NCBI GenBank assembly: GCA_022710715.1
Contig: JAKLGJ010000001.1
Coordinates: 618,041 to 682,040, forward strand
Origin: Candidatus Omnitrophota bacterium
Lineage (GTDB): Bacteria; Omnitrophota; Gorgyraeia; Gygaellales; Profunditerraquicolaceae
DNA length: 64,000 nucleotides
Reading direction: 5' to 3'
Shown: piece after piece, positions 1-64,000 of the stretch
Layout of the letters: each line of letters opens with the position of its first letter
Position numbering within the stretch: the stretch's first letter is position 1
Notes under the pieces: model-generated
Seen by the model: the letters and a program-made list of their open reading frames with translations, nothing else
Database searches by the model: none
What the model was told of the DNA's origin: nothing
Made by a program: the position numbers and the translations under genes

Positions 1-1087
1 CATACGTTTGGCCGGTCCGGTTGAGGAAACGCCGCGCGTCGTCGATCGTCAGGCGCACCCGGAGGTCTTTTAATCCCGGAAGCGCGACATCCGGGGCATG
101 CCGCTGCGCCATCGCGATGAACAATGGATCAAGTTCGACATAGTCGATCCGCTCGACAGGCTGTTTTACCAATTCCGCAAGGATCCCTCCCACCCCCGCG
201 CCCAGAAGCAGAACGCGCCGCGGATGCGCATGGAAACCGGCGGGAATATGGGCGAATTCTTCGACAAAAACCAGATCCGGGTGGGGCGAGGAGACAACCG
301 GCAAACCGTTGTAATAGATCGTGGTCTGGCTGTTTGCCCGGGTAGCGGCGATAGTCGCGTAGTTGGAAGAACGCATTTCTACCACCGCCTGGCCGGGGAA
401 GAGTTTTGTATACGAGAATTGCTGCAGGAAGCGGGGCGCGGGCGCCAGCAACACGGTCATAGCCGCCACCGCTGCGATCAAAAGGCGGCGGCGCCCGGGT
501 TGGGAAAACCGCACCACAAAAAGCGCGCTGATCAATACGTTGAACGCGATCAGACCCCGGGCGATCTGGAAAGAGTTGAATGCGGATACCAGCGCAAAGG
601 TGAAGATCAATCCGCCCAGCATGGTGCCTGCGGCTTCCCAGGCATAGAGCCGGGTGGTCCGGGCGGCGGGTGCGCGCGGCGCGGAGAATATTTCGCACGA
701 AGCGGTGAATAAAGCGCCGTGAGCGTATCCTGCAGGGAACGAAACCGCCAGAGAGATACCTGCGATGTGCGCGACGCCGATGCCGGATCCGGGAGGGATA
801 CCCAGTAAAAACTTCGCCCATCGGGCGGCCAGCACTCCCAGCGGCAGCGCTAAACAGAAGAGGAATTGCAGAAGAATGAATACCGCAGGCCGGTTTTTAG
901 CCCGGCTAAAGACGTATCCGGCGGTACCTGCGCCCAGCGCTTCCGATAACAGCCAGCCTCCCAGGATCAACCCCAGGGTTAATTCATTCCCGTAAAAAAC
1001 ACAGAGCAGTTCTCTGACCAGAACAGCCTGGGCGATGAGCCCGCTTGCGCCAATTATCAGGATTATGCCGATACTTGAGAAGGTCAT
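1..1087 (-). CDS. Spermidine synthase-like aminopropyltransferase with N-terminal polytopic membrane domain (partial; C-terminus lies beyond window start)
   Basis: Manual minus-strand translation from ATG at 1087 runs to position 1 without stops. Hydrophobic N-terminus MTFSSIGIILIIGASG... then VLLLGAGVGGILAELVKQPVERIDYVELDP, which matches the SpeE GGGDGG...VEID motif with D replaced by V. Not present in the ORF track because it runs off the edge. No obvious RBS. Confidence 0.55.
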   Translation of the reverse strand, partial: MTFSSIGIILIIGASGLIAQAVLVRELLCVFYGNELTLGLILGGWLLSEALGAGTAGYVFSRAKNRPAVFILLQFLFCLALPLGVLAARWAKFLLGIPPGSGIGVAHIAGISLAVSFPAGYAHGALFTASCEIFSAPRAPAARTTRLYAWEAAGTMLGGLIFTFALVSAFNSFQIARGLIAFNVLISALFVVRFSQPGRRRLLIAAVAAMTVLLAPAPRFLQQFSYTKLFPGQAVVEMRSSNYATIAATRANSQTTIYYNGLPVVSSPHPDLVFVEEFAHIPAGFHAHPRRVLLLGAGVGGILAELVKQPVERIDYVELDPLFIAMAQRHAPDVALPGLKDLRVRLTIDDARRFLNRTGQTY

Positions 1088-1128
1088 GAAATAAAAGAGG
1101 GCGAATTGTCTTACGACAATCCGCCCTC
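1088..1128 (-). terminator. Intrinsic terminator downstream of gap
   Basis: 14-bp stem GAGGGCGAATTGTC / GACAATCCGCCCTC (one mismatch) with loop TTAC at 1097-1128. On the minus strand it is followed by TTTTATTTC, immediately after the gap stop at 1145. Confidence 0.7.
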
Positions 1129-1144
1129 TCACGCTGACAGAAGG

Positions 1145-2194
1145 TTACAGGCCTTTTTTAACCATCATTTCGGCCAGGTCCACAACTCTATTCGAATATC
1201 CCCATTCGTTGTCATACCAGGAAAGCACCTTGATGAAATCGTCCTGAATGACCTTGGTGCATAATCCGTCCACGAATGAGCTGTAATCGCAGTGGTTGAA
1301 ATCAATGGAAACCACCGGATCCTCGGTATAACCGAGTATGCCCTTCATCCGCGCTTCGGCGGCAGCCTTCAGCGCCGCGTTGATCTCCGCAGCCGTGGCT
1401 TTCTTGGACAATTTAACGGTCAGATCCACTACCGAAACGTTCGGCGTGGGCACGCGAATGGCGAATCCATCGAGCTTCCCCTTCAATTCCGGAATGACCA
1501 GCGAGATCGCTTTCGCAGCGCCGGTGGAAGTCGGGATCATGGAAAGCGCGGCTGCGCGGGCGCGACGCATATCGGAATGCGCCATATCCTGCAAGCGCTG
1601 ATCGTTGGTATAGGCATGGATGGTGGTCATCAGGCCTTTCTCGATGGTCCAGTTGTCGTTGATGACCTTGGCGATCGGCCCGAGGCAGTTGGTGGTACAG
1701 GAAGCGTTGGAAACGACATTATGCAGCTTGGGGTCGTATTTCTCGTCGTTGACGCCCATGACTATGGTGATATCTTCGCCTTCCGCGGGAGCTGAAATGA
1801 CGACTTTTTTGGCGCCGCCTTTGGTGATATGATTCTCCGCGCCTTTAACCTCTTTCCCCTTCTTGTTCACTCCGTCTTTCTTGACCGTGAACAGGCCGGT
1901 AGATTCGACCACGATATCCACCCCGAAGTCCTTCCAGGGTAATTCCGACGGGTCTCTTTTGGCGAGCACCCTGATCTTTTTGCCGTTGACCACGATATCT
2001 TCGCCTTCGGCTTTCACATCCCCGGGAAAACGACCGTGGACGGAATCATACTTGAACAGGTGAGCGTTGGTTTTTGCGTCGAACAGATCGTTTACCGCAA
2101 CCAGTTCCAGGCTGGAATTCTTACGTTCCAGGACGGCTCTGGCCACGAGACGGCCGATTCTGCCGAAACCGTTAATGCCGATTTTGACTGCCAT
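1145..2194 (-). CDS. gap: Glyceraldehyde-3-phosphate dehydrogenase
   Basis: NGFGRIGR Rossmann motif and SNASCTTNC active-site Cys motif; full-length 349 aa. AGGAGG RBS upstream. Carries a Lys-rich insertion ([18 protein letters not shown]) before the [10 protein letters not shown] segment. Confidence 0.95.
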
Positions 2195-2279
2195 GTGTTC
2201 CTCCTTGTTTCCCGACCAATTGATTTGTGTGATTGAGACGGGTGCCGGTCCCTTTATCAGGGCCGGCGGGTTGATAAGA

Positions 2280-3290
2280 TTACACGGTGACTTCCCTTAA
2301 TAATTTTGCGGAGCTTTCCGGCGGCGTAGGCACCAGGTAAAATCCGGTCCCCCATTCAAAACCCGCAACGCGGGTCAATTTAGGCATAAATTCCAGATGC
2401 CAGTGATAACTGTCCATATTGGTCGAATCCGGGTTGTTGATCGGCGACGTATGCAGAATGAAGTTATATTCCGGATTGCCGAACACTTTGCGCACTTTGG
2501 CGATGATGCCTTTGAGCATGACCGCCAGGTCGGGAACCGCTTCAAACGGCGTTTCGCAGAAAAAGCTGGTGTGTTTTTTGGGCATAATCCAGATCTCGAA
2601 AGGAAAACGCGAAACGAACGGGCAAAAAGCGATGAAATTCTTGTTTTCCAGCACGATGCGCTCTTTCTCGTCCATTTCCTGACGGATCATATCGCAAAAA
2701 ATGCAGCGCTCCCGATACTCGAAATAATGCTGCGCGCCGATAATCTCTTCCTTTACGCTCTTGGGCACCATCGGCAACGCGATGATCTGCGTATGCGGAT
2801 GCTCCAGAGAGGCGCCGGCGGACGGGCCGTAATTCTTGAAGATCATCACGTACTTGAATCTGCGGTCTTTTTCCAGGTCGAGCGAACGCTGCCGGTACAT
2901 GTGCAGGATATTCGTCACCTCCTGGTCAAGCAGATCGGAGAGATCCTTATGATGATAGGGAGTTTCAATGATGACTTCGTGGGCGCCGATGGCATTGGAC
3001 ATGTCGTACAGACCAACCGGCCTGCGTTCCAGATCGCCTTCTATCTGCAACGCGGGAAATTTATTCGGCACCACGCGCACCTGCCACCCGGGAGAATTCG
3101 GAGGGGTATGATTATCCCTCACCGCCACGATCTCGGCGGGGGTAAGCGATTCGTTCCCGTAACAGAACGGACACGCGCCCGGACGCCAGCCATGCTGCTC
3201 TTCGTGCTCGTATTCTTCCGGTTTGATGGGAGTATCGGTACTGACGATCACCCAGCGTCCGGCTATAGGATCCCTGCGCAGTTCAGACAT
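2280..3290 (-). CDS. Galactose-1-phosphate uridylyltransferase-like HIT-family nucleotidyltransferase (copy 1, canonical motifs)
   Basis: CPFCYGNE zinc motif and EHPHTQI His-Pro-His active-site motif. About 336 aa, the size of GalT family 1. Confidence 0.7.
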
Positions 3291-3292
3291 AG

Positions 3293-4330
3293 TTAAGGTT
3301 GGGTTATGTTCACTTCACGTAGAAATTTAGCCGCCGCTTCAGGGGTGGTCGGGCAGATATAAAATCCGGTCCCCCATTCAAAACCCGCCACTCGGGTCAG
3401 CCGCGGTGTGATCTCGATATGCCAGTGGTAATCGTCCGCTACCGTCTTCCAGTACCCGATCTTCTGCCGTCTGAACGGAGCGGTATGAATGATATAATTA
3501 TACGGCGGATCGTTGAGCCCGATCTTGAGTTTCAACAGAACCTGCTTCATGATCGTGGCCAGGTCTTTACGTTGCCCTTCCGGAAGATTGACAAAATCGC
3601 AGGAATGTTTTTTGGGCAGGATCCAGACTTCGAACGGAAAACGCGAAGCAAAAGGCACGATCGCGATGAATCCGTCGATCTCCATGATCACCCGTTCTTT
3701 CTGGGCGATCTCCTGGCGGATCAGGTCGCAGAAAATGCATCGTTCGTGGTATTCGTAATAATGCCGCGCTCCTACCAGTTCCTCTTTGACCCGTTTGGGA
3801 TTCACCGGTGTGGCGATCAACTGCGACCGGGAATGTTTGACTTTCCCGCCGCCGGCGGACCAGCCGTGATTTTTGAATACCAGACAGTATTTGAACCGCA
3901 GGTCTTTTTCCAGGTCGAGTATGCGGTTGATGTAACAGGTGACGACTTTGGCGATCTGATCTTCGCTCAAATCGCACATATTCGCGATATGCTGATTGGT
4001 CTCGATGACGATTTCGTGCGCGCCGATGCCGTTCATCACGTCATACAATCCCTGTCCCCGGCGTTCCAGGTCGCCTTCGATGCGCAAAAAAGGAGTCATG
4101 CTTGGTATAACCCGGAGTTCCCAGCCAGGAGTATTGGGCGCGGTCCCGCGCGGACGGATGGCGTAAATCTCTTTCGGGGTGGCGGCTTCATTGCCCTCGT
4201 CAAAAGGGCATTTTTTATCGCTGGGCGGTTCTTTGCGCGTTGTATCGGAGAACTGATCCGGTCTGCGCGCGCGTTCCGTAGCAATAATCACCCATCTACC
4301 GATGATCGGATCTTTTCTTAATTCAGGCAT
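3293..4330 (-). CDS. GalT-like HIT-family paralog (copy 2, active-site motifs degenerate)
   Basis: Collinear with copy 1 over the whole length, but CPFC is CPFDEGNE and HPH is KHSRSQ, so the nucleophilic His is replaced by Arg. Only 2 nt separate it from copy 1. Confidence 0.65.
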   Translation of the reverse strand: MPELRKDPIIGRWVIIATERARRPDQFSDTTRKEPPSDKKCPFDEGNEAATPKEIYAIRPRGTAPNTPGWELRVIPSMTPFLRIEGDLERRGQGLYDVMNGIGAHEIVIETNQHIANMCDLSEDQIAKVVTCYINRILDLEKDLRFKYCLVFKNHGWSAGGGKVKHSRSQLIATPVNPKRVKEELVGARHYYEYHERCIFCDLIRQEIAQKERVIMEIDGFIAIVPFASRFPFEVWILPKKHSCDFVNLPEGQRKDLATIMKQVLLKLKIGLNDPPYNYIIHTAPFRRQKIGYWKTVADDYHWHIEITPRLTRVAGFEWGTGFYICPTTPEAAAKFLREVNITQP

Positions 4331-4398
4331 CTCTGACCCTGCATGCTTGAAATTACGATTAACGTTTGTGCTACAACAACTTAATCCACAAGGTGTAA

Positions 4399-4426
4399 AT
4401 TATAGCACAGATTCATGCCTTTGCAA
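4399..4426 (-). promoter_or_regulatory. Sigma70-type promoter for the GalT-like pair
   Basis: Minus-strand reading TTGCAA (4426-4421), a 16-nt spacer, then a perfect TATAAT (4404-4399). An A-tract (AAAAAAGAG) sits just upstream of the -35 like an UP element. It lies in the only sizeable intergenic gap (4331-4436), about 70 nt upstream of the ATG at 4330. Confidence 0.4.
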
Positions 4427-4436
4427 CTCTTTTTTG

Positions 4437-5381
4437 CTAACTCTGGAAACGTTCGCCTGCGCAAACCTTATGGCCCGCAATAAATTCTGAAACGCTCATT
4501 CTGCGGCCGGCTTCGGCCTGCAATTCCAGCAGTTTCACCACGCCTTGCCCGGCAGCGACCTCAATCCCCTCTTTACTCACCCGCAGCACCTGTCCCGGCG
4601 CGCAGTCGGTCCCGGCATCAGCCGGCGCTGCGGCAAGAACAGCCTGGTGCACTTTGATCAGTTTGCCCCGGAAATGGGTAAAAGCCCCGGGCCACGGTTG
4701 AGCACCCCGCACCAGATTCACTATATGTTGAGCCGGTTGAGCCCAATCGATAAGGCCGTGTTTTTTGGTCAACCGGGGCGCGTAACTGACCTTGCGTCCA
4801 TCCTGTTCGGTCAGGTGGTACTGATTCTTTTGAATGAGCGCCAGACCTTCCAGTAATAAACACGCGGCATCCAGAGAGAGCTGCTTTTCCAGGTCAAGGA
4901 ACGTGTCCGTCCCCTGAATAGCGCGCGGTTTCTGCAGCAACACAGGTCCGGCGTCCATTTCGAGGATCACTTTGATCAGGCTATTGCCGGTCTCTTTTTC
5001 ACCATGCATCAGCGCCCACTGGATCGGCGCTGCGCCGCGGTAACTCGGCAGCATCGATCCATGTATATTTATCGTCATGCTATGCGGAATATCAAGGACT
5101 TTCTGGGATAATTTCTGACCATAGGCAATGAGTACGAAAAGGTCGGCGTCAAGTTTCCGCAGATAAGCTATGGCGTCCGGCGCATTTATATCCGCCGGCT
5201 GAAAAACCGGCACGCCCAGCTCAATCGCGGCCTGTTTGATCACGGTCGGCTGCAGGTGTAGATGCCGGTCTTTGCGCTTATCCTCCTGCGTGACCACGCA
5301 GCAGACATCGAAGCCTTCCTTGATCATCAGCCGCAATGACGGCTCCGCATAATGCGCGCTCCCCAGAAAAACGATCTTCAT
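4437..5381 (-). CDS. fmt: Methionyl-tRNA formyltransferase
   Basis: MKIVFLGS... N-terminal formyltransferase domain (HGSMLPSYRGAAPIQWAL) plus the C-terminal Fmt domain. ATG at 5381 chosen because GGAGAGAGG sits 9 nt upstream; the track's earlier start at 5414 is less likely. Confidence 0.85.
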   Translation of the reverse strand: MKIVFLGSAHYAEPSLRLMIKEGFDVCCVVTQEDKRKDRHLHLQPTVIKQAAIELGVPVFQPADINAPDAIAYLRKLDADLFVLIAYGQKLSQKVLDIPHSMTINIHGSMLPSYRGAAPIQWALMHGEKETGNSLIKVILEMDAGPVLLQKPRAIQGTDTFLDLEKQLSLDAACLLLEGLALIQKNQYHLTEQDGRKVSYAPRLTKKHGLIDWAQPAQHIVNLVRGAQPWPGAFTHFRGKLIKVHQAVLAAAPADAGTDCAPGQVLRVSKEGIEVAAGQGVVKLLELQAEAGRRMSVSEFIAGHKVCAGERFQS

Positions 5382-5394
5382 CGCAGCCTCTCTC

Positions 5395-7251
5395 CTAAAA
5401 AACCGGATCGACATCCACCGTGATAATTATACCCGAATGTTTGAATTCTTTTAAGCGTAATTTTAAAGCGGCCGAGAGCGGCCGCACCGCTTCCGTCGAT
5501 AAAAGGATGGTCCAGTAATAATAACCGCGCAGTTTGGGCGGCTGGCCGGGCAGCAACGAAAGCACGTTCGTTCTTCCGGGCAATGCGTCCGGAGACTGCA
5601 ATCGTTGCCGCAGGGCTTCTGCGGCCGCACGCGCGCGTTCTTCATCCCGTCCCCTCACTTTGACCGCGACAAAATGCCGTACGGGCGGAAAAGCGAATTG
5701 TTTGCGCTGCCGCAGTTCCTCCCGGTAAAAGACCTCCGGGGTATTGTCGACCAGAGCCGTAAAACAGTAATGCTGCCGGTAATTCGACTGCACCACGATC
5801 CGTTTTTCGGTCAGCGCGGCCAGGCCGCACAGAACCGCAAAGGTCTTTTCCGCGGCCCGGAAATCCACGTGGTTAAGAGAATTATCCACTGCCAGCGCGC
5901 AGATCAGATCGAACGCGCGCTCCGGCTGGCGGATGACTGCCTGGGTGGCAATGAAAATATCGGCGCTCTCCCGCGCCCAGGGCTGCCGGACGTCTATTGC
6001 CCTGATGCGCGCTTGCGGGAATATCCGGGCGAGCTCGCTTTCTACTTTTTCCGTTCCCGCGCCGGTGAATTTGATATAACCGGATGCACAGGACGGGCAG
6101 ATCGCCGGCGGTTGTCGGGTATAACCGCAGTAGTGGCAGCGCAGCTTCTGTTCCTGAAAATGATATACCAGATTAACCGCGCAGCGCGGGCATTTCAAAA
6201 CAGCTCCGCAGTGATTACACACTGCCGCCGTAGCGAATCCCTTGCGGTTGAGGAAAACCAGAACTTTTTCCCCCGCTTGCACGGCGAGGGCGATCGCATC
6301 CTGCATGAATTTCGAAAGCACTATCGACTGCCTGCGGCTGACCGCCGGGATATTTTTCATATCGATCAATGAAACAAGCGGATAGGCGCGGCGGCGTTCC
6401 AGCGTACGCAGGCCGGCGAGTTTCTTTTTCGCCAGATTCCAGCTTTCCAGGGAAGGCGCGGTGCTGCCCAGGATACAATGCGCTTTTTCCAGAGCGGCGC
6501 GCATCAATGCCGCTTCCCGGGCGTGATAATGCGGAACCTGGTCCTGTTTGTACCCGTAATCCGCTTCTTCATCAACGATGATCAATCCCAGGCGGTTCAC
6601 CGGAGCGAACAGCGCAGAGCGGGTGCCGATAACCAGGCAACGCGGATGACTGCGGATGCGCTCCCACACCCGCGCTTCCTGCGGCATGTTGCGGTGCAAT
6701 TCTTCGACCGGTTGCGCGATGCGGTCCCGGATACGCATCAGCGCGGCCTGAACCAGCAGTTTATCCGGCAGGAGGACAATGACGGATCTACCCTGCGCCA
6801 GAACGGCGTCGGCTTGATCCAGATACAACGACCAGCGGTCCGTTCCCTCCCGGTCGAAGATCACTTCGGGCAGCGGGGGTTTAGCATCGGCGGTTCCGTG
6901 CGCCGGCACCGGCGCAGCCGGCTGGCAGGGACGTCCGAGACGAAATGCCGCGGGCAATGCGGTTTCGATAGCCTGTCCCCGGGAACAGCAATAATAGTCT
7001 GCAAGCTCTTCAGTCAGTTTGAGCAGATGACGGTCGAGCAACGGGTGCTCGTCGATAATGCCCAGCACGGGTTTCACCGCAGCTACCGCGGTTTTCCGGC
7101 GCACCCCGACCACAAAACCCACTTCTTTCTTATTGCGAAAATTGATCCACACCCGGCAGCCGGGCTGGATCGCCTGCCGCATCGTAACGGGAACGCTGTA
7201 ATCAAACGGTCCTTCAACCGGCAGACCGAGTACCACCTGAACAAATTGCAT
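5395..7251 (-). CDS. priA: Primosomal protein N' (PriA) homolog with degenerate ATPase/helicase motifs
   Basis: N-terminal PriA 3' DNA-binding region, four CxxC pairs (CNHCGAVLKCPRCAVNL...CHYCGYT...CPSCAS) and a C-terminal domain. Walker A reads EGTDRW instead of GSGKT, Walker B reads DEEAD instead of DEEHD, and motif VI GRAGR is absent. Confidence 0.8.
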   Translation of the reverse strand: MQFVQVVLGLPVEGPFDYSVPVTMRQAIQPGCRVWINFRNKKEVGFVVGVRRKTAVAAVKPVLGIIDEHPLLDRHLLKLTEELADYYCCSRGQAIETALPAAFRLGRPCQPAAPVPAHGTADAKPPLPEVIFDREGTDRWSLYLDQADAVLAQGRSVIVLLPDKLLVQAALMRIRDRIAQPVEELHRNMPQEARVWERIRSHPRCLVIGTRSALFAPVNRLGLIIVDEEADYGYKQDQVPHYHAREAALMRAALEKAHCILGSTAPSLESWNLAKKKLAGLRTLERRRAYPLVSLIDMKNIPAVSRRQSIVLSKFMQDAIALAVQAGEKVLVFLNRKGFATAAVCNHCGAVLKCPRCAVNLVYHFQEQKLRCHYCGYTRQPPAICPSCASGYIKFTGAGTEKVESELARIFPQARIRAIDVRQPWARESADIFIATQAVIRQPERAFDLICALAVDNSLNHVDFRAAEKTFAVLCGLAALTEKRIVVQSNYRQHYCFTALVDNTPEVFYREELRQRKQFAFPPVRHFVAVKVRGRDEERARAAAEALRQRLQSPDALPGRTNVLSLLPGQPPKLRGYYYWTILLSTEAVRPLSAALKLRLKEFKHSGIIITVDVDPVF

Positions 7252-8329
7252 CAATAATCTCCTCCACCGCATTCGGTTTTGCCAGCTCTTTCATGCGTTG
7301 CCGCTGCAACGCCAGCGCTTCCGGATGAGCGAGATAGTTACGGATAATGCGCTGTAACCGGGGTATGTCGTTGACCGGCGCGCCAATCCCGTAACGCAAC
7401 AAGGTCTCGCTGTTGCCTGATTCCTGGCCGGGAATTGCGGCAATGAATAAAGGCGGCAACGATTGCACCAGTAATTCCGCAACGCTCAATCCCCCGGGTT
7501 TGGTGATGATCAGGTCGGCCAGGGACATCATTTCAGGCATGGTGTTCACAAAACCGAAAACCTGGACCCGGTCAAGCTTGCGCGCATTCAGACGTTTGAA
7601 CAATTTCCTGTTCCTGGCGCAAACGACCAGCACTTCGCACTCGCCGTGCAAAGCGCAGGCGATTTCTTCCAGAGGCCCAATACCGAACGATCCGGTTACC
7701 ACCAGGACCACGAAGGCCGAAGGAGCAATCCCGTACCGGGCGCGCAATGCCCGCCGCTCGAAAACCTGTTTAAAGACCGGGTCGACGGGAATGCCGGTGA
7801 TGCGTATCGCGCCGGGGTTTACCCCGTAAGAAACAAGTATGTCTCTGGTATGACCGCTGGCCACGCAATAACAATCCGTGTGCCCGGCCAGCCAGAAAGG
7901 ATGCACGCCGAAATCCGTGATCACGGTATACAAACGGGCATGCAGACGGTTCTTTCCTTTGAGTCGCGAAGCCACATCCGAAACCAGAAAATGCGTTGAG
8001 ATTATCACGTCGGGGTTTTGTTCGGTGAGCCAGCGGGCGAACCTGCGGGCAGCCAGATGATTACAGCAGGAGTGCGCGGCCAGAGCCGCGGCGGCGAACG
8101 CAGGCGCGGACGTCAGATAAAACAGCGCGCCCCAGAGCCAGGTCAGATGCAGCACCAGGAAATCATAGCTTGCCAGATAAGCTTTTTTGAACAGGGGCAG
8201 GGAAAAATCCAGGCTGTCCGCCAGAACTACGGTATGCCGGGGGCAGCGTGTACGCACAGCGCCGGCAATAACTTCTGCCGCTTTTTGATGGCCGCGGCCG
8301 GCTGAAGCGTATGCGACGATAATTTTCAT
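7214..8329 (-). CDS. GT28 glycosyltransferase, MGDG synthase / UgtP / MurG-like diacylglycerol glycosyltransferase
   Basis: MKIIVAYASAGRGHQKAAEVIA N-terminal MGDG-synthase-type motif and a C-terminal GT-B domain (ITKPGGLSVAE). Confidence 0.65.
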   Translation of the reverse strand: MKIIVAYASAGRGHQKAAEVIAGAVRTRCPRHTVVLADSLDFSLPLFKKAYLASYDFLVLHLTWLWGALFYLTSAPAFAAAALAAHSCCNHLAARRFARWLTEQNPDVIISTHFLVSDVASRLKGKNRLHARLYTVITDFGVHPFWLAGHTDCYCVASGHTRDILVSYGVNPGAIRITGIPVDPVFKQVFERRALRARYGIAPSAFVVLVVTGSFGIGPLEEIACALHGECEVLVVCARNRKLFKRLNARKLDRVQVFGFVNTMPEMMSLADLIITKPGGLSVAELLVQSLPPLFIAAIPGQESGNSETLLRYGIGAPVNDIPRLQRIIRNYLAHPEALALQRQRMKELAKPNAVEEIIDAICSGGTRSAG

Positions 8330-8889
8330 AAGTGCAGGATTATGTCCGCTGCGTCGGAGAGATCTTCAGCGGTGAAATCCGGGATCACCGACCAGGCGGG
8401 TTTGTTCTCCGGTCGCTCCCTGCCGGAAAACACCAGTATTGTTTTCATACCGGAAGCTTTGCCGGTTTCCACATCGATGAGAGAATCGCCGACAAAATAA
8501 CACTGCTGCAGATCGGGAGTTCGTCCCTGCAGCGCCAGCGCCGCGAAAGCTTTTTCCACGTACCCGGTCCGGGGCTTGCGACAGGCGCAGTTTTCATCGG
8601 AAAGATGGGTGCAGTAATACACGCCGGAAAAGGTAATGCCGTCGCCGAGCTCGTCAAGCATGCGCTGCGTGATCGCGTCAAGCGCCTCCCGGGAATACAT
8701 TTTTTTGGCGACCCCGGCCTGGTTGGAGATGATAAACAGCGCGCAGCCGGCGGCAGTCAGCCGCCGCAGGGCCTCCTGAACCCCGGGCAGGAGCCGGAAT
8801 TCTTCTACGGAAGTCACATACTTATAGTGACCGGGATACGCATTGATCACCCCGTCACGGTCCAGGAATACGATTTTTTGCGGATTCAT
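8326..8889 (-). CDS. gmhB: D-glycero-D-manno-heptose 1,7-bisphosphate phosphatase (HAD family)
   Basis: FLDRDGVIN HAD motif I, GDSLID motif, 187 aa. Start ATG confirmed at 8887-8889. Confidence 0.85.
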   Translation of the reverse strand: MNPQKIVFLDRDGVINAYPGHYKYVTSVEEFRLLPGVQEALRRLTAAGCALFIISNQAGVAKKMYSREALDAITQRMLDELGDGITFSGVYYCTHLSDENCACRKPRTGYVEKAFAALALQGRTPDLQQCYFVGDSLIDVETGKASGMKTILVFSGRERPENKPAWSVIPDFTAEDLSDAADIILHL

Positions 8890-8930
8890 AGATTCATAAG
8901 CGATAAAAAATTAAGTAGGTTGATCGGTAT

Positions 8931-8956
8931 CGGCCGTATGCCCGGGCATACGGCCG
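8931..8956. terminator. Perfect 13-bp GC-rich palindrome between the GT2 gene and gmhB (terminator or attenuator-like hairpin)
   Basis: CGGCCGTATGCCC GGGCATACGGCCG with no mismatches. Only a weak, distant T-tract follows on the minus strand. Confidence 0.4.
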
Positions 8957-8963
8957 AAACTCA

Positions 8964-9733
8964 TCAGCCGGTGCGATCTTTCCCTTGCCGCAGCATCTCG
9001 CGGTATTTGACGTAGCTCAAGAACTGGTACAAACTGTCGCAGTACGAGATGACGAATCCGTACATCCCGTCCTTATACGCCTGTTTGCGGATATAACGAC
9101 GGAAAAAACGATCAACGGCCCGCCAGAGCATATGCCCGCAGGTCATCCTGCGATCGGTCTTGATCCATTTACGCGCTTCGAGCGTGGTCTGGCGGTTGAC
9201 GCTGCCGAATAAATGCTCCAGATCGGGATAGCCTTTATGGATAATATCCGAATGCAGATGACCGGCGCGGCCTACGCCCAGGACCCGGGGATGGACTTCA
9301 ACCTCTTCGTAGCGCATCTTGTCCCGCAAAAACAGCCGCACCTTGGGCGCCGGGTACCAGCCGCCGTGGCGTACCCAGTAATTGCCGAAAAAAGTACGCA
9401 GCGGGATATCGTAACAGTCGAACGCATCGCTTTTGATCACTCCGGCGATCTCTTCTTTCAATTCCGGGGTGACCGATTCGTCCGCGTCCAGGCTCAAAAC
9501 CCATTTGTTACGCGCCTGGGCATATGCCCAGTTGCGGTGCACGCCTTCATTCTCCATTTTGCGGGTAAGCACTCTGGCGTATTTTCCGGCCACCGCGACT
9601 GTTTTGTCCGTGCTGCAATCGTCCACCAGGATAATCTCGTCCGCCCAGCCGTAAACGCTCTTCAGACACTCTTCGATCCCCTGCTCTTCATTCTTGGCAA
9701 TGATCACTACTGATACGGCGACCGTTACAGCCA
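8964..9733 (-). CDS. GT2 glycosyltransferase (LPS core WaaE/KdtX-like)
   Basis: VSVVIIAKNEE...ILVDDCSTDKT...SLDADE GT2 motifs. True start MAVTVAVS at 9733 with AGGAGG RBS; its ATG overlaps the TGA of the upstream gene (ATGA). The track's longer N-terminus was rejected. Confidence 0.75.
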
Positions 9734-10855
9734 TCAAACCTCCTTGAGCGTGTCCGCCACAAAAGAAATCTGTTCCGGGGTGAGAAACGGATGCATCGGC
9801 AAAGAAACGATCCCCGTGCAGACCCGTTCGGAAACCGGGAAAGCGCCGGCGCGGTACCCCAGCCCGGCATAAGCCTTCTGAAGATGCAGCGGGATCGGAT
9901 AATTCACCATGCATCCGATCTGTTTTTCTTTGAACAGCGCCAGCGCCGCCGCGCGCCGCGGCAGACGCACCGCGTAAATATGGAAAACATGCGAGGAAAA
10001 CTCCGCCCGGCGGGGTTTAAGCGCGCCCAAACCCCGTTGTTCCAGGCAGCGATCGTACAACGCCGCATTGGCAATCCGCCGGCGGTTCCATTGATCGAGC
10101 AGTTTCAATTTCTGCCGCAGGATTGCCGCCTGCAGAGTATCCAGCCGCGAATTATACCCCAGCACCACATGTTCATACTTGGTTTTACGGCCGCAGTCGC
10201 GCAGGCGATAAAGCTTGTCGAAAAGTTTTTTGCTGTCGGTAACGATCATGCCGCCGTCTCCCGCGCCGCCGAGATTTTTGGTGGGGTAAAAGCTGAATGC
10301 TCCGGTATCGCCGATAGAGCCGGCTTTCCGGGGCCGGCCTTTTCCGGATAAGCACAGATATTCTGCGCCATGCGCCTGGCAGGCGTCCTCAATGATCTTC
10401 AAACCGTGCTTGCGGCAGATGCGCATCAGCGGCTGCATATCCGCGCATTGCCCGAAGAGATGCACCGGGATGACCGCTCTGGTGCGCCGGGTAATGACCT
10501 GTTCGATCCGCTCGACGTCGATAGTGTAGGTTTTCTCGTCTATATCCGCAAAGACCGGCCGCGCCCCGGTTGCGGAGACCACGAATGCTGTGGCCACGAA
10601 AGTAAACGCCGGCACGATCACTTCATCGCCCGGGCCGATGCCCATGGCGATCAGGCTCAAGAATAAAGCGTCGGTGCCGGAATTGACTCCCAGCGCAAAG
10701 CGGCTGCCGCAGTAAGCGGCAAATTCCTGCTCGAACAAATGCACATCTTTGCCCAGGATGAAGTCGCCGCGGGTAAAGACGTCTTTGACCGCGCGCTCCA
10801 CTGCCCCGCGCAACGCCTTATGCTGCCCGCGAATGTCTACAAAAGGAACGTTCAT
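9734..10855 (-). CDS. DegT/DnrJ/EryC1/StrS-family PLP-dependent sugar aminotransferase
   Basis: GDEVIVPAFTFVAT, FSFYPTKNLG and YNSRLD motifs; 373 aa. Confidence 0.85.
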   Translation of the reverse strand: MNVPFVDIRGQHKALRGAVERAVKDVFTRGDFILGKDVHLFEQEFAAYCGSRFALGVNSGTDALFLSLIAMGIGPGDEVIVPAFTFVATAFVVSATGARPVFADIDEKTYTIDVERIEQVITRRTRAVIPVHLFGQCADMQPLMRICRKHGLKIIEDACQAHGAEYLCLSGKGRPRKAGSIGDTGAFSFYPTKNLGGAGDGGMIVTDSKKLFDKLYRLRDCGRKTKYEHVVLGYNSRLDTLQAAILRQKLKLLDQWNRRRIANAALYDRCLEQRGLGALKPRRAEFSSHVFHIYAVRLPRRAAALALFKEKQIGCMVNYPIPLHLQKAYAGLGYRAGAFPVSERVCTGIVSLPMHPFLTPEQISFVADTLKEV

Positions 10856-11796
10856 CGTCTATCCTTGAAATACGCCCTGTACCAGTCCACGGTTTGAGCA
10901 ATGCCCTGGCTGAAAGTGGTGGCGGCTTTCCAGCCCAGTTCGCGGCGGATTTTCGAGCAATCCAAAGAATAGCGGATATCGTGGCCGGGCCGGTCGGCGA
11001 CAAACTCGATCAAGGATGCGGGTTGTCCCAGCAGCTTCAGGATCGCCTTCACCGTATCGATGTTCCGGCGCTCCTGGCCGCTGCCGGCATTATAGACGCT
11101 GCCCGGTACGGCTTTCCGCAGCACCTGCCAGACGGCCTGCGCGCAGTCGCCGACAAAGAGCCACTCCCGGACATTCAATCCCCGCGCGTACACCGGCACT
11201 TTCTTATTCTGCAGGGCCTGGCGGATGACCACGGGAATAAGCTTCTCCGGATACTGCCAGGGGCCGTAATTATTCGAAGGCCGGACCACGACGGCAGGTA
11301 AACCGTAGGTGCGGAAATACGCCCGGGCGAGCATATCCGCGGCGGCCTTGCTCACCGAATACGGCGAATTGGGGTTAAACGGGGAATCTTCGCGGAATGT
11401 CCCTTTTTCGATCTCGCCGTACACCTCGTCTGTGGAAATGTGCACGAATTTCTTCACCGGGTAACGCCGGCAGACATCCAGCAGCACCTGGGTGCCGGTG
11501 ACATTGGTGTCCATGAACGGCGTGGCGTCGGCAATGCTGCGGTCGACGTGCGATTCGGCGGCGAAATGCACCACGGCTTCCGGCCGCTCTTTTTCGAATA
11601 CCTGCTTGAGCCTGCGGCTGTCGCAGATATTCACTTTATGGAAACTGATCGCCTGCCTGGCCGGGGCCAGGCGCTTGAGATCGCCGGCATAGGTCAGACA
11701 ATCCACTACCGCCATCTTTGTGCCCGCGCGCGCGCCCTGACGCACGAACTCGCTGCCGATAAATCCGGCTGCGCCGGTAACCAGGATTTTCTTCAT
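10852..11796 (-). CDS. rfbB: dTDP-glucose 4,6-dehydratase
   Basis: MKKILVTGAAGFIGS..., catalytic YSVSKAA, PSNNYGPWQYPEKLIP. Start 11796 has a GAGGA RBS and overlaps the upstream stop (ATGA). Confidence 0.9.
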   Translation of the reverse strand: MKKILVTGAAGFIGSEFVRQGARAGTKMAVVDCLTYAGDLKRLAPARQAISFHKVNICDSRRLKQVFEKERPEAVVHFAAESHVDRSIADATPFMDTNVTGTQVLLDVCRRYPVKKFVHISTDEVYGEIEKGTFREDSPFNPNSPYSVSKAAADMLARAYFRTYGLPAVVVRPSNNYGPWQYPEKLIPVVIRQALQNKKVPVYARGLNVREWLFVGDCAQAVWQVLRKAVPGSVYNAGSGQERRNIDTVKAILKLLGQPASLIEFVADRPGHDIRYSLDCSKIRRELGWKAATTFSQGIAQTVDWYRAYFKDRR

Positions 11797-12626
11797 TTTG
11801 ATCCTCGTTGTTTTAAATACTCGCGCACGCATTCATCCAGCACATCCTGGATCTTGCGCACGGTAAACCCGGTCTTTTCCAGTTTTTTCACCGACATCAC
11901 CAGGTTGGTGCGCACTAACGGCAGCGCGCGGTAATCCATCACGTCATACTTGAAATCCGGAACGTATTTCTTATAGGTATCCATGAGCTGCGTATAGTAT
12001 AAACCGTACTTGTTCACCGTATTGAATATCCCCCGGCCGTCGATCTTGATCAGATGATGGAGCATTTCGCAGAAATCCGGCACATAGGTCACCGAATTCG
12101 GGCAGTCGATCACCTTGCCGTATTTGATCAGTTTATCCAGGATATTCTTGGGATGCGGCCGGTTGTCCAGCGGAATGCGGATGCGGGCGATGAGAATATT
12201 GGATTTCCTGGCCATGATATTCAACGCCTGCTCGGTGTAGATCTTGGTCCGGGAATAATAGAGATCGAAGAAATCCGGCGCTTCCTCCTCGGTAACGGGT
12301 TTTTGCTTGCTGTAATCGAAATGATAAATGCAGCCGCTGGAAATATGCACCAGCTTGACTTTTGTACGGTACGCGGCGTCCGCCATGATGATCGGCACGA
12401 ACGTATTGGCCTGCAACGTGCGGTCTTTGTCGATCTCGCAGTCGTCCACGTTATGCTTGCCGGTGTGGCCGATGCAATTGACGATATGCGTGGGTTTGTG
12501 CCGCTCGATCTCTTCGAGCACGTCGGCAAAACCGTTGACCCGCCGGTCGGTGATCGCCCAGCCGAACTGCTCGTGCAGCCGTTGGCCCATGAACCCTTTC
12601 CCGAAAATCAGAATTTTATATTTCAT
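11793..12626 (-). CDS. RmlD-family NAD(P)-dependent sugar reductase/epimerase (dTDP-4-dehydrorhamnose reductase-like)
   Basis: ILIFGKGFMGQ Rossmann motif and YSRTKIYTEQ YxxxK. Short SDR of 277 aa, visibly lower GC than its neighbours. Confidence 0.55.
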   Translation of the reverse strand: MKYKILIFGKGFMGQRLHEQFGWAITDRRVNGFADVLEEIERHKPTHIVNCIGHTGKHNVDDCEIDKDRTLQANTFVPIIMADAAYRTKVKLVHISSGCIYHFDYSKQKPVTEEEAPDFFDLYYSRTKIYTEQALNIMARKSNILIARIRIPLDNRPHPKNILDKLIKYGKVIDCPNSVTYVPDFCEMLHHLIKIDGRGIFNTVNKYGLYYTQLMDTYKKYVPDFKYDVMDYRALPLVRTNLVMSVKKLEKTGFTVRKIQDVLDECVREYLKQRGSK

Positions 12627-12629
12627 CCT

Positions 12630-13487
12630 CTACTCCAGTGAAAGCAGATAGTCGCCGTAGCTGGTATGGATCCCCGCGGCCAGGGCGCGCAATTGTTTTT
12701 TGTCGATATATCCCTGGCGATACGCGATCTCCTCGATACAGCCGACTTTCAAGCCCTGCCGGTCTTCCACGGTTTTGATGAATATGGACGCGTCGATCAG
12801 CGATTGGTAGGTGCCGGTATCCAGCCAGGCGAACCCGCGGCCCAGAGGCAGCACTTTCAGGTTACCTTCTTTTAGATACACGTTGTTCACATCCGTGATC
12901 TCCAGTTCGCCGCGCTTCGAAGGCTTGATGTTCTTCGCGATATCCACTACCCGGCGATCGTAAAAATACAATCCGGTCACCGCCCAGTTCGATTTGGGTC
13001 TGGCCGGTTTTTCGGCAATGGATTTTGCCCGGCACCGGGCGTCGAACTCGATCACCCCGTAACGCTGGGGATCCCGGACGTAATAACTCAAAATATACGC
13101 GCCTTTTTTCAGCGCCGCCGCCTGTTTGAGTATCTCGGTAAGGTCATGGCCGTAGAAAATATTATCCCCCAGGATCAGGCTCACGCTGTCTTTGCCGATG
13201 AAGTCTTCCCCGATAAGGAAGCTCTGGGCGATGCCTGCGGGTTTGGGCTGTTCGGCGTAACTGATGCTGATCCCCAGTTCACCCCCGCTGCCCAGAAGAT
13301 CCCGGAAGCGCGGCAGATCTTTGGGCGTGGAGATCACCAGGATCTCGCGGATACCCGCGAGCATCAAAACCGACAGCGGGTAATAGATCATCGGCTTGTC
13401 GTAGATGGGCAGCAGCTGCTTGCAAACGCCTTTGGTGATCGGATACAGCCGTGTGGCTTTACCGCCTGCTAATAGTATGCCTTTCAT
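12630..13487 (-). CDS. rfbA: Glucose-1-phosphate thymidylyltransferase
   Basis: [19 protein letters not shown]..., [15 protein letters not shown]. Start ATG at 13487 confirmed by eye; the track's 100-aa Arg/Gly-rich N-terminal extension was rejected. Confidence 0.9.
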
Positions 13488-13531
13488 ACATACCTCATTT
13501 TTCAGGGGTGGTACCTTCGGGAACGTCCCCG

Positions 13532-15244
13532 TTACTTTTTTGAGACCAGGTAATCGCCCATGGCCAGGTAATCCAGCCCGCTTTCTTTGAACATCAACAA
13601 AGCGTCGCGCGGCGAACAGATCATCGGCTCTCCCCGGCGGTTGAGCGAAGTGTTGATCACCACCGGAACTCCGGATAACCGGTGAAAATCCTGGATTAAC
13701 TGGTAGAACCGGGGATTGGTTTCCTTTTCCACGATCTGCGGCCGGCAGGTTCCGTCCACATGCACCACTTCCGGAATGCGCTCTTTCCATTTCAAAGCGG
13801 CTTTGAAAGCGATGGTCATGAACGGCGCAGGATGGTTCGACTGCAGGATATCCGGCGCAAATTCTTTGAGCAGCGATGGGCAGAACGGCCGCCAGTTCTC
13901 CCGGAACTTGATGATTTCATTGATCCGGTCGGCTGTTCCGCGGATAGTGGGATTGCCCAGAATGCTGCGATTGCCCAAAGCCCGCGGTCCCCATTCCATC
14001 CGTCCCTGAAACCAGCCCACGATCTCGCCCTGCTGCAGCAGCGTCGCGGCCTTGAGACAGATATTCTTTTCCAGGTGATACTCGTATCCGCAGGTGGATA
14101 ACGCCTGTTCGATCTCCCAGGCTGCGAATTCCGGCCCCAGATACGCGTGGCGCATGGGCGCAATCCGTTCTCCCAGCCGCACCCCCGCATAGGCTGCAGC
14201 GCCCAGCGAACCGCCGGCGTCGCCGCTGGCCGGCTGCACCCAGAGATGCTTGATATACGGTTGTTCGAGCAGAATACGATTCATCGCCACATTCAGCGCT
14301 ACTCCGCCGGCAAAACAGAGATTGCCGTGCATTTCGAGTTCCGGTTTCAGATACGCCTCGATCAAGCGCAGGGTGATATCCTCCAGAGATTTCTGCGTGG
14401 CGGCGGCAATATGAATATACGGTTCGGACAAACCGTCCCCCGTGCGTTCCGGTCCGAATTCCCTGACCATGCGCCGGGAATAAACTTTATCCACCCGGAA
14501 ACGTTTCGACCGTTGCACCCAGACATACGCGTCGCTGCAATGATAGGTTTTGCGCGCGGCGTCCCAGCGGATCAAACGGCTCAAATCGGATTTAACCGGA
14601 TCGCCGAACGGGGCCATCCCCATGACTTTATATTCCCCGTCGCCCCGCTCGAATCCCAGATAATCCGTCATGGTGGCGTAAAAATCGCCGAGTGAATCCG
14701 GCGCCAGTATCTCTTTGAGTTTACGGATATCCTTACCGGCCGCCGTACCCAGAAGCGTGGACGCCAGCTCTCCGCCGGCGTCGATAGACATCACCGCGGC
14801 GCGTTCCATCCCGGAAAAATAAAACGCGGAAGCGGCATGCGCCAGATGATGCTCCACCCATTCCAGCTTCACTTTGAGCGGATCGAATCCGCACTGCTCG
14901 AGGGTGCCGAAAATATGCTTTATTTCTCCGCGCAGTTCGCGCCGGTTCCGGAAGAATTTCTTGAAAGCCCGGCTGGGGCGGGTAAACATGGTTCGCAACA
15001 GGTACTCCACGCGATGGTCGCGCAGAGCGTGAAATGACCAGGGGAACGCCACGCAGTCGATATCCGACGGTTTGAGCCCGGCCGCGTCCAGACAAAATTT
15101 CACCGCATTGACCGGCATCTGGCCGTCGGCGTGCTTTTTCCGCGTAAAACGCTCTTCTTCTGCGCCGGCTATGACTTTACCGTCGACTAAAATGGCCGCC
15201 GAATGATCGTGTCCGAACGGCGCGGCCAGTCCAAGAATTTTCAT
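13532..15244 (-). CDS. NodU/CmcH-family O-carbamoyltransferase
   Basis: [19 protein letters not shown]... Kae1/HypF-like N-terminal domain plus C-terminal carbamoyltransferase domain; 570 aa. Confidence 0.85.
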
Positions 15245-15256
15245 GGGTTTCCTTAT

Positions 15257-16360
15257 CTATGCTGTTTTTTGTTTTAACTGCTGGATCAGTCGCCAGAACC
15301 CCTGCGGTTGCGCGCCCCCGGCTTCATGGACGACAAATAAAAACTCCCGCCGCAACCACGGCAAGGCGCACATGCGGTTCATCATCTGGCGAGAACATAT
15401 TATCATATCATATCTTTTTGTTTTTTGGTAGCGCAGATTGTTCAGGAGGTTGGCTGCCAGCTTGATCCAGAGCATCCAGCCGGGCGCGCGCTTCACCACG
15501 CAGTTCGTATGTCTGATACCGATAGCCGGATCGTCGGTGATCAAGACCAGCCGGTTCTGGTCGCGCAATAAAGCCAGGGCCGTTCCAACTGCAGCGGTCC
15601 GGCCGGAAGAGCGATGATCGGCAACCTGACAGATGCGTAGCGGTCTGCCCCACTTGCGCAGGAACATCTGCCTGCGCTCTTCAAACAGGCGGTCCATGCC
15701 CTGTTTGCCCAGCTGCGGGCCGAACGTAGCGTTGATATAGTGGCGGACAAAAGCCGCCAGGGCCACTTTGCAGATATAACCTTTTTTGACCGCTCGGACC
15801 GCAAAATCCCAGTCGTCGAAATACCCCGGGGAGAACGCTTCGTCCAGCCCGCCGATGGCGTTTATCACTTCGCGGCGGACCAGAAAACAAAAACCCCGGG
15901 CCCAGTCGGTCTCCGCGCTCTGACCGGCATAACGCTTGCGCAGTCGCGCCGCCCAGACGTCGAGCCGCGCGCCGAACCGGGCGGGAAATTCCCATTGAGG
16001 ATTGACCAGCCCGACCGCCGGCGACTGTCTGGCCGCAGAGAGCATCTCGGACAGCCATCCCGGGAAAACCAGCGTATCATTGCTGATCACGCAGATGAAC
16101 GGACGGTCCGACAAAGACAAGCCTTTGTTCACCGCCTTGATATATCCCTGGTTTTGTTCATTGCGGGCGATCCTGATGTATTCGGGAAACCGCTTTTGCA
16201 TCGACGCCAGATACTCGAGCGTTTGCGGCTGCGTGCTGCCGTTATCCACAATGGTCAAACGGAAAGGCCCGGGAGTATGCGCGATAATACTTTCCAGGCA
16301 GGGACGGGTCAATTCAAGTTTATCGTAGACCAGAAGAACGATATCGCAATCAGCGGCCAT
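15257..16360 (-). CDS. GT2 glycosyltransferase (rhamnosyltransferase WbbL-like), paralog A
   Basis: DIVLLVYD...TIVDNGS...NQGYIKAVN...ISNDT; shares a motif scaffold with the gene at 20728-21777. Confidence 0.75.
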   Translation of the reverse strand: MAADCDIVLLVYDKLELTRPCLESIIAHTPGPFRLTIVDNGSTQPQTLEYLASMQKRFPEYIRIARNEQNQGYIKAVNKGLSLSDRPFICVISNDTLVFPGWLSEMLSAARQSPAVGLVNPQWEFPARFGARLDVWAARLRKRYAGQSAETDWARGFCFLVRREVINAIGGLDEAFSPGYFDDWDFAVRAVKKGYICKVALAAFVRHYINATFGPQLGKQGMDRLFEERRQMFLRKWGRPLRICQVADHRSSGRTAAVGTALALLRDQNRLVLITDDPAIGIRHTNCVVKRAPGWMLWIKLAANLLNNLRYQKTKRYDMIICSRQMMNRMCALPWLRREFLFVVHEAGGAQPQGFWRLIQQLKQKTA

Positions 16361-17660
16361 GGCTCTTAAAGAATGCGGCAAAAGTCCGGATCACGTAATC
16401 GAGCATCTCCTCGGTCAACCCGGGATACACGCCGATCCAGAAAAGGTCGTTCATCACCCGGTCGGTAGTTTTCAGCGTTCCGGCGACCCGGTGCTTGATG
16501 CCCCGATACGCGGGCTGACGCAGCAGATTCCCGCCGAAAAGCATGCGCGTGGCGATCTTGTTTCTCTCCAGGTAGGTAACGATATCCGTGCGGCTGAACG
16601 GGGCATCTTTTTTTACCATCAGGGTAAATCCAAACCAGCTGGGCTCGGCCTGCGGCTCGTGTTGGGGCAGGACAAAACAGTCGCGATACTGCGAAAGCGC
16701 AGCATACAACCGGTCGAAATTCTTCCGGCGCCGGCTGACGAATGATTCGAGTTTTTTCAGTTGCGCACAGCCTACCGCCGCCTGCATATCCGTCAATTTT
16801 AAATTATACCCGACATGAGAATAAACATATTTATGGTCGTATCCCGGCGGCAGCGAGCCGAATGTGCGGCTGAAACGCTTGCCGCAGGAATTGTCCTGCC
16901 CCGGCGCGCACCAGCAATCCCGGCCCCAGTCGCGGAACGAAGCCACGATACGGCCGAGCAAAGGATCATCCGTGACTACCGCTCCCCCTTCGCCCATGGT
17001 GATGTGATGCGGCGGATAAAAGCTGCCGGTAGCCAGATGACCGAACGAGCCGGTGAGTTTACCGTCAAACCGGGCCCCGAGGGCGTCGCAGTTGTCTTCG
17101 ATGAACCAGAGTTTGTGTTTCCTGGTCACGGTCAGGATCGCGTCGAGCGCGCAGGGATTTCCCAGCGTGTGCGGAACAAAGATAGCTCTGGTCTTCGCAC
17201 CCACGGCTTTCGACAGCAGCGCCGGGTCGATATTGCAGGTGCCGGGTTTGACGTCCACAAATACCGGCACCAGACCGTACTGGAGCACAGGATTGAGCGT
17301 GGTGGGAAATCCGCAGGCAGTGGTGATCACTTCGTCTCCCGGATGCAGACGGCGCCTGCCCAGTTGAGACGAAGTCAAGGCGGCAACAGCCAGAAGATTG
17401 GCCGAAGAACCGGAATTGCACAAATACGCGCGTTCCCTTCCCAGATACGCGGCGAATTCCCGTTCGAATTCCTGCGCGAAGCGCCCGGCAGTCAGCCAGA
17501 AATCCAGACCGGCTTCGACCAGGTTCACCATTTCCCGCTCATCGAATACCCGTCCGGCATAAGGAATATAGGTCTGCCCCGGCCGCCATTTTTTTTCGGC
17601 GAAAGCCTGCTTATAGTACAGGCGCACTTTTTTGAGGATAGCGTCCTTTAATTTTTGCAT
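16350..17660 (-). CDS. rfbH: DegT-family PMP-dependent 3-dehydrase, CDP-6-deoxy-D-xylo-4-hexulose-3-dehydrase (E1/RfbH)-like
   Basis: 436 aa DegT fold carrying a Cys cluster DCWCAPGQDNSCGKRF typical of the [2Fe-2S] E1 dehydrases. ddhA and ddhB lie 1.3-3 kb away. Confidence 0.65.
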   Translation of the reverse strand: MQKLKDAILKKVRLYYKQAFAEKKWRPGQTYIPYAGRVFDEREMVNLVEAGLDFWLTAGRFAQEFEREFAAYLGRERAYLCNSGSSANLLAVAALTSSQLGRRRLHPGDEVITTACGFPTTLNPVLQYGLVPVFVDVKPGTCNIDPALLSKAVGAKTRAIFVPHTLGNPCALDAILTVTRKHKLWFIEDNCDALGARFDGKLTGSFGHLATGSFYPPHHITMGEGGAVVTDDPLLGRIVASFRDWGRDCWCAPGQDNSCGKRFSRTFGSLPPGYDHKYVYSHVGYNLKLTDMQAAVGCAQLKKLESFVSRRRKNFDRLYAALSQYRDCFVLPQHEPQAEPSWFGFTLMVKKDAPFSRTDIVTYLERNKIATRMLFGGNLLRQPAYRGIKHRVAGTLKTTDRVMNDLFWIGVYPGLTEEMLDYVIRTFAAFFKSHGR

Positions 17661-18538
17661 TGCAATTCCTTTTTGAACAGCGTCAACCCTTCCCGCACTC
17701 CCATCGGTTTTTCGCTCACCGCGGCGCGCACTTTCTCCGTGCGCAGTCCGGCTTTGAGCGGCCGTTGAGCCGGCTGCTTGAAATCCGCCGTGGTCACCGG
17801 GATGATCAGGTCTTTATTCAATCCGAATACAGAACAGATCTCCAGCGCGAAACGGTAGCGATCGATCAGATCCGCGCCCACTACGTTAAAAATCCCCCGG
17901 CAGTCTGCGCGCACCAGTTCTTCCACGATGCGGGCCAGATTCAGGCCGTACGTGGGATTGCCGATCTGATCCCGGGGAACCCGGCGCGACTCGCCCCGGG
18001 CGAGCATGGAGACCAGGCTGCAGGCGAAATTCTTTCCGGCGGATTCGTTGCCGTAGACTACGGTAGTGCGGATGATCAAATAACGTTTGACTAAGCGGCG
18101 GATCAGCTCTTCCGCCTCCAGTTTGCATTGCCCGTAATAATCCACGGGAGCGGGCTGATCTTCTTCGGAATACGGACCCGCTTTTCCGTCAAAAACATAG
18201 TCGGATGAAAAGAAAACCAGTTTAGCCTTATCCGCGCACAACCCGGCGACGATCTGCGGACCGGCGACATTGACGGCGTACGCTTCCTGCTGATGGGTTT
18301 CGCAATAATCGACGTTGGTCAGCGCGGCGCATAAGAGCACGATATCGGGTTGTTCCCGTTCAAAAAGACGTTCAAGACAAGCGCGGTCGCGCAGGTCGAC
18401 GGCATGGCTATGCGTAGCGCCCGGCTGTTTCTGGCGGGTCTCGACCACCGTGTAGCCCGGCCGGGCAAAAGCCAGCGCCAGATAATCGCCCACCAGGCTG
18501 GCCGCGGTGATCAGCAGCACGCGTTCTTGTTTAGCCAT
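17648..18538 (-). CDS. dTDP-4-dehydrorhamnose reductase (RmlD)-like
   Basis: SSDYVFDG signature of RmlD, PTYGLNLA. The N-terminal dinucleotide motif is degenerate (VLLITAASLVG rather than GxxGxxG). Start MAKQERV at 18538. Confidence 0.65.
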   Translation of the reverse strand: MAKQERVLLITAASLVGDYLALAFARPGYTVVETRQKQPGATHSHAVDLRDRACLERLFEREQPDIVLLCAALTNVDYCETHQQEAYAVNVAGPQIVAGLCADKAKLVFFSSDYVFDGKAGPYSEEDQPAPVDYYGQCKLEAEELIRRLVKRYLIIRTTVVYGNESAGKNFACSLVSMLARGESRRVPRDQIGNPTYGLNLARIVEELVRADCRGIFNVVGADLIDRYRFALEICSVFGLNKDLIIPVTTADFKQPAQRPLKAGLRTEKVRAAVSEKPMGVREGLTLFKKELQCKN

Positions 18539-18980
18539 GCTTGAGGTCCCAGGAATAAGGAATATGGTTATTGAACGGGTCGAGGCGCACGATTTCTTTC
18601 GGGTCATGCGCTACCGTAGAGCAATTGGCCACGATCGCCGGCCTGGTGCCGATCCCTTTGAACCCGTTCCAGACCATCGGCGGGATTCGGATCAAACAGT
18701 AGTTGTCTTCGCCGGTGAAGATTTCCTGCACCCGGCCCTTGGTGGGGGAATTCTTGCGGTCGTCAAACAGCGCCAGTTTGATCATCCCCGCAACCACCGC
18801 GTAATTGAGCACCATTTTCTTGTGCAGATGCCAGCCTTTGACCGCTCCGGGATTGACTATGGAAAAATAGATCTCGCCGAACTTCTCGAAATGCGCGTCG
18901 TCGCAGCGCAGCATATGCATGATCTTTCCCCGTTCATCCGGGATCTGCCGCAACGGATATACTTCAACGCCTTTGATCAT
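18531..18980 (-). CDS. WxcM/FdtA-like cupin (sugar 3,4-ketoisomerase or RmlC-like 3,5-epimerase)
   Basis: 149 aa; MIKGVEVYPLRQIPDERGKI...GWHLHKK... typical small cupin of dTDP-3-amino/keto sugar pathways. Confidence 0.55.
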   Translation of the reverse strand: MIKGVEVYPLRQIPDERGKIMHMLRCDDAHFEKFGEIYFSIVNPGAVKGWHLHKKMVLNYAVVAGMIKLALFDDRKNSPTKGRVQEIFTGEDNYCLIRIPPMVWNGFKGIGTRPAIVANCSTVAHDPKEIVRLDPFNNHIPYSWDLKHG

Positions 18981-19950
18981 CTGTCACCTCGTGTTTATAC
19001 CACTCCAGCGTTTCTGCAAGCGCTTCTTTCAACGGATAGCGCGGCTTCCAGCCGAGCATTCTGCGCGCTTTGGCGGAATCGAGATACTGATCCCTGATCT
19101 CGAATTTCGCCTGATTCAAAATGCGCACCTGCGGCTTCTTTCCCGCAGCGGCGTAGAGCGCCTGGACCATCTTGAGCACGGATAAGGGTTTCTCGTCGCT
19201 GAAATTAAACGCCTCTCCGGCTATTCTGCCGCTCGACATCTTTTTCGCCAGCAGCATATAGGCCAGGGCGATATCTTTGACGAAAACATAGTCGCGCACA
19301 AAAGTGCCGTCGCTGCGGATCAAAAGCGGCTTGCCTTTCAGCGCGCAGCGGCAGGCGTCCGGGACCAGACGCGAGAAATTGAAATCTCCGGGGCCGTACA
19401 GATTGCCGCAACGGGTCACGCATACCGGCAGCTTATACGTATGCCGGTAGGTAGCGGCCAGAAGATCGGTGCAACTCTTGGAAACATCATAGGGATGATC
19501 GCCCTGCAAAGCGAAGGTTTCCTTATACGGAAGCCGTTTATGCGTTCCGTACGCTTTATCGCTGGACGCCACTACCACCGACCGCACCGTTTCAGACTGG
19601 CGCGCCGCCTCCAGGATATTCCAGGTGCCTTTGATATTGGTGGCGAACGCCTTCACCGGTTTTTTCAGGCAATCGCCGACCAGCGCCATGGCTGCCAGAT
19701 GAAAGATCGTCTCGATGCGATGCGTCCGGATAAGCCGCTCCAGGAGCCGGTAATTTTCCACACTCCCCTTTACCACCGTAATCCTGGCGAACTCCTGCGC
19801 AGTCAAAATGGTTTTTGCCCGGTGGGTCCGGATATCCAGCCCGACCACCCGCGCGCCGGCTTCCAGGAGCAGGCGGGAAAGCCACGACCCCAGAAATCCT
19901 TCATAGCCGGTAACCAGGACGCGCTTGCCCTTCCAGAAAGACTTTTTCAT
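18964..19950 (-). CDS. rfbG: CDP-glucose 4,6-dehydratase
   Basis: MKKSFWKGKRVLVTGYEGFLGSWL is the canonical DdhB N-terminus; YDVSKSC catalytic motif. Confidence 0.85.
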   Translation of the reverse strand: MKKSFWKGKRVLVTGYEGFLGSWLSRLLLEAGARVVGLDIRTHRAKTILTAQEFARITVVKGSVENYRLLERLIRTHRIETIFHLAAMALVGDCLKKPVKAFATNIKGTWNILEAARQSETVRSVVVASSDKAYGTHKRLPYKETFALQGDHPYDVSKSCTDLLAATYRHTYKLPVCVTRCGNLYGPGDFNFSRLVPDACRCALKGKPLLIRSDGTFVRDYVFVKDIALAYMLLAKKMSSGRIAGEAFNFSDEKPLSVLKMVQALYAAAGKKPQVRILNQAKFEIRDQYLDSAKARRMLGWKPRYPLKEALAETLEWYKHEVTDDQRR

Positions 19951-20738
19951 CACCACACCTTCCAGGGCGCTTTGCCCTCATCCCAGAGCCGGTTCAACAG
20001 ATCCAGCTCGCGGCGGGTATCCATGCACTGCCAGAACCCTTCATGGAGGTATACTGCCAGTTGCCCGTCTGAAGCCAGTTGCTCCAGGGGTTCGCGCTCC
20101 AGATACACCTGGTCTCCTTTTCCGATATAATCGAAAATTCTCTTCTTGAAAATAAAGAAGCCGCCGTTGATGAATCCGTTGGTGGTCTGCGGTTTTTCGC
20201 TGAAACTGATCACTTTTCCGCCGTCGATAATAAGCTCACCGAAACGGGAAGACGGATGCACGCCGGTAACCGTGCCGATCTTCTTGCGCGCGCGATGGAA
20301 CGCAAGCAGATCTTTGACGTTCACGTCGGCCACGCCGTCTCCGTAGGTGAGCATGAAACAATCGGAATCGATATACGGTTCGATCTTCTTGACCCGGCTG
20401 CCGGTCATGGTATCCAGCCCGGTATCCACCAGGGTTATCGACCAGCCGTTCTCCAGATGGTCGGTATGGAACTCGATGCTGTTCTTTTTGCCCAGGGTGA
20501 TGGTGCAATCGTTATTCATGGCTTCATAATTGAGGAAATACTCTTTGATCATCTCGCCCTTGTACCCCAGGCAAAGCACGAAATCGGTGAAACCGTATGC
20601 GGCATACGTCTTCATGATATGCCAGAGTATCGGTCTGCCGCCGATCTCGATCAACGGTTTGGGCCTTAATTCCGTTTCTTCACTCAACCGGGTGCCTCTG
20701 CCCCCGCACAGGATAACCACTTTACAGTCATTCTTCAT
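19950..20738 (-). CDS. rfbF: Glucose-1-phosphate cytidylyltransferase
   Basis: VVILCGGRGTRL, LTYGDGV, FWQCMDTRRELDLLNRLW; 262 aa. Confidence 0.85.
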   Translation of the reverse strand: MKNDCKVVILCGGRGTRLSEETELRPKPLIEIGGRPILWHIMKTYAAYGFTDFVLCLGYKGEMIKEYFLNYEAMNNDCTITLGKKNSIEFHTDHLENGWSITLVDTGLDTMTGSRVKKIEPYIDSDCFMLTYGDGVADVNVKDLLAFHRARKKIGTVTGVHPSSRFGELIIDGGKVISFSEKPQTTNGFINGGFFIFKKRIFDYIGKGDQVYLEREPLEQLASDGQLAVYLHEGFWQCMDTRRELDLLNRLWDEGKAPWKVW

Positions 20739-21777
20739 CTCGTATCTCCTTGACCTTGCCTGCGCAGAGTGCGCGCAGCCAGCCGGCTTTGACGCGGAAG
20801 CCCCGGCTGTTCAGATATACTTCATCGATGCGTTTTTTGCGTTTGGTCAACAGCAGCCAGAACGGGAACAATAAAAACCACAAACCGGCGCCGGACTTTA
20901 CCTGTATATTACCATGCGCGCGCAGAACCTCAAAGTGTTGAATTAGCCGCCGCGGCACAACTACCCACAGCCAGTTACCCAGACGAGCGGAACGCAAACA
21001 GGCATCGCTCATCGCCTTGACCGCGCCCGGTTCCGGGTCCAGGATGAATAATTGCCGTTGCGGCCGGCCCCAGCGCTCCTCGAAGATCGCGCGGTTACGG
21101 GCAAAGAGCGCTTCCCGTTGCGTCCCTTTGAAAGTGGCGTGCTCGCGATGCCAGACATAAGCATCCCGGGCAATGGCGCAGCCGAATCCGGCTTTTCCCG
21201 CCCGGCGGCAGAAATCCGAATCCTCAAAATAACCGTCGGCAAAAACCTCGTCAAGATAACCGATACGTTCGATCACCTGCCTGCGGATAAGCATGCAGAA
21301 TCCCACGCAACTGACCGCCTCCACGAACTCCCCGGATCGGGAAGCCGCTAAGGCCTGCGCCACGTCTTCCGGCGTCTGGCCTGGCTGCGGATACAGGCCG
21401 AACGTTGTGCTCATCGGATTAACCACTCCCAGGTGCGCAGAGCGCTCCAGTAACGAGATCATCCGCTCCAGCCATCCCCCGGTAACAATGGTGTCGTTGC
21501 TAAGCAGACAGACGGTTTTCCCGGTGGAGCGTTTTAAGCCGGCGTTGGCCGCGCGTAAAAATCCCTGATTGGGTTCGAGCCGCAGGATCTCCGCCGGCGT
21601 TCCCGGATGCGCCGTTTTCCACTCCTTGAGAAATTCCTGCGTCGGTCGATCGCTGCCGTTGTCCACGATGATCAGCCGGTCCCGGGCGCGGAAATGCCTG
21701 TCCAGACTGTCCAGGCAGGCACGGGTGAGTTCGATGTTGTTGTAAACGGTTAGAACGATATCGCAATCCACGCTCAA
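20728..21777 (-). CDS. GT2 glycosyltransferase, paralog B of 15257-16360
   Basis: DIVLTVYN...IIVDNGS...NQGFLRAAN...LSNDT. Confidence 0.75.
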   Translation of the reverse strand: MSVDCDIVLTVYNNIELTRACLDSLDRHFRARDRLIIVDNGSDRPTQEFLKEWKTAHPGTPAEILRLEPNQGFLRAANAGLKRSTGKTVCLLSNDTIVTGGWLERMISLLERSAHLGVVNPMSTTFGLYPQPGQTPEDVAQALAASRSGEFVEAVSCVGFCMLIRRQVIERIGYLDEVFADGYFEDSDFCRRAGKAGFGCAIARDAYVWHREHATFKGTQREALFARNRAIFEERWGRPQRQLFILDPEPGAVKAMSDACLRSARLGNWLWVVVPRRLIQHFEVLRAHGNIQVKSGAGLWFLLFPFWLLLTKRKKRIDEVYLNSRGFRVKAGWLRALCAGKVKEIRDEE

Positions 21778-22868
21778 CCCTTCAGCAGATGTACGACGGC
21801 GGCAAAAACCTCATCCACCGATATGTCGCTCAAACACTGTTTGTTACGTTGACAGCCGGATAGACGAAAATCACGATAACACGGCCGGCAGGGCAGCGCT
21901 TTGGTCAGAACGATAGTCCGATGAGCTTCCGGGGGATAGGGACCGTAAACTTTTTCGTCTACCGGCCCGAACAGAGCCACGATCTTCTTCTGCAAACCGT
22001 CGGCAAAACGCAGCGGACCGGTATCGTTGCCGATGAAGAGGTTGCAACGGTCGACCAGAGCGATAGTCTGCGCCAGCGAAGCGCCGGTGAACTCAAAGAC
22101 GCGTTGCGGGGAACCGGTCTTCTGGAGAATAAAAGCAACGTCCTTTTTCTCTTTAGGCCCGGCGAAAACCAGCACTTTCGCCTGCAGTTCGCCGGTCAAA
22201 CGGTCGATCAAAGCGCTGAAATGCTCCGCCGGCCAGCGTTTAACGCCCGCGTCTTTGCCGAACGCATCCCCTCCGCACGGCGCAATGCCGATCACCAGAT
22301 CCGCCGGAGCCACAGCCAGGTTCTGCAAAGCGGCAGCGGCCCAGGATCGGCTCTCCAGGTCGGGCGCGACTTCCAGCCGTCTCACCCGCGTCGGTATTCC
22401 CGCTAATTCGAGCAGATCCAGATAATACTCGGCGACGTGTTTATCCTTATAGCCGTCGATGGAGCGCCTGCGGGTAAGGAATACGCAGCGGCGTTTATAA
22501 TCAAGGCCCACGCGCTGCCGGATGCCTGCCAGCCAGGCGAAAAACCCGTATTGGGTGTTCAGGGAAAGGTCGAACGCCAGATCGATGCGCTCTGCGCGGA
22601 TGTCGCCCACAAATGCCCGGAATACCCCCCACCAGCGCAGCCAGGACCGCTTCTGCGCCGCGACGAATTCATCGCGCTCATAGACAAAGGTCTTATAAAC
22701 GAGCGGATGCGCTTTGAGGACGGCTTCGGTCTTGCGGTTACAGAGATAATAGATCCGCGCAGAAGGAACGGCATCTTTGATAGTGCGCAGCAACGCGGTC
22801 GAAAACAGCACGTCCCCGATGCCGAACGGATTGATCACCAGAAAGGATTGCGGTTGGCGCATGGACAA
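21774..22868 (-). CDS. GT9 ADP-heptose:LPS heptosyltransferase (RfaF/WaaC/WaaQ-like)
   Basis: FLVINPFGIGDVLFSTALLRTIK...IGNDTGPLRFA; 364 aa. Confidence 0.8.
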   Translation of the reverse strand: MSMRQPQSFLVINPFGIGDVLFSTALLRTIKDAVPSARIYYLCNRKTEAVLKAHPLVYKTFVYERDEFVAAQKRSWLRWWGVFRAFVGDIRAERIDLAFDLSLNTQYGFFAWLAGIRQRVGLDYKRRCVFLTRRRSIDGYKDKHVAEYYLDLLELAGIPTRVRRLEVAPDLESRSWAAAALQNLAVAPADLVIGIAPCGGDAFGKDAGVKRWPAEHFSALIDRLTGELQAKVLVFAGPKEKKDVAFILQKTGSPQRVFEFTGASLAQTIALVDRCNLFIGNDTGPLRFADGLQKKIVALFGPVDEKVYGPYPPEAHRTIVLTKALPCRPCYRDFRLSGCQRNKQCLSDISVDEVFAAVVHLLKG

Positions 22869-22870
22869 AT

Positions 22871-23347
22871 TTATTTTCTGCGTTTCGAAAGAGTCTCTTC
22901 CAGCAAGGCGTCGATACGATCGATCAGGTCGTTGCGCTGCTGATTCGCCAGGTCTATCTTCTTTTTGATCGAACCGATGAACGCCAGCGTTACGTCTTTA
23001 CGACGGGCCTGATCTTCCAGATGCCACAATTCGGTGTTTTTCTGCGCCAGACAGGAAATCGCTTCGGCTACCGTAGCCAGCTGCGGGATGCGGTTCATAT
23101 CCGCCGCCGCATTATACATCTTGAGCTTTTCGTCGCGTAAAGCCACTCGGCCCGCGGCAGCAGCCAGAATGAACGTTTCGATCTCCCGCAGCATGCGTTT
23201 TTTCTGCCGCTGCACCAGCGCGATCATCCGCCGGGTATCGGCCGCCGGAAATTTGTTGGTTTTCAGACGCAGGCTTTCCTGCAAATGATATTCCCGCAAG
23301 TCTTTAATGGTCATTTTATCGATCAAACTTCCCAGCGTCTCGGCCAT
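22871..23347 (-). CDS. Small helical protein of unknown function (recalled, without certainty, as a DUF family that accompanies LPS core heptosyltransferases)
   Basis: 158 aa, charged and coiled-coil-like, motif KNTELWHLED. Confidence 0.45.
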   Translation of the reverse strand: MAETLGSLIDKMTIKDLREYHLQESLRLKTNKFPAADTRRMIALVQRQKKRMLREIETFILAAAAGRVALRDEKLKMYNAAADMNRIPQLATVAEAISCLAQKNTELWHLEDQARRKDVTLAFIGSIKKKIDLANQQRNDLIDRIDALLEETLSKRRK

Positions 23348-23351
23348 GCTC

Positions 23352-24557
23352 CTACTCCTTGGGTACCCTGGTATGAGCGTACCACCCGAGCGACAGCCCC
23401 ATCATGAACCAGAAAAGGGATGCCAGGTAGACACCCACCAGAATGGATGAACTGACCAGCTCCGCGATCAAGACAGATATCACCATGATCAGGAAAGCGC
23501 AGTGGATCAGGTTGAACCGCCGCTTGAATTCGGCGATGATATGTTTGAAATAGACCACGAATATGGACAGAAAAGTCACCAGACCGACCAGACCGGTCTC
23601 CGCCATGATTTCGAGATACATATTATGGGGATGCGCATGCAGGGTAACGTCTTTATAGACCTCGGCAGAACTGACCATCTGGCGCATGATCAATTCACAG
23701 CTGCCCGGCCCGGCCCCGAAAACCGGATACTGCGTGAAAATGGTGAATGCGGCTTTCCAGATATTGATCCGCCCCCAGGTTCCCGGGGATATCGTTTCCA
23801 GCGAAAAAAGGCGCGTGCGCAAAAGCGGTATGAAAAAAACCACGCTGATATACGTGATCAGGATGATCAGAGGCACGGATTTCTTCTTATCGTTCAGGAA
23901 AGCAACGATGAGCACGGCCAGCGGCAAGGCTATCCAGGTGTTGCGCGCGTAATGATAGAAGAACGCCACCAGCACCGGCACTACCGCGAGAGTCGCCAGG
24001 AGACGCACCGGCACCTTGGCATGATAAATCGAGACCGCGATAAAAAACGGCAGGCTGTACAGGAAATAATCGGCCGCACCGAACAAGCTGATGGATCCGA
24101 AAGAGGTGAACATCCGGCTGAACTGCTTGGCCACCCAGACGTCGCGGATGCCGCCCAGGGAGACAATGACCACGCCGGTAAGGAACGCGATGAGCAAACA
24201 TTTAAAAAACGGCTCGCGTTTTCCCAGATACGCGCCGAAATGGAAAAAAAAGAAATACGGAACATAGCGCCACAGCCATATCTCCTGCGCATGGTCGCCG
24301 CTGGGGCTGATAAAAACAGAGAGCGCCGACGAAAGCAGGAAAAGGAAAATCGGCAGGTTCAGCGGAGTGTTTTCCAGGAAAGCCGAGAAGAATCTCTTAC
24401 CTGCGCGCAGGAGCTTGATCACGATGAATACCGACAAAGCGATACAGAAGCAGACTTTGGAGATTTTCTTGTCGATGATCCCCAGCCCCATGAAAAAAGC
24501 GAGATCGACAAGTAATACGTAGTCTAACCCCTGGAGTAATGCGGAGCGAAAAGACAT
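23352..24557 (-). CDS. O-antigen ligase (WaaL)-family polytopic membrane protein
   Basis: About 10 hydrophobic segments and the Wzy_C-type motif HAHPHNMYLEIMAETGLVG. Lower GC than its flanks. Confidence 0.7.
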   Translation of the reverse strand: MSFRSALLQGLDYVLLVDLAFFMGLGIIDKKISKVCFCIALSVFIVIKLLRAGKRFFSAFLENTPLNLPIFLFLLSSALSVFISPSGDHAQEIWLWRYVPYFFFFHFGAYLGKREPFFKCLLIAFLTGVVIVSLGGIRDVWVAKQFSRMFTSFGSISLFGAADYFLYSLPFFIAVSIYHAKVPVRLLATLAVVPVLVAFFYHYARNTWIALPLAVLIVAFLNDKKKSVPLIILITYISVVFFIPLLRTRLFSLETISPGTWGRINIWKAAFTIFTQYPVFGAGPGSCELIMRQMVSSAEVYKDVTLHAHPHNMYLEIMAETGLVGLVTFLSIFVVYFKHIIAEFKRRFNLIHCAFLIMVISVLIAELVSSSILVGVYLASLFWFMMGLSLGWYAHTRVPKE

Positions 24558-24570
24558 AGAATTATGGTTT

Positions 24571-26400
24571 TCAGCGAACGGCGATGATATCCTTGAGTTT
24601 CTCGACAACCTTGCCGTTCTTCTCCCAGTGGATGATGGTGGTAAGCTCGCGAACCTGACGCCGGAGTTTGATCGAATCGAACTCTTCGGTCTTGCTGATG
24701 AATATCTTTTCGTGCCGGGTTACCCGGTCTTTTTCGTTATCCAGGAGCAGTTCCTCGAACATTTTCTCCCCCGGACGTAAGCCGATGAATTTCACCTGAA
24801 TATCCTTGAACATCTTCATCCCGGACAGAGCCACGAGGTTGGAGGCGATGTCGGTGATCTTTATCTGCTGCCCCATATCCAGGATGAAGATCTCTCCTCC
24901 TTTGCCCAGGGCGCCTGCCTGCAACACCAGGCTTACCGCTTCCTGAACGCTCATAAAATAGCGCTTCACGTCCGGGTGGGTAATGGTGATCGGCCCTCCC
25001 GCCTCGATCTGCCGTTTGAACAGGGGCACGACGCTTCCGGCCGAACCGATGACATTGCCGAAACGCACCGCCATGAACTTGGTCTTGCTTTGCGGAGCTT
25101 TGGCCTGCAGGATCATCTCGGAAATGCGTTTGCTCATCCCCATGACGTTCATCGGGTTGACCGCTTTATCCGACGAGATAAGCACAAACCTATCCACCTT
25201 ATAATGATGCGAAGCGTAGATCATATTCCGGGTGCCGAGAATATTGTTCTTCACCGCGGCCACGGGATTGAATTCCATCAGAGGCACGTGTTTATGCGCC
25301 GCGGCATGGAAGACGACTTCCGGCCTGTACCGGGAAAAAAGATCCTTGAGCATCACGATGTCTTTGATATCGCCGATGATCGTTTTGATGTCTATAACCC
25401 CGAATTGAGCCTGAAGCTCGACAGTAAGGAAGTAAACGTCGTTTTCGTTGTGATCGAACAGGATCAGTTGTTTGGGATGGAACCGGCAGATCTGCCGACA
25501 CAATTCCGAACCGATGGTCCCGCCCGCGCCGGTTACCAGAACCACTTTGTTCTTAAGGTACCCGCCGATCTCCCGCTCATTGATCTTGACCGTCTCCCGG
25601 CCGAGCAGATCTTCCGGTTTGACTTCGCGCGGCTTGATCTCGATCTCCCCGTTGAAAATCTTATGCAACCCGGGCAGGATCTTGATCTTGACTTCGGGGA
25701 TCTGACAGTGCGAGATCACGTCGCGGATGACTTCCCCGCTCGCCGAAGGGATGGCGATGATGATCTCATCGACCAGATGCTGCTTCACGATCCTGGGGAT
25801 GTCAAACCGGCCTCCCAGGATCTTATATCCCTGAATGCGCAAATTCTTTTTCGAAGGACTGTCATCGATGAACCCGACCACTTCCACGTGCATCCTGGGA
25901 TTGGCCCGGGCTTCGCGCAAAACCGTCACTCCCGCCTCCCCGGCTCCGACGATAAGCAGCCGCCGCTGTTTGATATCGATCGCCGGTTTGAATTTCTCGC
26001 GCAGCAGACGGGTGACAAAACGCACTCCCGCTACCAGGCAGGCGCAGAGTATACTATCCAGCAAAAAGATGGAACGGGGAAATCCGGTGGTATTGAAAAT
26101 GAGGGTGACGCCGGTCATGAATCCGAGCGAGGAAAAGAAGTTGGCTTTGATAATGCGCCAGATGTCGTCAACGCTGGCATAGCGCCAGAGCCCGGAAAAC
26201 AGACCGTAATAGCCGAATAATACCAGCTTGATCACGATCAGAATTGGCAGATTCCGCAGCATCACCCGCCAGTAATCCGCGGGGATACGGAAATCCAGGC
26301 GCAGCAAGAACGCAAGTACATACGCTGCAAGTATTAAAGCCAGATGGGCCAGAATGATCAAAGGCCGCCGGTATTTAAGCAGTAGCGATTTTGTCTCCAT
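24571..26400 (-). CDS. Membrane-anchored UDP-GlcNAc 4,6-dehydratase (CapD/WbpM/PglF family)
   Basis: Four N-terminal TM helices, then two Rossmann regions (LLIVGAGEAG; VLVTGAGGTIGSEL) and MGMSKRISE; 609 aa. Confidence 0.9.
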   Translation of the reverse strand: METKSLLLKYRRPLIILAHLALILAAYVLAFLLRLDFRIPADYWRVMLRNLPILIVIKLVLFGYYGLFSGLWRYASVDDIWRIIKANFFSSLGFMTGVTLIFNTTGFPRSIFLLDSILCACLVAGVRFVTRLLREKFKPAIDIKQRRLLIVGAGEAGVTVLREARANPRMHVEVVGFIDDSPSKKNLRIQGYKILGGRFDIPRIVKQHLVDEIIIAIPSASGEVIRDVISHCQIPEVKIKILPGLHKIFNGEIEIKPREVKPEDLLGRETVKINEREIGGYLKNKVVLVTGAGGTIGSELCRQICRFHPKQLILFDHNENDVYFLTVELQAQFGVIDIKTIIGDIKDIVMLKDLFSRYRPEVVFHAAAHKHVPLMEFNPVAAVKNNILGTRNMIYASHHYKVDRFVLISSDKAVNPMNVMGMSKRISEMILQAKAPQSKTKFMAVRFGNVIGSAGSVVPLFKRQIEAGGPITITHPDVKRYFMSVQEAVSLVLQAGALGKGGEIFILDMGQQIKITDIASNLVALSGMKMFKDIQVKFIGLRPGEKMFEELLLDNEKDRVTRHEKIFISKTEEFDSIKLRRQVRELTTIIHWEKNGKVVEKLKDIIAVR

Positions 26401-26409
26401 AGACTGTAT

Positions 26410-26437
26410 ATTATATAACAGAAATGCGTTTTGGCAA
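26410..26437 (-). promoter_or_regulatory. AT-rich promoter-like element upstream of the CapD-like gene
   Basis: Minus strand reads TTGCCA, 16 nt, TATAAT inside the only AT-rich 50-bp gap. The -10 ends about 9 nt before the ATG, implying a very short or leaderless transcript. Confidence 0.25.
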
Positions 26438-26450
26438 TGATTATGCGAGA

Positions 26451-27023
26451 TTAATGCTGCACACCTTCTTTGCGGGCCACTTTGATCAACGTCAGCAAAA
26501 GGATCCGGAAATCGAGGAACAGACTGCGGTGCTGCAGATAGTAGGCGTCAAAATCAACTTTTACCGGGATAGGCAGATCGTCCCTGCCGTTAACCTGGGC
26601 CCAGCCGGTTACCCCCGGGACAAGCCGATCTATGCCCAGACGGGTACGCAAAGCCACCAGGTCGTCCTGATTGAACAGGGCCGGACGGGGGCCGACAAAA
26701 CTCATATCGCCCTTGAGCACATTGAAGAGCTGCGGTAATTCATCCAGGCTGGAAGTGCGCAGGACGCCGCCGATCTTCGTCAGATAATCCTGCGGCCGTT
26801 TCATCAGATGGGTCGCCAGTTGCGGCGTGTCCATGCGCATCGTCCGGAACTTCGCCATTTTAAAAATACGATTATACCTGCCGATGCGGTCGCTCCAGAA
26901 TATGACCGGTCCTCGGGAAGTGCATTTGATCAGCATCGCGATGATCGCCAGGGGCACCGCGCCCGCCAGCAGCAAAACCAGGGCCAGCCCGATATCGCAC
27001 CAGCGTTTGATCAGCGCATACAT
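26451..27023 (-). CDS. Initiating phosphoglycosyltransferase (bacterial sugar transferase, WbaP C-terminal/PglC-like)
   Basis: Single N-terminal [22 protein letters not shown] and [12 protein letters not shown] motifs; 190 aa. Confidence 0.9.
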
Positions 27024-28009
27024 TCTTCCACCGTCCTGCGTATCCCTTCTTTAAGCGAAAACCGGGGTTTCCATCCCAGCAAAGCGATCGATTTCTGATT
27101 GTTCACGCACAGAGAACCCGTCAAGCGTTCCACGGCCGCCTGCTTGCGAACCATCGCCGCCAGGCAATTCAGCAGGAATACCGGACAGGGAAAAAGATGC
27201 GCCTTGACCTGTAAACCTGCGGCGATCAAACGGATCAGCTCCGGGGTCGAAAGATCTTTTCCGTCGCTTAAGAGGAAGAGTTGACCGGCGGCGCGCGGAT
27301 GAACTAAAGACAGAAAAATCAGCTCGCACAGGTTCTCCACATACAGCATGCTGCGCCGGTTCTTCACCGCAGCCAGCGGTAAAGGAATTCCCGACTTGAC
27401 CAGCTTGACGAGCTGCGCAAAGTTAGCCCTGACCCCTTTTCCGTAGACCAGGGGCAGGCGCAGGACAACCGGCTCCATCCGGCAATCATGACAGACCTGT
27501 AACAACGCCTGTTCCCCTTCCCACTTGGAAACCGCGTAGGGATCCTGCGGGGCGACCGGCAGTTCTTCGGAAAAATAACGCGTTCCCTCCGGCGTGCCCG
27601 ATGTTTCACCGTTGACTTTGATCGAGCTGATGAAAACAAAACGCTTCACCCCCTGTTTCGCCGCGGCTTGAGCCAGGCAACGCGTGCCGAGCGCGTTTAC
27701 CTGCCGGTACAGCGTCAGCGGCGCCGCTGCCCGCTCGTGCATCACATGAGCCCGGCCGGCCAGATGCACCACGCAGTCGACCCCTCCCAGCGCCGCAGCC
27801 CAGACAGTGTCGGCATTGATCTCGCCGGTTACCACCGTCTCGCTCGCACCCGCAACGGCAGCCGCGGGCAGTTGACGCACAGCCGCCCGCACCCGGAAGC
27901 CCTTCGAAGCCAGATGCACGCACAGATGTCTGCCGATAAATCCGGCAGCTCCGGTAACCAGAACCGTTTTGTTCGAACCTGCGACGGCGGCAGACGAGAA
28001 ATTCTTCAT
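27011..28009 (-). CDS. NAD-dependent epimerase/dehydratase (Cap5N/WbpV-like UDP-sugar epimerase/reductase)
   Basis: VLVTGAAGFIGRHL, YAVSKWEGE YxxxK; 332 aa. Confidence 0.8.
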   Translation of the reverse strand: MKNFSSAAVAGSNKTVLVTGAAGFIGRHLCVHLASKGFRVRAAVRQLPAAAVAGASETVVTGEINADTVWAAALGGVDCVVHLAGRAHVMHERAAAPLTLYRQVNALGTRCLAQAAAKQGVKRFVFISSIKVNGETSGTPEGTRYFSEELPVAPQDPYAVSKWEGEQALLQVCHDCRMEPVVLRLPLVYGKGVRANFAQLVKLVKSGIPLPLAAVKNRRSMLYVENLCELIFLSLVHPRAAGQLFLLSDGKDLSTPELIRLIAAGLQVKAHLFPCPVFLLNCLAAMVRKQAAVERLTGSLCVNNQKSIALLGWKPRFSLKEGIRRTVEECMR

Positions 28010-29145
28010 AATTTTAACAATCCCCCCACATACCTGGCGATAGCCGGGCTGGCGGTCAAGCCCGGGGACTCTATTCCGATAAGATTGACGAAACCGGGAA
28101 AACCTTCGGCGCTTTCTTCCTGAATGATAAAATCGCGGAAAGCGTCGTTCTCGGTCTGCAGCTTCGGCCGGATACCGGCGGTATCAGGCACCAGATCCCC
28201 GGCTTCCAGAAAAGGAAGGTAGGTGACGGCGGCAGTCAGAAATCCCTGCGCAGCTGCGGAATCCACGCTATAATCTACGGAATCCCTTTCGATCGGAATA
28301 TGATCGGGACCTAAACGCAGCGCCCCGGCAAGATTGACCGTAGCATGTATCCCCAATCCCAGCAGCGCTGAATGCGGTAATGGATATACCAGCCGGTTGA
28401 CGTATGCGCTTTTCCGGTCGATCACGCGAAAATAGCGGCCTTTCCAGTAGTTGAGCCGGTACTTTTTCCGCTCCACGTCGAAACCGGCCATAGCCGCGAC
28501 CTCGTCGCAGTTGAGTCCGGCGCAATTGACCACGCAGCGGGTGACGAAGTCAAAACGGTCGCCGGCGGCGTCGATCACCCCGATCCGATATCCCTGACCG
28601 GCGCCCTCGCGCCGGATCTCTTTGACTTCGGATTTAAAAGAAACGATGCTGCCGTACGCCTCGGCCTGCTCCAGGAAAACGTTCATCAAACTGTGCGAAT
28701 CGATAATACCGGTTGCAGGGGAATGGATCGCTGCGTGGGCTTTGATATGCGGCTCCATCTCCCGGATTCTCTCGCGGCCGATGATTTCCAGTTCCCGCAC
28801 CCCGTTGCTGCGGCCATTGGCGCAGAGCTTCTCTAAAGGCTCCTCTTCGCTTTTGTCCAGAGCCACGATCAGCTTACCGACGCGCTTGTGCGGGATCCCG
28901 TAGGCGGCGCAGAGTTCATAGAGCAGGCGGTTGCCTTCCACGCACAGCCGGGCTTTCAGCGAATCCCGCGGATAATAGATTCCGGCGTGAATGACTTCGC
29001 TGTTGCGCGAGCTGGTCTCCATGCCGAAAGCGGTATTCTTCTCCACCACCAGCACCGAAGAACAGCGCGACGAGAGGTGCGCTGCTACGGCCAATCCCAC
29101 CACACCGGCCCCGATCACCGTGATTTCAAATCGTTCCATAATCAA
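28006..29145 (-). CDS. FAD-dependent oxidoreductase, L-2-hydroxyglutarate oxidase (LhgO)-like
   Basis: ITVIGAGVVGLAVA FAD motif; SEVIHAGIYYPRDSLKARLCVEGN matches the LhgO signature region. Confidence 0.65.
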   Translation of the reverse strand: MIMERFEITVIGAGVVGLAVAAHLSSRCSSVLVVEKNTAFGMETSSRNSEVIHAGIYYPRDSLKARLCVEGNRLLYELCAAYGIPHKRVGKLIVALDKSEEEPLEKLCANGRSNGVRELEIIGRERIREMEPHIKAHAAIHSPATGIIDSHSLMNVFLEQAEAYGSIVSFKSEVKEIRREGAGQGYRIGVIDAAGDRFDFVTRCVVNCAGLNCDEVAAMAGFDVERKKYRLNYWKGRYFRVIDRKSAYVNRLVYPLPHSALLGLGIHATVNLAGALRLGPDHIPIERDSVDYSVDSAAAQGFLTAAVTYLPFLEAGDLVPDTAGIRPKLQTENDAFRDFIIQEESAEGFPGFVNLIGIESPGLTASPAIARYVGGLLKL

Positions 29146-29156
29146 GCATAGTAACG

Positions 29157-30374
29157 CTACTCGAGCAGTTTTACAAGCGATTTCAGCACCGCGGCTTTAC
29201 CGAAATGCTGCCGGACGTAGGCGCGGCCGCCGTTTCCCCAGTCTGCCAGTTTACTCTTCTGCTCATACATCTGTTTGACCAGCGCCGCGGCCGTTGCGAC
29301 ATCCGCCGAAGTCGCGGACAACCCGCATCCCGCACTGCGGATCAACCCGTGAGCATCGCTTTCTTTGTGCAGGAACGCCAGCACGGGTTTACCCGCAGCC
29401 ATGAATCCCAGGATCTTTCCCGGGACTACCGGGGTCCTGTTCTTCATGCTTAACACAACCAGACCCACATCCGCCGCAGAATTGACCAGGCCGGGATACG
29501 TTCGCGTGTCGACATAGGGTTTAAAGATCACGTTGGCGATGTTCTCTTCTGAAGCGCGGGCGATCAATCGTTTCTTCTCCGAGCCGTCCCCCACGAATAA
29601 GAACCTGATCGCCGGGAAATCCCGGACTCTTTTGGCCAGGTCAAGGATAAAATCAAGGTCCTGCGAGGGGCCCATCACTCCGGAAAAAAGAAAGACAAAC
29701 GCATTCTGAAGCCCGTAAGCCGCGCGGTAATCCGGCGCGCCTTCGTGAGCGACGAAGGATTCCGTATCGATCCAGTTCGGGATAAAGTGTATTTTCGAAG
29801 CAGCCACCCCTTTTCGCTCTATCAAAAAGCGCACGCTGGATTCGGTATGCGCGGTCAGCACATCGCCGGCCGCATAGGCCTGCGCTTCCATCTTTTCAAA
29901 ATACCGGATCAGCGCTCCGGCTTTCAAAATCCCCAGGTCAACGGCATTCTGCGGGAAGATATCCTGTATATTCAGCATAAACCGGCAGCCGCAGAGCCGT
30001 TTCAACTTTTTTCCCACCAGCGCCAGGGGCAAAGGCGGGCTATACACGATCACCCAGTCGATCCGCTCTTTGACCTGTTTGCGGATCGCCCGCGTAAAAA
30101 GTCCGGGCATGAGCAGCTGGGAAATCCCCCGGATAATGAAACTGCGCTTATACCCGGGGAGATTGCGCACGCGGATACACTTCACCCCCATCTCTTCGCT
30201 CGCCGCCGGCAGCGAGGCCGGCCGGACCCCTTCAGCGACATGCATGCTCGGCCAGGAGGTGACTACCGTGACCCGGTGCCCCGCGCCTGCCAGTTCGCGC
30301 GCCAGTTCCTGCATCATCAGGGAAATTGCGCGTATCTCCGGCGGATAGGTGACGGTCACCAGCACGATGTTCAT
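29157..30374 (-). CDS. GT4 glycosyltransferase (WbuB-like)
   Basis: GT-B fold with C-terminal Glycos_transf_1 region (FLFVGDGSEKKRL...GKILGFMAAGKPVLA). Confidence 0.8.
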   Translation of the reverse strand: MNIVLVTVTYPPEIRAISLMMQELARELAGAGHRVTVVTSWPSMHVAEGVRPASLPAASEEMGVKCIRVRNLPGYKRSFIIRGISQLLMPGLFTRAIRKQVKERIDWVIVYSPPLPLALVGKKLKRLCGCRFMLNIQDIFPQNAVDLGILKAGALIRYFEKMEAQAYAAGDVLTAHTESSVRFLIERKGVAASKIHFIPNWIDTESFVAHEGAPDYRAAYGLQNAFVFLFSGVMGPSQDLDFILDLAKRVRDFPAIRFLFVGDGSEKKRLIARASEENIANVIFKPYVDTRTYPGLVNSAADVGLVVLSMKNRTPVVPGKILGFMAAGKPVLAFLHKESDAHGLIRSAGCGLSATSADVATAAALVKQMYEQKSKLADWGNGGRAYVRQHFGKAAVLKSLVKLLE

Positions 30375-31510
30375 CTGGACACTGCGCCTTTCTTCTGCTC
30401 AAGAGTATCCTGGAAAATCCTGATCAACTCTACGGCCGTGGTCTTCCAGCTGAACGACGCCGCCCGGCGGAAAGCCGCATCCTTGAGCCGGCTGCGCAGC
30501 GTCTGGTCCTGCAACACGCTTTTGAGTTTAGCCGCGATATCCGGCGGATTATCCGGAACAAAATATACCGCCGCCTGAAAGCAGATCTCCGGCATCGGCG
30601 GGCTGAACGAAGCGGCTATGGGTAAGCGGTTGGCCATGGCTTCCAGCAGAGTTTGCGGGCACGCTTCCAGTGTCGAAGGGAACACGAACGCCTCTGCCCG
30701 GGCGTACAGAGCGGCCAGTTCTTCGTGGCGCAGCAGCCCGGTGCAGACAACCTTATTCTGCAAACCGTTGCGCCGGATAAACGACCGGACGCGGCGGAAA
30801 TACCCTTGGTCCAGGACTCCGCCGGCCATGACCAGCCGGGGCGCTGCCGGATCGGCGTCGCACAGGAGCTTGTACCCTTTGACCAGATTCAGCTGATTGG
30901 CGTAGGCCACGAACTTGGAGGCGGTCAGGATATACCGCTGATCATCGGCGAGACCCGGATTGACCGGCGCGGGTTCCGGTTCCGGCCTGCCGTTATACAC
31001 CACAAAGGTTTTACGCGCTGCGCCCGGCGCAACCTCGACAACCCTCTTTTTGACCGCTTGCGAAACCGCCACAATTACATCCGCGCGACGTATGGAAAGG
31101 ACGGTATTGAGCCGGCGGAACCAGGAAAAGAAATCCAGCCGCCAATCATTGCGGTAGCGTTGAAAACACAACGGCTCCATATTCCGGATAGAGGTGATCA
31201 GCGTACACCGGGCTCCGAAAACCGCGGCGTTCTTCGCGGTGAAAAGGATATCCGCTCCGATCTTCTCTAACTCGCCGGGAAGCACCAGTTGTTCCCAGAG
31301 ATGCCGCAGCAATGCCAGCCGGGCGTTGAACCTGATCTGGTGAAAAACGAAATTTGCCTGGCGGACCTGGTCGCACAGAGGGTGGCCGGCCGGTATAAAA
31401 AGATGATATTCGTTGCGTTTATCCACTGCCGCCAGCGCCGGGATCAAATTGCGGAAATAGGTCACTCCGCCGTAACTCAAACCTGACAAAAGGGTCAGCG
31501 CTATCTTCAT
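30371..31510 (-). CDS. GT4 glycosyltransferase
   Basis: C-terminal EAFVFPSTLEACPQTLLEAMANRLPIAA EX7E-like motif. Confidence 0.8.
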   Translation of the reverse strand: MKIALTLLSGLSYGGVTYFRNLIPALAAVDKRNEYHLFIPAGHPLCDQVRQANFVFHQIRFNARLALLRHLWEQLVLPGELEKIGADILFTAKNAAVFGARCTLITSIRNMEPLCFQRYRNDWRLDFFSWFRRLNTVLSIRRADVIVAVSQAVKKRVVEVAPGAARKTFVVYNGRPEPEPAPVNPGLADDQRYILTASKFVAYANQLNLVKGYKLLCDADPAAPRLVMAGGVLDQGYFRRVRSFIRRNGLQNKVVCTGLLRHEELAALYARAEAFVFPSTLEACPQTLLEAMANRLPIAASFSPPMPEICFQAAVYFVPDNPPDIAAKLKSVLQDQTLRSRLKDAAFRRAASFSWKTTAVELIRIFQDTLEQKKGAVSR

Positions 31511-32973
31511 TTTTTGAGCCATGAGAACACCTTCCGCGCATCCAGCAGAAAAAGTCCGGGATTCTTCGCGTAGCCGCGGGTCAAAGCGCGCTTGAGCAAT
31601 ACGCGGGGAGAACTGTTATAGGCGTGCACGCTTTGCAGGATCTCACGGGAAAGTGCGGAGAAACGCTGCGGCGGGATCGTATCCGTTCCGCGGGAGGCCG
31701 GGCTCTGATGAGAATACAGAGCGTAATCCGGATGCTCCGGGATCATCCCTTTCTCCCGGGCCAGATCGAACAGAGGCGTGCCGGGATACGGCGTAAAAAT
31801 GCTGATATTGGCCCAGTCCGGCCGCACTTCCCGCATGAAACGCACGGTATCGCGCACTTCCTGCTCGGTCTCGGTGGGGAACCCGAACATGAAGAAACCC
31901 GACCAGAACATCCCGTTGCGCCGCAGGATCCCGACCGCCTGCCGGATCTGTTCAAGGGTGATATCTTTACGGATCAGCCCCAGGACACGGGGATTGCCGG
32001 ATTCGATACCGATATCGATCTTGGTGCAGCCGGCTTTTTTCATCAAGCGGATGATCTCGTCGCTGACCATGTCCACCCGGGTCAAACAGCTCCAGGTCAA
32101 CCCGCGCGCTTCTTCGCGCAACGCCGCGCACAGCGCTTTAACCCGTTCTTTGTTCACGGTGAACGAATCGTCCATAAAAGTCACATTCTGCACTCCGTGC
32201 TGCCTGCGGATATGCCTGATCTCCCCCATCAGGTTAGCCACGGAACGATAACGCACTCGCCGCGTCCACATATTCTGCGAAGAACAGAATCCGCAGCGGT
32301 ACGGGCAGCCGCGCGACCCCATGACCATATTCAACTGGACAGGCGTATAGGTCGCCAGATCGAGAAGAGCGTCGCGCGCAGCCATGGGCAAAGCGTCAAG
32401 ATCGCCGATCAATCCCCGTTGCGCATTATGCACTATCCTGCCCGCGCTCTTATACGACAACCCGGCAATGGCGCCGAAGTTTTTTGCGTTCCCGGCGAGC
32501 GCCGTCAGCAATTCCGAAAAGGTTTCTTCTCCCTCTCCTCTTACCGCGAAATCTATTTCCGCCGCTCCCAGTATCTGATCGGCGAGCAATGTCGGGTGTT
32601 GCCCGCCGGCAACCACCACCAGCCCGGGCGCGATCCTGCGGGCAAGCGCTGCGATCTTGAGCGCGGAAGGAACTTTGGGGGTCATGATGCTGATACCCAG
32701 GACGTCCGGCTTGAAAGCGGCGATCACTCCGGAAACTTCCTGCCACACCGGATGCGCATCCGTCTCCAGCGCCTGCTTGTAACGGTTGAACTGTTCGGAA
32801 AACTTCACGATCGAGGCGTACTGCGCCTGCGGGTCGTGCTCGGCATGATACACCGCCACCGCATGTCCCCGCGCGCGACAGGCAGCGGCGATACTGGCCA
32901 GCCCCATAGGGTACCATTCGCAGCGAAAACCCGCAAACCGTTCATAGGGAGGTTCAACGAGTAATATTTTCAT
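31507..32973 (-). CDS. B12-binding-domain radical SAM enzyme (class B radical SAM, probable methyltransferase)
   Basis: N-terminal cobalamin-binding-like region MKILLVEPPYERF...GISIMTP and the CxxxCxxC motif GCPYRCGFCSS. Start ATG at 32973 overlaps the AsnB stop (ATGA). Confidence 0.8.
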   Translation of the reverse strand: MKILLVEPPYERFAGFRCEWYPMGLASIAAACRARGHAVAVYHAEHDPQAQYASIVKFSEQFNRYKQALETDAHPVWQEVSGVIAAFKPDVLGISIMTPKVPSALKIAALARRIAPGLVVVAGGQHPTLLADQILGAAEIDFAVRGEGEETFSELLTALAGNAKNFGAIAGLSYKSAGRIVHNAQRGLIGDLDALPMAARDALLDLATYTPVQLNMVMGSRGCPYRCGFCSSQNMWTRRVRYRSVANLMGEIRHIRRQHGVQNVTFMDDSFTVNKERVKALCAALREEARGLTWSCLTRVDMVSDEIIRLMKKAGCTKIDIGIESGNPRVLGLIRKDITLEQIRQAVGILRRNGMFWSGFFMFGFPTETEQEVRDTVRFMREVRPDWANISIFTPYPGTPLFDLAREKGMIPEHPDYALYSHQSPASRGTDTIPPQRFSALSREILQSVHAYNSSPRVLLKRALTRGYAKNPGLFLLDARKVFSWLKK

Positions 32974-34868
32974 GAGCGCACATTCTTCTTCAGCCAGGAT
33001 AACAACACGTAGACGGCCCAGGGCCTGGACCAGGATAAACCGGGTTGATGGTTTTTGAAGAGTTCCCACAGCCGGCGGCATTGCCCGATGTTCACACCCA
33101 GTTCTTCGGCTTGTTCGAACCCATAGAGCTGCTCATCTATCGGCTGTTTGAGCCGGTCGCGCATCCAGATTTCCCAGGGGAAGACAAATCCCATCTTGGG
33201 GCGCCGGAAGAGCTCGGGAGGCAGCATGTCCGCCATTGCCCGGCGCAAAAGATATTTCGCCGGACGCCGCGCTTTGATCGCCGGACAGACCTGCGCTATC
33301 GCGGCTACAAGCTCATGATCGAGGAACGGCACGCGCACTTCCAGGGCGTGGCTGTTACTCATGAAATCGCAATCGCGCAAGAGCATGTTTGCCAGATAAC
33401 CGCGCATCTCGAGCAAAGAAACGGCGGAAAAAAGATCCAGTCCCCGCACCTGCCCGCGCAGGCTTTCGGCCACGGCGTCCTGAATACCTGAACGCGGCCC
33501 CCTGCTCGCTCCATCTGCCAAAAGCGCATGCCTGGCTGCCGGAGAGAACAGCTGACGCAACACCGCATAAAGTTCAACCGGATCGGCTTTTGCCTGGAGT
33601 ATCCCGATGGTTTTGACTGTGCCCACCCGGAACATATCTTTACCCCCGGGCAGACGCCAGAACGGCAACCAGCCTGCCGCGGCGGAAAACAAACGCGCCC
33701 AAAACATGCGCTGGAAAGTGGAATAACCGCCGAATACCTCATCCCCGCCCTGACCGGAAAGCACGACTTTGATTCCTCTTTGACGGACTGCCTGCGAGAT
33801 GAAATAAACGTTGATCCCGTCAATAGTCGGCTGATCCATGGCTGCGATTGCCCGGGGAATGATCTTGAGCACATCGTCCTGGCTGGCCTGTATCCGGGTA
33901 TGCTCCGGACAATAGCGGCCGGCTACAAGTTGAGAATACCTGGCTTCGGAGAATCTATCCTCGGCGAAAACGACGGAGAAAGAACGCAGTCCGGCTTTGA
34001 GCGTGCCGTTGGCCAGCGCGGCGATAGAGCTGGAATCGATGCCGCCGCTCAAAAACAGCCCTACAGGCACGTCGGAAACCAGATGCGCTTCAACGCTCTC
34101 GAGCAGACGTGCCTGGACCAGCGCGACGGCTTCCCGCGGGTCGGTGATCGAACCCCTCTCTTCATCCGCAAACGGCTGCCAGTAGCTTTGAATCCGGCAG
34201 GTACCGGATTTCAGATCAAAAATCAGCAGCGTTCCGGGCAGCAAAACACGCACATCCCGGATCATGGTCAGGGGCGCCTGTACGGCGCCAAAAGCCAGGT
34301 AGGAATCTACCGCCAGAGGATCGATCTGCCGCGCCACCAGCCCGCTGGCCAGCACCGATCGCAACTCGGAGGCGAAAACGAAATGTGCGGCAGGCGAGCA
34401 CGAATAATAGAACGGTTTGATCCCGAAGCGGTCCACGGCGCAGAAGACCACCTCCCGCTGGGTATCAAGCAAAGCGAAAGCGAACATCCCGCGCAGCTTC
34501 TCAAGGCAGCCGGCCGCCCATTCCTGATAGGCGGCGATGATCACTTCGGAATCGGAATGCGAAACGAATTCGTACCCTTTTTCTTCCAGCTCGCTGCGCA
34601 GCTGGCGGTAATTATATATTTCTCCGTTATAGGTCAGCCGGAAGCGCTGCTGTCGATCAGCCATTGGCTGGTGGCCGGAAGCAGTGGTATCGATGATCGC
34701 CAGCCGCCGGTGCGCCAGGCCGCATTCCCACTCCTGATTCCCCGCACACGCAAGTACATCCATCCCCCGGTCGTCCGGCCCGCGATGCGCCAGAGCCGCG
34801 GACATCGCCTCCAGCCGCGATTTCTCGAATAATCTTTTTTTTGCGATTATACCGGCTATTCCGCACAT
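32970..34868 (-). CDS. Asparagine synthase (glutamine-hydrolysing) family amidotransferase (WbpS-like)
   Basis: MCGIAGI N-terminal Cys nucleophile, HRGPDD, SGGIDSS PP-loop; 632 aa. Confidence 0.9.
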   Translation of the reverse strand: MCGIAGIIAKKRLFEKSRLEAMSAALAHRGPDDRGMDVLACAGNQEWECGLAHRRLAIIDTTASGHQPMADRQQRFRLTYNGEIYNYRQLRSELEEKGYEFVSHSDSEVIIAAYQEWAAGCLEKLRGMFAFALLDTQREVVFCAVDRFGIKPFYYSCSPAAHFVFASELRSVLASGLVARQIDPLAVDSYLAFGAVQAPLTMIRDVRVLLPGTLLIFDLKSGTCRIQSYWQPFADEERGSITDPREAVALVQARLLESVEAHLVSDVPVGLFLSGGIDSSSIAALANGTLKAGLRSFSVVFAEDRFSEARYSQLVAGRYCPEHTRIQASQDDVLKIIPRAIAAMDQPTIDGINVYFISQAVRQRGIKVVLSGQGGDEVFGGYSTFQRMFWARLFSAAAGWLPFWRLPGGKDMFRVGTVKTIGILQAKADPVELYAVLRQLFSPAARHALLADGASRGPRSGIQDAVAESLRGQVRGLDLFSAVSLLEMRGYLANMLLRDCDFMSNSHALEVRVPFLDHELVAAIAQVCPAIKARRPAKYLLRRAMADMLPPELFRRPKMGFVFPWEIWMRDRLKQPIDEQLYGFEQAEELGVNIGQCRRLWELFKNHQPGLSWSRPWAVYVLLSWLKKNVRS

Positions 34869-34882
34869 GCGATCATAGTGTG

Positions 34883-35728
34883 TTAACCCTTGCTTTCGGG
34901 CTTATGCGAGAGATGGACCAGCATGAAGTTGCCGAAGCCCAGGCAGCGCAGGAAGAAATTCAAAATCAGTTGCGCCTCGGCAAAAAACCGTCCGAGATAC
35001 TTTTCCGGCCCCATCTTCTGATGATCAAAGACCACCTGCTGCCGGTGCGAAATGAACGGCATGTAATCCCTGGGCAGCCAGAGAAAGGTTTTTGATCTGA
35101 TCTGAATGGAACGGGGCAGCGCCGCAAAAGATTTCCTGGTCAAACGGTCCGGACGATACCCCGCACCTTCCCCTTCCGCCCTGCGCGCCAGGTTCAATCT
35201 GGCCAGGAAATTGAGGAAAGGATTCGTGGTCGGCTCGACAATAATAACGTTCTCGAACGTCTCTGTCAGGCTGGACACGAGAGCGTCTATCCGGTTGCAG
35301 TGATGCAGACACAGGAAGGCGACTGCGCAGAACGCGCGCGCGCGGGGAGAAAAAGCCAGATTATTGAAACTGCAGGAAAACACCAGATCAGGCTGCGCGG
35401 CCCCGTAATTCCGGAACACCGCCGGTATGAGACGAAGTTCGAATTCCGACAGGTCGGTCACCACGCACTTTTTGCACGCAGGATAGTGCGCGCGTATATA
35501 TGCCGCCTCGTTGCCTGACCCCGAGCCGATAAAAACCAGGTTCCGGTAGCCCCCGGCGCGAATGACCTTGAGCACCTCATCATATAAATGGCGCAGGAAA
35601 CGGGAATCATACGGATGAGAATACCGCAGTTTAAACGACTGCAGCTTGACATTCGCCGGCTTGAACAGGTTATTGTCCCGGCTTTCCGCCAATTCGGTAC
35701 GTTCTATGGAACGAGTAAACTCGTTCAT
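34883..35728 (-). CDS. Hypothetical protein, possible class I SAM-methyltransferase fold
   Basis: NLVFIGSGSGNEA glycine-rich loop followed by an acidic VTDLS. No other recognisable family signature. Confidence 0.4.
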   Translation of the reverse strand: MNEFTRSIERTELAESRDNNLFKPANVKLQSFKLRYSHPYDSRFLRHLYDEVLKVIRAGGYRNLVFIGSGSGNEAAYIRAHYPACKKCVVTDLSEFELRLIPAVFRNYGAAQPDLVFSCSFNNLAFSPRARAFCAVAFLCLHHCNRIDALVSSLTETFENVIIVEPTTNPFLNFLARLNLARRAEGEGAGYRPDRLTRKSFAALPRSIQIRSKTFLWLPRDYMPFISHRQQVVFDHQKMGPEKYLGRFFAEAQLILNFFLRCLGFGNFMLVHLSHKPESKG

Positions 35729-36693
35729 GCCTTTTTCTTCCCCCTCGCAACGAGACCGTTGTAGCCCTTTTCAACGCTGACCGCCGTTAGACCGGCGCGA
35801 GCGAACCAGCGCTCGACGCTGCCGCTGGTTTGCGGAAGGTCAAACGCCGGAGCGTACATATCGAAGGTATCCAGCAGCGCCCATTCGCGATTCAGCTCCG
35901 CGGACAGGCCGAGATGACTGTATTCAGCGATAGGCAGTAATCTGGCTCCCAGCGGCCCCAGCATTTTTCGAAAAACGGCAGCCGGAACGATCATCCGGTC
36001 CACCCATTTTTCCATCAACGCGTATAATCTCTGCCGGTCCATCCTCCTGAACAGCGGCCGCAGGAGATATTTCCAGTGCATCAAAGAAACCAACGATTTT
36101 CTGTAAACATCGATCACGATCTGGCCGCCGGGCTTGAGATACTGCGCCAGGCCGGCGAACGCCGCAGACGGATCAGGAGTATGCTGCAATACCCCCAGAC
36201 AGAGAACCTTATCGAAAGAACCTTTTTCCAGAGGTATATGATAGATGTCGGCCTGAAAAAGCAGAAGATTTGATGCCTGACCGTTATTCTCCCGGTTGGC
36301 GTCAACTGCCCGGCTATAGTCGAAAGAATACACCTCGGCGCCGGTCTCCAGCAGTATCTGGGTGAACCTGCCTGCGCCGGAACCGGCTTCGAGCACCCGC
36401 TGGCCGCGCAGATCCTGCGGCCACCCGGTCTGGGCGAACAGCCTGTCCCGGGAAAAATGGAAACCGTTGAATTTATCGAGCTGCGCTTTGCGATGGCGAT
36501 TCCATTGCAGTCCGAACGAATCGCAGTAATTCCCGGGCTCCACGAAACGCGGTATGCCGTTGACGACCGGGAACTCCCGCCGGCAAGACGCACATTTCGG
36601 AAAATCGCGAACGTCGGTCAAACCGCCGCCGCACCGGGGGCAGCGAAAAATATCGCGGCTGTCCGCCGTTGTTTCAGTTCCCTGCGCGTTCAT
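35725..36693 (-). CDS. Class I SAM-dependent methyltransferase with N-terminal Trm112-like zinc ribbon
   Basis: CPRCGG...CASC at the N-terminus; VLEAGSGAGRF motif I; ADIYH; 322 aa. Confidence 0.75.
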   Translation of the reverse strand: MNAQGTETTADSRDIFRCPRCGGGLTDVRDFPKCASCRREFPVVNGIPRFVEPGNYCDSFGLQWNRHRKAQLDKFNGFHFSRDRLFAQTGWPQDLRGQRVLEAGSGAGRFTQILLETGAEVYSFDYSRAVDANRENNGQASNLLLFQADIYHIPLEKGSFDKVLCLGVLQHTPDPSAAFAGLAQYLKPGGQIVIDVYRKSLVSLMHWKYLLRPLFRRMDRQRLYALMEKWVDRMIVPAAVFRKMLGPLGARLLPIAEYSHLGLSAELNREWALLDTFDMYAPAFDLPQTSGSVERWFARAGLTAVSVEKGYNGLVARGKKKA

Positions 36694-38272
36694 AGAGATA
36701 ATATGCTCCGTCAGTGGCGACCTGTTTCCATTGCCGGGTATCTGCGGCTATGGAAGCGAATTCGCTCTCATCGATAAAAGCCGGGCTCCGGCTGGAGAGG
36801 CCGTTATTGGTCGAGTCAAACAGGATATAGTCGGCGGTATACGCGCCGTCTTTGCTGGTCAGCATGGGAAAGAGCATCACGCCTTTCTGGCGATACAGCC
36901 GCGGAGCCAGGAATTGTTGCGTGGAAACGATCGCGTTTTCGGGAATACGTTCGACGAAACGGTTAACCGCGAGATGATGGCCGGTAACGGCATACGCGGA
37001 ATAGTGAAAATTCTGGGTGCGAAACGGCGCCGGCCGCACCCGGGCAAACCAGAATTGCAATGACAGCGGCGATGGTCCGAAAAAGACGCCCGCGGTAATC
37101 ACCGCGGCCAGCAATGAAAAAGCCAGAGCGTAAGAAGTTTTTTTCAGGGAGGCATCCCCCCGCTGCCAGCGCCGCACCGATAGCACGAGCCGGGGGAACG
37201 CTTTGATCGATGCATAGATGATGAAAGCGATCCCGGGCGAAAGATAATACAGCATATACGACGAGTGCACCGTGGATTCGCTCAATAAACCGATGGCTGC
37301 CTGCGGCAGGAAAGGCACCAGCGCGGACAGCGCAAACAAAGGCGCCCCGGCCAGAGGGACAAAGAACATGGCGATGTTCATCAGTTTTACCCCGCCCAGC
37401 ATGCGCACCAGCGTCTGCGCGGGATGCGACACCATATATCCGGCGACGTCGGCCATCGACGTCCCCATGCCGCTGAAGGATCCCATGGCGATATGGGCAT
37501 ACTCGCCCGCGCGAAACGCCGGCATGACCAGCCGGGTAATGATCAAAAATCCGCCGAGTCCGGCAAGAGCGGTCGCTATGCCGGTTAAGCGGCGACGGGA
37601 CCAGATACTGGCATAGAGACCGAAGAAAAAAACGGTTAATCCCACCTCTTCCCTGACCAGGACCGCGGCCGCAACCATTACCCAGTACAGGAGATTCTTT
37701 CTGGCTTCCCAGGCATAGAGCATCCAGAGAAAAACGGGAATACAGAACCGCAGCATTTCGAATTCATACAGCACGGTATACTGAAAGGTGGGATACCAGA
37801 GCAAGAGCGCCACGACTGCCCGGGTGAGTATCCGGTCTTTGAGCATGACCCTGGCCAGCTTATACAGAGGGATCGCCGCCGAAAACAGTAACACCGTATT
37901 CAGCAGGATAAGCGTGACCGCCGACGGGACAAGGAAAAACGCGCCGCCCAGCAGATAAATACCCGGGACAAAATGCACGGAAAAATAATTCGCGGTGCCG
38001 GGGGCGAAGAACGCATGACTGAAACTCACCGGCAGGCCGTACACCGACAGCGCATGCAACAGGCTCAACCAGTGGGAAAAATCCGCATACAGATGTAAAG
38101 AGAAATATTTACCGAGCTGCGCCAGGGGGATATACAGCGCTGCGATGAAAACGGCCGACGTTACCCTGCGCAGCCTGACAGCGCCGCGCCCGGCGCCGCA
38201 GCGCAACGCTGCCGCCGCCGCCGCAAAAACCGCGACGACCCCCAGACCATAATACGCGATCAACGCTTTCAC
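36674..38272 (-). CDS. Large polytopic membrane protein (DUF2079-like/GT-C-like; putative membrane glycosyltransferase or polymerase)
   Basis: 532 aa with at least 12 hydrophobic segments and a periplasmic C-terminal domain. Confidence 0.5.
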   Translation of the reverse strand: MKALIAYYGLGVVAVFAAAAAALRCGAGRGAVRLRRVTSAVFIAALYIPLAQLGKYFSLHLYADFSHWLSLLHALSVYGLPVSFSHAFFAPGTANYFSVHFVPGIYLLGGAFFLVPSAVTLILLNTVLLFSAAIPLYKLARVMLKDRILTRAVVALLLWYPTFQYTVLYEFEMLRFCIPVFLWMLYAWEARKNLLYWVMVAAAVLVREEVGLTVFFFGLYASIWSRRRLTGIATALAGLGGFLIITRLVMPAFRAGEYAHIAMGSFSGMGTSMADVAGYMVSHPAQTLVRMLGGVKLMNIAMFFVPLAGAPLFALSALVPFLPQAAIGLLSESTVHSSYMLYYLSPGIAFIIYASIKAFPRLVLSVRRWQRGDASLKKTSYALAFSLLAAVITAGVFFGPSPLSLQFWFARVRPAPFRTQNFHYSAYAVTGHHLAVNRFVERIPENAIVSTQQFLAPRLYRQKGVMLFPMLTSKDGAYTADYILFDSTNNGLSSRSPAFIDESEFASIAADTRQWKQVATDGAYYLYERAGN

Positions 38273-38276
38273 GGTA

Positions 38277-39467
38277 TCATATCGTTAGACCATCTTCCCG
38301 GTACGAGCGGGCGATCTTCAGATGATAATCCTCAGGCTTATGCCTGCGGAACGTGCCTTTGTCCAAACGTTCGAGCAGATCGGCAGTCAGCCGCTGCGAA
38401 GCTTTGCCATCGCCCAGGTTATGCTTCCATTTCTTACCGTACAGATTCTCGAATTTTGCCAGAACGGTCTGACACGGATACTCCTCGAAACGGGCGGGAT
38501 CGAATTTAACGCTCGATCTGCAGTCATAAACCTGAGGCCGCTCCGTGGCCTTGCGCATTTGCACAGACGGCACCTGCAGCACCGCGGTCTCCTCTACCAC
38601 CGTTCCCGAATCGGTGATCACTCCCCGGGAATGCGCCATCAGGATGAGCATTTCGGTATACCCGATAGGATCGACCATGATCACGTTTTTAGGCAGTTTG
38701 AACCCGTATTCTTTGAGCACTTTCTGAGTACGGTAACTGGCGGTAAAAAACACTTTGCGTTTAGCTTGTCCGACCAGCGTGAGGATATTCTTGAAAGACG
38801 ACTTGATATGCACATTCTCGCGGCGATGGCAGGTCATCAGGTAAAACTCGCCTTTTTCGATTCCGCGCCTGCGGAAGAATTCCGGAGAAGCCATGCGGTC
38901 GAACTTGTCCTGTACGTCGAAATAGTATTTATTAATCACATCCACGATCAGATTCGTAGTCAGCACGATACTGCCCGGATTAAGCCCCTCGGCGATCCCC
39001 TGCTTCTTATACTCCGGGAAATAGGTATAGATGACGTCGGAAAGATGATCGATCACCGTACGGTATTTCTCCTCCGGCATGCGCCAGTCGTATGAACGCA
39101 TGCACCCTTCGATATGCACAATGGGGATATTCTGCTGCGCCGCAGCCAGGCTGCCCATAACCGTGTTGGTATCTCCCAGGAACACCACGGCCTCCGGCTT
39201 GAGCTTAGCCAGTACCGGGCTTAAGCGGGACACCACCGATGCCACGACTTCCGCGTCATTCGAGCCGGTGGCTCCCAGCTCGATATCCGGGGGAGCGACG
39301 TTCAGGTCCCGGAAGAAAACGTCCTTGAGATTATCCGAGTAATGCTGCCCGGACCAGATGAATACGATATCATGTTTTTTCTGCGCCCTGATCTTGTTCA
39401 GGACCAGCGAAGCCCGGATAACGTCGGGCCGAATGCCCAGGATGATCGCCAATTTCTTCTTAGCCAT
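38277..39467 (-). CDS. wecB: UDP-N-acetylglucosamine 2-epimerase (non-hydrolysing)
   Basis: MAKKKLAIILGIRPDVIRASL, HIEGCMRSYD, TDSGTVVEE motifs. Start 39467 with an AAGGA RBS. Confidence 0.85.
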   Translation of the reverse strand: MAKKKLAIILGIRPDVIRASLVLNKIRAQKKHDIVFIWSGQHYSDNLKDVFFRDLNVAPPDIELGATGSNDAEVVASVVSRLSPVLAKLKPEAVVFLGDTNTVMGSLAAAQQNIPIVHIEGCMRSYDWRMPEEKYRTVIDHLSDVIYTYFPEYKKQGIAEGLNPGSIVLTTNLIVDVINKYYFDVQDKFDRMASPEFFRRRGIEKGEFYLMTCHRRENVHIKSSFKNILTLVGQAKRKVFFTASYRTQKVLKEYGFKLPKNVIMVDPIGYTEMLILMAHSRGVITDSGTVVEETAVLQVPSVQMRKATERPQVYDCRSSVKFDPARFEEYPCQTVLAKFENLYGKKWKHNLGDGKASQRLTADLLERLDKGTFRRHKPEDYHLKIARSYREDGLTI

Positions 39468-40359
39468 GCTTGTTCCTTTCGTAGTGAACGAGTTCCCTGA
39501 TCGCATCTTCCATCGGCCTGGCATGCCGGACCAGCTTCTGCAACGAACGGAAACGGGAACGCAGGATGCGCCGGACCGTGCCGTTGCCCTGCCGGACCTT
39601 GATCAAGGTGATCTTTTTCTTTAAAACGCGCCGCAGGATCTCCAGGAGACGGTACTTGGTCACTGTTCTGTTGGGAGTAAAATGGAATACCGCGGATTTC
39701 TTCCGCAATGACGCAAAAGCGCCGGTGACCATTATCTCCCGGCACAAACGCGCAAATTGCAGGGTGGTGACCCCGTTCCAGTAATGATTGCTGTACCCCC
39801 GGACCCGGGCGCCTGCAGGCAATCCGGCGAACCATTCCCATAATCCGCCCTTTTCGTGAGGACTGGGACCCAGGATCGAACAGCGGATAGTGAGGAAGTT
39901 GTCCGCTGTAGCTTCTCCGGCCAACTTCGTCCTGCCGTAGACGTCCTGGCAGTCCGGCCGCGACCGTTCGGTATAGCCCGGTTTGGTCCCCCGGAACACG
40001 CCGTCCGTAGAAATGTGGATGACCCGGCAACCGTAACCGGACGCCGCTGCGGCCAGCCAGCCGGGAAATTCCGCGTTGATCGCGCGCGCCCGTTTGACCG
40101 ATGCGGCATCGCTCTCGTCGATCTTATTCGCGGTGATACCGATGCAATTTATGCAGTAATCACATCCCCCCGTCTTTTCGATCAGCCGGGCGAACCCGCG
40201 CGGACCATCCAGGACATTAAAATATCCGGCCGCCCGCTTATCGTCCATCCGGGTGCCCGCAACGCGCAAACGGCGATCCTGCCTGAGCAGCCGGTATACC
40301 ATCTGCCCCAGCATTCCGGTTTTACCCAGCACCAGGACCCGCAGCTTACTTTCCGACAA
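39460..40359 (-). CDS. RmlD-family NAD(P)-dependent sugar reductase/epimerase
   Basis: LRVLVLGKTGMLGQ Rossmann motif, YGRTKLAGE YxxxK. No in-frame ATG after the upstream stop; a TTG at 40359 preceded by GGAGG is proposed as the start. Confidence 0.5.
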   Translation of the reverse strand: MSESKLRVLVLGKTGMLGQMVYRLLRQDRRLRVAGTRMDDKRAAGYFNVLDGPRGFARLIEKTGGCDYCINCIGITANKIDESDAASVKRARAINAEFPGWLAAAASGYGCRVIHISTDGVFRGTKPGYTERSRPDCQDVYGRTKLAGEATADNFLTIRCSILGPSPHEKGGLWEWFAGLPAGARVRGYSNHYWNGVTTLQFARLCREIMVTGAFASLRKKSAVFHFTPNRTVTKYRLLEILRRVLKKKITLIKVRQGNGTVRRILRSRFRSLQKLVRHARPMEDAIRELVHYERNKHG

Positions 40360-41626
40360 TGCTGACCTCCGGAAGCGGCACGATGAATGAACCGCCCTGT
40401 TCGAGATAATCAACCCTGCGTTTTTTGACTTCGTTGATGAAACTCCAGGCGAACAAGAGCGCATACTCGGGAAACGCACCCTGTGTAACGGCATCCCAGG
40501 GTTTGATCGCCACATGCGTGCCCGGAGTGTAAAAACCGTGTTTGGCCGGCGCGTCATCCACCACATAGTCAAGGTATTTACCGTCTATCCCGCAGAAATT
40601 CATGATCGTGGTGCCCCGGCCTGAGGCCCCGTAGCCGATAATGGTCTTTCCTCGGCTCTTAAGATCGTTCAGGACCCGCATCAGGGCGGTGCGCGTGCCC
40701 TTGACTTTATCGCCGTACCCCAGGAACGTTTCCGCCTTATCGTACCCGCGTTTTATTTCGTCCGCGCGCATCTTCTCCACCGCCGGGCTGACCGCATCCG
40801 TACGCTTGCCTTTATTCCGGGCATAGAACCTCACTGCCCCGGAACGCACGCCCGGAGTGAATTTCGTGTCGAACATCTCCATACCGTACGTCCCCAGAAA
40901 ATGATCCAGGGCTTTGAGCGAATAATAACTCATGTGTTCGTGGTAGATCATATCGTACTGCATTTCTTCGATCAAGGTGCCCAGGTAATACACTTCAAAA
41001 ATGAATACCCCGTCATCCTTGAGCAGTTTTTTGACCCCCTTGATCACGCTGATCATGTCGTCTATGTGAGCGAAAGAATAACTGGAGGTAATGGCGTCGA
41101 AACGGCCGAATTCCCTGCTGATCCGTTCGCCCACCGCTTCGCAGAAAAAATCGTTGATCACGGTGATGTCCTTGCTCTCGATGGACTTCACCACGTTGGT
41201 CGCCGGATCGACGCCGACGGCTTTGACGCCGAGTTGCGCGAACGGTTTGAGCATCACCCCGTCATTGCAGCCGATCTCGAACACCGAAGGGTTCTTCCTG
41301 TCCTTAAGAAAGCGCTCGGTGGTTTCCCGGGCGAAATCAGCCAGATGGTCGACCAGCGTCCTGATCGCCGAAGAGAAATAAAAATAGTTCTTGAAGAGGA
41401 CCTCGCCGGGGACGACGTTGCTAACCTGCAGCAGACAGCACTTCCGGCAGAAATTAAGTTCGAGCGGATAGAACTTCTCTTCGGAAAATTCGGTGTCCTT
41501 CAGGAACCCTCCGGCCAGAGGCACGTTTCCGAAATCCAGCACTTTCACCAGATCCGTGCTTTCACAAAACCTGCAGGTGGTTCTCTGGGTAAACAAGCCC
41601 AGCGGTCTTTTTTCTTGCGTCTTCAT
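40346..41626 (-). CDS. NDP-hexose C-methyltransferase (TylC3/NovU family) with N-terminal zinc ribbon
   Basis: CRFCES...CRKCC zinc finger; EIGCNDGVMLKPF SAM motif; C-terminal C-methyltransferase domain. AAGGA RBS before the ATG at 41626. Confidence 0.75.
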   Translation of the reverse strand: MKTQEKRPLGLFTQRTTCRFCESTDLVKVLDFGNVPLAGGFLKDTEFSEEKFYPLELNFCRKCCLLQVSNVVPGEVLFKNYFYFSSAIRTLVDHLADFARETTERFLKDRKNPSVFEIGCNDGVMLKPFAQLGVKAVGVDPATNVVKSIESKDITVINDFFCEAVGERISREFGRFDAITSSYSFAHIDDMISVIKGVKKLLKDDGVFIFEVYYLGTLIEEMQYDMIYHEHMSYYSLKALDHFLGTYGMEMFDTKFTPGVRSGAVRFYARNKGKRTDAVSPAVEKMRADEIKRGYDKAETFLGYGDKVKGTRTALMRVLNDLKSRGKTIIGYGASGRGTTIMNFCGIDGKYLDYVVDDAPAKHGFYTPGTHVAIKPWDAVTQGAFPEYALLFAWSFINEVKKRRVDYLEQGGSFIVPLPEVSIVGK

Positions 41627-41642
41627 GGTTGTCCTTTCCGGA

Positions 41643-42380
41643 TTAAACAACTGGCCTGCGCACCCGCGCGCTCTTCAAAGCATAGCGCAGGTATGCGGCG
41701 TATGTTTTCAGATCGTACGTAAAATGTGTTTTGCCCTGGCCGGCCGTCCGGCTGGTCAGGACGTAGGGGATTTCGGCGTACGAGCGCGCCAGCGGCTTGA
41801 CCAGGAACAATTCCTCCATGATCACGGCAAAACCGTTCTCCGTAAGCCTGATCTTTGCCAGGAGAGAAGTCTTCACGGCGCGGAACCCGTTAGTCAAATC
41901 ATGCAGCGGCACACCGGAGAGCAACCGGGCTACGCTGTTCCCGCAAAAGGAAACCAGACGGCGGTGCCAGGGCACGCCGGAAACCCCGGCGTTTTTCCCG
42001 TACCGGCTGGCCTTGATATAATCTACTCCTTCAAGCATGCGATCGTAAAACGCGCGCAGATACCGGGGATGATTGGTCAGATCGCTGTCCATGAAGAGCA
42101 CATATTCGTAACCGTTATCGATGGCAAACGCTATCCCCGTGCGCAGGGCCGCGCCATAGCCTTTATTCCGCGGGTGGACGATAACCGTAACGATATCCGG
42201 GGACGCCGCCGCGCATTCTTCAAGCAGCGCGCGCGTGCGATCGGCCGATCCATCGTCGACCAGGACCAGCCTGACTTCAGCCGGCAACGACCGGACGCCG
42301 GCCAGGATCGTCCCAACGCTCTGCCGGGCGTGGCGTTCTTCATTATACATGGGGATAACGATACAGGCGCGTTTGATCAT
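41643..42380 (-). CDS. GT2 polyprenyl-phosphate glycosyltransferase (DPM1/ArnC-like)
   Basis: CIVIPMYNEE...LVDDGSAD...MDSDL motifs; 245 aa. Confidence 0.8.
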   Translation of the reverse strand: MIKRACIVIPMYNEERHARQSVGTILAGVRSLPAEVRLVLVDDGSADRTRALLEECAAASPDIVTVIVHPRNKGYGAALRTGIAFAIDNGYEYVLFMDSDLTNHPRYLRAFYDRMLEGVDYIKASRYGKNAGVSGVPWHRRLVSFCGNSVARLLSGVPLHDLTNGFRAVKTSLLAKIRLTENGFAVIMEELFLVKPLARSYAEIPYVLTSRTAGQGKTHFTYDLKTYAAYLRYALKSARVRRPVV

Positions 42381-42381
42381 C

Positions 42382-43107
42382 TTAAAACCAGCTTACTCCC
42401 AGCCGATGCATGCAGCCCCGGTACAGCAGCCAGAGATAGCCGATGCCCTCTTTGTACAGTTTAAAATCCCTGCTTAAGGGGATATCCTTGAACGCGGAAA
42501 CCAGATACGCGACGCGGCCGCGGGCCAGCAGGGCTTTAAAGGTGATCTCGGGAGAAATGCTGAAACCGTTCTGGGTCAATCCCAGGGCCTGCAGGAAGAC
42601 CCGGTCGAACATCTTGAAGCCGTACGTGGAATCATTGATGTTCAAACCCAGCATGACCCGGGTCAATCCGCGGTACACGGACTGATACAATTTGAACCGT
42701 AACGGGATGTTCTTCCCGTTACCGGTATGCGCGTACCTGACCGCCTGCACCACCTGGAATCCTTTGCGGATCTCAACCAGCATGCGCGGGATCATCCCGC
42801 TATCGTCGTCGCCGTGCGCGGAAAGAAGCACGGCGTACTGGCTGGTAGAATACGCCAGGCCGAAGCGCACCAGCGCGCCGTAACTGCGTATGCCGCCGTT
42901 GAGCCGCAGGAAAGTGAATTTTATCCAGGGGTATTTTGCGCGCACGTACGCCACGATATCTTCGGCCGCAACCGCCTGTTCGTTGGCCACCACGATCAGA
43001 TCGATATCCGCGGGATTGGTCATCAGATACCCCGAAAGCTCGTCGATCAACCGGGGCAGCCGGTCGGTCGAATAAATACACGGCACTATGATGGAGAGCT
43101 CGTTCAT
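42382..43107 (-). CDS. GT2-like protein, divergent paralog (catalytic acidic motifs degenerate)
   Basis: SIIVPCIYSTD...IVVANEQ...SAHGDDD has the GT2-A fold layout but non-canonical DxD and DD positions. Confidence 0.5.
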   Translation of the reverse strand: MNELSIIVPCIYSTDRLPRLIDELSGYLMTNPADIDLIVVANEQAVAAEDIVAYVRAKYPWIKFTFLRLNGGIRSYGALVRFGLAYSTSQYAVLLSAHGDDDSGMIPRMLVEIRKGFQVVQAVRYAHTGNGKNIPLRFKLYQSVYRGLTRVMLGLNINDSTYGFKMFDRVFLQALGLTQNGFSISPEITFKALLARGRVAYLVSAFKDIPLSRDFKLYKEGIGYLWLLYRGCMHRLGVSWF

Positions 43108-43111
43108 ACGT

Positions 43112-44086
43112 TTAGATATTTTGTTTGATGACTTTTCCCAACGGAGAATTATATTCCGAGATCAACGGCTTCAGATAGAGAAAATTCGAGAACCTGCTCA
43201 CAAAGGAGTTTTTGACCCGCCCCTCTTCCAGGATGGCTTTCAATTCCCGGATCCCGTCCTCCAGGGAAAAACGGGGTTTGAACCCCAGCTCTCTGGTCGC
43301 CTTGGCGCTGGATACCCGGTAATTACGATTATCCTGGAACATGGTATCGCTGGCCTCGACGCTCATGCGGGGGAAGAATTTCTGCAAACGCCGGGACAGT
43401 TCCAGAATAGTGGTATTTTCCGCCGCCAGATTATATATCCCCTTTTCTTTCCTGTCCAGACAGGCGCAGATAGCCGCGGCGGCATCGCGCACGTGCAAAT
43501 GCGGCCGGTACTGCTGGCCGCCGAATATGCTGATCCGGCCGTGCATCACCGCCCGCATCACCAGGGTATTCACCACCAGATCGAAACGGATGCGGGAAAA
43601 AGCGTCGCTGACCCCGAACAGAGTGCCCAATCGGAAGATCAAAGCATCGGTATCTTTCAGGATCATTTCCGCCTGGAGCTTGGAACGCGCGTACGAAGAA
43701 AGCGGATTCAAGGATGACTTTTCGTCCAGTTCTCCGGCAGCCGCGCCATAGACCGAACAGGTGGACATGAAAATGATCTTCCCGCCGAAAGTATCTTTCA
43801 GGAAACGCAGGGAATCGGTATTGACCTGGCGGGTGAATATTTCGCTTAAACTGCAGGCGGGGTCTCCCACCAGCGCCGCCAGCCAGATAACCGTATCCGC
43901 CCAGCGCAATGCTTCTTTAAGCCTGGCGGTATCCCGGATATCCCCGTACACGAACGGCACATTCTTGCGGTAGGTTTCCTCGTAAAGCAGCAGGTCATAT
44001 ACGCGCAGCTCGTGTTTCGAGCCGAGCAGTATATCGGTGACCGCGCCTCCCAGGTAGCCTGCCCCGCCGACGATCAGAATTTTCAT
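43112..44086 (-). CDS. NAD-dependent epimerase/dehydratase (UDP-glucuronate decarboxylase/ArnA C-terminal-like SDR)
   Basis: MKILIVGGAGYLGG, YARSKLQAE; 324 aa. Confidence 0.75.
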   Translation of the reverse strand: MKILIVGGAGYLGGAVTDILLGSKHELRVYDLLLYEETYRKNVPFVYGDIRDTARLKEALRWADTVIWLAALVGDPACSLSEIFTRQVNTDSLRFLKDTFGGKIIFMSTCSVYGAAAGELDEKSSLNPLSSYARSKLQAEMILKDTDALIFRLGTLFGVSDAFSRIRFDLVVNTLVMRAVMHGRISIFGGQQYRPHLHVRDAAAAICACLDRKEKGIYNLAAENTTILELSRRLQKFFPRMSVEASDTMFQDNRNYRVSSAKATRELGFKPRFSLEDGIRELKAILEEGRVKNSFVSRFSNFLYLKPLISEYNSPLGKVIKQNI

Positions 44087-44098
44087 AGGAGTGCTCTT

Positions 44099-44539
44099 TT
44101 ATCGTTCAATGACCTGCCAGGGATCCCAGTATCTGGCGTCGAAACGGAAATCGTCGCTTTTGCTCTCTTCAAGGGTTGACGTCGAGAAAAAGATCAGCCG
44201 GGCGTCTTCCGAGAGATTCATGAATCCGTTGGCGTACCCGGCCGGAATGTACAGAATCGACGGTTTAGTCGCCGAAAGGACGAAGCGCTGGACGGGAAGC
44301 TCCCGGGAAGGCTTCTCCCAGTTATCGATCCTGACCGCGGCGACTAACGCCGAACCGGCCGCCGCGAAAACGTATTTAGACTCTTTCTTATGCCCATGCC
44401 AGGCCCTGACAAAATTCATGCGATGATTGGCAACCGCGTAAAAACGTTTGACCTGGGAAAGATCGAATCCGTTAACGAACGAAACCGACCCCCGGTCATC
44501 GACAAACACTTCCCCCTGGATCAATCCCGGTTCATACAT
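44099..44539 (-). CDS. RmlC-like cupin (dTDP-sugar 3,5-epimerase/isomerase family)
   Basis: 146 aa cupin. Start MYEPGL at 44539 is supported by an AGGAGGTGA RBS 5 nt upstream; the track's earlier start was rejected. Confidence 0.55.
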   Translation of the reverse strand: MYEPGLIQGEVFVDDRGSVSFVNGFDLSQVKRFYAVANHRMNFVRAWHGHKKESKYVFAAAGSALVAAVRIDNWEKPSRELPVQRFVLSATKPSILYIPAGYANGFMNLSEDARLIFFSTSTLEESKSDDFRFDARYWDPWQVIER

Positions 44540-44564
44540 CGTATCACCTCCTGTAAAGAAAATA

Positions 44565-46025
44565 TTATACTTTTTCCCCTCGAGATTCACAAGCGTTATC
44601 TTTGCGGGAAGCCGCGTACGTGATGCTCATAACCGTCCATAACCACGGATGCATCCACAGATAGAACGTCTGATGCCCTAAAAGCAAACCGACAAAAAGC
44701 GAAAAGAAAACCGGCAGCACGTAATCATCCTTATGGCGTAACCAAACCGCTTTTTTCAGATTGGAGACGCATGAGCCAATAATGACACACACGAGCCCGA
44801 TCAGCCCGATAAATCCGGGCAAACCCGTTTCCGCGAAAGCGTTGATGAAAATATTGAATATGCTGGTAACGGAATGCGGCATGGCAGCTTTATTGAGGAT
44901 CCGTTCACGAAGCGGCAACCAGGGAAGAAAGTTTTCATCCAAAGCCTTATTCCGGACCCGCTCGGAGTACCCGTCGAAAAACCGGGCAGTTTCGCCTATG
45001 CCTATGCCGAGGAAGGGATGGTCCAGGCCCATGACTATTCCGGCCAGTACTCCCCTGGCCCGGATCTCGAATGACCCGGCCACCATCGGCGCTGCCCAGC
45101 GGTTCTTGACCGCATTCGCGGTGGTATCTACGACTATCAGATCGGGCGGGCTCGGAGCGCCGGTTTCGCCGGGATGCACCAAAGCGGCAGCCTGCATGGT
45201 CTGCTGCCGCTTAAGAATGAAAAAATTCCGTATGGTAACGATATTCAGCAGAAAGACAAAACAAACGATAAAGACCAGAAAAAAAACCCCGGCCGGTATT
45301 TTCTCTCTGGCGGGCAGCAGGAAGATAAGCAAAAGGAAAAACACCATGGTGACCAGATGGAATATTTTTACTGCCGGCAGGATGCTCACAAACAGCCAGA
45401 GGCATATTCCCGCGCCGAGCAGGACACGCGTTGGGGCATGTTTTTCCCGCAAGTAGACCGCCAAAAGACCGGCGCCGCACAGGATCAAAGCGTAAGCAAG
45501 ATACTGCGCGATCTCATTGCCGACGATAGAATGCTGGAATCGGGTATGAAAAACCAGGTCATTCTTCAGGTAGATCGCCAGACTGTGCACTCCGAGAATA
45601 AAAGAATCAACCGCCAGGCACGCCAGAGACGCACGCAACAGATGCCTGTCCCTGAGCACGTTGGTCAGAAAGAAAACCAAGAGGCTGTACGGCACCATCA
45701 GCAGCGCCAGGATCAGGCTTTGACGGACATCCGCCGCCCCCAACACGGAAGTGAAATTAGCCAGCGCCACCAGCCCCAGGAAAAAATACAATCCGGGAGC
45801 GCGCATGACCTTCGTTTGTTTTTTGACCACCAGCCTCATCCAGAGCACGAATCCCAGCAGAAGCAACACTTTGGTCGCTTTGAACTGAAAAACAAACCCG
45901 CTCAGCGTGAACCCGAAAGCGTTGAACGGCAGGAACAGCGCAAACAATAACACGCAGATGTTGATCACCCGGCGCCGGGGATCACGCAGACAACTGGAAA
46001 CATCGCTCAATAACGTTGGTAGCAT
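44565..46025 (-). CDS. Wzy-type O-antigen polymerase/ligase-family membrane protein
   Basis: About 12 TM segments and the Wzy_C-like motif AAMPHSVTSIFNIFINAFAETGLPGFIG. Lower GC than the flanks. Start MLPTLL at 46025, 1 nt after the upstream TGA. Confidence 0.65.
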   Translation of the reverse strand: MLPTLLSDVSSCLRDPRRRVINICVLLFALFLPFNAFGFTLSGFVFQFKATKVLLLLGFVLWMRLVVKKQTKVMRAPGLYFFLGLVALANFTSVLGAADVRQSLILALLMVPYSLLVFFLTNVLRDRHLLRASLACLAVDSFILGVHSLAIYLKNDLVFHTRFQHSIVGNEIAQYLAYALILCGAGLLAVYLREKHAPTRVLLGAGICLWLFVSILPAVKIFHLVTMVFFLLLIFLLPAREKIPAGVFFLVFIVCFVFLLNIVTIRNFFILKRQQTMQAAALVHPGETGAPSPPDLIVVDTTANAVKNRWAAPMVAGSFEIRARGVLAGIVMGLDHPFLGIGIGETARFFDGYSERVRNKALDENFLPWLPLRERILNKAAMPHSVTSIFNIFINAFAETGLPGFIGLIGLVCVIIGSCVSNLKKAVWLRHKDDYVLPVFFSLFVGLLLGHQTFYLWMHPWLWTVMSITYAASRKDNACESRGEKV

Positions 46026-46026
46026 A

Positions 46027-47178
46027 TCAGCCTTTCCGTAGATATATCTGCTCATACTGTTGCGCGACCCGTAAAAAATCAAATCGCGCTTCGATACAAC
46101 CGAGGGCGCGCGCAGTGACCTGCTCGGAAAACGCCCGGTTATCCAGGATCCTGTCGATCTGATCCGCCAGCCTCTGCTCATCTTCCGGCGGAAAGAGCAA
46201 GCCGTTGTACCCGTCATCGATTATCTCTTGAATGCTGGGGATGGCGGACGCGATCACCGGCAGGCCGCTCGCCATGGCTTCCAGCAGAACATTCGGCATC
46301 CCTTCGGAATACGACGGCAGCACAAAAACGTCGGCCGCGCGATACCACCTGGCCACATCGGCGCTGGCGCCGGCAAAAACAACTTTGTGCGCGCTGCCGC
46401 AGTGCGCAGCGAAATCAATAAGTTTTTTCCTTAAAACGCCGTCGCCCACGATACTCAGGAAACAGTCGTGTTTAACCAGCGACAAAGCTTTGATCAGGGT
46501 GGCAACATTCTTTTCCGGGCCCAGCCGTCCGACAAAGAGCACCATATCCCCCTCCGGCTGAACCTCCAGGAGTTGCGCGCGCAGCGCCTCTTTCTTCCCG
46601 GCTCCTGCCAGGGAATAACGCTGCCGGTCGATGCCGTTGGGAATAGTTACCACCCGCTTGAATCCGGCTTTTTCGGATTCGCGCCTGGTCTCCTCATTCA
46701 CGCAAACGATGGTCGCTTTGCAGCCGTTGATCAAGTTTACCAGCGTCCTCCAACCCCTCAGCGTTTTCAGAACCGCGATATCGCCGGTGGCATTGCCCGC
46801 CCCGTTCTTGACCACCACGGTCTTATTGCGCAGCACGCAGGCGGCCAGGCCGGCGACAACTCCCGAAGTGTAGATTTGATGGGCATGGATAACCGAATAT
46901 CTGCCCTGGAGCATCACTAACAGGGAGACGCCGAACAGCGCATACAAACCCGCATTCAGAAAAGCGCAACCTTTCAAGAAAGGGATCCGCACCACCCGGA
47001 TCCCCTCGATCCGGCCGAACAGGGAGAGTTTTTGCCGGCGCCAAACGTCGGTATAGGTTGGCGAAATAAAAAAAACCTGATGGTCTCTCTTCTTCAACAC
47101 AGCTGCCAGCTGCAAAGCCTGGCGTTCCATCCCGCCGGTCTGCGTATCGATATTCGCGATCAAGAAAACGATCTTCAT
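46027..47178 (-). CDS. GT4 glycosyltransferase
   Basis: MKIVFLIANIDTQTGGMERQ...VLPSYSEGMPNVLLEAMASGLPVIAS. Confidence 0.85.
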   Translation of the reverse strand: MKIVFLIANIDTQTGGMERQALQLAAVLKKRDHQVFFISPTYTDVWRRQKLSLFGRIEGIRVVRIPFLKGCAFLNAGLYALFGVSLLVMLQGRYSVIHAHQIYTSGVVAGLAACVLRNKTVVVKNGAGNATGDIAVLKTLRGWRTLVNLINGCKATIVCVNEETRRESEKAGFKRVVTIPNGIDRQRYSLAGAGKKEALRAQLLEVQPEGDMVLFVGRLGPEKNVATLIKALSLVKHDCFLSIVGDGVLRKKLIDFAAHCGSAHKVVFAGASADVARWYRAADVFVLPSYSEGMPNVLLEAMASGLPVIASAIPSIQEIIDDGYNGLLFPPEDEQRLADQIDRILDNRAFSEQVTARALGCIEARFDFLRVAQQYEQIYLRKG

Positions 47179-47179
47179 A

Positions 47180-48370
47180 CTAGTAAGCGGCCTTCCCGGT
47201 TTGCTCCAGAAGCCTGCCATAGAGCATTTCGTATAATTCGGCGGTTCGTCCCATCGAATAGCGGCTTTCCGCCAGATGCCGGGAGTACAGTCCCATCGCT
47301 ATCGTCTCTACCGGATGGCGCAAACAGTACTCCATGGCGCCGGACAGCGCCCTTGGTGAATGGATATCGCATAAAAAACCGTTACTGCCCTTCAGCACGC
47401 CCGGCGAAAAAGGTTCCCCTTTATCGATCAGATCGGGATTGCCTCCCTGATCGCTCAAGATCAAAGGCAACCCGGCAGCCATCGCTTCCAATGCGGCGTT
47501 GGATAACCCTTCGGTCAATGAAGGGAGCACAAAAACATGCGCCCCGGACAGGAAGCGGCTTACAGCGCCGGTCGCACCGCAAAAGCGCACCGATCCGCCC
47601 ACGCCGGCGGCGCGCGCTTGCTGCTCGAGGCGCATCCTCTCCGGTCCAGCGCCGACCAGCAGCATCTCAAAAGAACCTGCCCATGCTCTCTGTAACTGAC
47701 GCGCGCTCTCGATCATTGCCGCCGCATTTTTCTTGGCCGTCAGACTACCCACAAAAACAAAAACCGTCTTTTCGGCAGGATGATGCGCAATCTTCTCGCC
47801 TATCTCAACGCCATTGGGGATCGACGCAATCTTATCTTCCAGTACGCCCGCGCTGCGCAGATCGGTTTTTACCGCAGCGCTGGTAGCCACGAACACATCC
47901 ACCTGTCGTTTAACCAGACGTTCCCCGATGAACCCGGCTAAACCATCCTTTTTGAGCATGGCCAGGTCAAAACGGACGCCGGAATTGGCGATCTTGCACA
48001 CCACGGGCTTGCGCGCTATTTTTTTCGCTACTGCCGCTGAAAACACCGGCCACAGTCCCTGATGCACATGCATCAGCTCAAAAGAAGCCGAAGCGCGAAC
48101 AAGCTCATAGGCCATTCCATAGCGGCATAAACCGCCCAGTCCCGCTATCTTCTTATCTTTTACCACGACAACCGGATAGCCCACACGGAAAACCTCGACC
48201 CCTTCGACGGTATCCCAGCCGGGACGCGCGGGATAATTACAGGCGGTATACACGCGCACCTCATGCCCGCGCTTCAGCAGCTCTTTGGACAATTTAAGGC
48301 ATTGCCGCTCCGCTCCGCCGACGATCGGCGCGAATTGACCGATAACCATCGCCACTTTGAATCTGCGCAC
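47180..48370 (-). CDS. GT4 glycosyltransferase
   Basis: MVIGQFAPIVGGAERQ...VLPSLTEGLSNAALEAMAAGLPLILS. Confidence 0.85.
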   Translation of the reverse strand: MRRFKVAMVIGQFAPIVGGAERQCLKLSKELLKRGHEVRVYTACNYPARPGWDTVEGVEVFRVGYPVVVVKDKKIAGLGGLCRYGMAYELVRASASFELMHVHQGLWPVFSAAVAKKIARKPVVCKIANSGVRFDLAMLKKDGLAGFIGERLVKRQVDVFVATSAAVKTDLRSAGVLEDKIASIPNGVEIGEKIAHHPAEKTVFVFVGSLTAKKNAAAMIESARQLQRAWAGSFEMLLVGAGPERMRLEQQARAAGVGGSVRFCGATGAVSRFLSGAHVFVLPSLTEGLSNAALEAMAAGLPLILSDQGGNPDLIDKGEPFSPGVLKGSNGFLCDIHSPRALSGAMEYCLRHPVETIAMGLYSRHLAESRYSMGRTAELYEMLYGRLLEQTGKAAY

Positions 48371-48380
48371 TGATCAGGCC

Positions 48381-49346
48381 TCATTTCTGTAGAAGCACGG
48401 TCCGGATACCGCCCTTGTCGCACACACAGGTTTCCAGGTCCTGCAGCGAGACTGTCGTATATATCCCGCGGGTGCTGAAATCGGTTTTTATCACGGTTTC
48501 GGGGGTATACCCCATCGAACGCAGCACCGTCGTTTTCTCGTCGGATGAAGCGCAATAAACAGGTTTATACCCTAAAGCGAAAAGCCGCTGCAGTTGTTTG
48601 CGCATGTTATGGGAGGCATCGTTATACTTGCTGATGTGCGTCTCGAAAAGGATCATCGCTGAAAAACCGTCTTTGACCACCGCTTCGGCGATATTCTCGA
48701 AAACTTCGACTTCATGCCCCTCGATGTCCATGCGGATCAGATCGATCGAGCGCTTATCGACGATAAACGTACGGATATCCTCGGTTTTGACGGTGATCGA
48801 ACGATTCGTGCGATTCTTAGACTTGACCGCGCTGTTGGCGGAGCCGGGATGGAACGTGTTCAGGTTGGAGAGTTCCGAAAGGAAGAATTCCGCTTCTCCC
48901 ACTTTATTCGATATCGCCAGATTGAACGCCTGTACATTGGCCGCCTTGTTCAAAGCGATGTTCTTCTCCAGGATCGAGAAATTACCGGGAGAAGGCTCGA
49001 TGGCATAAACCATTCCCGTGGGACCGACCAGACCCGCCTCCATCATCACGTAGTATCCCAGATTAGCCCCGATATCCATCACGGTCATTCCGGGTTTAAG
49101 TATCTTCTGCAGTATATAGCGGTGTTCCATTTCCCGCTTCCCCAGAAGAACCAGGGTTTTGGAAATACCCCGGTCATCGAGATCCAGGAGCATGGAGTAA
49201 TCGAAAACCCGCCGTTGCATATACCGCCTGCGCAGGATATGTTTGGAGACCCCGTACCGGGCGGCCGAAAAGAGCATAGTCAGGCAATCCGCGAAGCCGT
49301 AACAGTCCATGGTGCTGCGCACAAAAGATAATTTACTCACGCACAA
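48381..49346 (-). CDS. FkbM-family methyltransferase
   Basis: VMDIGANLGYY...IRMDIEGHE is the FkbM signature. Confidence 0.8.
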   Translation of the reverse strand: MCVSKLSFVRSTMDCYGFADCLTMLFSAARYGVSKHILRRRYMQRRVFDYSMLLDLDDRGISKTLVLLGKREMEHRYILQKILKPGMTVMDIGANLGYYVMMEAGLVGPTGMVYAIEPSPGNFSILEKNIALNKAANVQAFNLAISNKVGEAEFFLSELSNLNTFHPGSANSAVKSKNRTNRSITVKTEDIRTFIVDKRSIDLIRMDIEGHEVEVFENIAEAVVKDGFSAMILFETHISKYNDASHNMRKQLQRLFALGYKPVYCASSDEKTTVLRSMGYTPETVIKTDFSTRGIYTTVSLQDLETCVCDKGGIRTVLLQK

Positions 49347-49362
49347 CTCCTTTCAGGTTCCT

Positions 49363-50520
49363 TTATTTTGAGATAACCGCTTCTTTGAATGAATGCCAGA
49401 CATAGTCGATCTCTTCGTTATTCAGCAGAGGATCAACGGGAATACTGATGACCTCGCTGCAGGCTTTTTCTGAAGCACCCAGCTCCTGCCAAACGGAACA
49501 GCGCCCCTGAAAAACCTTCATTTTATGCAAAGCTACGGGATAATACACTGCAGTGGCTATTCCGGCGGTTTTGAGCCTCTGGGCGACGTCATCCCTTTTA
49601 CCGTTCTCTATCCGGATGGTGTACTGATTATAAACATGTCCGGCCGGCGCCGATGAGCCCGGCAGACGCACTCCGGGAATACCGGAGAGCGTCCGGGCAT
49701 ACACCGCAGCCACAGCCCGCCTTTTGCGATTGAAATCGTCCAGGTACGCGAACCGGGCCTGGAGCACAGCCGCCTGCAGCGTATCCAGGCGGGAATTATA
49801 CCCGATGTGATCGACATTATATTTATCTCTTCCCCCGTGCTTGGTGAGCATACGCATCACTTCCGCCAGATGCGCATCCCCGGTCGCAACCATGCCGCCG
49901 TCGCCGAATCCGCCGAGATTTTTGCTGGGAAAAAAACTGAAAGCGCCGGCCGCGCCGATAGTGCCCAGCTGTTTACCCCGCCAGGTGCCTCCCAGCGACT
50001 GCGCCACGTCCTCTACCACGAATAACCCGTACTTTCCGGCCAGTTCCATGATCTCATCCATGTCCGCGGACTGCCCGAACAGATGCACCGGCAGGATACC
50101 GATGATCCGCTTGAAGGTGCCGGAGGCCAAACACTCCCGGACCTGCCGGGTGTCGATGTTGAACGTCTCCGGCACGATGTCCACGAATAACGGGGTGGCT
50201 CCCGAGCGCAGGATGGCGTCGCCGGTGGCGGTGAAAGTGAAGGGCGTGGTAATGATCAGATCCTCTTTCTCGAAATATTCTTTTTGTTTCAGGGTAATGG
50301 CCAGGGCCCGCAACGCCACCACCAGCGAATCCGTTCCGGAAGCGGTTCCCACGGCATGCGGCAGCCCCAGATAGTCCGCCATGGTTTTCTCGAAAGCGCC
50401 GACCCGGGGACCGAGTATCCAGTGCTGCTCTTCCAGAGCGGCAGCCAACGCCGCATCGATCTCTTTTTTCATCAGCAGGTACTGGCGTTTGAGATCAAGT
50501 AACGCAACGGATCGCTTCAT
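49363..50520 (-). CDS. DegT-family aminotransferase (WbpE-like UDP-3-oxo-sugar aminotransferase)
   Basis: [31 protein letters not shown]; 385 aa. Confidence 0.85.
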
Positions 50521-51113
50521 CGGGACTCCTCGAGTTGAATGCCGGTTTTGTTTTTCAGGTATGTTTTTGAACAGCCATCGCAGACAGCCCTCTTGCCGTC
50601 CTTAAAATCGAGCGTTTTGCCGCACTCGCAGGCATACCCCTTGAAAACCGCGGGCACGCCGGCAACTATCGCGTGATCCGGCACGTCTTTCTTGACCACG
50701 GCGCCGGCACCGACCATGCAGAACCTTCCCAGCGTAACCCCGCAGACTATGGTCGCATTGGCCCCGATAGTCGCGCCTTTTTTCACCAGGGTAGGGAGAA
50801 ATTCATTCTTTCTCTCCACGAAAGCGCGCGGCGTGTACACATTGGTAAAAACGCAGGAAGGGCCGCAGAACACTCCCTCCTCCAGCGTCACCCCTTTATA
50901 CACAGACACATTATTCTGGATCTTGCAGCCGTCGCCGATAGCGACCTGCGGACCGATCATTACGTTCTGGCCAATGACGCAATTTTTTCCGATGACCGAA
51001 CCGGAAAGAACATGGGAAAAATGCCATATGCGGGTCCCTGCGCCGATCGTCGTTTCCGGGTCGATGCACGCGCTGGCGTGCGCGGTATATCCTGTTTTAT
51101 CCGTTGGTATCAT
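50517..51113 (-). CDS. Hexapeptide-repeat (left-handed beta-helix) amino-sugar N-acetyltransferase (WbpD/PglD-like) with C-terminal Cys4 tail
   Basis: Repeated [LIV]G-x4 hexapeptides ([41 protein letters not shown]); C-terminal CECG...CDGC. Confidence 0.85.
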
Positions 51114-52077
51114 TTGTAAGCCCTTTCTCGGCTGCTTCCAGCACGCGTAAAACCCTCATTCCTTCATGCCCGTCTGTGCGGGGCGTTGTCCGGGCAGCGA
51201 TACAAGATAAAAAATGTGCAAGCTCTTCCCGGAGCGGCTCTTTCTGCTCTATGGGCACTACCAGTCGCTGCGCCTTTCTGGCGACCGGCAATGTCCCGTT
51301 ATTCTGCCAGTCGATCACATGAGGGAACAGACAAAGTTTCTCCTCGCTCACGTCGTCAAACACCGCCATGGATTTCGAACCGACCACGATCAGTTTCTGT
51401 TCCTTGAAAGGATGCAGCCAGTTCACGAATATATGTCCTTTGATATTCCCGGGGAAGTCCAGAACGGTGATGGTGGAGTCATAGACGTCCCTGCCCAGGC
51501 AGCGCGCTCCGGTGCAGCTTACCTTGACCGGATCCTTGCCGATGAGCATGAGGATGACGGATATATCGTGCGGAGCGAAACTCCAGAGGATATTCTCCTC
51601 CGTCCGCAGCTTCCCGATATTCAAACGATTGGAATAGATATACTGGATATCCCCTAATTCTTTCTTCTCGATCAGTTCTTTGAGTTTGAGCACCGCAGGA
51701 TGATACTGCAGGATATGCCCGACCATCAGAATGCGGCCTTTCTGTTCTGCCATCATGACCAGTTCCTGCGCTTCGGCCACGCGCAGAGCAAGCGGTTTTT
51801 CCACGTACACATCCTTGCCGGCCTCAAGGCATCTTTTTGCCAATCGATAATGCTCCGCCGCCGGCGCGGCTATGGCTACCGCTTTGATCTCATTATTGCA
51901 GACAACAGCTTCGAAATCCGCAGTCACTGCGGTACCCGGATGTTTCTGGCGTATCGTTTCCAGCACCGCGTCAACAGGATCGCAGACGGTATGCAAAACT
52001 CCCAGATCGAAAAAATTGCGCGCCAGATTGATCCCCCAATAACCGCATCCCGCCAAGCCTACAGTTTTATCCGCCAT
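51097..52077 (-). CDS. Gfo/Idh/MocA-family oxidoreductase (WbpB-like UDP-sugar 3-dehydrogenase)
   Basis: True start [15 protein letters not shown] at 52077 with a GGAG RBS; EKPLAL signature. Confidence 0.8.
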
Positions 52078-53842
52078 GGTTATTTCTCCAGATATCCAGA
52101 TACAACAAAGTATATAACAGATGCGAACGCTCACCTGAGCCCAAACAGCTGTGCAAAACCGCATCGAGTAATTCCCCACCCTGCAGAGCAGAAAGCGGAG
52201 CCTCCAGCCTTGCCCCATAATTCTGCCGCATAACCCTGATCCTCGCACTGTTTTCCCACATGGCAAGAAAATCCGGTTTATTCAACGCCGTCGCCGCAGC
52301 ATTGCCAAAATTCTCAGCGTGCGCGGGGAACATCAACCTGCGCGGAGGAAGATGTTTCAGGCAGATCAACCATTCGTTTATCGCGGGATGCGGAAAGATC
52401 GGCATCATCGTACAGGCCAGCGGAATGTTCCGGGTCGGACGGTAGAATCTGCGCATCGCCATATTGAAAAGCCGGCCGTTCAGTTTTATTTTCTGGTCGG
52501 CAAGAACAGCTACTTCTATGCTCGTCCGTTCGGTAAACATCTCGAACGACTGAAAATTATGTATATGCGTGGTCAGGTTCGGATTCATCTTATTGCGCAT
52601 GAACGGCCAGATATTGCTCCATTCCCAGGCCGAACCGTCAGTGCGCAGTTTGCCCCACTCCTGCTGAAGCTCCCGCCGACGGCCGGCCACCTGCTCCAGA
52701 AGCTCCGGTTTGATCAACCCTTCGAACCTGCGCAGGTACTGCCTGCCTCCGGCGAGCTTCGCCGGATCGGTACGATCGAGTTGCTTGACCGTTCCCAGAT
52801 GCCTGCCGAAGAAACGGATCACTCTGGCATTGGCTTCATGCAGTTTAAGCAGACTGTCCGACATATACCCGCCCAGCACCGCGTCAAACCCGAGATCAAG
52901 TATCTTCTGTTTGAACCCGACGAACCCGCCGCGCAGAAAGCTGAAATGCGGGCCTTCGCTCTCCATAAACAGCGGCAGCGACCGTTCGAAGTAATCGATG
53001 TCCCGGAAAAGGATCTCGTGTTTGAGCCCGGTGGCTTTAGCCACTTTCCGGGCGATCGCAAGCTCGGTATTCTCATCGTCGACAAAAGTAACTGCCGTCG
53101 CCTTGATCCCCAACTCGGCCAGTATACCGGCAAGAGCACGGGAATCCGTGCCGCCGCTCAAGAATAGCCCCACTGACGCGCGGCCGGCAAGTATCTCCTG
53201 GGCTTCCGCAAGTATCCCCCGCTCCAGCCGTTGCGCCAGGCCGCGAATATCCCGGGCGATCCGCCGGTCCGGACAGCTTACAGGCTGCCAGTAATTACCT
53301 ATCTCAATATTCCCGGTCGCAGTGTCAACAGTCAAACAGCTGGCATACGGACATTCCAGCAGCCCCTGATAAAACGAATACGGATAACTGATGCTCTTCT
53401 GGGTCAGATAATCCGCTATAGAAACCAGATCCAGCGTTGCCATGGCCAGAGAGCGGGCCAGCGCATCGATGTCGGTAGAAAAAGCAATCTTGGCCTTATT
53501 CCTGCCCTGAAACATCTGGTAGGAATTACCCAGATCGATGATCAGCCAGAGTTTGTTCTCCCGGGCAGACACGGCCGCCAGGCAGTAATTCCCCTTCAAA
53601 CGGCTGCCCCAGGAGCGGATATCCGGCTCTTTGAGCAGTTCCCGCAGCAGGCTGACCGAACGCTCGCTGCCCTGCGCGAGAATCGGTTCATCCCCTGCGT
53701 TGCCCTGACAGGGAGCATACAGCCGCGGCGCGCCATTGATATATACCGCAAGACCGTTTTTGGTCTTCACCGGCCCGTACCCCCGATAATGGTTGGCGCA
53801 GGCAACAACAACTTTACCCGACTCCAATTCTACCGTCAACAT
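52067..53842 (-). CDS. Asparagine-synthetase-like amidotransferase lacking the N-terminal Cys nucleophile (paralog 1)
   Basis: LFLSGGTDSRAL PP-loop and AsnB C-terminal domain. The N-terminal domain aligns to the glutaminase region but begins MLTVELESGK... with no MCG. Confidence 0.75.
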   Translation of the reverse strand: MLTVELESGKVVVACANHYRGYGPVKTKNGLAVYINGAPRLYAPCQGNAGDEPILAQGSERSVSLLRELLKEPDIRSWGSRLKGNYCLAAVSARENKLWLIIDLGNSYQMFQGRNKAKIAFSTDIDALARSLAMATLDLVSIADYLTQKSISYPYSFYQGLLECPYASCLTVDTATGNIEIGNYWQPVSCPDRRIARDIRGLAQRLERGILAEAQEILAGRASVGLFLSGGTDSRALAGILAELGIKATAVTFVDDENTELAIARKVAKATGLKHEILFRDIDYFERSLPLFMESEGPHFSFLRGGFVGFKQKILDLGFDAVLGGYMSDSLLKLHEANARVIRFFGRHLGTVKQLDRTDPAKLAGGRQYLRRFEGLIKPELLEQVAGRRRELQQEWGKLRTDGSAWEWSNIWPFMRNKMNPNLTTHIHNFQSFEMFTERTSIEVAVLADQKIKLNGRLFNMAMRRFYRPTRNIPLACTMMPIFPHPAINEWLICLKHLPPRRLMFPAHAENFGNAAATALNKPDFLAMWENSARIRVMRQNYGARLEAPLSALQGGELLDAVLHSCLGSGERSHLLYTLLYLDIWRNNHGG

Positions 53843-55650
53843 ATCGCCGCCTGATGCTGTGTTGCCGCCAAGTTGCGTGAACGCAGCCAGAAATCAAGAT
53901 ACAGCATGGTATACCGGATATGAAAACAATCCACTCTGCCAATCGCAGGATCGAGAATTTCGGCCAACGCGGGGCTGCCGGCAGCGCGCAGCTGCTTTTC
54001 CAGCGTATCCGGCGTATACGCTTTCCTTAACGACCGCATCCCCGGGCTGATCTCCCAGAGTTTTAAAAAATCCTGATTGCTGCGCTGCGTAGCCAGGGGA
54101 TTGGTGATCTTCTTATGCCCGATACGCCTTAGAGGCGCGGGAAGAAAGTGTTTCAAGCCGATAACGAATTCGTTAATCCGGTAATTTCCGTACAAAGGAA
54201 GCATGGTCACGGATAGAGGAATATCACGGAAAGGCTTGAGCAGCCCGAAAAACGCCCGGTTGAACAGCCTGCCGTTTAGTTTTATCTCCTGAGCTGCCAG
54301 CCTGGCGACCTCTGCCACATCGCGATGCGTGAATACCTCGAAAGAATCATACTGGCCGATATGCGTAGTCAGGTTGGAATTATGCTTGTTGCGCATGAAC
54401 GGCCAGATCCTGCTCCACTCCCAGGCAGATCCATCGGTCCGGATCTGCTTCCACTCTTCAAGTAATGCCTGCCGGCGCGCCGCCACTTCTTCAAGCAGTT
54501 CTTCGCGCAAGATTCCAGAAAAACGCTTCAGGTATTCCCTGCCTCCCGGGAAATGGGTTACATCGCGACGGTCGATATGCTCGAGCGTACCCAGATGGCG
54601 CCCCAACAGGTAGCTGCCGAATGAATTGGCTTCATGCAGTTTAAGCAGGGTATCAGACATATACCCGCCGATAAGCGCGTCAAATCCCCTGCGGGCGATC
54701 TCGTCACGAAAGCCAAAAAACGTGCAGCGGATGAAATTAAAATGCGGCCCTTCGGCTGCCAGGAATGCCGGCATGGCCCGGGGGTAATAATCCGCATCCC
54801 GGAATAACAGCTCGTGTTTGAAACCGGCTCTGCGGGCCACTTCCCCGGCCAGATCAACTTCGTTGTTGCGGTCGTCGCAAACAGTCAAAGCCGTGGCCTT
54901 GACGCCGCGCTGCACCAGCAGGGCAGCCAGGACCCGTGAATCCAGACCGCCGCTCAAGAACAACCCCACGGCATTCCTGCCGGCCAAAGCCTCATCGACC
55001 GAACGCTGCGCCGCAGCATACAGCCTCCGGGACAATCCTTCCATATCCCGGGAATCCTTCGACTCTTCGCCGCTGCGCGGCAGCCAGTACCGATATCTGG
55101 AGACCTCAGGTTTACTGCCTAATGCCACGCGGATACAGCAAGCAAAATCCGCCTCGGCAATGCCGCGATAGAACGTATACGGAAAGGCAATACTCTTCTG
55201 GATCAGATAATCGGTTACGGAAACCAGGTCAATCGCATCCTGCGTTCCCAGTTCAGCCGCTAAACGATCGATATCGGTGGAGAAAACCAGCCGATCCCCT
55301 TGAGCACCGGTAAACAGATGAAATGAATTCCCGATATCGGTTATCAAATTCACGCTGCCCGGCGATTCCACAGCGATCAGGAAATTCCCGCTCAAATGGT
55401 CGCCCCAGCGCGCGTAATCTGCAACCTTGAGCAATTCCCGCACGATAAGCCGCGAACGCTCGTTACCCGGCGCGGCAATGACCTCTGCGGATTGCATCCC
55501 CGCGCAGGGCACATAGAGCGACGGCGCCCCAAGCACATGGATGCGCAGCCCCGAATACGTTTCCACCGGGCCGTACCCCCGGTAATGATTGCGGCATTCG
55601 ATACGACAGGACCCGCCGTCAATAGAACAATGCAGTCTCATCCGGCGCAA
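53836..55650 (-). CDS. Asparagine-synthetase-like amidotransferase lacking the N-terminal Cys nucleophile (paralog 2, tandem duplicate)
   Basis: LFLSGGLDSRVL PP-loop; collinear with paralog 1 at the protein level, and about 80% nucleotide identity in an 85-nt block read by eye (for example 54361-54445 versus 52564-52648). Confidence 0.75.
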   Translation of the reverse strand: MRRMRLHCSIDGGSCRIECRNHYRGYGPVETYSGLRIHVLGAPSLYVPCAGMQSAEVIAAPGNERSRLIVRELLKVADYARWGDHLSGNFLIAVESPGSVNLITDIGNSFHLFTGAQGDRLVFSTDIDRLAAELGTQDAIDLVSVTDYLIQKSIAFPYTFYRGIAEADFACCIRVALGSKPEVSRYRYWLPRSGEESKDSRDMEGLSRRLYAAAQRSVDEALAGRNAVGLFLSGGLDSRVLAALLVQRGVKATALTVCDDRNNEVDLAGEVARRAGFKHELLFRDADYYPRAMPAFLAAEGPHFNFIRCTFFGFRDEIARRGFDALIGGYMSDTLLKLHEANSFGSYLLGRHLGTLEHIDRRDVTHFPGGREYLKRFSGILREELLEEVAARRQALLEEWKQIRTDGSAWEWSRIWPFMRNKHNSNLTTHIGQYDSFEVFTHRDVAEVARLAAQEIKLNGRLFNRAFFGLLKPFRDIPLSVTMLPLYGNYRINEFVIGLKHFLPAPLRRIGHKKITNPLATQRSNQDFLKLWEISPGMRSLRKAYTPDTLEKQLRAAGSPALAEILDPAIGRVDCFHIRYTMLYLDFWLRSRNLAATQHQAAIC

Positions 55651-56888
55651 ACCTCCTCAAGCAGGTTCAACTCGTACTCGATGCGTTGTTCCCATGTCGG
55701 GACAGCCTCAGCAGCCCAACGCAACGCTTTCCCGGAATATTCCTCTACCGTTGCTGCTGAATCCAAAAGCCGTTTCAGCGCGCCGGCAAGATCGGCGGCA
55801 GTATCCTTACGGGATACCCGTACGCAGGCGTCTGCGGGAATGATCCGTTCGGTATCCGCATCCACTCCGTCTTCGCCGCGGCCGAGCATGAGCGTGCAGC
55901 AGCCGGCAGCCATGGCTTCAAGCACGGTGTTATTGAGATTGCCCAGGCGGTTGAGGGAAACGAATATTTCATGCGACATATACGCTTCCATGATCCGGCT
56001 GTGCGCGACTTTCCCGGCAATATGCGCCAGGCCTTCCAGTCCCTGCCGGCGGATCTGATCCCGGATCAGTTCTTCGCTGCCCCCGTAACCTACTAAAGTC
56101 GCCTGGAAATCCCTGCGGCCCGCGGCGAGCATCCGCAATGCGACCAGCAATTCCTGCGTGCCTTTCTGGTCCTCGAAACGCGCGACAAAAAGAATGCGCA
56201 TCTGCCCGGGTGCAAATGCCCGGCGCGCGGGGACATCCGCCCTCTCCACTCCGTTGATCAGGTACTGTTTGCGCGCGCGCGGGTGCGCGAAACCTTCCAG
56301 CAGCGGGCGGATCGCCGACCCGTCGATGCTGGCAATAATGCAGGCAAAACGGGCGCGCATAGAGCCATAAAACAACGGATGCTTAAACCGATTCCAGCGG
56401 TTACGGAAGAACGGATAATAGATCGCCGCACCCATCATCCGCAAAGCCACCGAAAAACCGCAGAGCGTTAAAAAAGCCCCGGCCACTTGCGTAGCCCGCA
56501 CGCAGTACACCAGCGCAGGGCGCAGTTTCCAGGCTAGACGCACGCAATAAAAAAAATGTTTGATGTCGTTTAACAGGCAATCCAAACAGCCGATACCCGT
56601 AAAGCGGACAAACGGAAGCGCGACAAAACGCACGTGACGGAATCCGTCAACGCAAATCCCCAGCGGCTTACGGGCATGCTTGAATTGGCCCGGCTCGCCG
56701 CACACCAGCACTACCGTGGCCTCGATGGACTTTTTTTCCAGGCCTTCGATCAGCCTGCTGATGGTAGGAGACCCGTACGGAAGCCATCTGCCGTTTTCCA
56801 GCTCGCGCAAACCGCTGAAGAAGCGTAAAAGCAGAAGATAACGGCCCTGCCGGCCTGTCATCCCATCAATCTGCGAAACCGGTCGCAA
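55638..56888 (-). CDS. GT4-like glycosyltransferase
   Basis: C-terminal Glycos_transf_1-like region ILFVARFEDQKG...FVSLNRLGNLNNTVLEAMAAGCCTL. Confidence 0.65.
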   Translation of the reverse strand: MRPVSQIDGMTGRQGRYLLLLRFFSGLRELENGRWLPYGSPTISRLIEGLEKKSIEATVVLVCGEPGQFKHARKPLGICVDGFRHVRFVALPFVRFTGIGCLDCLLNDIKHFFYCVRLAWKLRPALVYCVRATQVAGAFLTLCGFSVALRMMGAAIYYPFFRNRWNRFKHPLFYGSMRARFACIIASIDGSAIRPLLEGFAHPRARKQYLINGVERADVPARRAFAPGQMRILFVARFEDQKGTQELLVALRMLAAGRRDFQATLVGYGGSEELIRDQIRRQGLEGLAHIAGKVAHSRIMEAYMSHEIFVSLNRLGNLNNTVLEAMAAGCCTLMLGRGEDGVDADTERIIPADACVRVSRKDTAADLAGALKRLLDSAATVEEYSGKALRWAAEAVPTWEQRIEYELNLLEEVCAG

Positions 56889-57931
56889 AATTCCTCCTTG
56901 CCGCTTCTGCTGGCCAGCACGCGTTTGTATTCGTTCTGGGCGTTACGCGCTATCCGGGCGGCGCCGGCAGGATCCCGCTCCACGCTGTCCATCTTTTCCT
57001 GAAAATCGCTGAAATCCCATTTAAAAGGGATATACATATCCTTCTGCCAGATATCCGGCCAGGTTTCCAGATGGCTCATATCCTGCTTGATCAAAGCCGC
57101 ACCGCTGATAGTCAGCTCGAAATCACGGTAGCAGACTTCTCCGTAACCGAACGGGCTCAACCCTGCGAGGGCGTGCTTGATTTCTTTGAGATATTCCGGC
57201 CTGGCGATCCGCTCAAGCGGAATCCGTCCGGCAAGCATCTGTTGGATGCGCTTGCGCGGAAAGGCCACGGTATCCTTGGAATAGGAGCCTCCCAGCCTGC
57301 AGGTAAATTTGAGCGGCCGGTCCGTACCGGGCGCCACCCAGCAATTCGAATAGAACCGGGGAAGAGCGTCGCAATAGAACAACAACCGGGCATACGCGCT
57401 GTTCAAGAAACCGTAATCGGACATCCCCAGATTCCAGCTCGCTTTGATCTTGCACAACTGGTCTTCCCGGGGAATACGGTTCAAATGCGGCGGATCCTGT
57501 TTGCTGTCGGCGATCCCGAAACGCGCATGGTAAAAATCCGTAAAGATGCGGGAACCGTAGTGCGGCCGCAGATACTGCCGTTTATCGCGTAAAACCTGGC
57601 ACTTCAGATAGGTATCCACGTACGGGAGCACGTCGAACTGGGTGGTGCCGCTGCTGTCCGACAGATCCATCCAGTACACCCTCTCGCAATACCGGCGGCA
57701 ATCCTGCAGGAAATGGAAGATCCGCCCCGGGTCAACGCCCCAGTCGTTCCTGAAGCGCCGGCTCATTACGCATACCGCGAAAGCGCCTTTCTTCAGCCGA
57801 TCAACGTCCCTGGCGTATTCAATGCGATAGCCGTCCCCGGCAAAATCGCGTTGATGATATTTGACCGGAAAAACAAAAGCCAGCTCGTTCCAGTTATATT
57901 CGCCGGTGCCCAGAATCACAATCCGCTTCAC
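56858..57931 (-). CDS. Hypothetical protein (no recognisable family)
   Basis: 357 aa, soluble. Strong in-operon spacing, overlapping both neighbours by a few nt. No motif I can name. Confidence 0.35.
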   Translation of the reverse strand: MKRIVILGTGEYNWNELAFVFPVKYHQRDFAGDGYRIEYARDVDRLKKGAFAVCVMSRRFRNDWGVDPGRIFHFLQDCRRYCERVYWMDLSDSSGTTQFDVLPYVDTYLKCQVLRDKRQYLRPHYGSRIFTDFYHARFGIADSKQDPPHLNRIPREDQLCKIKASWNLGMSDYGFLNSAYARLLFYCDALPRFYSNCWVAPGTDRPLKFTCRLGGSYSKDTVAFPRKRIQQMLAGRIPLERIARPEYLKEIKHALAGLSPFGYGEVCYRDFELTISGAALIKQDMSHLETWPDIWQKDMYIPFKWDFSDFQEKMDSVERDPAGAARIARNAQNEYKRVLASRSGKEEFCDRFRRLMG

Positions 57932-59721
57932 AATAATTCTCCTTTAGCGAACGTCGCGTAGAGCGTGCGGAATTCCGCGGATTTCGCCGAAAGCTCATCG
58001 AGAGACCCCGACGCTTCGATCCGTCCTTCTTTCATCACGATCACCGCATCACAGTATTTCAGCGTGGTATAGCGGTGCGCGACAATGATCATTGTCATCT
58101 TCCCCATCAGGTTTTTAAGCGATTCGTTGAAACTGTTCTCGGTAACCGAGTCGAGAGAATTGGTAGCTTCGTCAAGGATCAGTATGGTCGGCTCACGATA
58201 AAGCGCCCGGGCAATACCGATCCGCTGGCGCTGCCCGCCGGAAATGCGCACGCCCTTATCCCCGATCTCGGTTTGCAGCCCCAGCGGCAAAGAAGCGATG
58301 AATTCGGTGAGCTGGGCAATACGTACGGCTTTCTCCATGCGTTGGGCATCAACCTCTGCCCCGAAAGCAATGTTGACCGCAATCGTATCATCGAGCAAAA
58401 ATGTCTGCTGGGGCACGTAGCCGACTATAGAGTGAAAATCGTTAAGGTTCGCTTCTTCCAGCACCTTGGCATCGCAGACAATCCGGCCGCTGGAAACAGG
58501 CAGAAGCCCCAGCAGAACATCGACAAAAGTGCTTTTACCTGCGCCGGAACTTCCGATTATCCCGAGCGAACTGTTCTTGCCGATACGCAGGGATATATCG
58601 CACAGCGCCTTGCGGTGTGCACCGGGATAAAGAAAATCGATATGCTCCAGAGCAATACTCTTATCGAACGAGAACCGGTGCCGGCCCGCTGCGGCACTAC
58701 TGCTGCCGCGTTTGCTCTGGCGCAGAGCGCTGCTGATAATCTCCACTCCAGGCGCATATTTCTTGATCATGCCGATAGAATTGAATATTTTGTCTGCGGA
58801 GGGCAGGAACTTCTGCACCGTGAGCGCAAGCAGGCTGATCACCGGCAGCGCCGATGCAATACTGCCGCGCGACGCAAGCAGATACAGCAGGGTCAAGAGC
58901 AGCAAAGCGAAAGCGCCGAGATTCAGGATCATTCCGGGCAAACCGGCGATCATCTTCAGCCGTACGCCCAGGCGCGAGCCGATGGTAAGCGCCGATTCGA
59001 ACTTCGACATAAAATACCCTTCGGAATGACAAACCTTGATGTCCTTGAATCCCCCCAGTATCTCATACGTGGATTTGAACATCTTCCGGCTGCATAATTC
59101 GCTTTCCCTGCCGATGGCAGAAATGCGTTTACGCGTCGTACTGATGATACCGAAGGTCAACAGGCTGATGCTCAAAGAAACCAGCAGCACCAGCACCGGA
59201 TCCACCACCAGCAGCAAGAGCACCAGCGTCAGAGACACGATGCTTTCAGTCAAGAGGTTAAGGAACGTGCTGATGCTCGAGACCACGTTCGAAACCTCTT
59301 CCAACAGGTGTTTAGTCAGGACTGCGGTGTTGACGGAGAGGAATTCAACGTAGGGCATGCGCACGTATCCTCCCAACAGCTCCATGGAAAGACGGTTGCG
59401 CAGATGAGCGGTAAACAGGCTCTGAAAATAAAGGTTCGCCGCCGATACCAGACCTCGTACAACCAGCACCACGAAAACGCCGCTTCCCAGAAACAGGAAA
59501 AAGTGGCGCTGCGACGTAAAATGCAGACCGGAGTAGATCCGCGCGAGCAGCCGGTTGCGCTGGATCAGTTCCGGATCGGTCAGCAGAGTGATATAGGAAA
59601 AAATCGAACTGAATCCTGCGAGTTCCAGCAGCGCCAGCAGGATCATCAGCAGCATCAGCCCCAGGAACATTTTCTTTTCCCGGGCGCTCAAAAACGAAAA
59701 AATGAATTTTATCAGTGCCAT
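57928..59721 (-). CDS. ABC exporter, fused permease-ATPase (MsbA/type I exporter-like)
   Basis: Six N-terminal TM segments; Walker A GSSGAGKST, signature LSGGQRQRIGIARAL, Walker B ILILDEAT; 597 aa. Confidence 0.9.
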   Translation of the reverse strand: MALIKFIFSFLSAREKKMFLGLMLLMILLALLELAGFSSIFSYITLLTDPELIQRNRLLARIYSGLHFTSQRHFFLFLGSGVFVVLVVRGLVSAANLYFQSLFTAHLRNRLSMELLGGYVRMPYVEFLSVNTAVLTKHLLEEVSNVVSSISTFLNLLTESIVSLTLVLLLLVVDPVLVLLVSLSISLLTFGIISTTRKRISAIGRESELCSRKMFKSTYEILGGFKDIKVCHSEGYFMSKFESALTIGSRLGVRLKMIAGLPGMILNLGAFALLLLTLLYLLASRGSIASALPVISLLALTVQKFLPSADKIFNSIGMIKKYAPGVEIISSALRQSKRGSSSAAAGRHRFSFDKSIALEHIDFLYPGAHRKALCDISLRIGKNSSLGIIGSSGAGKSTFVDVLLGLLPVSSGRIVCDAKVLEEANLNDFHSIVGYVPQQTFLLDDTIAVNIAFGAEVDAQRMEKAVRIAQLTEFIASLPLGLQTEIGDKGVRISGGQRQRIGIARALYREPTILILDEATNSLDSVTENSFNESLKNLMGKMTMIIVAHRYTTLKYCDAVIVMKEGRIEASGSLDELSAKSAEFRTLYATFAKGELL

Positions 59722-59724
59722 AGG

Positions 59725-61263
59725 TTAATACTCGAATTGGCTGTTGGTAAAACGATTAACCAGATCATAGGTATAGCTGTAGCTTTCTTTGCGGAAATAC
59801 GCGTGCACTTCATCCTTGTCGAACACCGCCCGATTATTCTCGTCCATGCGGCAGACGAACATCCGCACCCGCCGGAGGAACTGCTCACGCACATCTTCGG
59901 ATAACAGGTACGGATGCGGGGTGAACAGGATCACGGGTTTATCGGTTTTCATCACCTCGACCAATGACCCGCCGGTAATGTTCTCGGACACGAATGCATC
60001 CGCGGCGCAACCCCGGCGCAGCATTTCGGTAAGGGGCGTATCCATGATCTCGACGGAACCTCCGAACATTTGCGAAAAGAATGCGGTTTGCTGCTTCAGG
60101 GCCCGCGATTTCCGGTGAAATTTCACCACGACCTTCAGCCCGCAGGCCAGAAGTTCTTTGACGATCCTGACTTCCAGATCGAACCGCTGGATCTCCGAGA
60201 GCAAACCGACGAAAGTGCGATCCCCGCTGAAACTGCCCGACAGGAACATCACCCGGCGGATACGGCCGTAACTGCCGGATCCTGTACGGTGCGCGCCGTT
60301 ATCGGGAAGGACTTCCAGCGAAGCAGTCGGTTGCCTCTTCAGCGCTGCCGCCTGCCGCTCCCGCCCGATCCGCTCTGCCTGCGTGTAACAGAAGAATGTG
60401 GACGCGGTAAGCTGCTCAACCAGCCAGTAACCGGGAAAATCCACCCAGAAAAAACCGCCGCCGTGGGGAAATGCGCACACCGTGCCGCCCTGCGATTTCA
60501 CCGCGGTGGAAACGACTCGGGTCGAAAAAGCCCCCTGGGTGGCGGTATACAGCCTGCGCACCCTGCCGGTCAAAGACTTTTGTTTCAATACGCCGATCGT
60601 GCCGGCGATGAACGCGACGCTGTAGTCGATAAAATCCTTGAGATGCTTTTGCGCTTCGTCGGAGACGGTCATCGGCATCGCTGCGTCGCGGAAATAACCG
60701 AATATCTTTCCACCCAACACCGGCTTGACCGCCACGGGAGCCTCGAAACGGTCAAAAGGCGAAAACCAGTCATAGGTTTTGCTCCGGAAGAACCGGACGC
60801 CGTTCATTTTTAGATACGATTCGACGGTAATATTGGAATTAAGCAATACCTGCTGCGTCGGTCTCCACAGCAATTTTCTGATCGCGTACTTGGCCAGGGT
60901 TTTCGGGTCGGCGTAGGATACGGGCCGCTTGACAAAGAAACGGGCGTCCAGGCGCGTGCCGTTGATCAGCCACGAATAGAAATCTATCGGGCTGGGCGTA
61001 TACTTATCTATGCGCTCGCCGCGTTGTTTGAAACCGTCGATCACCCTTTGCGACATATACACGGTAAAAAAGTACAAAATCAGATACGGGACGAACACCC
61101 TGATGATCTCTTCCTGCAACTGGTCGGTCTCGTTATCGATCAGAGCGATCCCTGCGGCGACCAACCGGTCATAGAGCAGGTCTTTCTCCGGTTCCGCTAC
61201 GGGCCAGAAAAAGCTTTTTTCAAAAAAAGACGGGTCATTAACCGACGCCAGATTGATGAACAT
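59725..61263 (-). CDS. Hypothetical protein, possible GT-B-like capsule-synthesis/TagF-like transferase
   Basis: About 513 aa. The C-terminal region (FPHGGGFF...ENITGGSLVEVMKTDKPVILF) resembles the tail of KpsC/KpsS/TagF-type transferases, but this is not a confident assignment. Confidence 0.35.
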   Translation of the reverse strand: MFINLASVNDPSFFEKSFFWPVAEPEKDLLYDRLVAAGIALIDNETDQLQEEIIRVFVPYLILYFFTVYMSQRVIDGFKQRGERIDKYTPSPIDFYSWLINGTRLDARFFVKRPVSYADPKTLAKYAIRKLLWRPTQQVLLNSNITVESYLKMNGVRFFRSKTYDWFSPFDRFEAPVAVKPVLGGKIFGYFRDAAMPMTVSDEAQKHLKDFIDYSVAFIAGTIGVLKQKSLTGRVRRLYTATQGAFSTRVVSTAVKSQGGTVCAFPHGGGFFWVDFPGYWLVEQLTASTFFCYTQAERIGRERQAAALKRQPTASLEVLPDNGAHRTGSGSYGRIRRVMFLSGSFSGDRTFVGLLSEIQRFDLEVRIVKELLACGLKVVVKFHRKSRALKQQTAFFSQMFGGSVEIMDTPLTEMLRRGCAADAFVSENITGGSLVEVMKTDKPVILFTPHPYLLSEDVREQFLRRVRMFVCRMDENNRAVFDKDEVHAYFRKESYSYTYDLVNRFTNSQFEY

Positions 61264-61265
61264 AT

Positions 61266-62423
61266 TCAGGACACCCGGTGCAGCAGCTTCCACTCGCCGT
61301 CGACCTTCTCCCACAGATGCGGCGAACGCCAGCTGTCGATCACTTCGTTAAAATAGTCTTCGGTAATGTCGCAATACTCGAGGAATTCCTTAAAATGCCG
61401 TTTGGGAAATTCTCCGTCGTATTTCTGGACGAGCTTCACCCCTTCCTCCCGGGTCAGATGACCGTCCCGGATCTCGTGCGCGGAATCGCTGGTCGCCCTG
61501 CCGATACCGAATTTGATAAAAGCCAGATAATAATGGTACCCGTCGGTTTTATCGTCAAGCGAAGCATATTTGGAATAGGTTCCCTCCGACCGGACCGGAT
61601 TGGCGACAAAACCGGTGTTCTTGGAGCAATAATAGTAATTCTCCTGGGGCGTCCACTTCTTGTAATAACCGTAGAACGTGATCTGATTCTTGAACACTTC
61701 CATCTCTTTGACGCCGGGCGGCAGGTACGGCTGCAGGTCCGCCTCGCTGATCCCGTATTTGACCAGGTCTTCCGGCCCCAGACCGGAGAACCCGAACTTC
61801 TTCTGGTCGGCCACCGGACGCGTGGGCGTGAACGCGCTCTTCATATCCCCGCCGTACTCGCCCTCGGCGTTCTCTCCGTACATCACTACGGGAATATCGA
61901 ACTTTGCCGCGATGCGCAGCGGGAAATTGGTCTGACCGTAAATGAACGGCTGGAACGGATCGCCGAGGATCTCGAAAGCGAGCTTCGTCAGCTTGCGGTG
62001 TATCCTGCCGTTGGGGGTGCCCAGGATATTGTCCAGGCCGCCCACCTGGCACATCGCCTGGAAATTCCTGAAACCGATATCGGTATACAGATGCGGGGCC
62101 CAAGTGACGGTGAGCACATTCATCCCGTAGTTGTATTTCAGGTCATGCGCGATAAAACCCGAGTCCTTGCCGCCGCTGGCAGCGACGAGCACTTCATAAC
62201 CGCCGTCTTTGCGTTTGAGTTTGCTCAACATCTCGCGCAGCTCGGCTTCGCGCTGGTTCCAGTCTATCCGGGTCTTCTTGATATCCGCGAACAGACACGC
62301 GGAACATACCCCTTCCTCATTGAAAGTGATCCGCGGCCGCTGGTTGGAAATAGTGCAGCGTTTGCAGTATTTAACCTCCCGCGGAAGATTGTACAGCTTG
62401 ATCACGTCCTTCTTCTCGACCAT
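61266..62423 (-). CDS. N-acetyl-sugar amidotransferase (WbpG/PseA/WbuX family PP-loop ATPase)
   Basis: N-terminal CKRC...CSAC zinc ribbon; SGGKDS PP-loop; 385 aa. Sits directly downstream of the HisH/HisF-like pair. Confidence 0.8.
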   Translation of the reverse strand: MVEKKDVIKLYNLPREVKYCKRCTISNQRPRITFNEEGVCSACLFADIKKTRIDWNQREAELREMLSKLKRKDGGYEVLVAASGGKDSGFIAHDLKYNYGMNVLTVTWAPHLYTDIGFRNFQAMCQVGGLDNILGTPNGRIHRKLTKLAFEILGDPFQPFIYGQTNFPLRIAAKFDIPVVMYGENAEGEYGGDMKSAFTPTRPVADQKKFGFSGLGPEDLVKYGISEADLQPYLPPGVKEMEVFKNQITFYGYYKKWTPQENYYYCSKNTGFVANPVRSEGTYSKYASLDDKTDGYHYYLAFIKFGIGRATSDSAHEIRDGHLTREEGVKLVQKYDGEFPKRHFKEFLEYCDITEDYFNEVIDSWRSPHLWEKVDGEWKLLHRVS

Positions 62424-63090
62424 GCAGTCCTCCTTTAACGATCTCGTCTTTGAAATTCCGATAAATGCGCAGCCCCATGCCGGCGCTTTTCTCCGGATGG
62501 AATTGAAAAGCCGTCACCGCGCCCTTCCTTAAAGCGCTGCAAAAAGCGGCACCTCCGTAAACCGATTGCAGGATACTCACGTTTTCCTGCGTCTGAACAT
62601 AATAGGAATGCACGAAATACATATATCCGCGGTCGGGTATCCCGTTCAGGATCGGATCGACGCCTGTTTTTCCCTCGGGCAGAAAAACCCTGGACCAGCC
62701 CACATGAGGAATGCGCACTTTTTGTCCGGCAGCATCGACGCCGGGAAAACGCCTGACTGCGCCCCGGACAATACCCAGTCCCCGGGAAGCGCCGAACTCA
62801 TCGCTGGAATCCAGAAGCAACTGCATGCCCAGACAGATACCCATCAGCGGCTTACCCTGCGCGATAAAAGACTTGATCCCGGATACCAGGCCGCGCGCCT
62901 CGAGTTCGGTCATGGCATATCCGAAAGCGCCTACGCCCGGCAGGATCGCGCCCGCGGCATTCGAGAGTACCCGGGGATCGGAAGTGATCACCGCCTTCAG
63001 GCCGACGCCTGCGCAGGCCTGCATCACGCTGAATAAATTACTCATGCCATAGTCGATTACGGCTATGTAGCCGCCGGCAGGTTCTATCAT
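62371..63090 (-). CDS. HisH-like glutamine amidotransferase subunit (WbuY-like)
   Basis: IAVIDYGMSNLFSV, catalytic GICLGMQLL, class I GATase fold. Start at 63090 overlaps the HisF-like stop (ATGA). Confidence 0.85.
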   Translation of the reverse strand: MIEPAGGYIAVIDYGMSNLFSVMQACAGVGLKAVITSDPRVLSNAAGAILPGVGAFGYAMTELEARGLVSGIKSFIAQGKPLMGICLGMQLLLDSSDEFGASRGLGIVRGAVRRFPGVDAAGQKVRIPHVGWSRVFLPEGKTGVDPILNGIPDRGYMYFVHSYYVQTQENVSILQSVYGGAAFCSALRKGAVTAFQFHPEKSAGMGLRIYRNFKDEIVKGGLHGREEGRDQAVQSSAGG

Positions 63091-63971
63091 CTTGGAAGAG
63101 ACTCCTCCCCGGCGGTGCAACGCACCTCCAAACCGGCGGCCTCCAGGCATTCTTTGATCTGCCCAATGGAAGCGCAGGGATTGGTCGCAATCCTGTTCAC
63201 GCTGGCTAAAAATTCGCGGTTACCTTCACGGTTCGAAGACACTTCTATGGTATCGATATAATGCTGTACGAAATGGTAATGCAGCAATGAAGCCACGGCC
63301 ACGGCGTCGGCATGCCCGTCCTGTACTGCCGCGACGGCGTCGAGCGGCCGGCCGGCGCCTCCGCAGGCGATGACCGGAATGGAGACGGCGTCCGTTACCA
63401 TCCTGACCAATTCCAGATCGAATCCCGACCCCGTGCCCTCGCGATCCACGGAAGTCACCAGCAATTCGCCGGCTCCCAGTTGTTCCGCCCGGCGCGCCCA
63501 CTGCAGGACTTCCAGACCGGTATATTCCCTGCCGTTGTCCGTATAGGCCAGGTAAGCGCCATCCAGCTGTTTGATCGCTTCGATGGAAATAACCACGGTC
63601 GAAGAGCCGAATTCCCGCGCCGCCCTGGTGATCAGGGCGGGCTCGTTGATGGCCGCGGTGTTGAATGCCACCCGGTCGGCGCCCGCTCGCAGCACTGCCC
63701 GCATATCCGCGATGCTCCTCAACCCGCCGCCGACCGTCAAAGGGATGAAGGTTTCTTTCGCGGTTTTGGCGATAATATCGTGGAGGCTGTTACGGTTATA
63801 CAGGCTGGCCACGATATCCATATAGAGCAGCTCGTCCGCGCCGTTCTCATAATAATACCTGGCGAACTGCTCCGGCGTACCCAGCACCCGCAGCCCTTCC
63901 AGATGAATACCTTTGACCAGATTAGGCCCTTTTATATCCAGCCGGGGGATGATCCTTATGCAATGCGACAT
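63087..63971 (-). CDS. HisF-like cyclase subunit (WbuZ-like)
   Basis: (beta/alpha)8 HisF signature LDIKGPNLVKG...VGGGLRS...VSVDREGTGSGFD...IACGGAG. Confidence 0.85.
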   Translation of the reverse strand: MSHCIRIIPRLDIKGPNLVKGIHLEGLRVLGTPEQFARYYYENGADELLYMDIVASLYNRNSLHDIIAKTAKETFIPLTVGGGLRSIADMRAVLRAGADRVAFNTAAINEPALITRAAREFGSSTVVISIEAIKQLDGAYLAYTDNGREYTGLEVLQWARRAEQLGAGELLVTSVDREGTGSGFDLELVRMVTDAVSIPVIACGGAGRPLDAVAAVQDGHADAVAVASLLHYHFVQHYIDTIEVSSNREGNREFLASVNRIATNPCASIGQIKECLEAAGLEVRCTAGEESLPR

Positions 63972-64000
63972 AACCGTATGATCCTTTGTTTTCTTCCATC

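What the first reader, a model, noticed from the sequence alone, without database searches (positions are those of the whole stretch)
8964..63971. 55-kb single-strand glycan supercluster that brings together several nucleotide-sugar pathways
Every gene from gmhB to the window end is on the minus strand with minimal or overlapping spacing, and the region lacks obvious internal terminators. It carries dTDP (rfbA, rfbB, two RmlD-like, cupins), CDP-dideoxyhexose (rfbF, rfbG, rfbH-like), a UDP-diNAc-uronate module (WbpB/E/D-like), an acetamidino trio, wecB, a heptose enzyme, at least 11 glycosyltransferases, a WaaL-like ligase, a Wzy-like polymerase, an initiating transferase and an ABC exporter. 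Core-type and O-antigen-type functions are interleaved rather than in separate loci, and both Wzy-type and ABC-type export components are present.
Basis: seen in the sequence. Interest (0 to 1): 0.55.

Follow-up and report, generated by a model that had tools for sequence, protein, structure and literature searches.

The report
Giant surface-sugar gene cluster in Omnitrophota
This is a real, intact and unusually long (at least 84 kb, about 79 genes) chromosomal locus for building cell-surface sugars in an uncultured Omnitrophota bacterium from anaerobic digesters; it is a large example of a well-known kind of locus, not a new kind of system.

Summary
Positions 8,964-63,971 carry 50 intact minus-strand genes. 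The span is 99.5% coding, 29 of 49 gene junctions overlap and no gap exceeds 50 nt. Promoter-like and terminator-like sites are at chance level. Family searches confirm RfbA, RfbB, RfbF, RfbH and WbuX/HisH above curated cut-offs. They also support WbpD/WbpE-like enzymes, 12 glycosyltransferases, a PglC-like initiating transferase, two Wzy_C membrane proteins and one ABC exporter.

Three corrections:
- The window cuts the cluster. On the source contig (a 1.62-Mb Candidatus Omnitrophota contig, 100% identical) same-strand sugar genes run at least 29 kb further. These include a complete legionaminic-acid pathway next to the acetamidino trio, and the upstream boundary was not reached.
- One-strandedness is regional. 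About 96 genes over at least 102 kb, including priA, gap and the rpmG-to-rpoC block, share the strand, as they do in distant relatives.
- The ABC protein is a PglK/MsbA-type half-transporter. No Wzx, Wzz, Wzm/Wzt, WbpA or RfbI is in the window, so "both export routes" is overstated.

Relatives share a conserved backbone (GT9, DegT-GT2-GmhB-GT28-PriA) that holds extra sugar modules here. An unannotated 522-aa protein is predicted to have a GT-B fold. Verdict: new member of a known kind.

The parts
8326..8889 (-). GmhB-like HAD phosphatase (heptose 1,7-bisphosphate phosphatase).
   Evidence: Pfam HAD families. Best NCBIfam hit is NF006506 at 141.8 bits, below its cut-off of 178. Conserved at 49-57% identity in relatives.
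8964..9734 (-). GT2 glycosyltransferase (256 aa), conserved backbone.
   Evidence: PF00535. 51-66% identical in relatives L013-L016, always next to DegT and GmhB.
9734..10855 (-). DegT-family sugar aminotransferase, conserved backbone.
   Evidence: PF01041 at 390 bits. 46-62% identical in relatives.
10852..13487 (-). dTDP-sugar module: RfbB (10852-11796), a divergent RmlD-like SDR (11793-12626) and RfbA (12630-13487).
   Evidence: TIGR01181 at 413.7 bits (cut-off 365) and TIGR01207 at 466.3 bits (cut-off 361). The short SDR is about 70% identical at full length in L015 and L016, so it is not a pseudogene.
13532..15244 (-). NodU/CmcH-type carbamoyltransferase.
   Evidence: PF02543 and PF16861. 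72-81% identical in L015 and L016.
15257..16360 (-). GT2 glycosyltransferase.
   Evidence: PF00535 and PF13641.
16350..20738 (-). CDP-3,6-dideoxyhexose module: RfbH (16350-17660), RmlD-type reductase (17648-18538), cupin (18531-18980), CDP-glucose 4,6-dehydratase-like (18964-19950) and RfbF (19950-20738).
   Evidence: NF011936 RfbH at 695 bits (cut-off 423). TIGR02623 at 351 bits (cut-off 300). TIGR02622 at 223 bits (below its cut-off of 278). TIGR01214 at 211 bits (below its cut-off of 224). No E3 reductase (RfbI/AscD) in the window.
20728..23347 (-). GT2 (20728-21777), GT9 heptosyltransferase-family protein (21774-22862) and DUF4254 (22871-23347).
   Evidence: PF00535, PF01075 and PF14063. 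TIGR02195 at 111 bits, below its cut-off of 134.6. The GT9 gene is 40-42% identical in L013 and L014, where it abuts DegT/GT2.
23352..24557 (-). WaaL-like Wzy_C membrane protein (401 aa, about 8 hydrophobic segments).
   Evidence: PF04932 at 70.5 bits. Weak match to the solved WaaL structure 7tpg, E 1.3e-3. Hydropathy.
24571..26400 (-). WbpM/PglF-type membrane-anchored UDP-GlcNAc 4,6-dehydratase.
   Evidence: PF02719 at 392 bits plus PF13727.
26401..26450 (-). Largest intergenic gap in the cluster, carrying the best promoter-like site (TTGCCA-16 nt-TATAAT, 11 of 12).
   Evidence: A consensus match only.
26451..27023 (-). Small PglC-like polyprenyl-phosphate sugar-phosphate transferase (190 aa), the initiating enzyme.
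   Evidence: PF02397 at 189 bits; TIGR03025 C-terminal domain.
27011..31522 (-). SDR epimerase/reductase (27011-28009), FAD oxidoreductase (28006-29139) and two GT4 glycosyltransferases (29157-30374, 30371-31522).
31507..36693 (-). Tailoring block: B12-binding radical SAM enzyme (31507-32973), glutamine-dependent AsnB-type amidotransferase (32970-34868), 281-aa protein with a weak SAM-methyltransferase match (34883-35728) and a methyltransferase (35725-36693).
   Evidence: TIGR01536 at 439 bits (cut-off 267). for the 281-aa protein.
36674..38272 (-). DUF2079 polytopic membrane protein (532 aa, about 9 hydrophobic segments).
   Evidence: PF09852 at 136 bits.
38277..39467 (-). WecB-type non-hydrolysing UDP-GlcNAc 2-epimerase.
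   Evidence: PF02350. TIGR00236 at 198 bits, below its cut-off of 210.
39460..44539 (-). Branched or methylated deoxysugar block: RmlD-like reductase (39460-40359), TylCIII-type sugar C-methyltransferase (40346-41626), two GT2 (41643-42380, 42382-43107), SDR (43112-44086) and cupin (44099-44539).
   Evidence: PF08421, PF08484, PF00535, PF01370 and PF00908.
44565..46025 (-). Second Wzy_C-domain membrane protein (486 aa, about 10 hydrophobic segments). It could be a polymerase, a second ligase or an O-oligosaccharyltransferase.
   Evidence: PF04932 at 33.3 bits, cut-off 31.7. No PDB sequence match..
46027..49340 (-). Two GT4 glycosyltransferases (46027-47178, 47180-48349) and an FkbM-type methyltransferase (48381-49340).
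49363..52077 (-). 2,3-diacetamido-sugar module: WbpE-like aminotransferase (49363-50520), WbpD/WlbB-like N-acetyltransferase (50517-51113) and a GFO/MocA 3-dehydrogenase (51097-52077).
   Evidence: PDB 3nu7 WbpE, E 1.7e-69. PDB 3mqg WlbB, E 1e-59. Best NCBIfam hit for the dehydrogenase is archaeal UDP-GlcNAc 3-dehydrogenase at 164 bits, below its cut-off of 450.
52067..55641 (-). Two paralogous Asn-synthase-domain proteins (591 and 601 aa) with no detected glutaminase domain. Candidate sugar carboxylate amidating enzymes.
   Evidence: PF00733 only. 63-nt repeat at 86% identity between them.
55638..57931 (-). GT1-family glycosyltransferase (55638-56861) and a 357-aa protein with a weak GT match (56858-57931).
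57928..59721 (-). Fused TMD-NBD ABC half-transporter of the PglK/MsbA type. The only candidate flippase or exporter in the window.
   Evidence: PF00664 and PF00005. Best NCBIfam hits are PglK at 328 bits and MsbA at 279 bits, both below their cut-offs.
59725..61293 (-). 522-aa soluble protein of an unannotated family, predicted to have a GT-B glycosyltransferase fold.
   Evidence: No Pfam, NCBIfam or PDB sequence hit. 230 representatives among 1.84 billion. AlphaFold2 model pLDDT 91.8. Foldseek matches GT-B enzymes including polysialyltransferase 5wcn. 3 of 50 relatives weakly hit PF07388.
61266..63971 (-). Acetamidino (amidotransferase) trio: WbuX (61266-62423), HisH/WbuY (62371-63090) and WbuZ (63087-63971). 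It is the 3' end of a legionaminic-acid module that continues beyond the window.
   Evidence: TIGR03573 at 340 bits (cut-off 203). TIGR01855 at 188 bits (cut-off 105). TIGR03572 at 265 bits, below its cut-off of 300. Upstream genes.
1..8329 (-). Same-strand housekeeping flank: SpeE-like (cut by the window start), gap, two GalT-like paralogues, fmt, priA and a GT28/MGDG-synthase-like protein.
   Evidence: Synteny is conserved in relatives.

Best explanation
The region is a native, intact chromosomal locus for cell-surface glycan synthesis, most likely lipopolysaccharide core plus O-antigen-type glycan. It belongs to an uncultured Candidatus Omnitrophota bacterium found repeatedly in anaerobic-digester metagenomes.

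Shown:
- 50 intact, tightly packed genes in 8,964-63,971.
- Continuation for at least 29 further genes (about 29 kb) beyond the window end, giving at least 84 kb and about 79 genes with the upstream boundary not reached.
- The locus sits inside a run of at least 102 kb and about 96 co-directional genes that also contains priA, fmt, gap and the rpmG-to-rpoC block.
- Relatives share a backbone (GT9, then DegT-GT2-GmhB-GT28-PriA). In this genome, dTDP and CDP sugar modules lie between GT9 and DegT.

Inferred mechanism:
- Cytoplasmic enzymes make several activated sugars: dTDP-4-amino-6-deoxyhexose or a carbamoylated derivative, a CDP-3,6-dideoxyhexose, a C-methylated deoxyhexose, UDP-2,3-diacetamido sugar(s) that may be amidated, and CMP-legionaminic acid carrying an acetamidino group.
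- The PglC-like phosphoglycosyltransferase starts a chain on undecaprenyl phosphate, using a product of the adjacent WbpM/PglF dehydratase.
- The 12-13 glycosyltransferases extend the chain.
- The PglK/MsbA-type ABC half-transporter flips it, as in the Helicobacter Wzk and Campylobacter PglK routes.
- A WaaL-like Wzy_C protein joins it to a heptose-containing core. The second Wzy_C protein polymerises it or transfers it to another acceptor.

The single strand reflects the architecture of this chromosomal region, with the coding strand G-rich throughout. It is not proof of one operon.
For: - Gene content and intactness.
- Identity with, and colinearity to, two independent long assemblies.
- Taxon: NCBI names identical proteins 'Candidatus Omnitrophota bacterium'. 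The nearest PriA relatives are Omnitrophota MAGs.
- Continuation upstream. LegB, LegC, NeuB, NeuC and NeuD score above NCBIfam cut-offs.
- Same-strand housekeeping flank. The region is co-directional in relatives. GC skew is negative across the whole window.
- Native composition: GC3 is 0.60-0.76 in cluster genes and 0.63-0.68 in the flank.
- Backbone and insertion pattern.
- Flippase: the only polytopic membrane proteins are the two Wzy_C proteins, DUF2079, WbpM and the ABC protein. The ABC protein's best hit is PglK. No Wzx, Wzz or Wzm Pfam hit.
- No RNA genes or Rfam elements in the window.
Against: - No lipid A or Kdo genes lie in the window, so attachment to LPS is inferred only from GT9, GmhB, DUF4254 and a WaaL-like protein. 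All of these score below NCBIfam equivalog cut-offs.
- WaaL, Wzy and PglL-type O-oligosaccharyltransferases share the Wzy_C domain and cannot be told apart here.
- Pathways are incomplete within the window: no RfbI/E3 reductase, no WbpA, and no clear RmlC.
- A Wzx or Wzz could be encoded elsewhere in the genome or among the unannotated upstream genes.
- No transcript data are available. One promoter-like site (26,437-26,410) suggests more than one transcription unit.
- The locus may make several separate products rather than one.
Confidence: 0.8

Rival explanations
1. The array is several adjacent, functionally separate loci that happen to share a strand, not one supercluster making one glycan. 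Candidates are an LPS core/O-antigen part, a PglK/PglC/PglF-type lipid-linked oligosaccharide used for general protein O-glycosylation by a PglL-like Wzy_C enzyme, and a poly- or oligo-nonulosonic acid (capsule-like or appendage) part. This overlaps with the best explanation and is not exclusive of it.
For: - Two Wzy_C proteins 20 kb apart.
- The PglC-like transferase, the PglF-like dehydratase and the PglK-like ABC protein resemble protein-glycosylation loci.
- The legionaminic-acid genes form their own block with two CMP-transferases and two NeuB/NeuC pairs.
- A promoter-like site lies in the only 50-nt gap.
- Relatives keep only sub-blocks.
- The nonulosonic-acid tailoring block recurs on its own in an unrelated bacterium.
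Against: - No STT3/PglB and no PglL-specific domain was detected.
- Only one candidate flippase is present for the whole array.
- Gene spacing gives no sign of module boundaries.
Confidence: 0.4
2. The locus is a chimeric assembly artefact or a decaying, pseudogenised remnant.
For: Several low-coverage assemblies break at recurrent positions (about 23.94, 31.79, 38.11 and 45.5 kb).
Against: - Two independent long contigs (1.62 Mb from JGI, 646 kb from ENA/NCBI) are 100% identical across the junctions. The shorter contigs are 99.96-100% identical.
- No gene has an internal stop, and domain matches are near full length.
- The one short-looking SDR is conserved at full length in relatives.
Confidence: 0.02
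3. The cluster is a recently acquired genomic island, and horizontal transfer explains why core-type and O-antigen-type genes are mixed.
For: - Surface-polysaccharide cassettes are reported as hypervariable in Omnitrophota genomes (preprint 10.64898/2026.06.07.730766).
- Adjacent genes show uneven identity to another genome: HisH 76%, WbuX 93%, the 522-aa protein 74%.
- Recurrent contig breaks.
Against: - GC and GC3 are uniform and equal to the housekeeping flank.
- No tRNA, integrase, transposase or flanking repeats.
- The 3' third of the locus is syntenic in relatives with only 45% PriA identity.
Confidence: 0.15

Closest known systems
Leptospira rfb (LPS) locus
   Same: Very large, gene-dense LPS locus that mixes sugar-nucleotide pathways, many glycosyltransferases, core heptosyltransferase-type genes, a polymerase and a ligase. 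It is reported to exceed 100 kb in some strains (PMC13111663).
   Different: Different phylum. Leptospira has annotated Wzx and Wzy (same paper), whereas no Wzx was found in this window and the flippase candidate is a PglK-type ABC protein. The genome here is much smaller: the locus is at least 5% of a 1.62-Mb contig.
Helicobacter pylori Wzk / Campylobacter jejuni PglK routes (ABC half-transporter flips a complete undecaprenyl-linked glycan for a WaaL or an oligosaccharyltransferase); recalled from my own knowledge
   Same: Fused TMD-NBD ABC protein whose best match is PglK. A small PglC-like initiating transferase and a PglF/WbpM dehydratase lie side by side. A WaaL-like protein is present, and no Wzx was found.
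   Different: The PglK score is far below the equivalog cut-off (328 against 1000). No PglB/STT3. A second Wzy_C protein suggests an extra polymerisation or transfer step. Function was not tested.
Pseudomonas aeruginosa O5 wbp / Bordetella wlb pathway to UDP-2,3-diacetamido-2,3-dideoxy-mannuronic acid
   Same: The acetyltransferase matches WlbB (3mqg) at E 1e-59, and the aminotransferase matches WbpE structures at E 1.7e-69. They lie next to a GFO/MocA dehydrogenase. A WbpM-type dehydratase is also in the locus.
   Different: No WbpA-type 6-dehydrogenase in the window. The dehydrogenase's best match is the archaeal UDP-GlcNAc 3-dehydrogenase, below cut-off. The candidate 2-epimerase is 11 kb away. 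Two Asn-synthase-like genes are adjacent.
Legionaminic acid pathways with acetamidino modification (Legionella pneumophila O-antigen; Campylobacter jejuni flagellin leg/ptm genes); comparison from my own knowledge
   Same: LegB, LegC, NeuD-type acetyltransferase, NeuC-type epimerase and NeuB-type synthase score above NCBIfam cut-offs. A CBS-nucleotidyltransferase (PtmE-like architecture), CMP-transferases and a WbuX/HisH/WbuZ trio are present.
   Different: It lies in an LPS-type locus rather than next to flagellin genes. Extra tailoring genes are present (ACPs, AMP-ligase, GNAT, radical SAM enzymes, FkbH-like, MaoC). There is a second NeuB/NeuC/CMP-transferase set.
Salmonella/Yersinia CDP-3,6-dideoxyhexose genes (rfbFGHI / ascA-F)
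   Same: RfbF and RfbH score above their cut-offs, and a CDP-glucose 4,6-dehydratase-like gene, a cupin and a reductase are contiguous. This resembles the ascarylose-type set.
   Different: No RfbI/AscD iron-sulfur flavoprotein reductase in the window. The dehydratase and the reductase score slightly below their cut-offs.
Hypervariable polysaccharide cassettes of Omnitrophota genomes (preprint 10.64898/2026.06.07.730766)
   Same: Same phylum. That paper lists LPS/capsule glycosyltransferase and polysaccharide genes among variable loci and describes a 25-kb polysaccharide cassette.
   Different: This locus is more than three times longer. Its 3' third is conserved and syntenic with priA in distant relatives. 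Variability was not shown here.

Membership tests
O-antigen / LPS-type polysaccharide gene cluster | Clustered nucleotide-sugar synthesis genes plus multiple glycosyltransferases | tested here: met
   RfbA, RfbB, RfbF and RfbH score above NCBIfam cut-offs. 12 glycosyltransferases by Pfam.
O-antigen / LPS-type polysaccharide gene cluster | Initiating polyprenyl-phosphate sugar-phosphate transferase | tested here: met
   PF02397 at 189 bits, 190 aa.
O-antigen / LPS-type polysaccharide gene cluster | WaaL O-antigen ligase | tested here: inconclusive
   Two Wzy_C proteins. The 401-aa one weakly matches the WaaL structure 7tpg at E 1.3e-3. The domain is shared with Wzy and PglL.
O-antigen / LPS-type polysaccharide gene cluster | Product attached to lipid A-core | not testable with these tools
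   No lipid A or Kdo genes in the window. This needs the whole genome or chemical analysis.
Wzx/Wzy-dependent pathway | Wzx (MOP-family) flippase | tested here: not met
   No full-length Polysacc_synt/MOP-family protein among the 58 proteins. The only hit to a family of that clan is a weak PF14667 match (28.5 bits, about at the 28.7 cut-off) on the 149-aa soluble cupin at 18531-18980, which I take as spurious. No unassigned polytopic membrane protein remains. The rest of the genome was not searched.
Wzx/Wzy-dependent pathway | Wzy polymerase | tested here: inconclusive
   A 486-aa protein with about 10 hydrophobic segments and a Wzy_C domain at 33 bits.
Wzx/Wzy-dependent pathway | Wzz chain-length regulator | tested here: not met
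   No Wzz/PCP hit in the window.
ABC-transporter-dependent O-antigen pathway (Wzm/Wzt) | Separate ABC-2 permease (Wzm) and ATPase (Wzt) | tested here: not met
   The only ABC protein is a fused ABC_membrane + ABC_tran half-transporter.
PglK/Wzk/MsbA-type lipid-linked glycan flippase | Fused TMD-NBD exporter closest to PglK or MsbA | tested here: inconclusive
   The architecture fits. Best NCBIfam hits are PglK at 328 bits (cut-off 1000) and MsbA at 279 bits (cut-off 602).
dTDP-rhamnose-type pathway (RmlABCD) | RmlA and RmlB | tested here: met
   466 bits and 414 bits, both above cut-offs.
dTDP-rhamnose-type pathway (RmlABCD) | RmlC 3,5-epimerase and RmlD reductase | tested here: inconclusive
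   The cupins hit PF00908 only weakly, at 31-38 bits. The best RmlD-like gene scores 211 bits against a cut-off of 224, and it sits in the CDP module.
CDP-3,6-dideoxyhexose pathway | RfbF, RfbG and RfbH | tested here: met
   RfbF at 351 bits (cut-off 300) and RfbH at 695 bits (cut-off 423). RfbG-like at 223 bits is slightly below its cut-off of 278.
CDP-3,6-dideoxyhexose pathway | E3 reductase (RfbI/AscD) | tested here: not met
   No ferredoxin-reductase-type protein in the window.
UDP-2,3-diacetamido-uronate pathway (WbpA/B/E/D/I) | WbpE aminotransferase and WbpD acetyltransferase | tested here: met
   PDB WbpE at E 1.7e-69 and PDB WlbB (3mqg) at E 1e-59.
UDP-2,3-diacetamido-uronate pathway (WbpA/B/E/D/I) | WbpA UDP-GlcNAc 6-dehydrogenase (makes the uronate) | tested here: not met
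   No UDPG_MGDP_dh hit in the window.
UDP-2,3-diacetamido-uronate pathway (WbpA/B/E/D/I) | WbpB 3-dehydrogenase | tested here: inconclusive
   The GFO/MocA family is confirmed. The best specific hit is archaeal UDP-GlcNAc 3-dehydrogenase at 164 bits (cut-off 450). Top PDB hits are generic oxidoreductases.
WbuX/WbuY/WbuZ sugar acetamidino system | All three components adjacent | tested here: met
   WbuX at 340 bits (cut-off 203) and HisH at 188 bits (cut-off 105). WbuZ is the best hit for its gene at 265 bits (cut-off 300).
Legionaminic acid biosynthesis (outside the window) | LegB, LegC, acetyltransferase, hydrolysing 2-epimerase, synthase and CMP-transferase | tested here: met
   LegB at 481 bits (cut-off 475), LegC at 457 (420), NeuD family at 205 (161), NeuC at 332 (236) and NeuB at 447 (400). 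The cytidylyltransferases are below the PseF cut-off.
Bacterial polysialyltransferase (GT38), considered for the 522-aa protein | Sequence membership in PF07388 | tested here: not met
   The window protein has no hit. Only 3 of 50 relatives hit weakly, best E 2e-4. The shared fold class (GT-B) is seen with 5wcn at E 2e-4 and TM 0.27.

The most novel reading that the evidence does not exclude
The array could be one of the largest contiguous glycan loci relative to genome size: at least 84 kb and at least 5% of a 1.62-Mb contig. It belongs to a phylum in which most members are reported to be ultra-small cells with host-dependent traits (PMC10066038).

It could also encode chemistry not yet described. 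The 522-aa protein would be the founding example of a new GT-B glycosyltransferase family that is linked to WbuX and Asn-synthase-like amidotransferases and handles amidated or nonulosonic sugars. The B12-radical-SAM, FkbH, ACP, AMP-ligase and MaoC genes would add unusual acyl or methyl groups to legionaminic acid. The resulting coat would then mediate attachment to host cells.
Probability: 0.25. Interest if true: 0.6.

Novelty: new member of a known kind. Interest (0 to 1): 0.35.

Why it matters
Omnitrophota are uncultured, and a large genomic survey proposes host-dependent, predatory or parasitic lifestyles for many of them (PMC10066038). That survey has no LPS or capsule terms and only a passing mention of target-cell polysaccharides, so their surface chemistry is little described there. 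A bacterium that devotes about one-twentieth of a small genome to one glycan locus points to the cell surface as a major investment. It also gives concrete targets, including a candidate new glycosyltransferase family, legionaminic-acid tailoring genes and a PglK-type flippase paired with WaaL-type proteins. For glycobiology in general the locus is a large but recognisable variation on known themes.

Tried and rejected
- Assembly chimera: rejected. Two independent long contigs are 100% identical.
- Pseudogenisation: rejected. No gene has an internal stop, and the short RmlD-like gene is conserved at full length in relatives.
- Foreign island by composition: not supported. GC and GC3 are uniform, and there are no tRNA genes, mobile-element genes or flanking repeats.
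- Regulatory RNA such as JUMPstart: no Rfam match anywhere in the window.
- Repeats as the cause of the recurrent contig breaks: none found. The breaks remain unexplained.
- The 522-aa protein as a Wzx/Wzy-type membrane protein: rejected. It has only one weak hydrophobic segment.
- First structure model of that protein, built from 3 sequences: unusable at pLDDT 43. The 50-sequence alignment gave pLDDT 91.8.
- Profile search of its family against PDB sequences: only designed helical proteins, uninformative.
- Metagenome scan intended to extend the locus: it returned two unrelated nonulosonic-acid loci (L030, L031) instead of the source contig.
The boundary was still not reached.
- Two Leptospira papers were searched for the size and strand of the rfb locus without a usable statement. 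A third paper gave the size.

Full report
**Observation**

The whole 64-kb window, not only 8,964-63,971, is filled by minus-strand ORFs. A greedy selection of long ORFs gives 58 genes. The four plus-strand picks are shadow ORFs over minus-strand genes that have domain matches.

Start codons were taken from independent gene calls on identical public contigs, and from ribosome-binding-site context for rfbA and one GT2. On that basis:
- 29 of 49 junctions overlap, and no gap is longer than 50 nt.
- No gene has an internal stop.
- Promoter-like and terminator-like consensus sites occur at the frequency of shuffled sequence in all segments.
- The only convincing hairpin terminator (16-bp stem, 1130-1095) follows gap, outside the cluster.
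- The best promoter-like site (TTGCCA-16 nt-TATAAT) lies in the single 50-nt gap at 26,401-26,450, upstream of the WbpM/PglF gene.
- There are no tRNA genes and no Rfam matches.

**Origin and reality of the sequence**

- The window is 100% identical and colinear with JGI contig Ga0116241_10000002 (1.62 Mb). Window position w corresponds to record position 1,033,452 + w - 1, and this relation was checked on three separate fetches.
- An independent 646-kb ENA/NCBI assembly (ERZ761563 NODE_4, which is GCA_035390565.1) is identical over 33,112-64,000 and beyond.
- Shorter contigs from other samples are 99.96-100% identical.
- NCBI names identical proteins "Candidatus Omnitrophota bacterium". The nearest PriA homologues among species-representative genomes are Omnitrophota MAGs at 45-47% identity.
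- GC and GC3 are uniform across the cluster and equal to the housekeeping flank.

A chimera, pseudogenisation and recent foreign origin are therefore not supported.

**Gene content**

NCBIfam equivalog cut-offs are passed by RfbA, RfbB, RfbF, RfbH, WbuX and HisH. Just below their cut-offs are the CDP-glucose 4,6-dehydratase-like gene, one RmlD, WecB and WbuZ.

For the Wbp-like module:
- The acetyltransferase matches the WlbB structure 3mqg at E 1e-59.
- The aminotransferase matches WbpE structures at E 1.7e-69.
- The adjacent GFO/MocA dehydrogenase is only assignable to its family.

Other parts are:
- 12 Pfam glycosyltransferases (five GT2, one GT9, four GT4 and two GT1-like);
- a 190-aa PglC-like initiating transferase next to a WbpM/PglF dehydratase;
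- two Wzy_C membrane proteins (401 and 486 aa);
- a DUF2079 membrane protein;
- a carbamoyltransferase, a sugar C-methyltransferase and a B12-radical-SAM enzyme;
- an AsnB-type amidotransferase and two Asn-synthase-domain paralogues;
- one ABC protein.

Not found in the window are Wzx, Wzz, Wzm/Wzt, a UDP-sugar 6-dehydrogenase (WbpA) and an RfbI/AscD reductase. The only hit to a Wzx-related family is a weak Polysacc_synt_C match on the 149-aa soluble cupin at 18,531-18,980, which I take as spurious. The ABC protein is a fused half-transporter whose best matches are PglK and then MsbA.

**True extent**

Look-ups around the last window gene, followed by two upstream steps, show that same-strand sugar genes continue to at least window-equivalent position 92,973. 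From the window end outward they are:
- a CMP-transferase, a PIG-L deacetylase and an acyltransferase-methyltransferase fusion;
- an unknown protein, a radical SAM enzyme, a GNAT, an AMP-ligase, an ACP and a methyltransferase;
- a full legionaminic-acid set, with LegB, LegC, NeuD-type, NeuC-type and NeuB-type enzymes all above NCBIfam cut-offs and a CBS-nucleotidyltransferase;
- a second CMP-transferase/NeuC/NeuB set and a polysaccharide deacetylase;
- another B12-radical-SAM enzyme, MaoC, an ACP and an FkbH-like protein;
- two unknown proteins, a methyltransferase, a nucleotidyltransferase and an aminotransferase.

The array is therefore at least 84 kb and about 79 genes, and the boundary was not reached. 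The acetamidino trio at the window end belongs to this nonulosonic-acid module.

**Strand uniformity**

Downstream of the window start the same strand carries the rest of a 748-aa SpeE-like gene and then rpmG-secE-nusG-rplKAJL-rpoB-rpoC. In total about 96 called genes over at least 102 kb share one strand.

In relatives with only 38-47% PriA identity, the equivalent 11-22-kb regions (three of 21-22 kb, one of 11 kb) are also entirely co-directional. GC skew is negative on the plus strand throughout the window.

One-strandedness is thus a property of this chromosomal region in the lineage. It is not evidence for a single glycan operon.

**Comparison with relatives**

- L015 and L016 keep carbamoyltransferase-RfbA-SDR-RfbB-(a second carbamoyltransferase)-DegT-GT2-GmhB-GT28-PriA-Fmt-GalT x2-Gap at 45-82% identity.
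- L013 and L014 place a GT9 gene directly upstream of the DegT/GT2 pair.
- In the window, about 11 kb (the dTDP and CDP modules plus two GT2 genes) lie between GT9 and DegT.

The interleaving of core-type and O-antigen-type genes therefore looks like a conserved backbone that holds additional modules in this genome.

**The 522-aa protein (59,725-61,293)**

- It has no Pfam, NCBIfam or PDB sequence match.
- Only three clusters were found by the word-indexed search.
- It has 230 representatives among 1.84 billion proteins, most of them about 500-560 aa.
- With a 50-sequence alignment AlphaFold2 gives pLDDT 91.8.
- Foldseek matches GT-B enzymes, including NeuC epimerases, LanGT2, an LPS glycosyltransferase and the polysialyltransferase 5wcn, at E 5e-5 to 2e-4 and low TM scores.
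- Three of 50 relatives weakly hit the polysialyltransferase Pfam family.
- Homologues lie next to HisH-WbuX in one genome and next to an Asn-synthase-like gene in another.

I infer a glycosyltransferase of an undescribed family that acts on amidated or nonulosonic sugars. Only the fold class and the gene linkage are shown.

**Mechanism**

The parts fit a route in which:
1. A PglC-like enzyme starts a chain on undecaprenyl phosphate.
2. Soluble glycosyltransferases extend it.
3. The PglK/MsbA-type ABC protein flips it.
4. A WaaL-type Wzy_C protein transfers it to a heptose-containing core.

This is comparable to the Helicobacter Wzk route (from my own knowledge). The second Wzy_C protein could be a polymerase, a second ligase or a PglL-like protein O-glycosyltransferase. 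The data cannot separate these, and the array may well feed more than one glycoconjugate.

**Novelty**

LPS loci above 100 kb are known in Leptospira (PMC13111663). Polysaccharide cassettes are already noted as variable loci in Omnitrophota (preprint 10.64898/2026.06.07.730766). The main Omnitrophota survey mentions polysaccharides once, in passing, and has no LPS or capsule terms (PMC10066038).

The finding is therefore a large new member of a known kind. Its points of interest are its size relative to the genome, the PglK-type flippase paired with WaaL-type proteins, the elaborate legionaminic-acid tailoring genes and a candidate new GT-B family.

Noticed in passing
window 23,939-23,948; 31,783-31,790; 38,109-38,118; about 45,445-45,565: Contigs from independent low-coverage assemblies of the same population end at nearly the same positions, within a few to about 120 bases at each site. 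No repeat in the window or in the fetched flanks explains this. These may be boundaries of strain-variable blocks.
   Followed up: partly
window 2,280-4,330: Two tandem paralogous GalT/HIT-like genes (Pfam GalP_UDP_transf, DUF4931, DUF4921) lie between fmt and gap. The pair is conserved at 60-82% identity in distant Omnitrophota relatives, and its function is unknown.
   Followed up: partly
window 1,095-1,130 (minus strand): A strong intrinsic-terminator-like hairpin (16-bp stem followed by a T-rich tail) lies in the 57-nt gap after gap. It is the only convincing terminator in the 64 kb.
   Followed up: no
window 1-1,087 and L001:11,108-13,354: A 748-aa protein with several hydrophobic segments followed by a spermidine-synthase domain sits between gap and rpmG. 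It is conserved at this position in relatives.
   Followed up: no
L032:10,001-16,355 and L041:1,599-10,678: A block of radical SAM enzyme, unknown protein, methyltransferase, ACP, AMP-ligase, GNAT, NeuC-like epimerase and a 225-aa methyltransferase recurs in an unrelated genome ('bacterium K02(2017)'). This suggests a portable cassette for acylating nonulosonic acids.
   Followed up: partly
L036:2,281-8,992: Further upstream lie two unannotated proteins of about 437 aa, an FkbH-like protein, a second ACP, a MaoC dehydratase and a second B12-radical-SAM enzyme. These are an unusual set for a sugar locus, possibly making a glyceryl- or hydroxyacyl-type substituent.
   Followed up: no
L039 (GCA_022703135.1), corresponding to window 59,915-63,069: In another genome, the homologues of HisH, WbuX and the 522-aa protein are adjacent but are 76%, 93% and 74% identical to the window proteins. 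The unevenness hints at mosaic exchange.
   Followed up: no
window 18,531-18,980: The 149-aa cupin gives a weak Pfam hit to Polysacc_synt_C as well as to dTDP_sugar_isom and FdtA. The Polysacc_synt_C hit is probably spurious.
   Followed up: no
L014 (CAYOSQ010000005.1): A MAG labelled 'uncultured Planctomycetia' carries the same GT9-DegT-GT2-SDR-GmhB-GT28-PriA-Fmt-GalT x2-Gap synteny as the Omnitrophota genomes. Either the label is wrong or the synteny is older than the phylum.
   Followed up: no

What the first reader, a model, noticed from the sequence alone, without database searches (positions are those of the whole stretch)
31507..36693. Decoration module: B12-binding radical SAM enzyme coupled by ATGA overlap to a genuine AsnB amidotransferase, followed by two SAM-methyltransferase-like genes
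The radical SAM gene has CxxxCxxC and an N-terminal cobalamin-type domain, and its ATG overlaps the TGA of a full-length Cys-containing AsnB at 32970-32973. Immediately downstream are an unannotatable protein with a methyltransferase-like glycine loop and a class I methyltransferase with a zinc ribbon. Class B radical SAM enzymes methylate unactivated carbon or phosphorus, and in this context the module would put an amide plus unusual C- or O-methyl groups on one sugar (a uronamide is the usual product of WbpS-type enzymes). I am not aware that this four-gene combination has been assigned a product. This is the strongest candidate for new chemistry in the window.
Basis: partly seen in the sequence, partly recalled or inferred. 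Interest (0 to 1): 0.7.

Follow-up and report, generated by a model that had tools for sequence, protein, structure and literature searches.

The report
Sugar-decorating genes in an LPS operon
Four tightly packed genes (two methyltransferases, an amide-forming enzyme and a B12-type radical SAM enzyme) sit inside one long cell-surface sugar operon of an uncultivated Omnitrophota bacterium; they are real and uncharacterised, but they are two separable cassettes rather than one fixed module, and their product cannot be read from sequence.

Summary
At 31507-36693, all on the minus strand, lie four genes:
- a zinc-ribbon class I methyltransferase (MT322);
- a 281-aa protein (p281);
- a full-length AsnB-type amidotransferase;
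- a B12-binding-domain radical SAM enzyme (rSAM) whose ATG overlaps the AsnB stop (ATGA, 32973-32970).

The methyltransferases lie upstream of AsnB in the direction of transcription, not downstream.

New results:
- p281 is a divergent class I methyltransferase and a distant paralogue of MT322.
- The AsnB belongs to a large clade with an invariant Glu-to-Gln change (SGQGGDE). It scores below the cut-off of the WbpS-type family.
- The rSAM reaches no curated family cut-off. Its nearest solved structure is AprD4, a cobalamin-free sugar dehydratase.

The four-gene set occurs only in the source species. MT-AsnB-rSAM-GT4-GT4 recurs in three other lineages with the same 4-nt overlap. Equally close rSAM orthologues lack MT-AsnB, and AsnB orthologues occur without the rSAM. 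No UDP-sugar 6-dehydrogenase gene lies in the window, which weakens the uronamide idea.

Best reading: two optional decoration cassettes in an LPS or surface-glycan operon, with unresolved chemistry. Moderate interest.

The parts
35725..36693 (-). MT322: class I SAM methyltransferase (322 aa) with an N-terminal CxxC...CxxC zinc ribbon. It is the first gene of the MT-AsnB cassette.
   Evidence: Methyltransf_11 72.6 bits and Methyltransf_23 66.8 bits. C18xxC21...C34xxC37 is visible in the translation. Orthologues at 50-56% identity sit directly upstream of AsnB in L086, L169, L172 and L176.
34883..35728 (-). p281: divergent class I methyltransferase-fold protein (281 aa) without a zinc ribbon. 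It is nearly an orphan and is a distant paralogue of the MT322 family.
   Evidence: No Pfam or NCBIfam hit. One close homologue, P0122 at 44% identity. A profile search gave 63 hits. Of the 30 aligned family members, 18 match Methyltransf_25 and 3 match Trm112p. AF2 pLDDT 92.9. Foldseek top hits are all SAM methyltransferases. hhalign against MT322 gives 98.3% probability. ATGA overlap with MT322.
32970..34868 (-). AsnB-family glutamine-dependent amidotransferase (632 aa). It belongs to a clade marked by SGQGGDE (Q373) in place of SGEGSDE.
   Evidence: GATase_7, GATase_6 and Asn_synthase. TIGR01536 438.8 bits, above its cut-off. TIGR03108 (WbpS-type) 420.7 bits, below its cut-off of 816.9. Q373 is invariant in 19 aligned sequences, and Gln fills this position in 119 of the 120 best homologues. 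E. coli AsnB and TsnB9 have Glu there.
31507..32973 (-). Radical SAM enzyme (488 aa) with an N-terminal B12-binding-type domain. Its start is translationally coupled to the AsnB stop.
   Evidence: Pfam B12-binding 84.8 bits and Radical_SAM 98.8 bits. It is below every NCBIfam cut-off; the best is BchE at 223 bits against 481. CxxxCxxC is invariant. AF2 pLDDT 89.4. Nearest solved structures are AprD4, MgmA, TsrM, CysS and TokK. ATGA overlap.
30371..31522 (-). GT4a: family 4 glycosyltransferase. It is the most constant neighbour of the rSAM.
   Evidence: Glycos_transf_1 and Glyco_transf_4. It overlaps the rSAM stop. Orthologues at 46-56% identity lie directly downstream of the rSAM in L085, L086, L169 and L176, and downstream of the p281 homologue in L172.
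29157..30374 (-). GT4b: WcaI-like family 4 glycosyltransferase. It is the second gene downstream of the rSAM.
   Evidence: NF007640 WcaI family 166 bits, below its cut-off of 276. It has a 4-nt overlap with GT4a. Orthologues at 50-57% identity occur in L085, L086, L169 and L176.
36674..38272 (-). DUF2079 polytopic membrane protein directly upstream of MT322. It is a frequent companion of the cassette.
   Evidence: PF09852 136.4 bits. A DUF2079 gene lies upstream of the cassette in L085, L086, L169 and L176, and nearby in L087 and L175.

Best explanation
The finding is an internal stretch of one long, single-strand operon for a lipopolysaccharide or other cell-surface glycan in an uncultivated Candidatus Omnitrophota bacterium.

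The transcription order is: UDP-GlcNAc-2-epimerase-like > DUF2079 membrane protein > zinc-ribbon methyltransferase (MT322) > ribbon-less paralogous methyltransferase (p281) > AsnB-type amidotransferase > B12-domain radical SAM enzyme > GT4a > GT4b > FAD oxidoreductase > SDR > small phosphoglycosyl transferase > WbpM-like dehydratase.

They are two separable decoration cassettes placed next to each other.

1. [Zinc-ribbon MT + AsnB]. Here it has an extra, lineage-specific methyltransferase copy (p281).
2. [rSAM + GT4a + GT4b].

Inferred mechanism for cassette 1. The N-terminal Cys2 of AsnB hydrolyses glutamine. The ammonia passes to the PP-loop domain, which adenylates a carboxylate on a sugar, or on a substituent of a sugar, and converts it to a carboxamide. 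The methyltransferases add O- or N-methyl groups.

Inferred mechanism for cassette 2. The [4Fe-4S]-SAM site makes a 5'-deoxyadenosyl radical that abstracts a hydrogen from a sugar carbon of the unit built by the two GT4 enzymes. The outcome is either methyl transfer from methylcobalamin, which is the commonest chemistry for this architecture, or a dehydration or rearrangement.

Shown here: the gene content, the domains, the folds, the coupling and the pattern of co-occurrence. Inferred: every substrate and product.
For: Context:
- About 50 co-directional genes include GT2, GT4 and GT9 transferases, two Wzy_C proteins, Bac_transf, Polysacc_synt_2, DegT aminotransferases, nucleotidyltransferases and an ABC exporter.
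- Gene junctions from DUF2079 to Bac_transf overlap or are at most 17 nt apart.

Modularity:
- MT-AsnB-rSAM-GT4-GT4, with a 4-nt AsnB/rSAM overlap, occurs in L086, L169 and L176.
- rSAM-GT4 without MT-AsnB occurs in L085 (62% identity) and L171 (63%).
- rSAM orthologues also lack AsnB in L170 (the same organism as L089) and L087.
- MT-AsnB without the rSAM occurs in L172 and L175, and AsnB stands alone in L174.
- In a neighbour-joining tree of the rSAM orthologues, AsnB-linked and unlinked genes are interspersed.
- A GT4 gene is adjacent to the rSAM in 7 of 8 other lineages.

AsnB is glycan-dedicated: orthologues at 47-52% identity lie in glycan clusters in all six other loci. It keeps Cys2 and the PP-loop.

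p281 is a methyltransferase.

rSAM: both Pfam domains match, and the full-length fold matches B12-type rSAM enzymes.
Against: - No substrate is identified for any of the enzymes.
- No UDP-sugar 6-dehydrogenase or other obvious source of a carboxylate was found. I scanned every minus-strand ORF of 200 aa or more in the window and read the listed Pfam content of the flanks of L086, L169 and L176.
- The conserved translational coupling of AsnB and the rSAM in four lineages could mean that the two enzymes work together, which the two-cassette reading plays down.
- Cobalamin binding is not established. The closest solved relative, AprD4, has a similar N-terminal domain but binds no cobalamin (PMC12931638).
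- The census covers only 8 other lineages on the rSAM side and 6 other AsnB-orthologue loci. One locus (L176) was reached through AsnB itself.
Confidence: 0.55

Rival explanations
1. The four genes form one dedicated module that acts on a single sugar and makes a C- and/or O-methylated uronamide. AsnB works like WbpS, and the rSAM is a class B cobalamin-dependent C-methylase.
For: - AsnB and the rSAM are translationally coupled here and in L086, L169 and L176.
- MT322 and p281 are coupled in the same way.
- The WbpS-type model TIGR03108 is the second-best hit and aligns end to end (1-610 of 628, E 1e-125).
- WbpS, WbqG and PGN_1234 are genetically shown uronamide formers (PMC7468200).
- Most characterised B12-rSAM enzymes are C-methylases, including ones that act on carbohydrates (PMC12931638).
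Against: - The four-gene set is absent outside the source species.
- The rSAM and AsnB occur apart in equally close relatives.
- The TIGR03108 score is about half its cut-off.
- No UDP-sugar 6-dehydrogenase lies in the window or in the flanks of the related cassettes.
- The AsnB clade has Gln where E. coli AsnB and TsnB9 have Glu.
Confidence: 0.15
2. The rSAM is not a methylase and may not use cobalamin. It would carry out a radical dehydration, epimerisation or ring rearrangement on a sugar, as AprD4 does (1,2-diol dehydratase on paromamine) or HpnJ does (a hopanoid-associated B12-type rSAM).
For: - AprD4 is the best solved match by sequence (E 1.5e-36) and by fold (TM 0.69-0.75 over the full length).
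- Of the three best NCBIfam models, BchE (223 bits) and HpnJ (187 bits) are not methylases.
- The review PMC12931638 lists BchE, HpnJ and OxsB as non-methylating B12-rSAM enzymes, and says that AprD4 sits in these networks although it binds no cobalamin.
Against: - The AprD4 sequence and NCBIfam matches cover only the rSAM core (residues 186-424). The N-terminal domain is matched by the Pfam B12-binding model (84.8 bits) and by the BchE, ApyD and PhpK models.
- Methylases (MgmA, TsrM, CysS, TokK) follow closely in fold score.
Confidence: 0.3
3. AsnB and the rSAM act together on a non-sugar carboxylate that is later attached to the glycan, for example an amino-acid or acyl substituent. This would be a small tailoring pathway like those of natural products that combine AsnB-like enzymes with rSAM enzymes.
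For: - The 4-nt coupling is conserved in four lineages.
- The closest solved AsnB relative is TsnB9, a hydroxyamidotransferase that acts on a polyketide acid (7ylz, E 4e-49).
- No uronic-acid-forming gene is nearby.
Against: - No carrier protein, ligase or amino-acid-activating gene lies in the cassette.
- The neighbours are glycosyltransferases and nucleotide-sugar enzymes in every locus.
Confidence: 0.1
4. The AsnB is the organism's housekeeping asparagine synthetase and sits in the operon by accident.
For: - It exceeds the cut-off of the general model TIGR01536, 438.8 bits against 267.1.
- Sources name it 'asparagine synthase (glutamine-hydrolyzing)'.
Against: - Orthologues lie inside glycan clusters in all six other loci examined.
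- The AsnB-B model NF006949 scores 289.6 bits against a cut-off of 499.
- The Glu equivalent to E. coli Glu348 is Gln in 119 of the 120 best homologues.
Confidence: 0.03

Closest known systems
WbpS (P. aeruginosa O6), WbqG (E. coli O121) and PGN_1234 (P. gingivalis): AsnB-like amidotransferases that make uronamide sugars (eps_aminotran_1, TIGR03108)
   Same: Full-length AsnB architecture with an N-terminal Cys and a PP-loop. They are encoded in surface-glycan clusters. TIGR03108 aligns end to end with the window's protein at E 1e-125. The amidotransferase role of these proteins has genetic support (PMC7468200).
   Different: The score of 420.7 bits is about half the family cut-off of 816.9. 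There is no uronic-acid-forming dehydrogenase nearby. The window's clade carries an invariant SGQGGDE motif; I could not check whether WbpS shares it.
Class B (cobalamin-dependent) radical SAM methylases: GenK, GenD1, Fms7, Fom3, TokK, MgmA, TsrM and CysS
   Same: N-terminal B12-binding-type Rossmann domain plus a CxxxCxxC rSAM core. The fold matches MgmA, TsrM, CysS and TokK at TM 0.61-0.68. Some members methylate carbohydrate carbons (PMC12931638).
   Different: Sequence identity to the solved members is 15-21%. No curated family cut-off is reached. The known sugar-acting members serve antibiotic pathways, not LPS or surface glycans.
AprD4: radical SAM 1,2-diol dehydratase of apramycin biosynthesis (PDB 6fd2)
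   Same: Best solved match by sequence (E 1.5e-36) and by fold (TM 0.69-0.75, 22% identity over the whole length). It acts on a sugar.
   Different: AprD4 binds no cobalamin. The NCBIfam AprD4 model scores 137.9 bits against a cut-off of 500 and covers only residues 186-416.
BchE (anaerobic Mg-protoporphyrin monomethyl ester cyclase) and HpnJ (hopanoid-associated rSAM)
   Same: The best and third-best NCBIfam models (223 and 187 bits), aligned across both domains. Sources often mislabel homologues as BchE.
   Different: Both scores are far below the cut-offs (481 and 578). There are no tetrapyrrole or hopanoid genes in the neighbourhood.
TsnB9: hydroxyamidotransferase of trichostatin biosynthesis (PDB 7ylz)
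   Same: Closest solved relative of the AsnB (E 3.9e-49 over residues 1-388) and of similar length (623 aa).
   Different: TsnB9 keeps the Glu (SGEAADE). It acts on a polyketide acid with a hydroxylamine donor and has no glycan context.
Class I SAM methyltransferases with a Trm112-like zinc ribbon (Methyltransf_11/25)
   Same: MT322 has this architecture. Relatives of p281 have it too (Trm112p hits in 3 of 30). The p281 family profile aligns with MT322 at 98.3% probability.
   Different: p281 itself has lost the ribbon and escapes all Pfam and NCBIfam models. No member of either subfamily has a known substrate.

Membership tests
Cobalamin-dependent (class B) radical SAM enzymes | Radical SAM core with a CxxxCxxC [4Fe-4S] motif | tested here: met
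   PF04055 98.8 bits. C223, C227 and C230 are invariant in 16 orthologues.
Cobalamin-dependent (class B) radical SAM enzymes | N-terminal B12-binding-type domain, by HMM and by fold | tested here: met
   PF02310 84.8 bits against a cut-off of 32.1, residues 19-156. The full-length fold matches TsrM, TokK, CysS, MgmA and OxsB.
Cobalamin-dependent (class B) radical SAM enzymes | Actually binds and uses cobalamin | not testable with these tools
   AprD4, the nearest solved relative, has a similar domain but binds no cobalamin. I know of no diagnostic sequence motif. This needs cofactor analysis of the purified protein.
Any curated B12-rSAM family (BchE, HpnJ, ApyD, PhpK, AprD4, MgmA-type and others) | Score at or above the family's curated NCBIfam cut-off | tested here: not met
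   Best scores against cut-offs: BchE 223.3/481, ApyD 195.7/750, HpnJ 187.2/578, PhpK 151.3/600, AprD4 137.9/500, MJ_0865 124.4/360.
AsnB-family glutamine-dependent amidotransferase (Ntn glutaminase + PP-loop synthetase) | N-terminal catalytic Cys directly after Met, with a GATase class II domain | tested here: met
   The protein starts MCGI. GATase_7 149.8 bits and GATase_6 136 bits. Of the 120 best homologues, 102 start MCGI or MCGF.
AsnB-family glutamine-dependent amidotransferase (Ntn glutaminase + PP-loop synthetase) | Asn_synthase domain with the SGGxDS PP-loop | tested here: met
   PF00733 257.5 bits. S274-G-G-I-D-S279 is invariant.
Bona fide asparagine synthetase B (Asp to Asn) | Glu at the position of E. 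coli AsnB Glu348 (SGEGSDE). From my memory of Meyer et al. 2010, this residue is needed for acyl-adenylate formation. | tested here: not met
   The window has SGQGGDE (Q373). Gln is invariant in 19 aligned sequences and fills this position in 119 of the 120 best homologues. E. coli AsnB and TsnB9 have Glu. NF006949 scores 289.6 bits against a cut-off of 499.
WbpS/WbqG-type uronamide-forming amidotransferase (TIGR03108, eps_aminotran_1) | Score at or above the family cut-off | tested here: not met
   420.7 bits against a cut-off of 816.9, although the alignment runs end to end.
WbpS/WbqG-type uronamide-forming amidotransferase (TIGR03108, eps_aminotran_1) | Genomic association with a UDP-sugar 6-dehydrogenase that supplies the uronic acid | tested here: not met
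   No UDPG_MGDP_dh family hit passed the thresholds in any minus-strand ORF of 200 aa or more in the 64 kb window. The only trace is a sub-threshold N-terminal Rossmann match in the FAD oxidoreductase. None is listed in the flanks of L086, L169, L172 or L176. Such a gene elsewhere in the genome is not excluded.
Class I SAM-dependent methyltransferase (p281) | Seven-stranded Rossmann-like fold with a GxGxG SAM loop and an acidic residue after strand 2 | tested here: met
   AF2 model with pLDDT 92.9, pTM 0.91 and seven strands in the expected order. 528 PDB matches at E<=0.001, and all of the top 50 are methyltransferases. G68, G70 and D92 are invariant in the family. 18 of the 30 aligned members hit Methyltransf_25.
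Class I SAM-dependent methyltransferase (p281) | Binds SAM and transfers a methyl group | not testable with these tools
   This needs a binding or activity assay.
A conserved four-gene module (MT322 + p281 + AsnB + rSAM) | Co-occurrence of all four genes outside the source species | tested here: not met
   p281 homologues occur only in the source species and in L172/L173, which show no rSAM between AsnB and GT4. Three of the four genes co-occur in L086, L169 and L176.

The most novel reading that the evidence does not exclude
The recurring cassette zinc-ribbon MT - AsnB (Gln-373 clade) - B12-type rSAM - GT4 - GT4 installs a sugar modification not yet described in any LPS or surface glycan. An example would be a radical C-methylated, deoxygenated or rearranged sugar carrying a carboxamide. 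If so, this rSAM orthologue group would be, as far as I could find, the first B12-type radical SAM enzyme assigned to LPS or O-antigen assembly. The group has more than 100 sequence clusters across Omnitrophota, Planctomycetota, Elusimicrobia, Acidobacteria and other groups.
Probability: 0.25. Interest if true: 0.7.

Novelty: new variant of a known kind. Interest (0 to 1): 0.4.

Why it matters
B12-type radical SAM enzymes perform some of the hardest C-H functionalisations known. Every sugar-acting example characterised so far comes from antibiotic pathways. I found no paper in the held library that assigns one to LPS or O-antigen synthesis.

This work defines two uncharacterised groups that travel with two GT4 glycosyltransferases in the surface-glycan operons of uncultivated anaerobes:
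- an rSAM orthologue group that reaches no curated family cut-off;
- an AsnB clade with an unusual active-site Gln.

It also shows which genes belong together, which gives enzymologists a minimal and testable construct: PGT + GT4b + GT4a ± rSAM ± MT-AsnB. If the chemistry is new, it would add to the known repertoire of bacterial sugar modifications. If it is a plain methylation and amidation, the finding is routine O-antigen variation.

Tried and rejected
1. A scan of genome contigs with the rSAM alignment. The patterns used (RGCPYxCxFC, DFVVRGEGE) are generic for B12-rSAM enzymes.
2. A scan of metagenome contigs with the single rSAM protein. It returned few true orthologues: L089/L090 at 55% identity and the short L091 at 66%.
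3. tblastn of ten window proteins against all 168 loci held then. Distant B12-rSAM paralogues almost never have AsnB nearby, so linkage is a property of the orthologue group only.
4. Direct BLASTP of p281 against MT322 found nothing. Only the profile comparison revealed the relationship.
5. PDB sequence searches with the DUF2079 protein (no hit at E<=1) and with GT4a (one weak hit) gave nothing useful.
6. Literature searches found no relevant paper. I tried B12-rSAM with polysaccharide, O-antigen or LPS terms, DUF2079 alone, and the gene combination. The paper on E. coli AsnB Glu348 is not in the held library, so that point rests on my memory.
7. I considered and rejected these readings:
   - BchE, despite source annotations, because the score is below the cut-off and there is no tetrapyrrole context.
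   - A lasso-peptide or beta-lactam type AsnB homologue, because there is no precursor or natural-product context.
   - A housekeeping AsnB.
   - The longer rSAM ORF starting at 33081, because homologues all start at MK[IV]LL.
8. Matching contig lengths between the rSAM and AsnB hit lists suggest three more co-located pairs (19077, 14869 and 1108098 nt).

Full report
**What is there**

All ORFs in and around 31507-36693 run on the minus strand. In the direction of transcription the genes are:

| Gene | Coordinates | Note |
|---|---|---|
| Epimerase_2 protein | 39524-38277 | |
| DUF2079 membrane protein | 38272-36674 | |
| MT322 | 36693-35725 | |
| p281 | 35728-34883 | |
| AsnB | 34868-32970 | |
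| rSAM | 32973-31507 | |
| GT4a | 31522-30371 | |
| GT4b | 30374-29157 | WcaI-like |
| DAO-family FAD oxidoreductase | 29145-28006 | |
| SDR | 28009-27011 | |
| Bac_transf phosphoglycosyl transferase | 27023-26451 | |
| WbpM/PglF-like Polysacc_synt_2 protein | 26400-24571 | |

Gene junctions from DUF2079 to Bac_transf either overlap or are at most 17 nt apart. The ATGA overlaps AsnB/rSAM (32973-32970) and MT322/p281 (35728-35725) are visible in the sequence.

From about 7.2 kb onward the rest of the window is the same kind of cluster. It contains:
- GT2, GT4 and GT9 glycosyltransferases;
- two Wzy_C proteins;
- three DegT aminotransferases;
- nucleotidyltransferases and 4,6-dehydratases;
- a TylC3-like C-methyltransferase;
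- a carbamoyltransferase;
- an FkbM methyltransferase;
- an ABC exporter.

Exact-match look-ups place the sequence on a 1.62 Mb contig from anaerobic-digester metagenomes. NCBI names the proteins as Candidatus Omnitrophota.

**Check of the observation**

- *rSAM.* It matches Pfam B12-binding (84.8 bits, residues 19-156) and Radical_SAM (98.8 bits). C223xxxC227xxC230 is invariant among orthologues. The 488-aa start at 32973 is supported by about 100 homologues of 487-490 aa that align over the full length.
- *AsnB.* It begins MCGI and has GATase_6, GATase_7 and Asn_synthase domains and the PP-loop SGGIDSS.
- *MT322.* It is a Methyltransf_11 protein with an N-terminal CxxC...CxxC motif.

The only error is direction. 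The two methyltransferase genes are upstream of AsnB and the rSAM, not downstream.

**The 281-aa protein**

It has no Pfam or NCBIfam match. It has one close homologue (P0122, 44% identity) in the word-indexed search of 5.8 billion proteins.

A profile of the two sequences finds 63 proteins among 1.84 billion representatives. Most of these are 300-330 aa long and have an N-terminal CxxC pair. I aligned 30 family members. Of these, 18 match Methyltransf_25 and 3 match Trm112p.

AlphaFold with this alignment gives pLDDT 92.9 and pTM 0.91, with seven strands in the order typical of class I methyltransferases. Foldseek against the PDB returns only SAM methyltransferases at the top. G68, G70 and D92 are invariant in the family. 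The family profile aligns with MT322 at 98.3% probability, covering the ribbon and the LHHT.D / LQHTPD motif.

p281 is therefore a ribbon-less, fast-evolving paralogue of the gene next to it.

**The AsnB**

It exceeds the cut-off of the general model TIGR01536 (438.8 bits against 267.1). It scores 420.7 on TIGR03108, whose cut-off is 816.9. PMC7468200 places the genetically validated uronamide formers WbpS, WbqG and PGN_1234 in that family.

Its closest solved relative is the hydroxyamidotransferase TsnB9 (7ylz), followed by E. coli AsnB. In the alignments, the E. coli motif SGEGSDE and the TsnB9 motif SGEAADE correspond to SGQGGDE here. Q373 is invariant in 19 aligned sequences, and Gln fills this position in 119 of the 120 best homologues. 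From memory, the equivalent Glu348 of E. coli AsnB was reported to control acyl-adenylate formation. I could not retrieve that paper.

The protein is an intact glutamine-dependent amidotransferase of a distinct clade. It is probably not an asparagine synthetase, and it is not a threshold member of the WbpS family.

**The rSAM**

No curated family cut-off is reached:

| NCBIfam model | Score (bits) | Cut-off (bits) |
|---|---|---|
| BchE | 223 | 481 |
| ApyD | 196 | 750 |
| HpnJ | 187 | 578 |
| PhpK | 151 | 600 |
| AprD4 | 138 | 500 |

The AlphaFold model has pLDDT 89.4. It is closest to AprD4 (TM 0.69-0.75, 22% identity over the full length), then to the cobalamin-dependent methylases MgmA, TsrM, CysS and TokK, and then to OxsB. 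AprD4 is a sugar 1,2-diol dehydratase. According to PMC12931638 it does not bind cobalamin, although it clusters with B12-rSAM enzymes.

The domain call therefore stands. Cobalamin use and methyl transfer are not established.

**Co-occurrence**

| Locus | rSAM identity | Gene order | AsnB adjacent? |
|---|---|---|---|
| L085 | 62% | DUF2079 > rSAM > GT4 > GT4 > SDR > Bac_transf | no |
| L171 | 63% | rSAM > GT4 | no |
| L169 | 59% | MT > AsnB > rSAM > GT4 > GT4 > SDR > Bac_transf | yes |
| L086 | 58% | DUF2079 > MT > AsnB > rSAM > GT4 | yes |
| L170 (same organism as L089) | 55% | GT > rSAM > DUF362 | no |
| L087 | 48% | (no adjacent AsnB) | no |
| L088 | 42% | AsnB homologue 7 kb away, next to NeuB | no |

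Neighbourhoods reached from the AsnB or p281 side:
- L176: DUF2079 > 870 aa > MT > AsnB > rSAM > GT4 > GT4.
- L174: AsnB alone among glycosyltransferases.
- L175 (Uhrbacteria): MT > AsnB without the rSAM.
- L172, reached from p281: MT > AsnB > p281 homologue > GT4a orthologue, with no rSAM in between. This contig is only 4.9 kb long.

tblastn identities confirm orthology of the components. The AsnB/rSAM 4-nt overlap is kept in L086, L169 and L176.

In a neighbour-joining tree, AsnB-linked rSAM genes (window, L086, L169, L176) are interspersed with unlinked ones. L085 and L171 are sister to the window, and L170 is sister to L176. Linkage has therefore been gained or lost repeatedly.

A GT4 gene is adjacent to the rSAM in 7 of 8 other lineages. 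Distant B12-rSAM paralogues (25-39% identity, about 150 loci) almost never have AsnB nearby.

**Interpretation**

The evolutionary units are [zinc-ribbon MT + AsnB] and [rSAM + GT4a + GT4b]. They are often fused into one translationally coupled block, but each occurs without the other. p281 is a lineage-specific extra.

This fits optional, combinable decorations of the sugars added by the two GT4 enzymes onto a primer. That primer would be made by the SDR, the WbpM-like dehydratase and Bac_transf.

The amidation step is the best-founded inference, because the glutaminase and PP-loop machinery is intact. Its substrate is open. No UDP-sugar 6-dehydrogenase is encoded in the window or in the held flanks of L086, L169, L172 and L176.

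For the rSAM, I put C-methylation at about 40-50% and a non-methylating radical reaction on a sugar at about 30%.

**Novelty**

Each protein belongs to a known superfamily, and glycan clusters with tailoring enzymes are a known kind of system. Three things have no characterised counterpart:
- the rSAM orthologue group;
- the Gln-373 AsnB clade;
- their recurrent coupling with two GT4 genes.

I found no paper that links a B12-type rSAM to LPS or O-antigen synthesis. That search covers only the held library.

I rate this as a new variant of a known kind, with interest 0.4. It is a reasonable target for enzyme discovery, but the evidence for new chemistry is only circumstantial.

Noticed in passing
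window 32970-34868 (residue Q373): The AsnB clade has SGQGGDE where E. coli AsnB (SGEGSDE, Glu348) and TsnB9 (SGEAADE) have Glu. Gln fills this position in 119 of the 120 best homologues. This Glu-to-Gln change at a residue reported to be catalytic marks a large uncharacterised clade of AsnB-like proteins found in glycan clusters.
   Followed up: partly
window 52067-53842 and 53836-55650 (minus strand): Two tandem, overlapping proteins of about 600 aa carry only a weak, partial Asn_synthase PP-loop region and no glutaminase domain. They lie near a GFO_IDH_MocA oxidoreductase (51097-52266), a DegT aminotransferase (49363-50520) and a HisH/HisF-like pair (62371-63971). From memory, this resembles the WbuX/Y/Z or WbpG type of acetamidino-forming system.
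   Followed up: no
window 40346-41650 (minus strand): A TylC3-type sugar C-methyltransferase (Methyltransf_13 zinc domain + Methyltransf_14). It is followed downstream by an RmlD-like reductase and the Epimerase_2 gene. The same trio precedes the cassette in L085. The cluster therefore already has a conventional, non-radical route to a C-methyl branched sugar.
   Followed up: no
L086 1985-3418; L087 4628-6070; L169 1-645; L170 14251-15708: Related glycan clusters carry a second B12-binding rSAM gene (477-485 aa). The three full-length copies are only 28-33% identical to the orthologue group studied here and to each other. Several distinct B12-type rSAM families seem to be common in the surface-glycan loci of these uncultivated anaerobes. 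The window has only one.
   Followed up: partly
window 28006-29145 (minus strand): A DAO-family FAD oxidoreductase lies between GT4b and the SDR. Its best NCBIfam models are L-2-hydroxyglutarate oxidase (248 bits, cut-off 299) and type 2 glycerol-3-phosphate oxidase. It was found in none of the related loci, so it is a source-specific addition whose substrate is unknown.
   Followed up: partly
window 13532-15244 and 48381-49346 (minus strand): A NodU/CmcH-type carbamoyltransferase (Carbam_trans_N/C) and an FkbM/RfbT-like methyltransferase. Both are further tailoring enzymes in the same cluster.
   Followed up: no
window 59725-61314, 61266-62423, 56858-57931, 129-821 (minus strand): Long ORFs (529, 385, 357 and 230 aa) with no significant Pfam match, lying inside or at the edges of the glycan cluster. 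The 357-aa ORF has only a weak Glyco_trans_1_2 hit.
   Followed up: no
window 1-64000: Every ORF with a family match lies on the minus strand, and cumulative GC skew falls steadily across the window. The glycan cluster ends near 7.3 kb. Below that come PriA (5395-7272), a methionyl-tRNA formyltransferase-like gene (4437-5414), two GalT-like genes (2280-4330) and GAPDH (1145-2194).
   Followed up: partly
window 31507-32973 (residues C296, C316): Two further cysteines (in WSCLTR and GCTK) are invariant in the 16 aligned rSAM orthologues, besides the CxxxCxxC triad. Their role is unknown. Two residues are too few for an auxiliary cluster on their own.
   Followed up: no
L172 2935-3762: The only close homologue of p281 sits exactly where the rSAM sits elsewhere, between AsnB and the GT4a orthologue. 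The contig is 4.9 kb long, so it is unclear whether the rSAM has been replaced or merely lies off the contig.
   Followed up: partly
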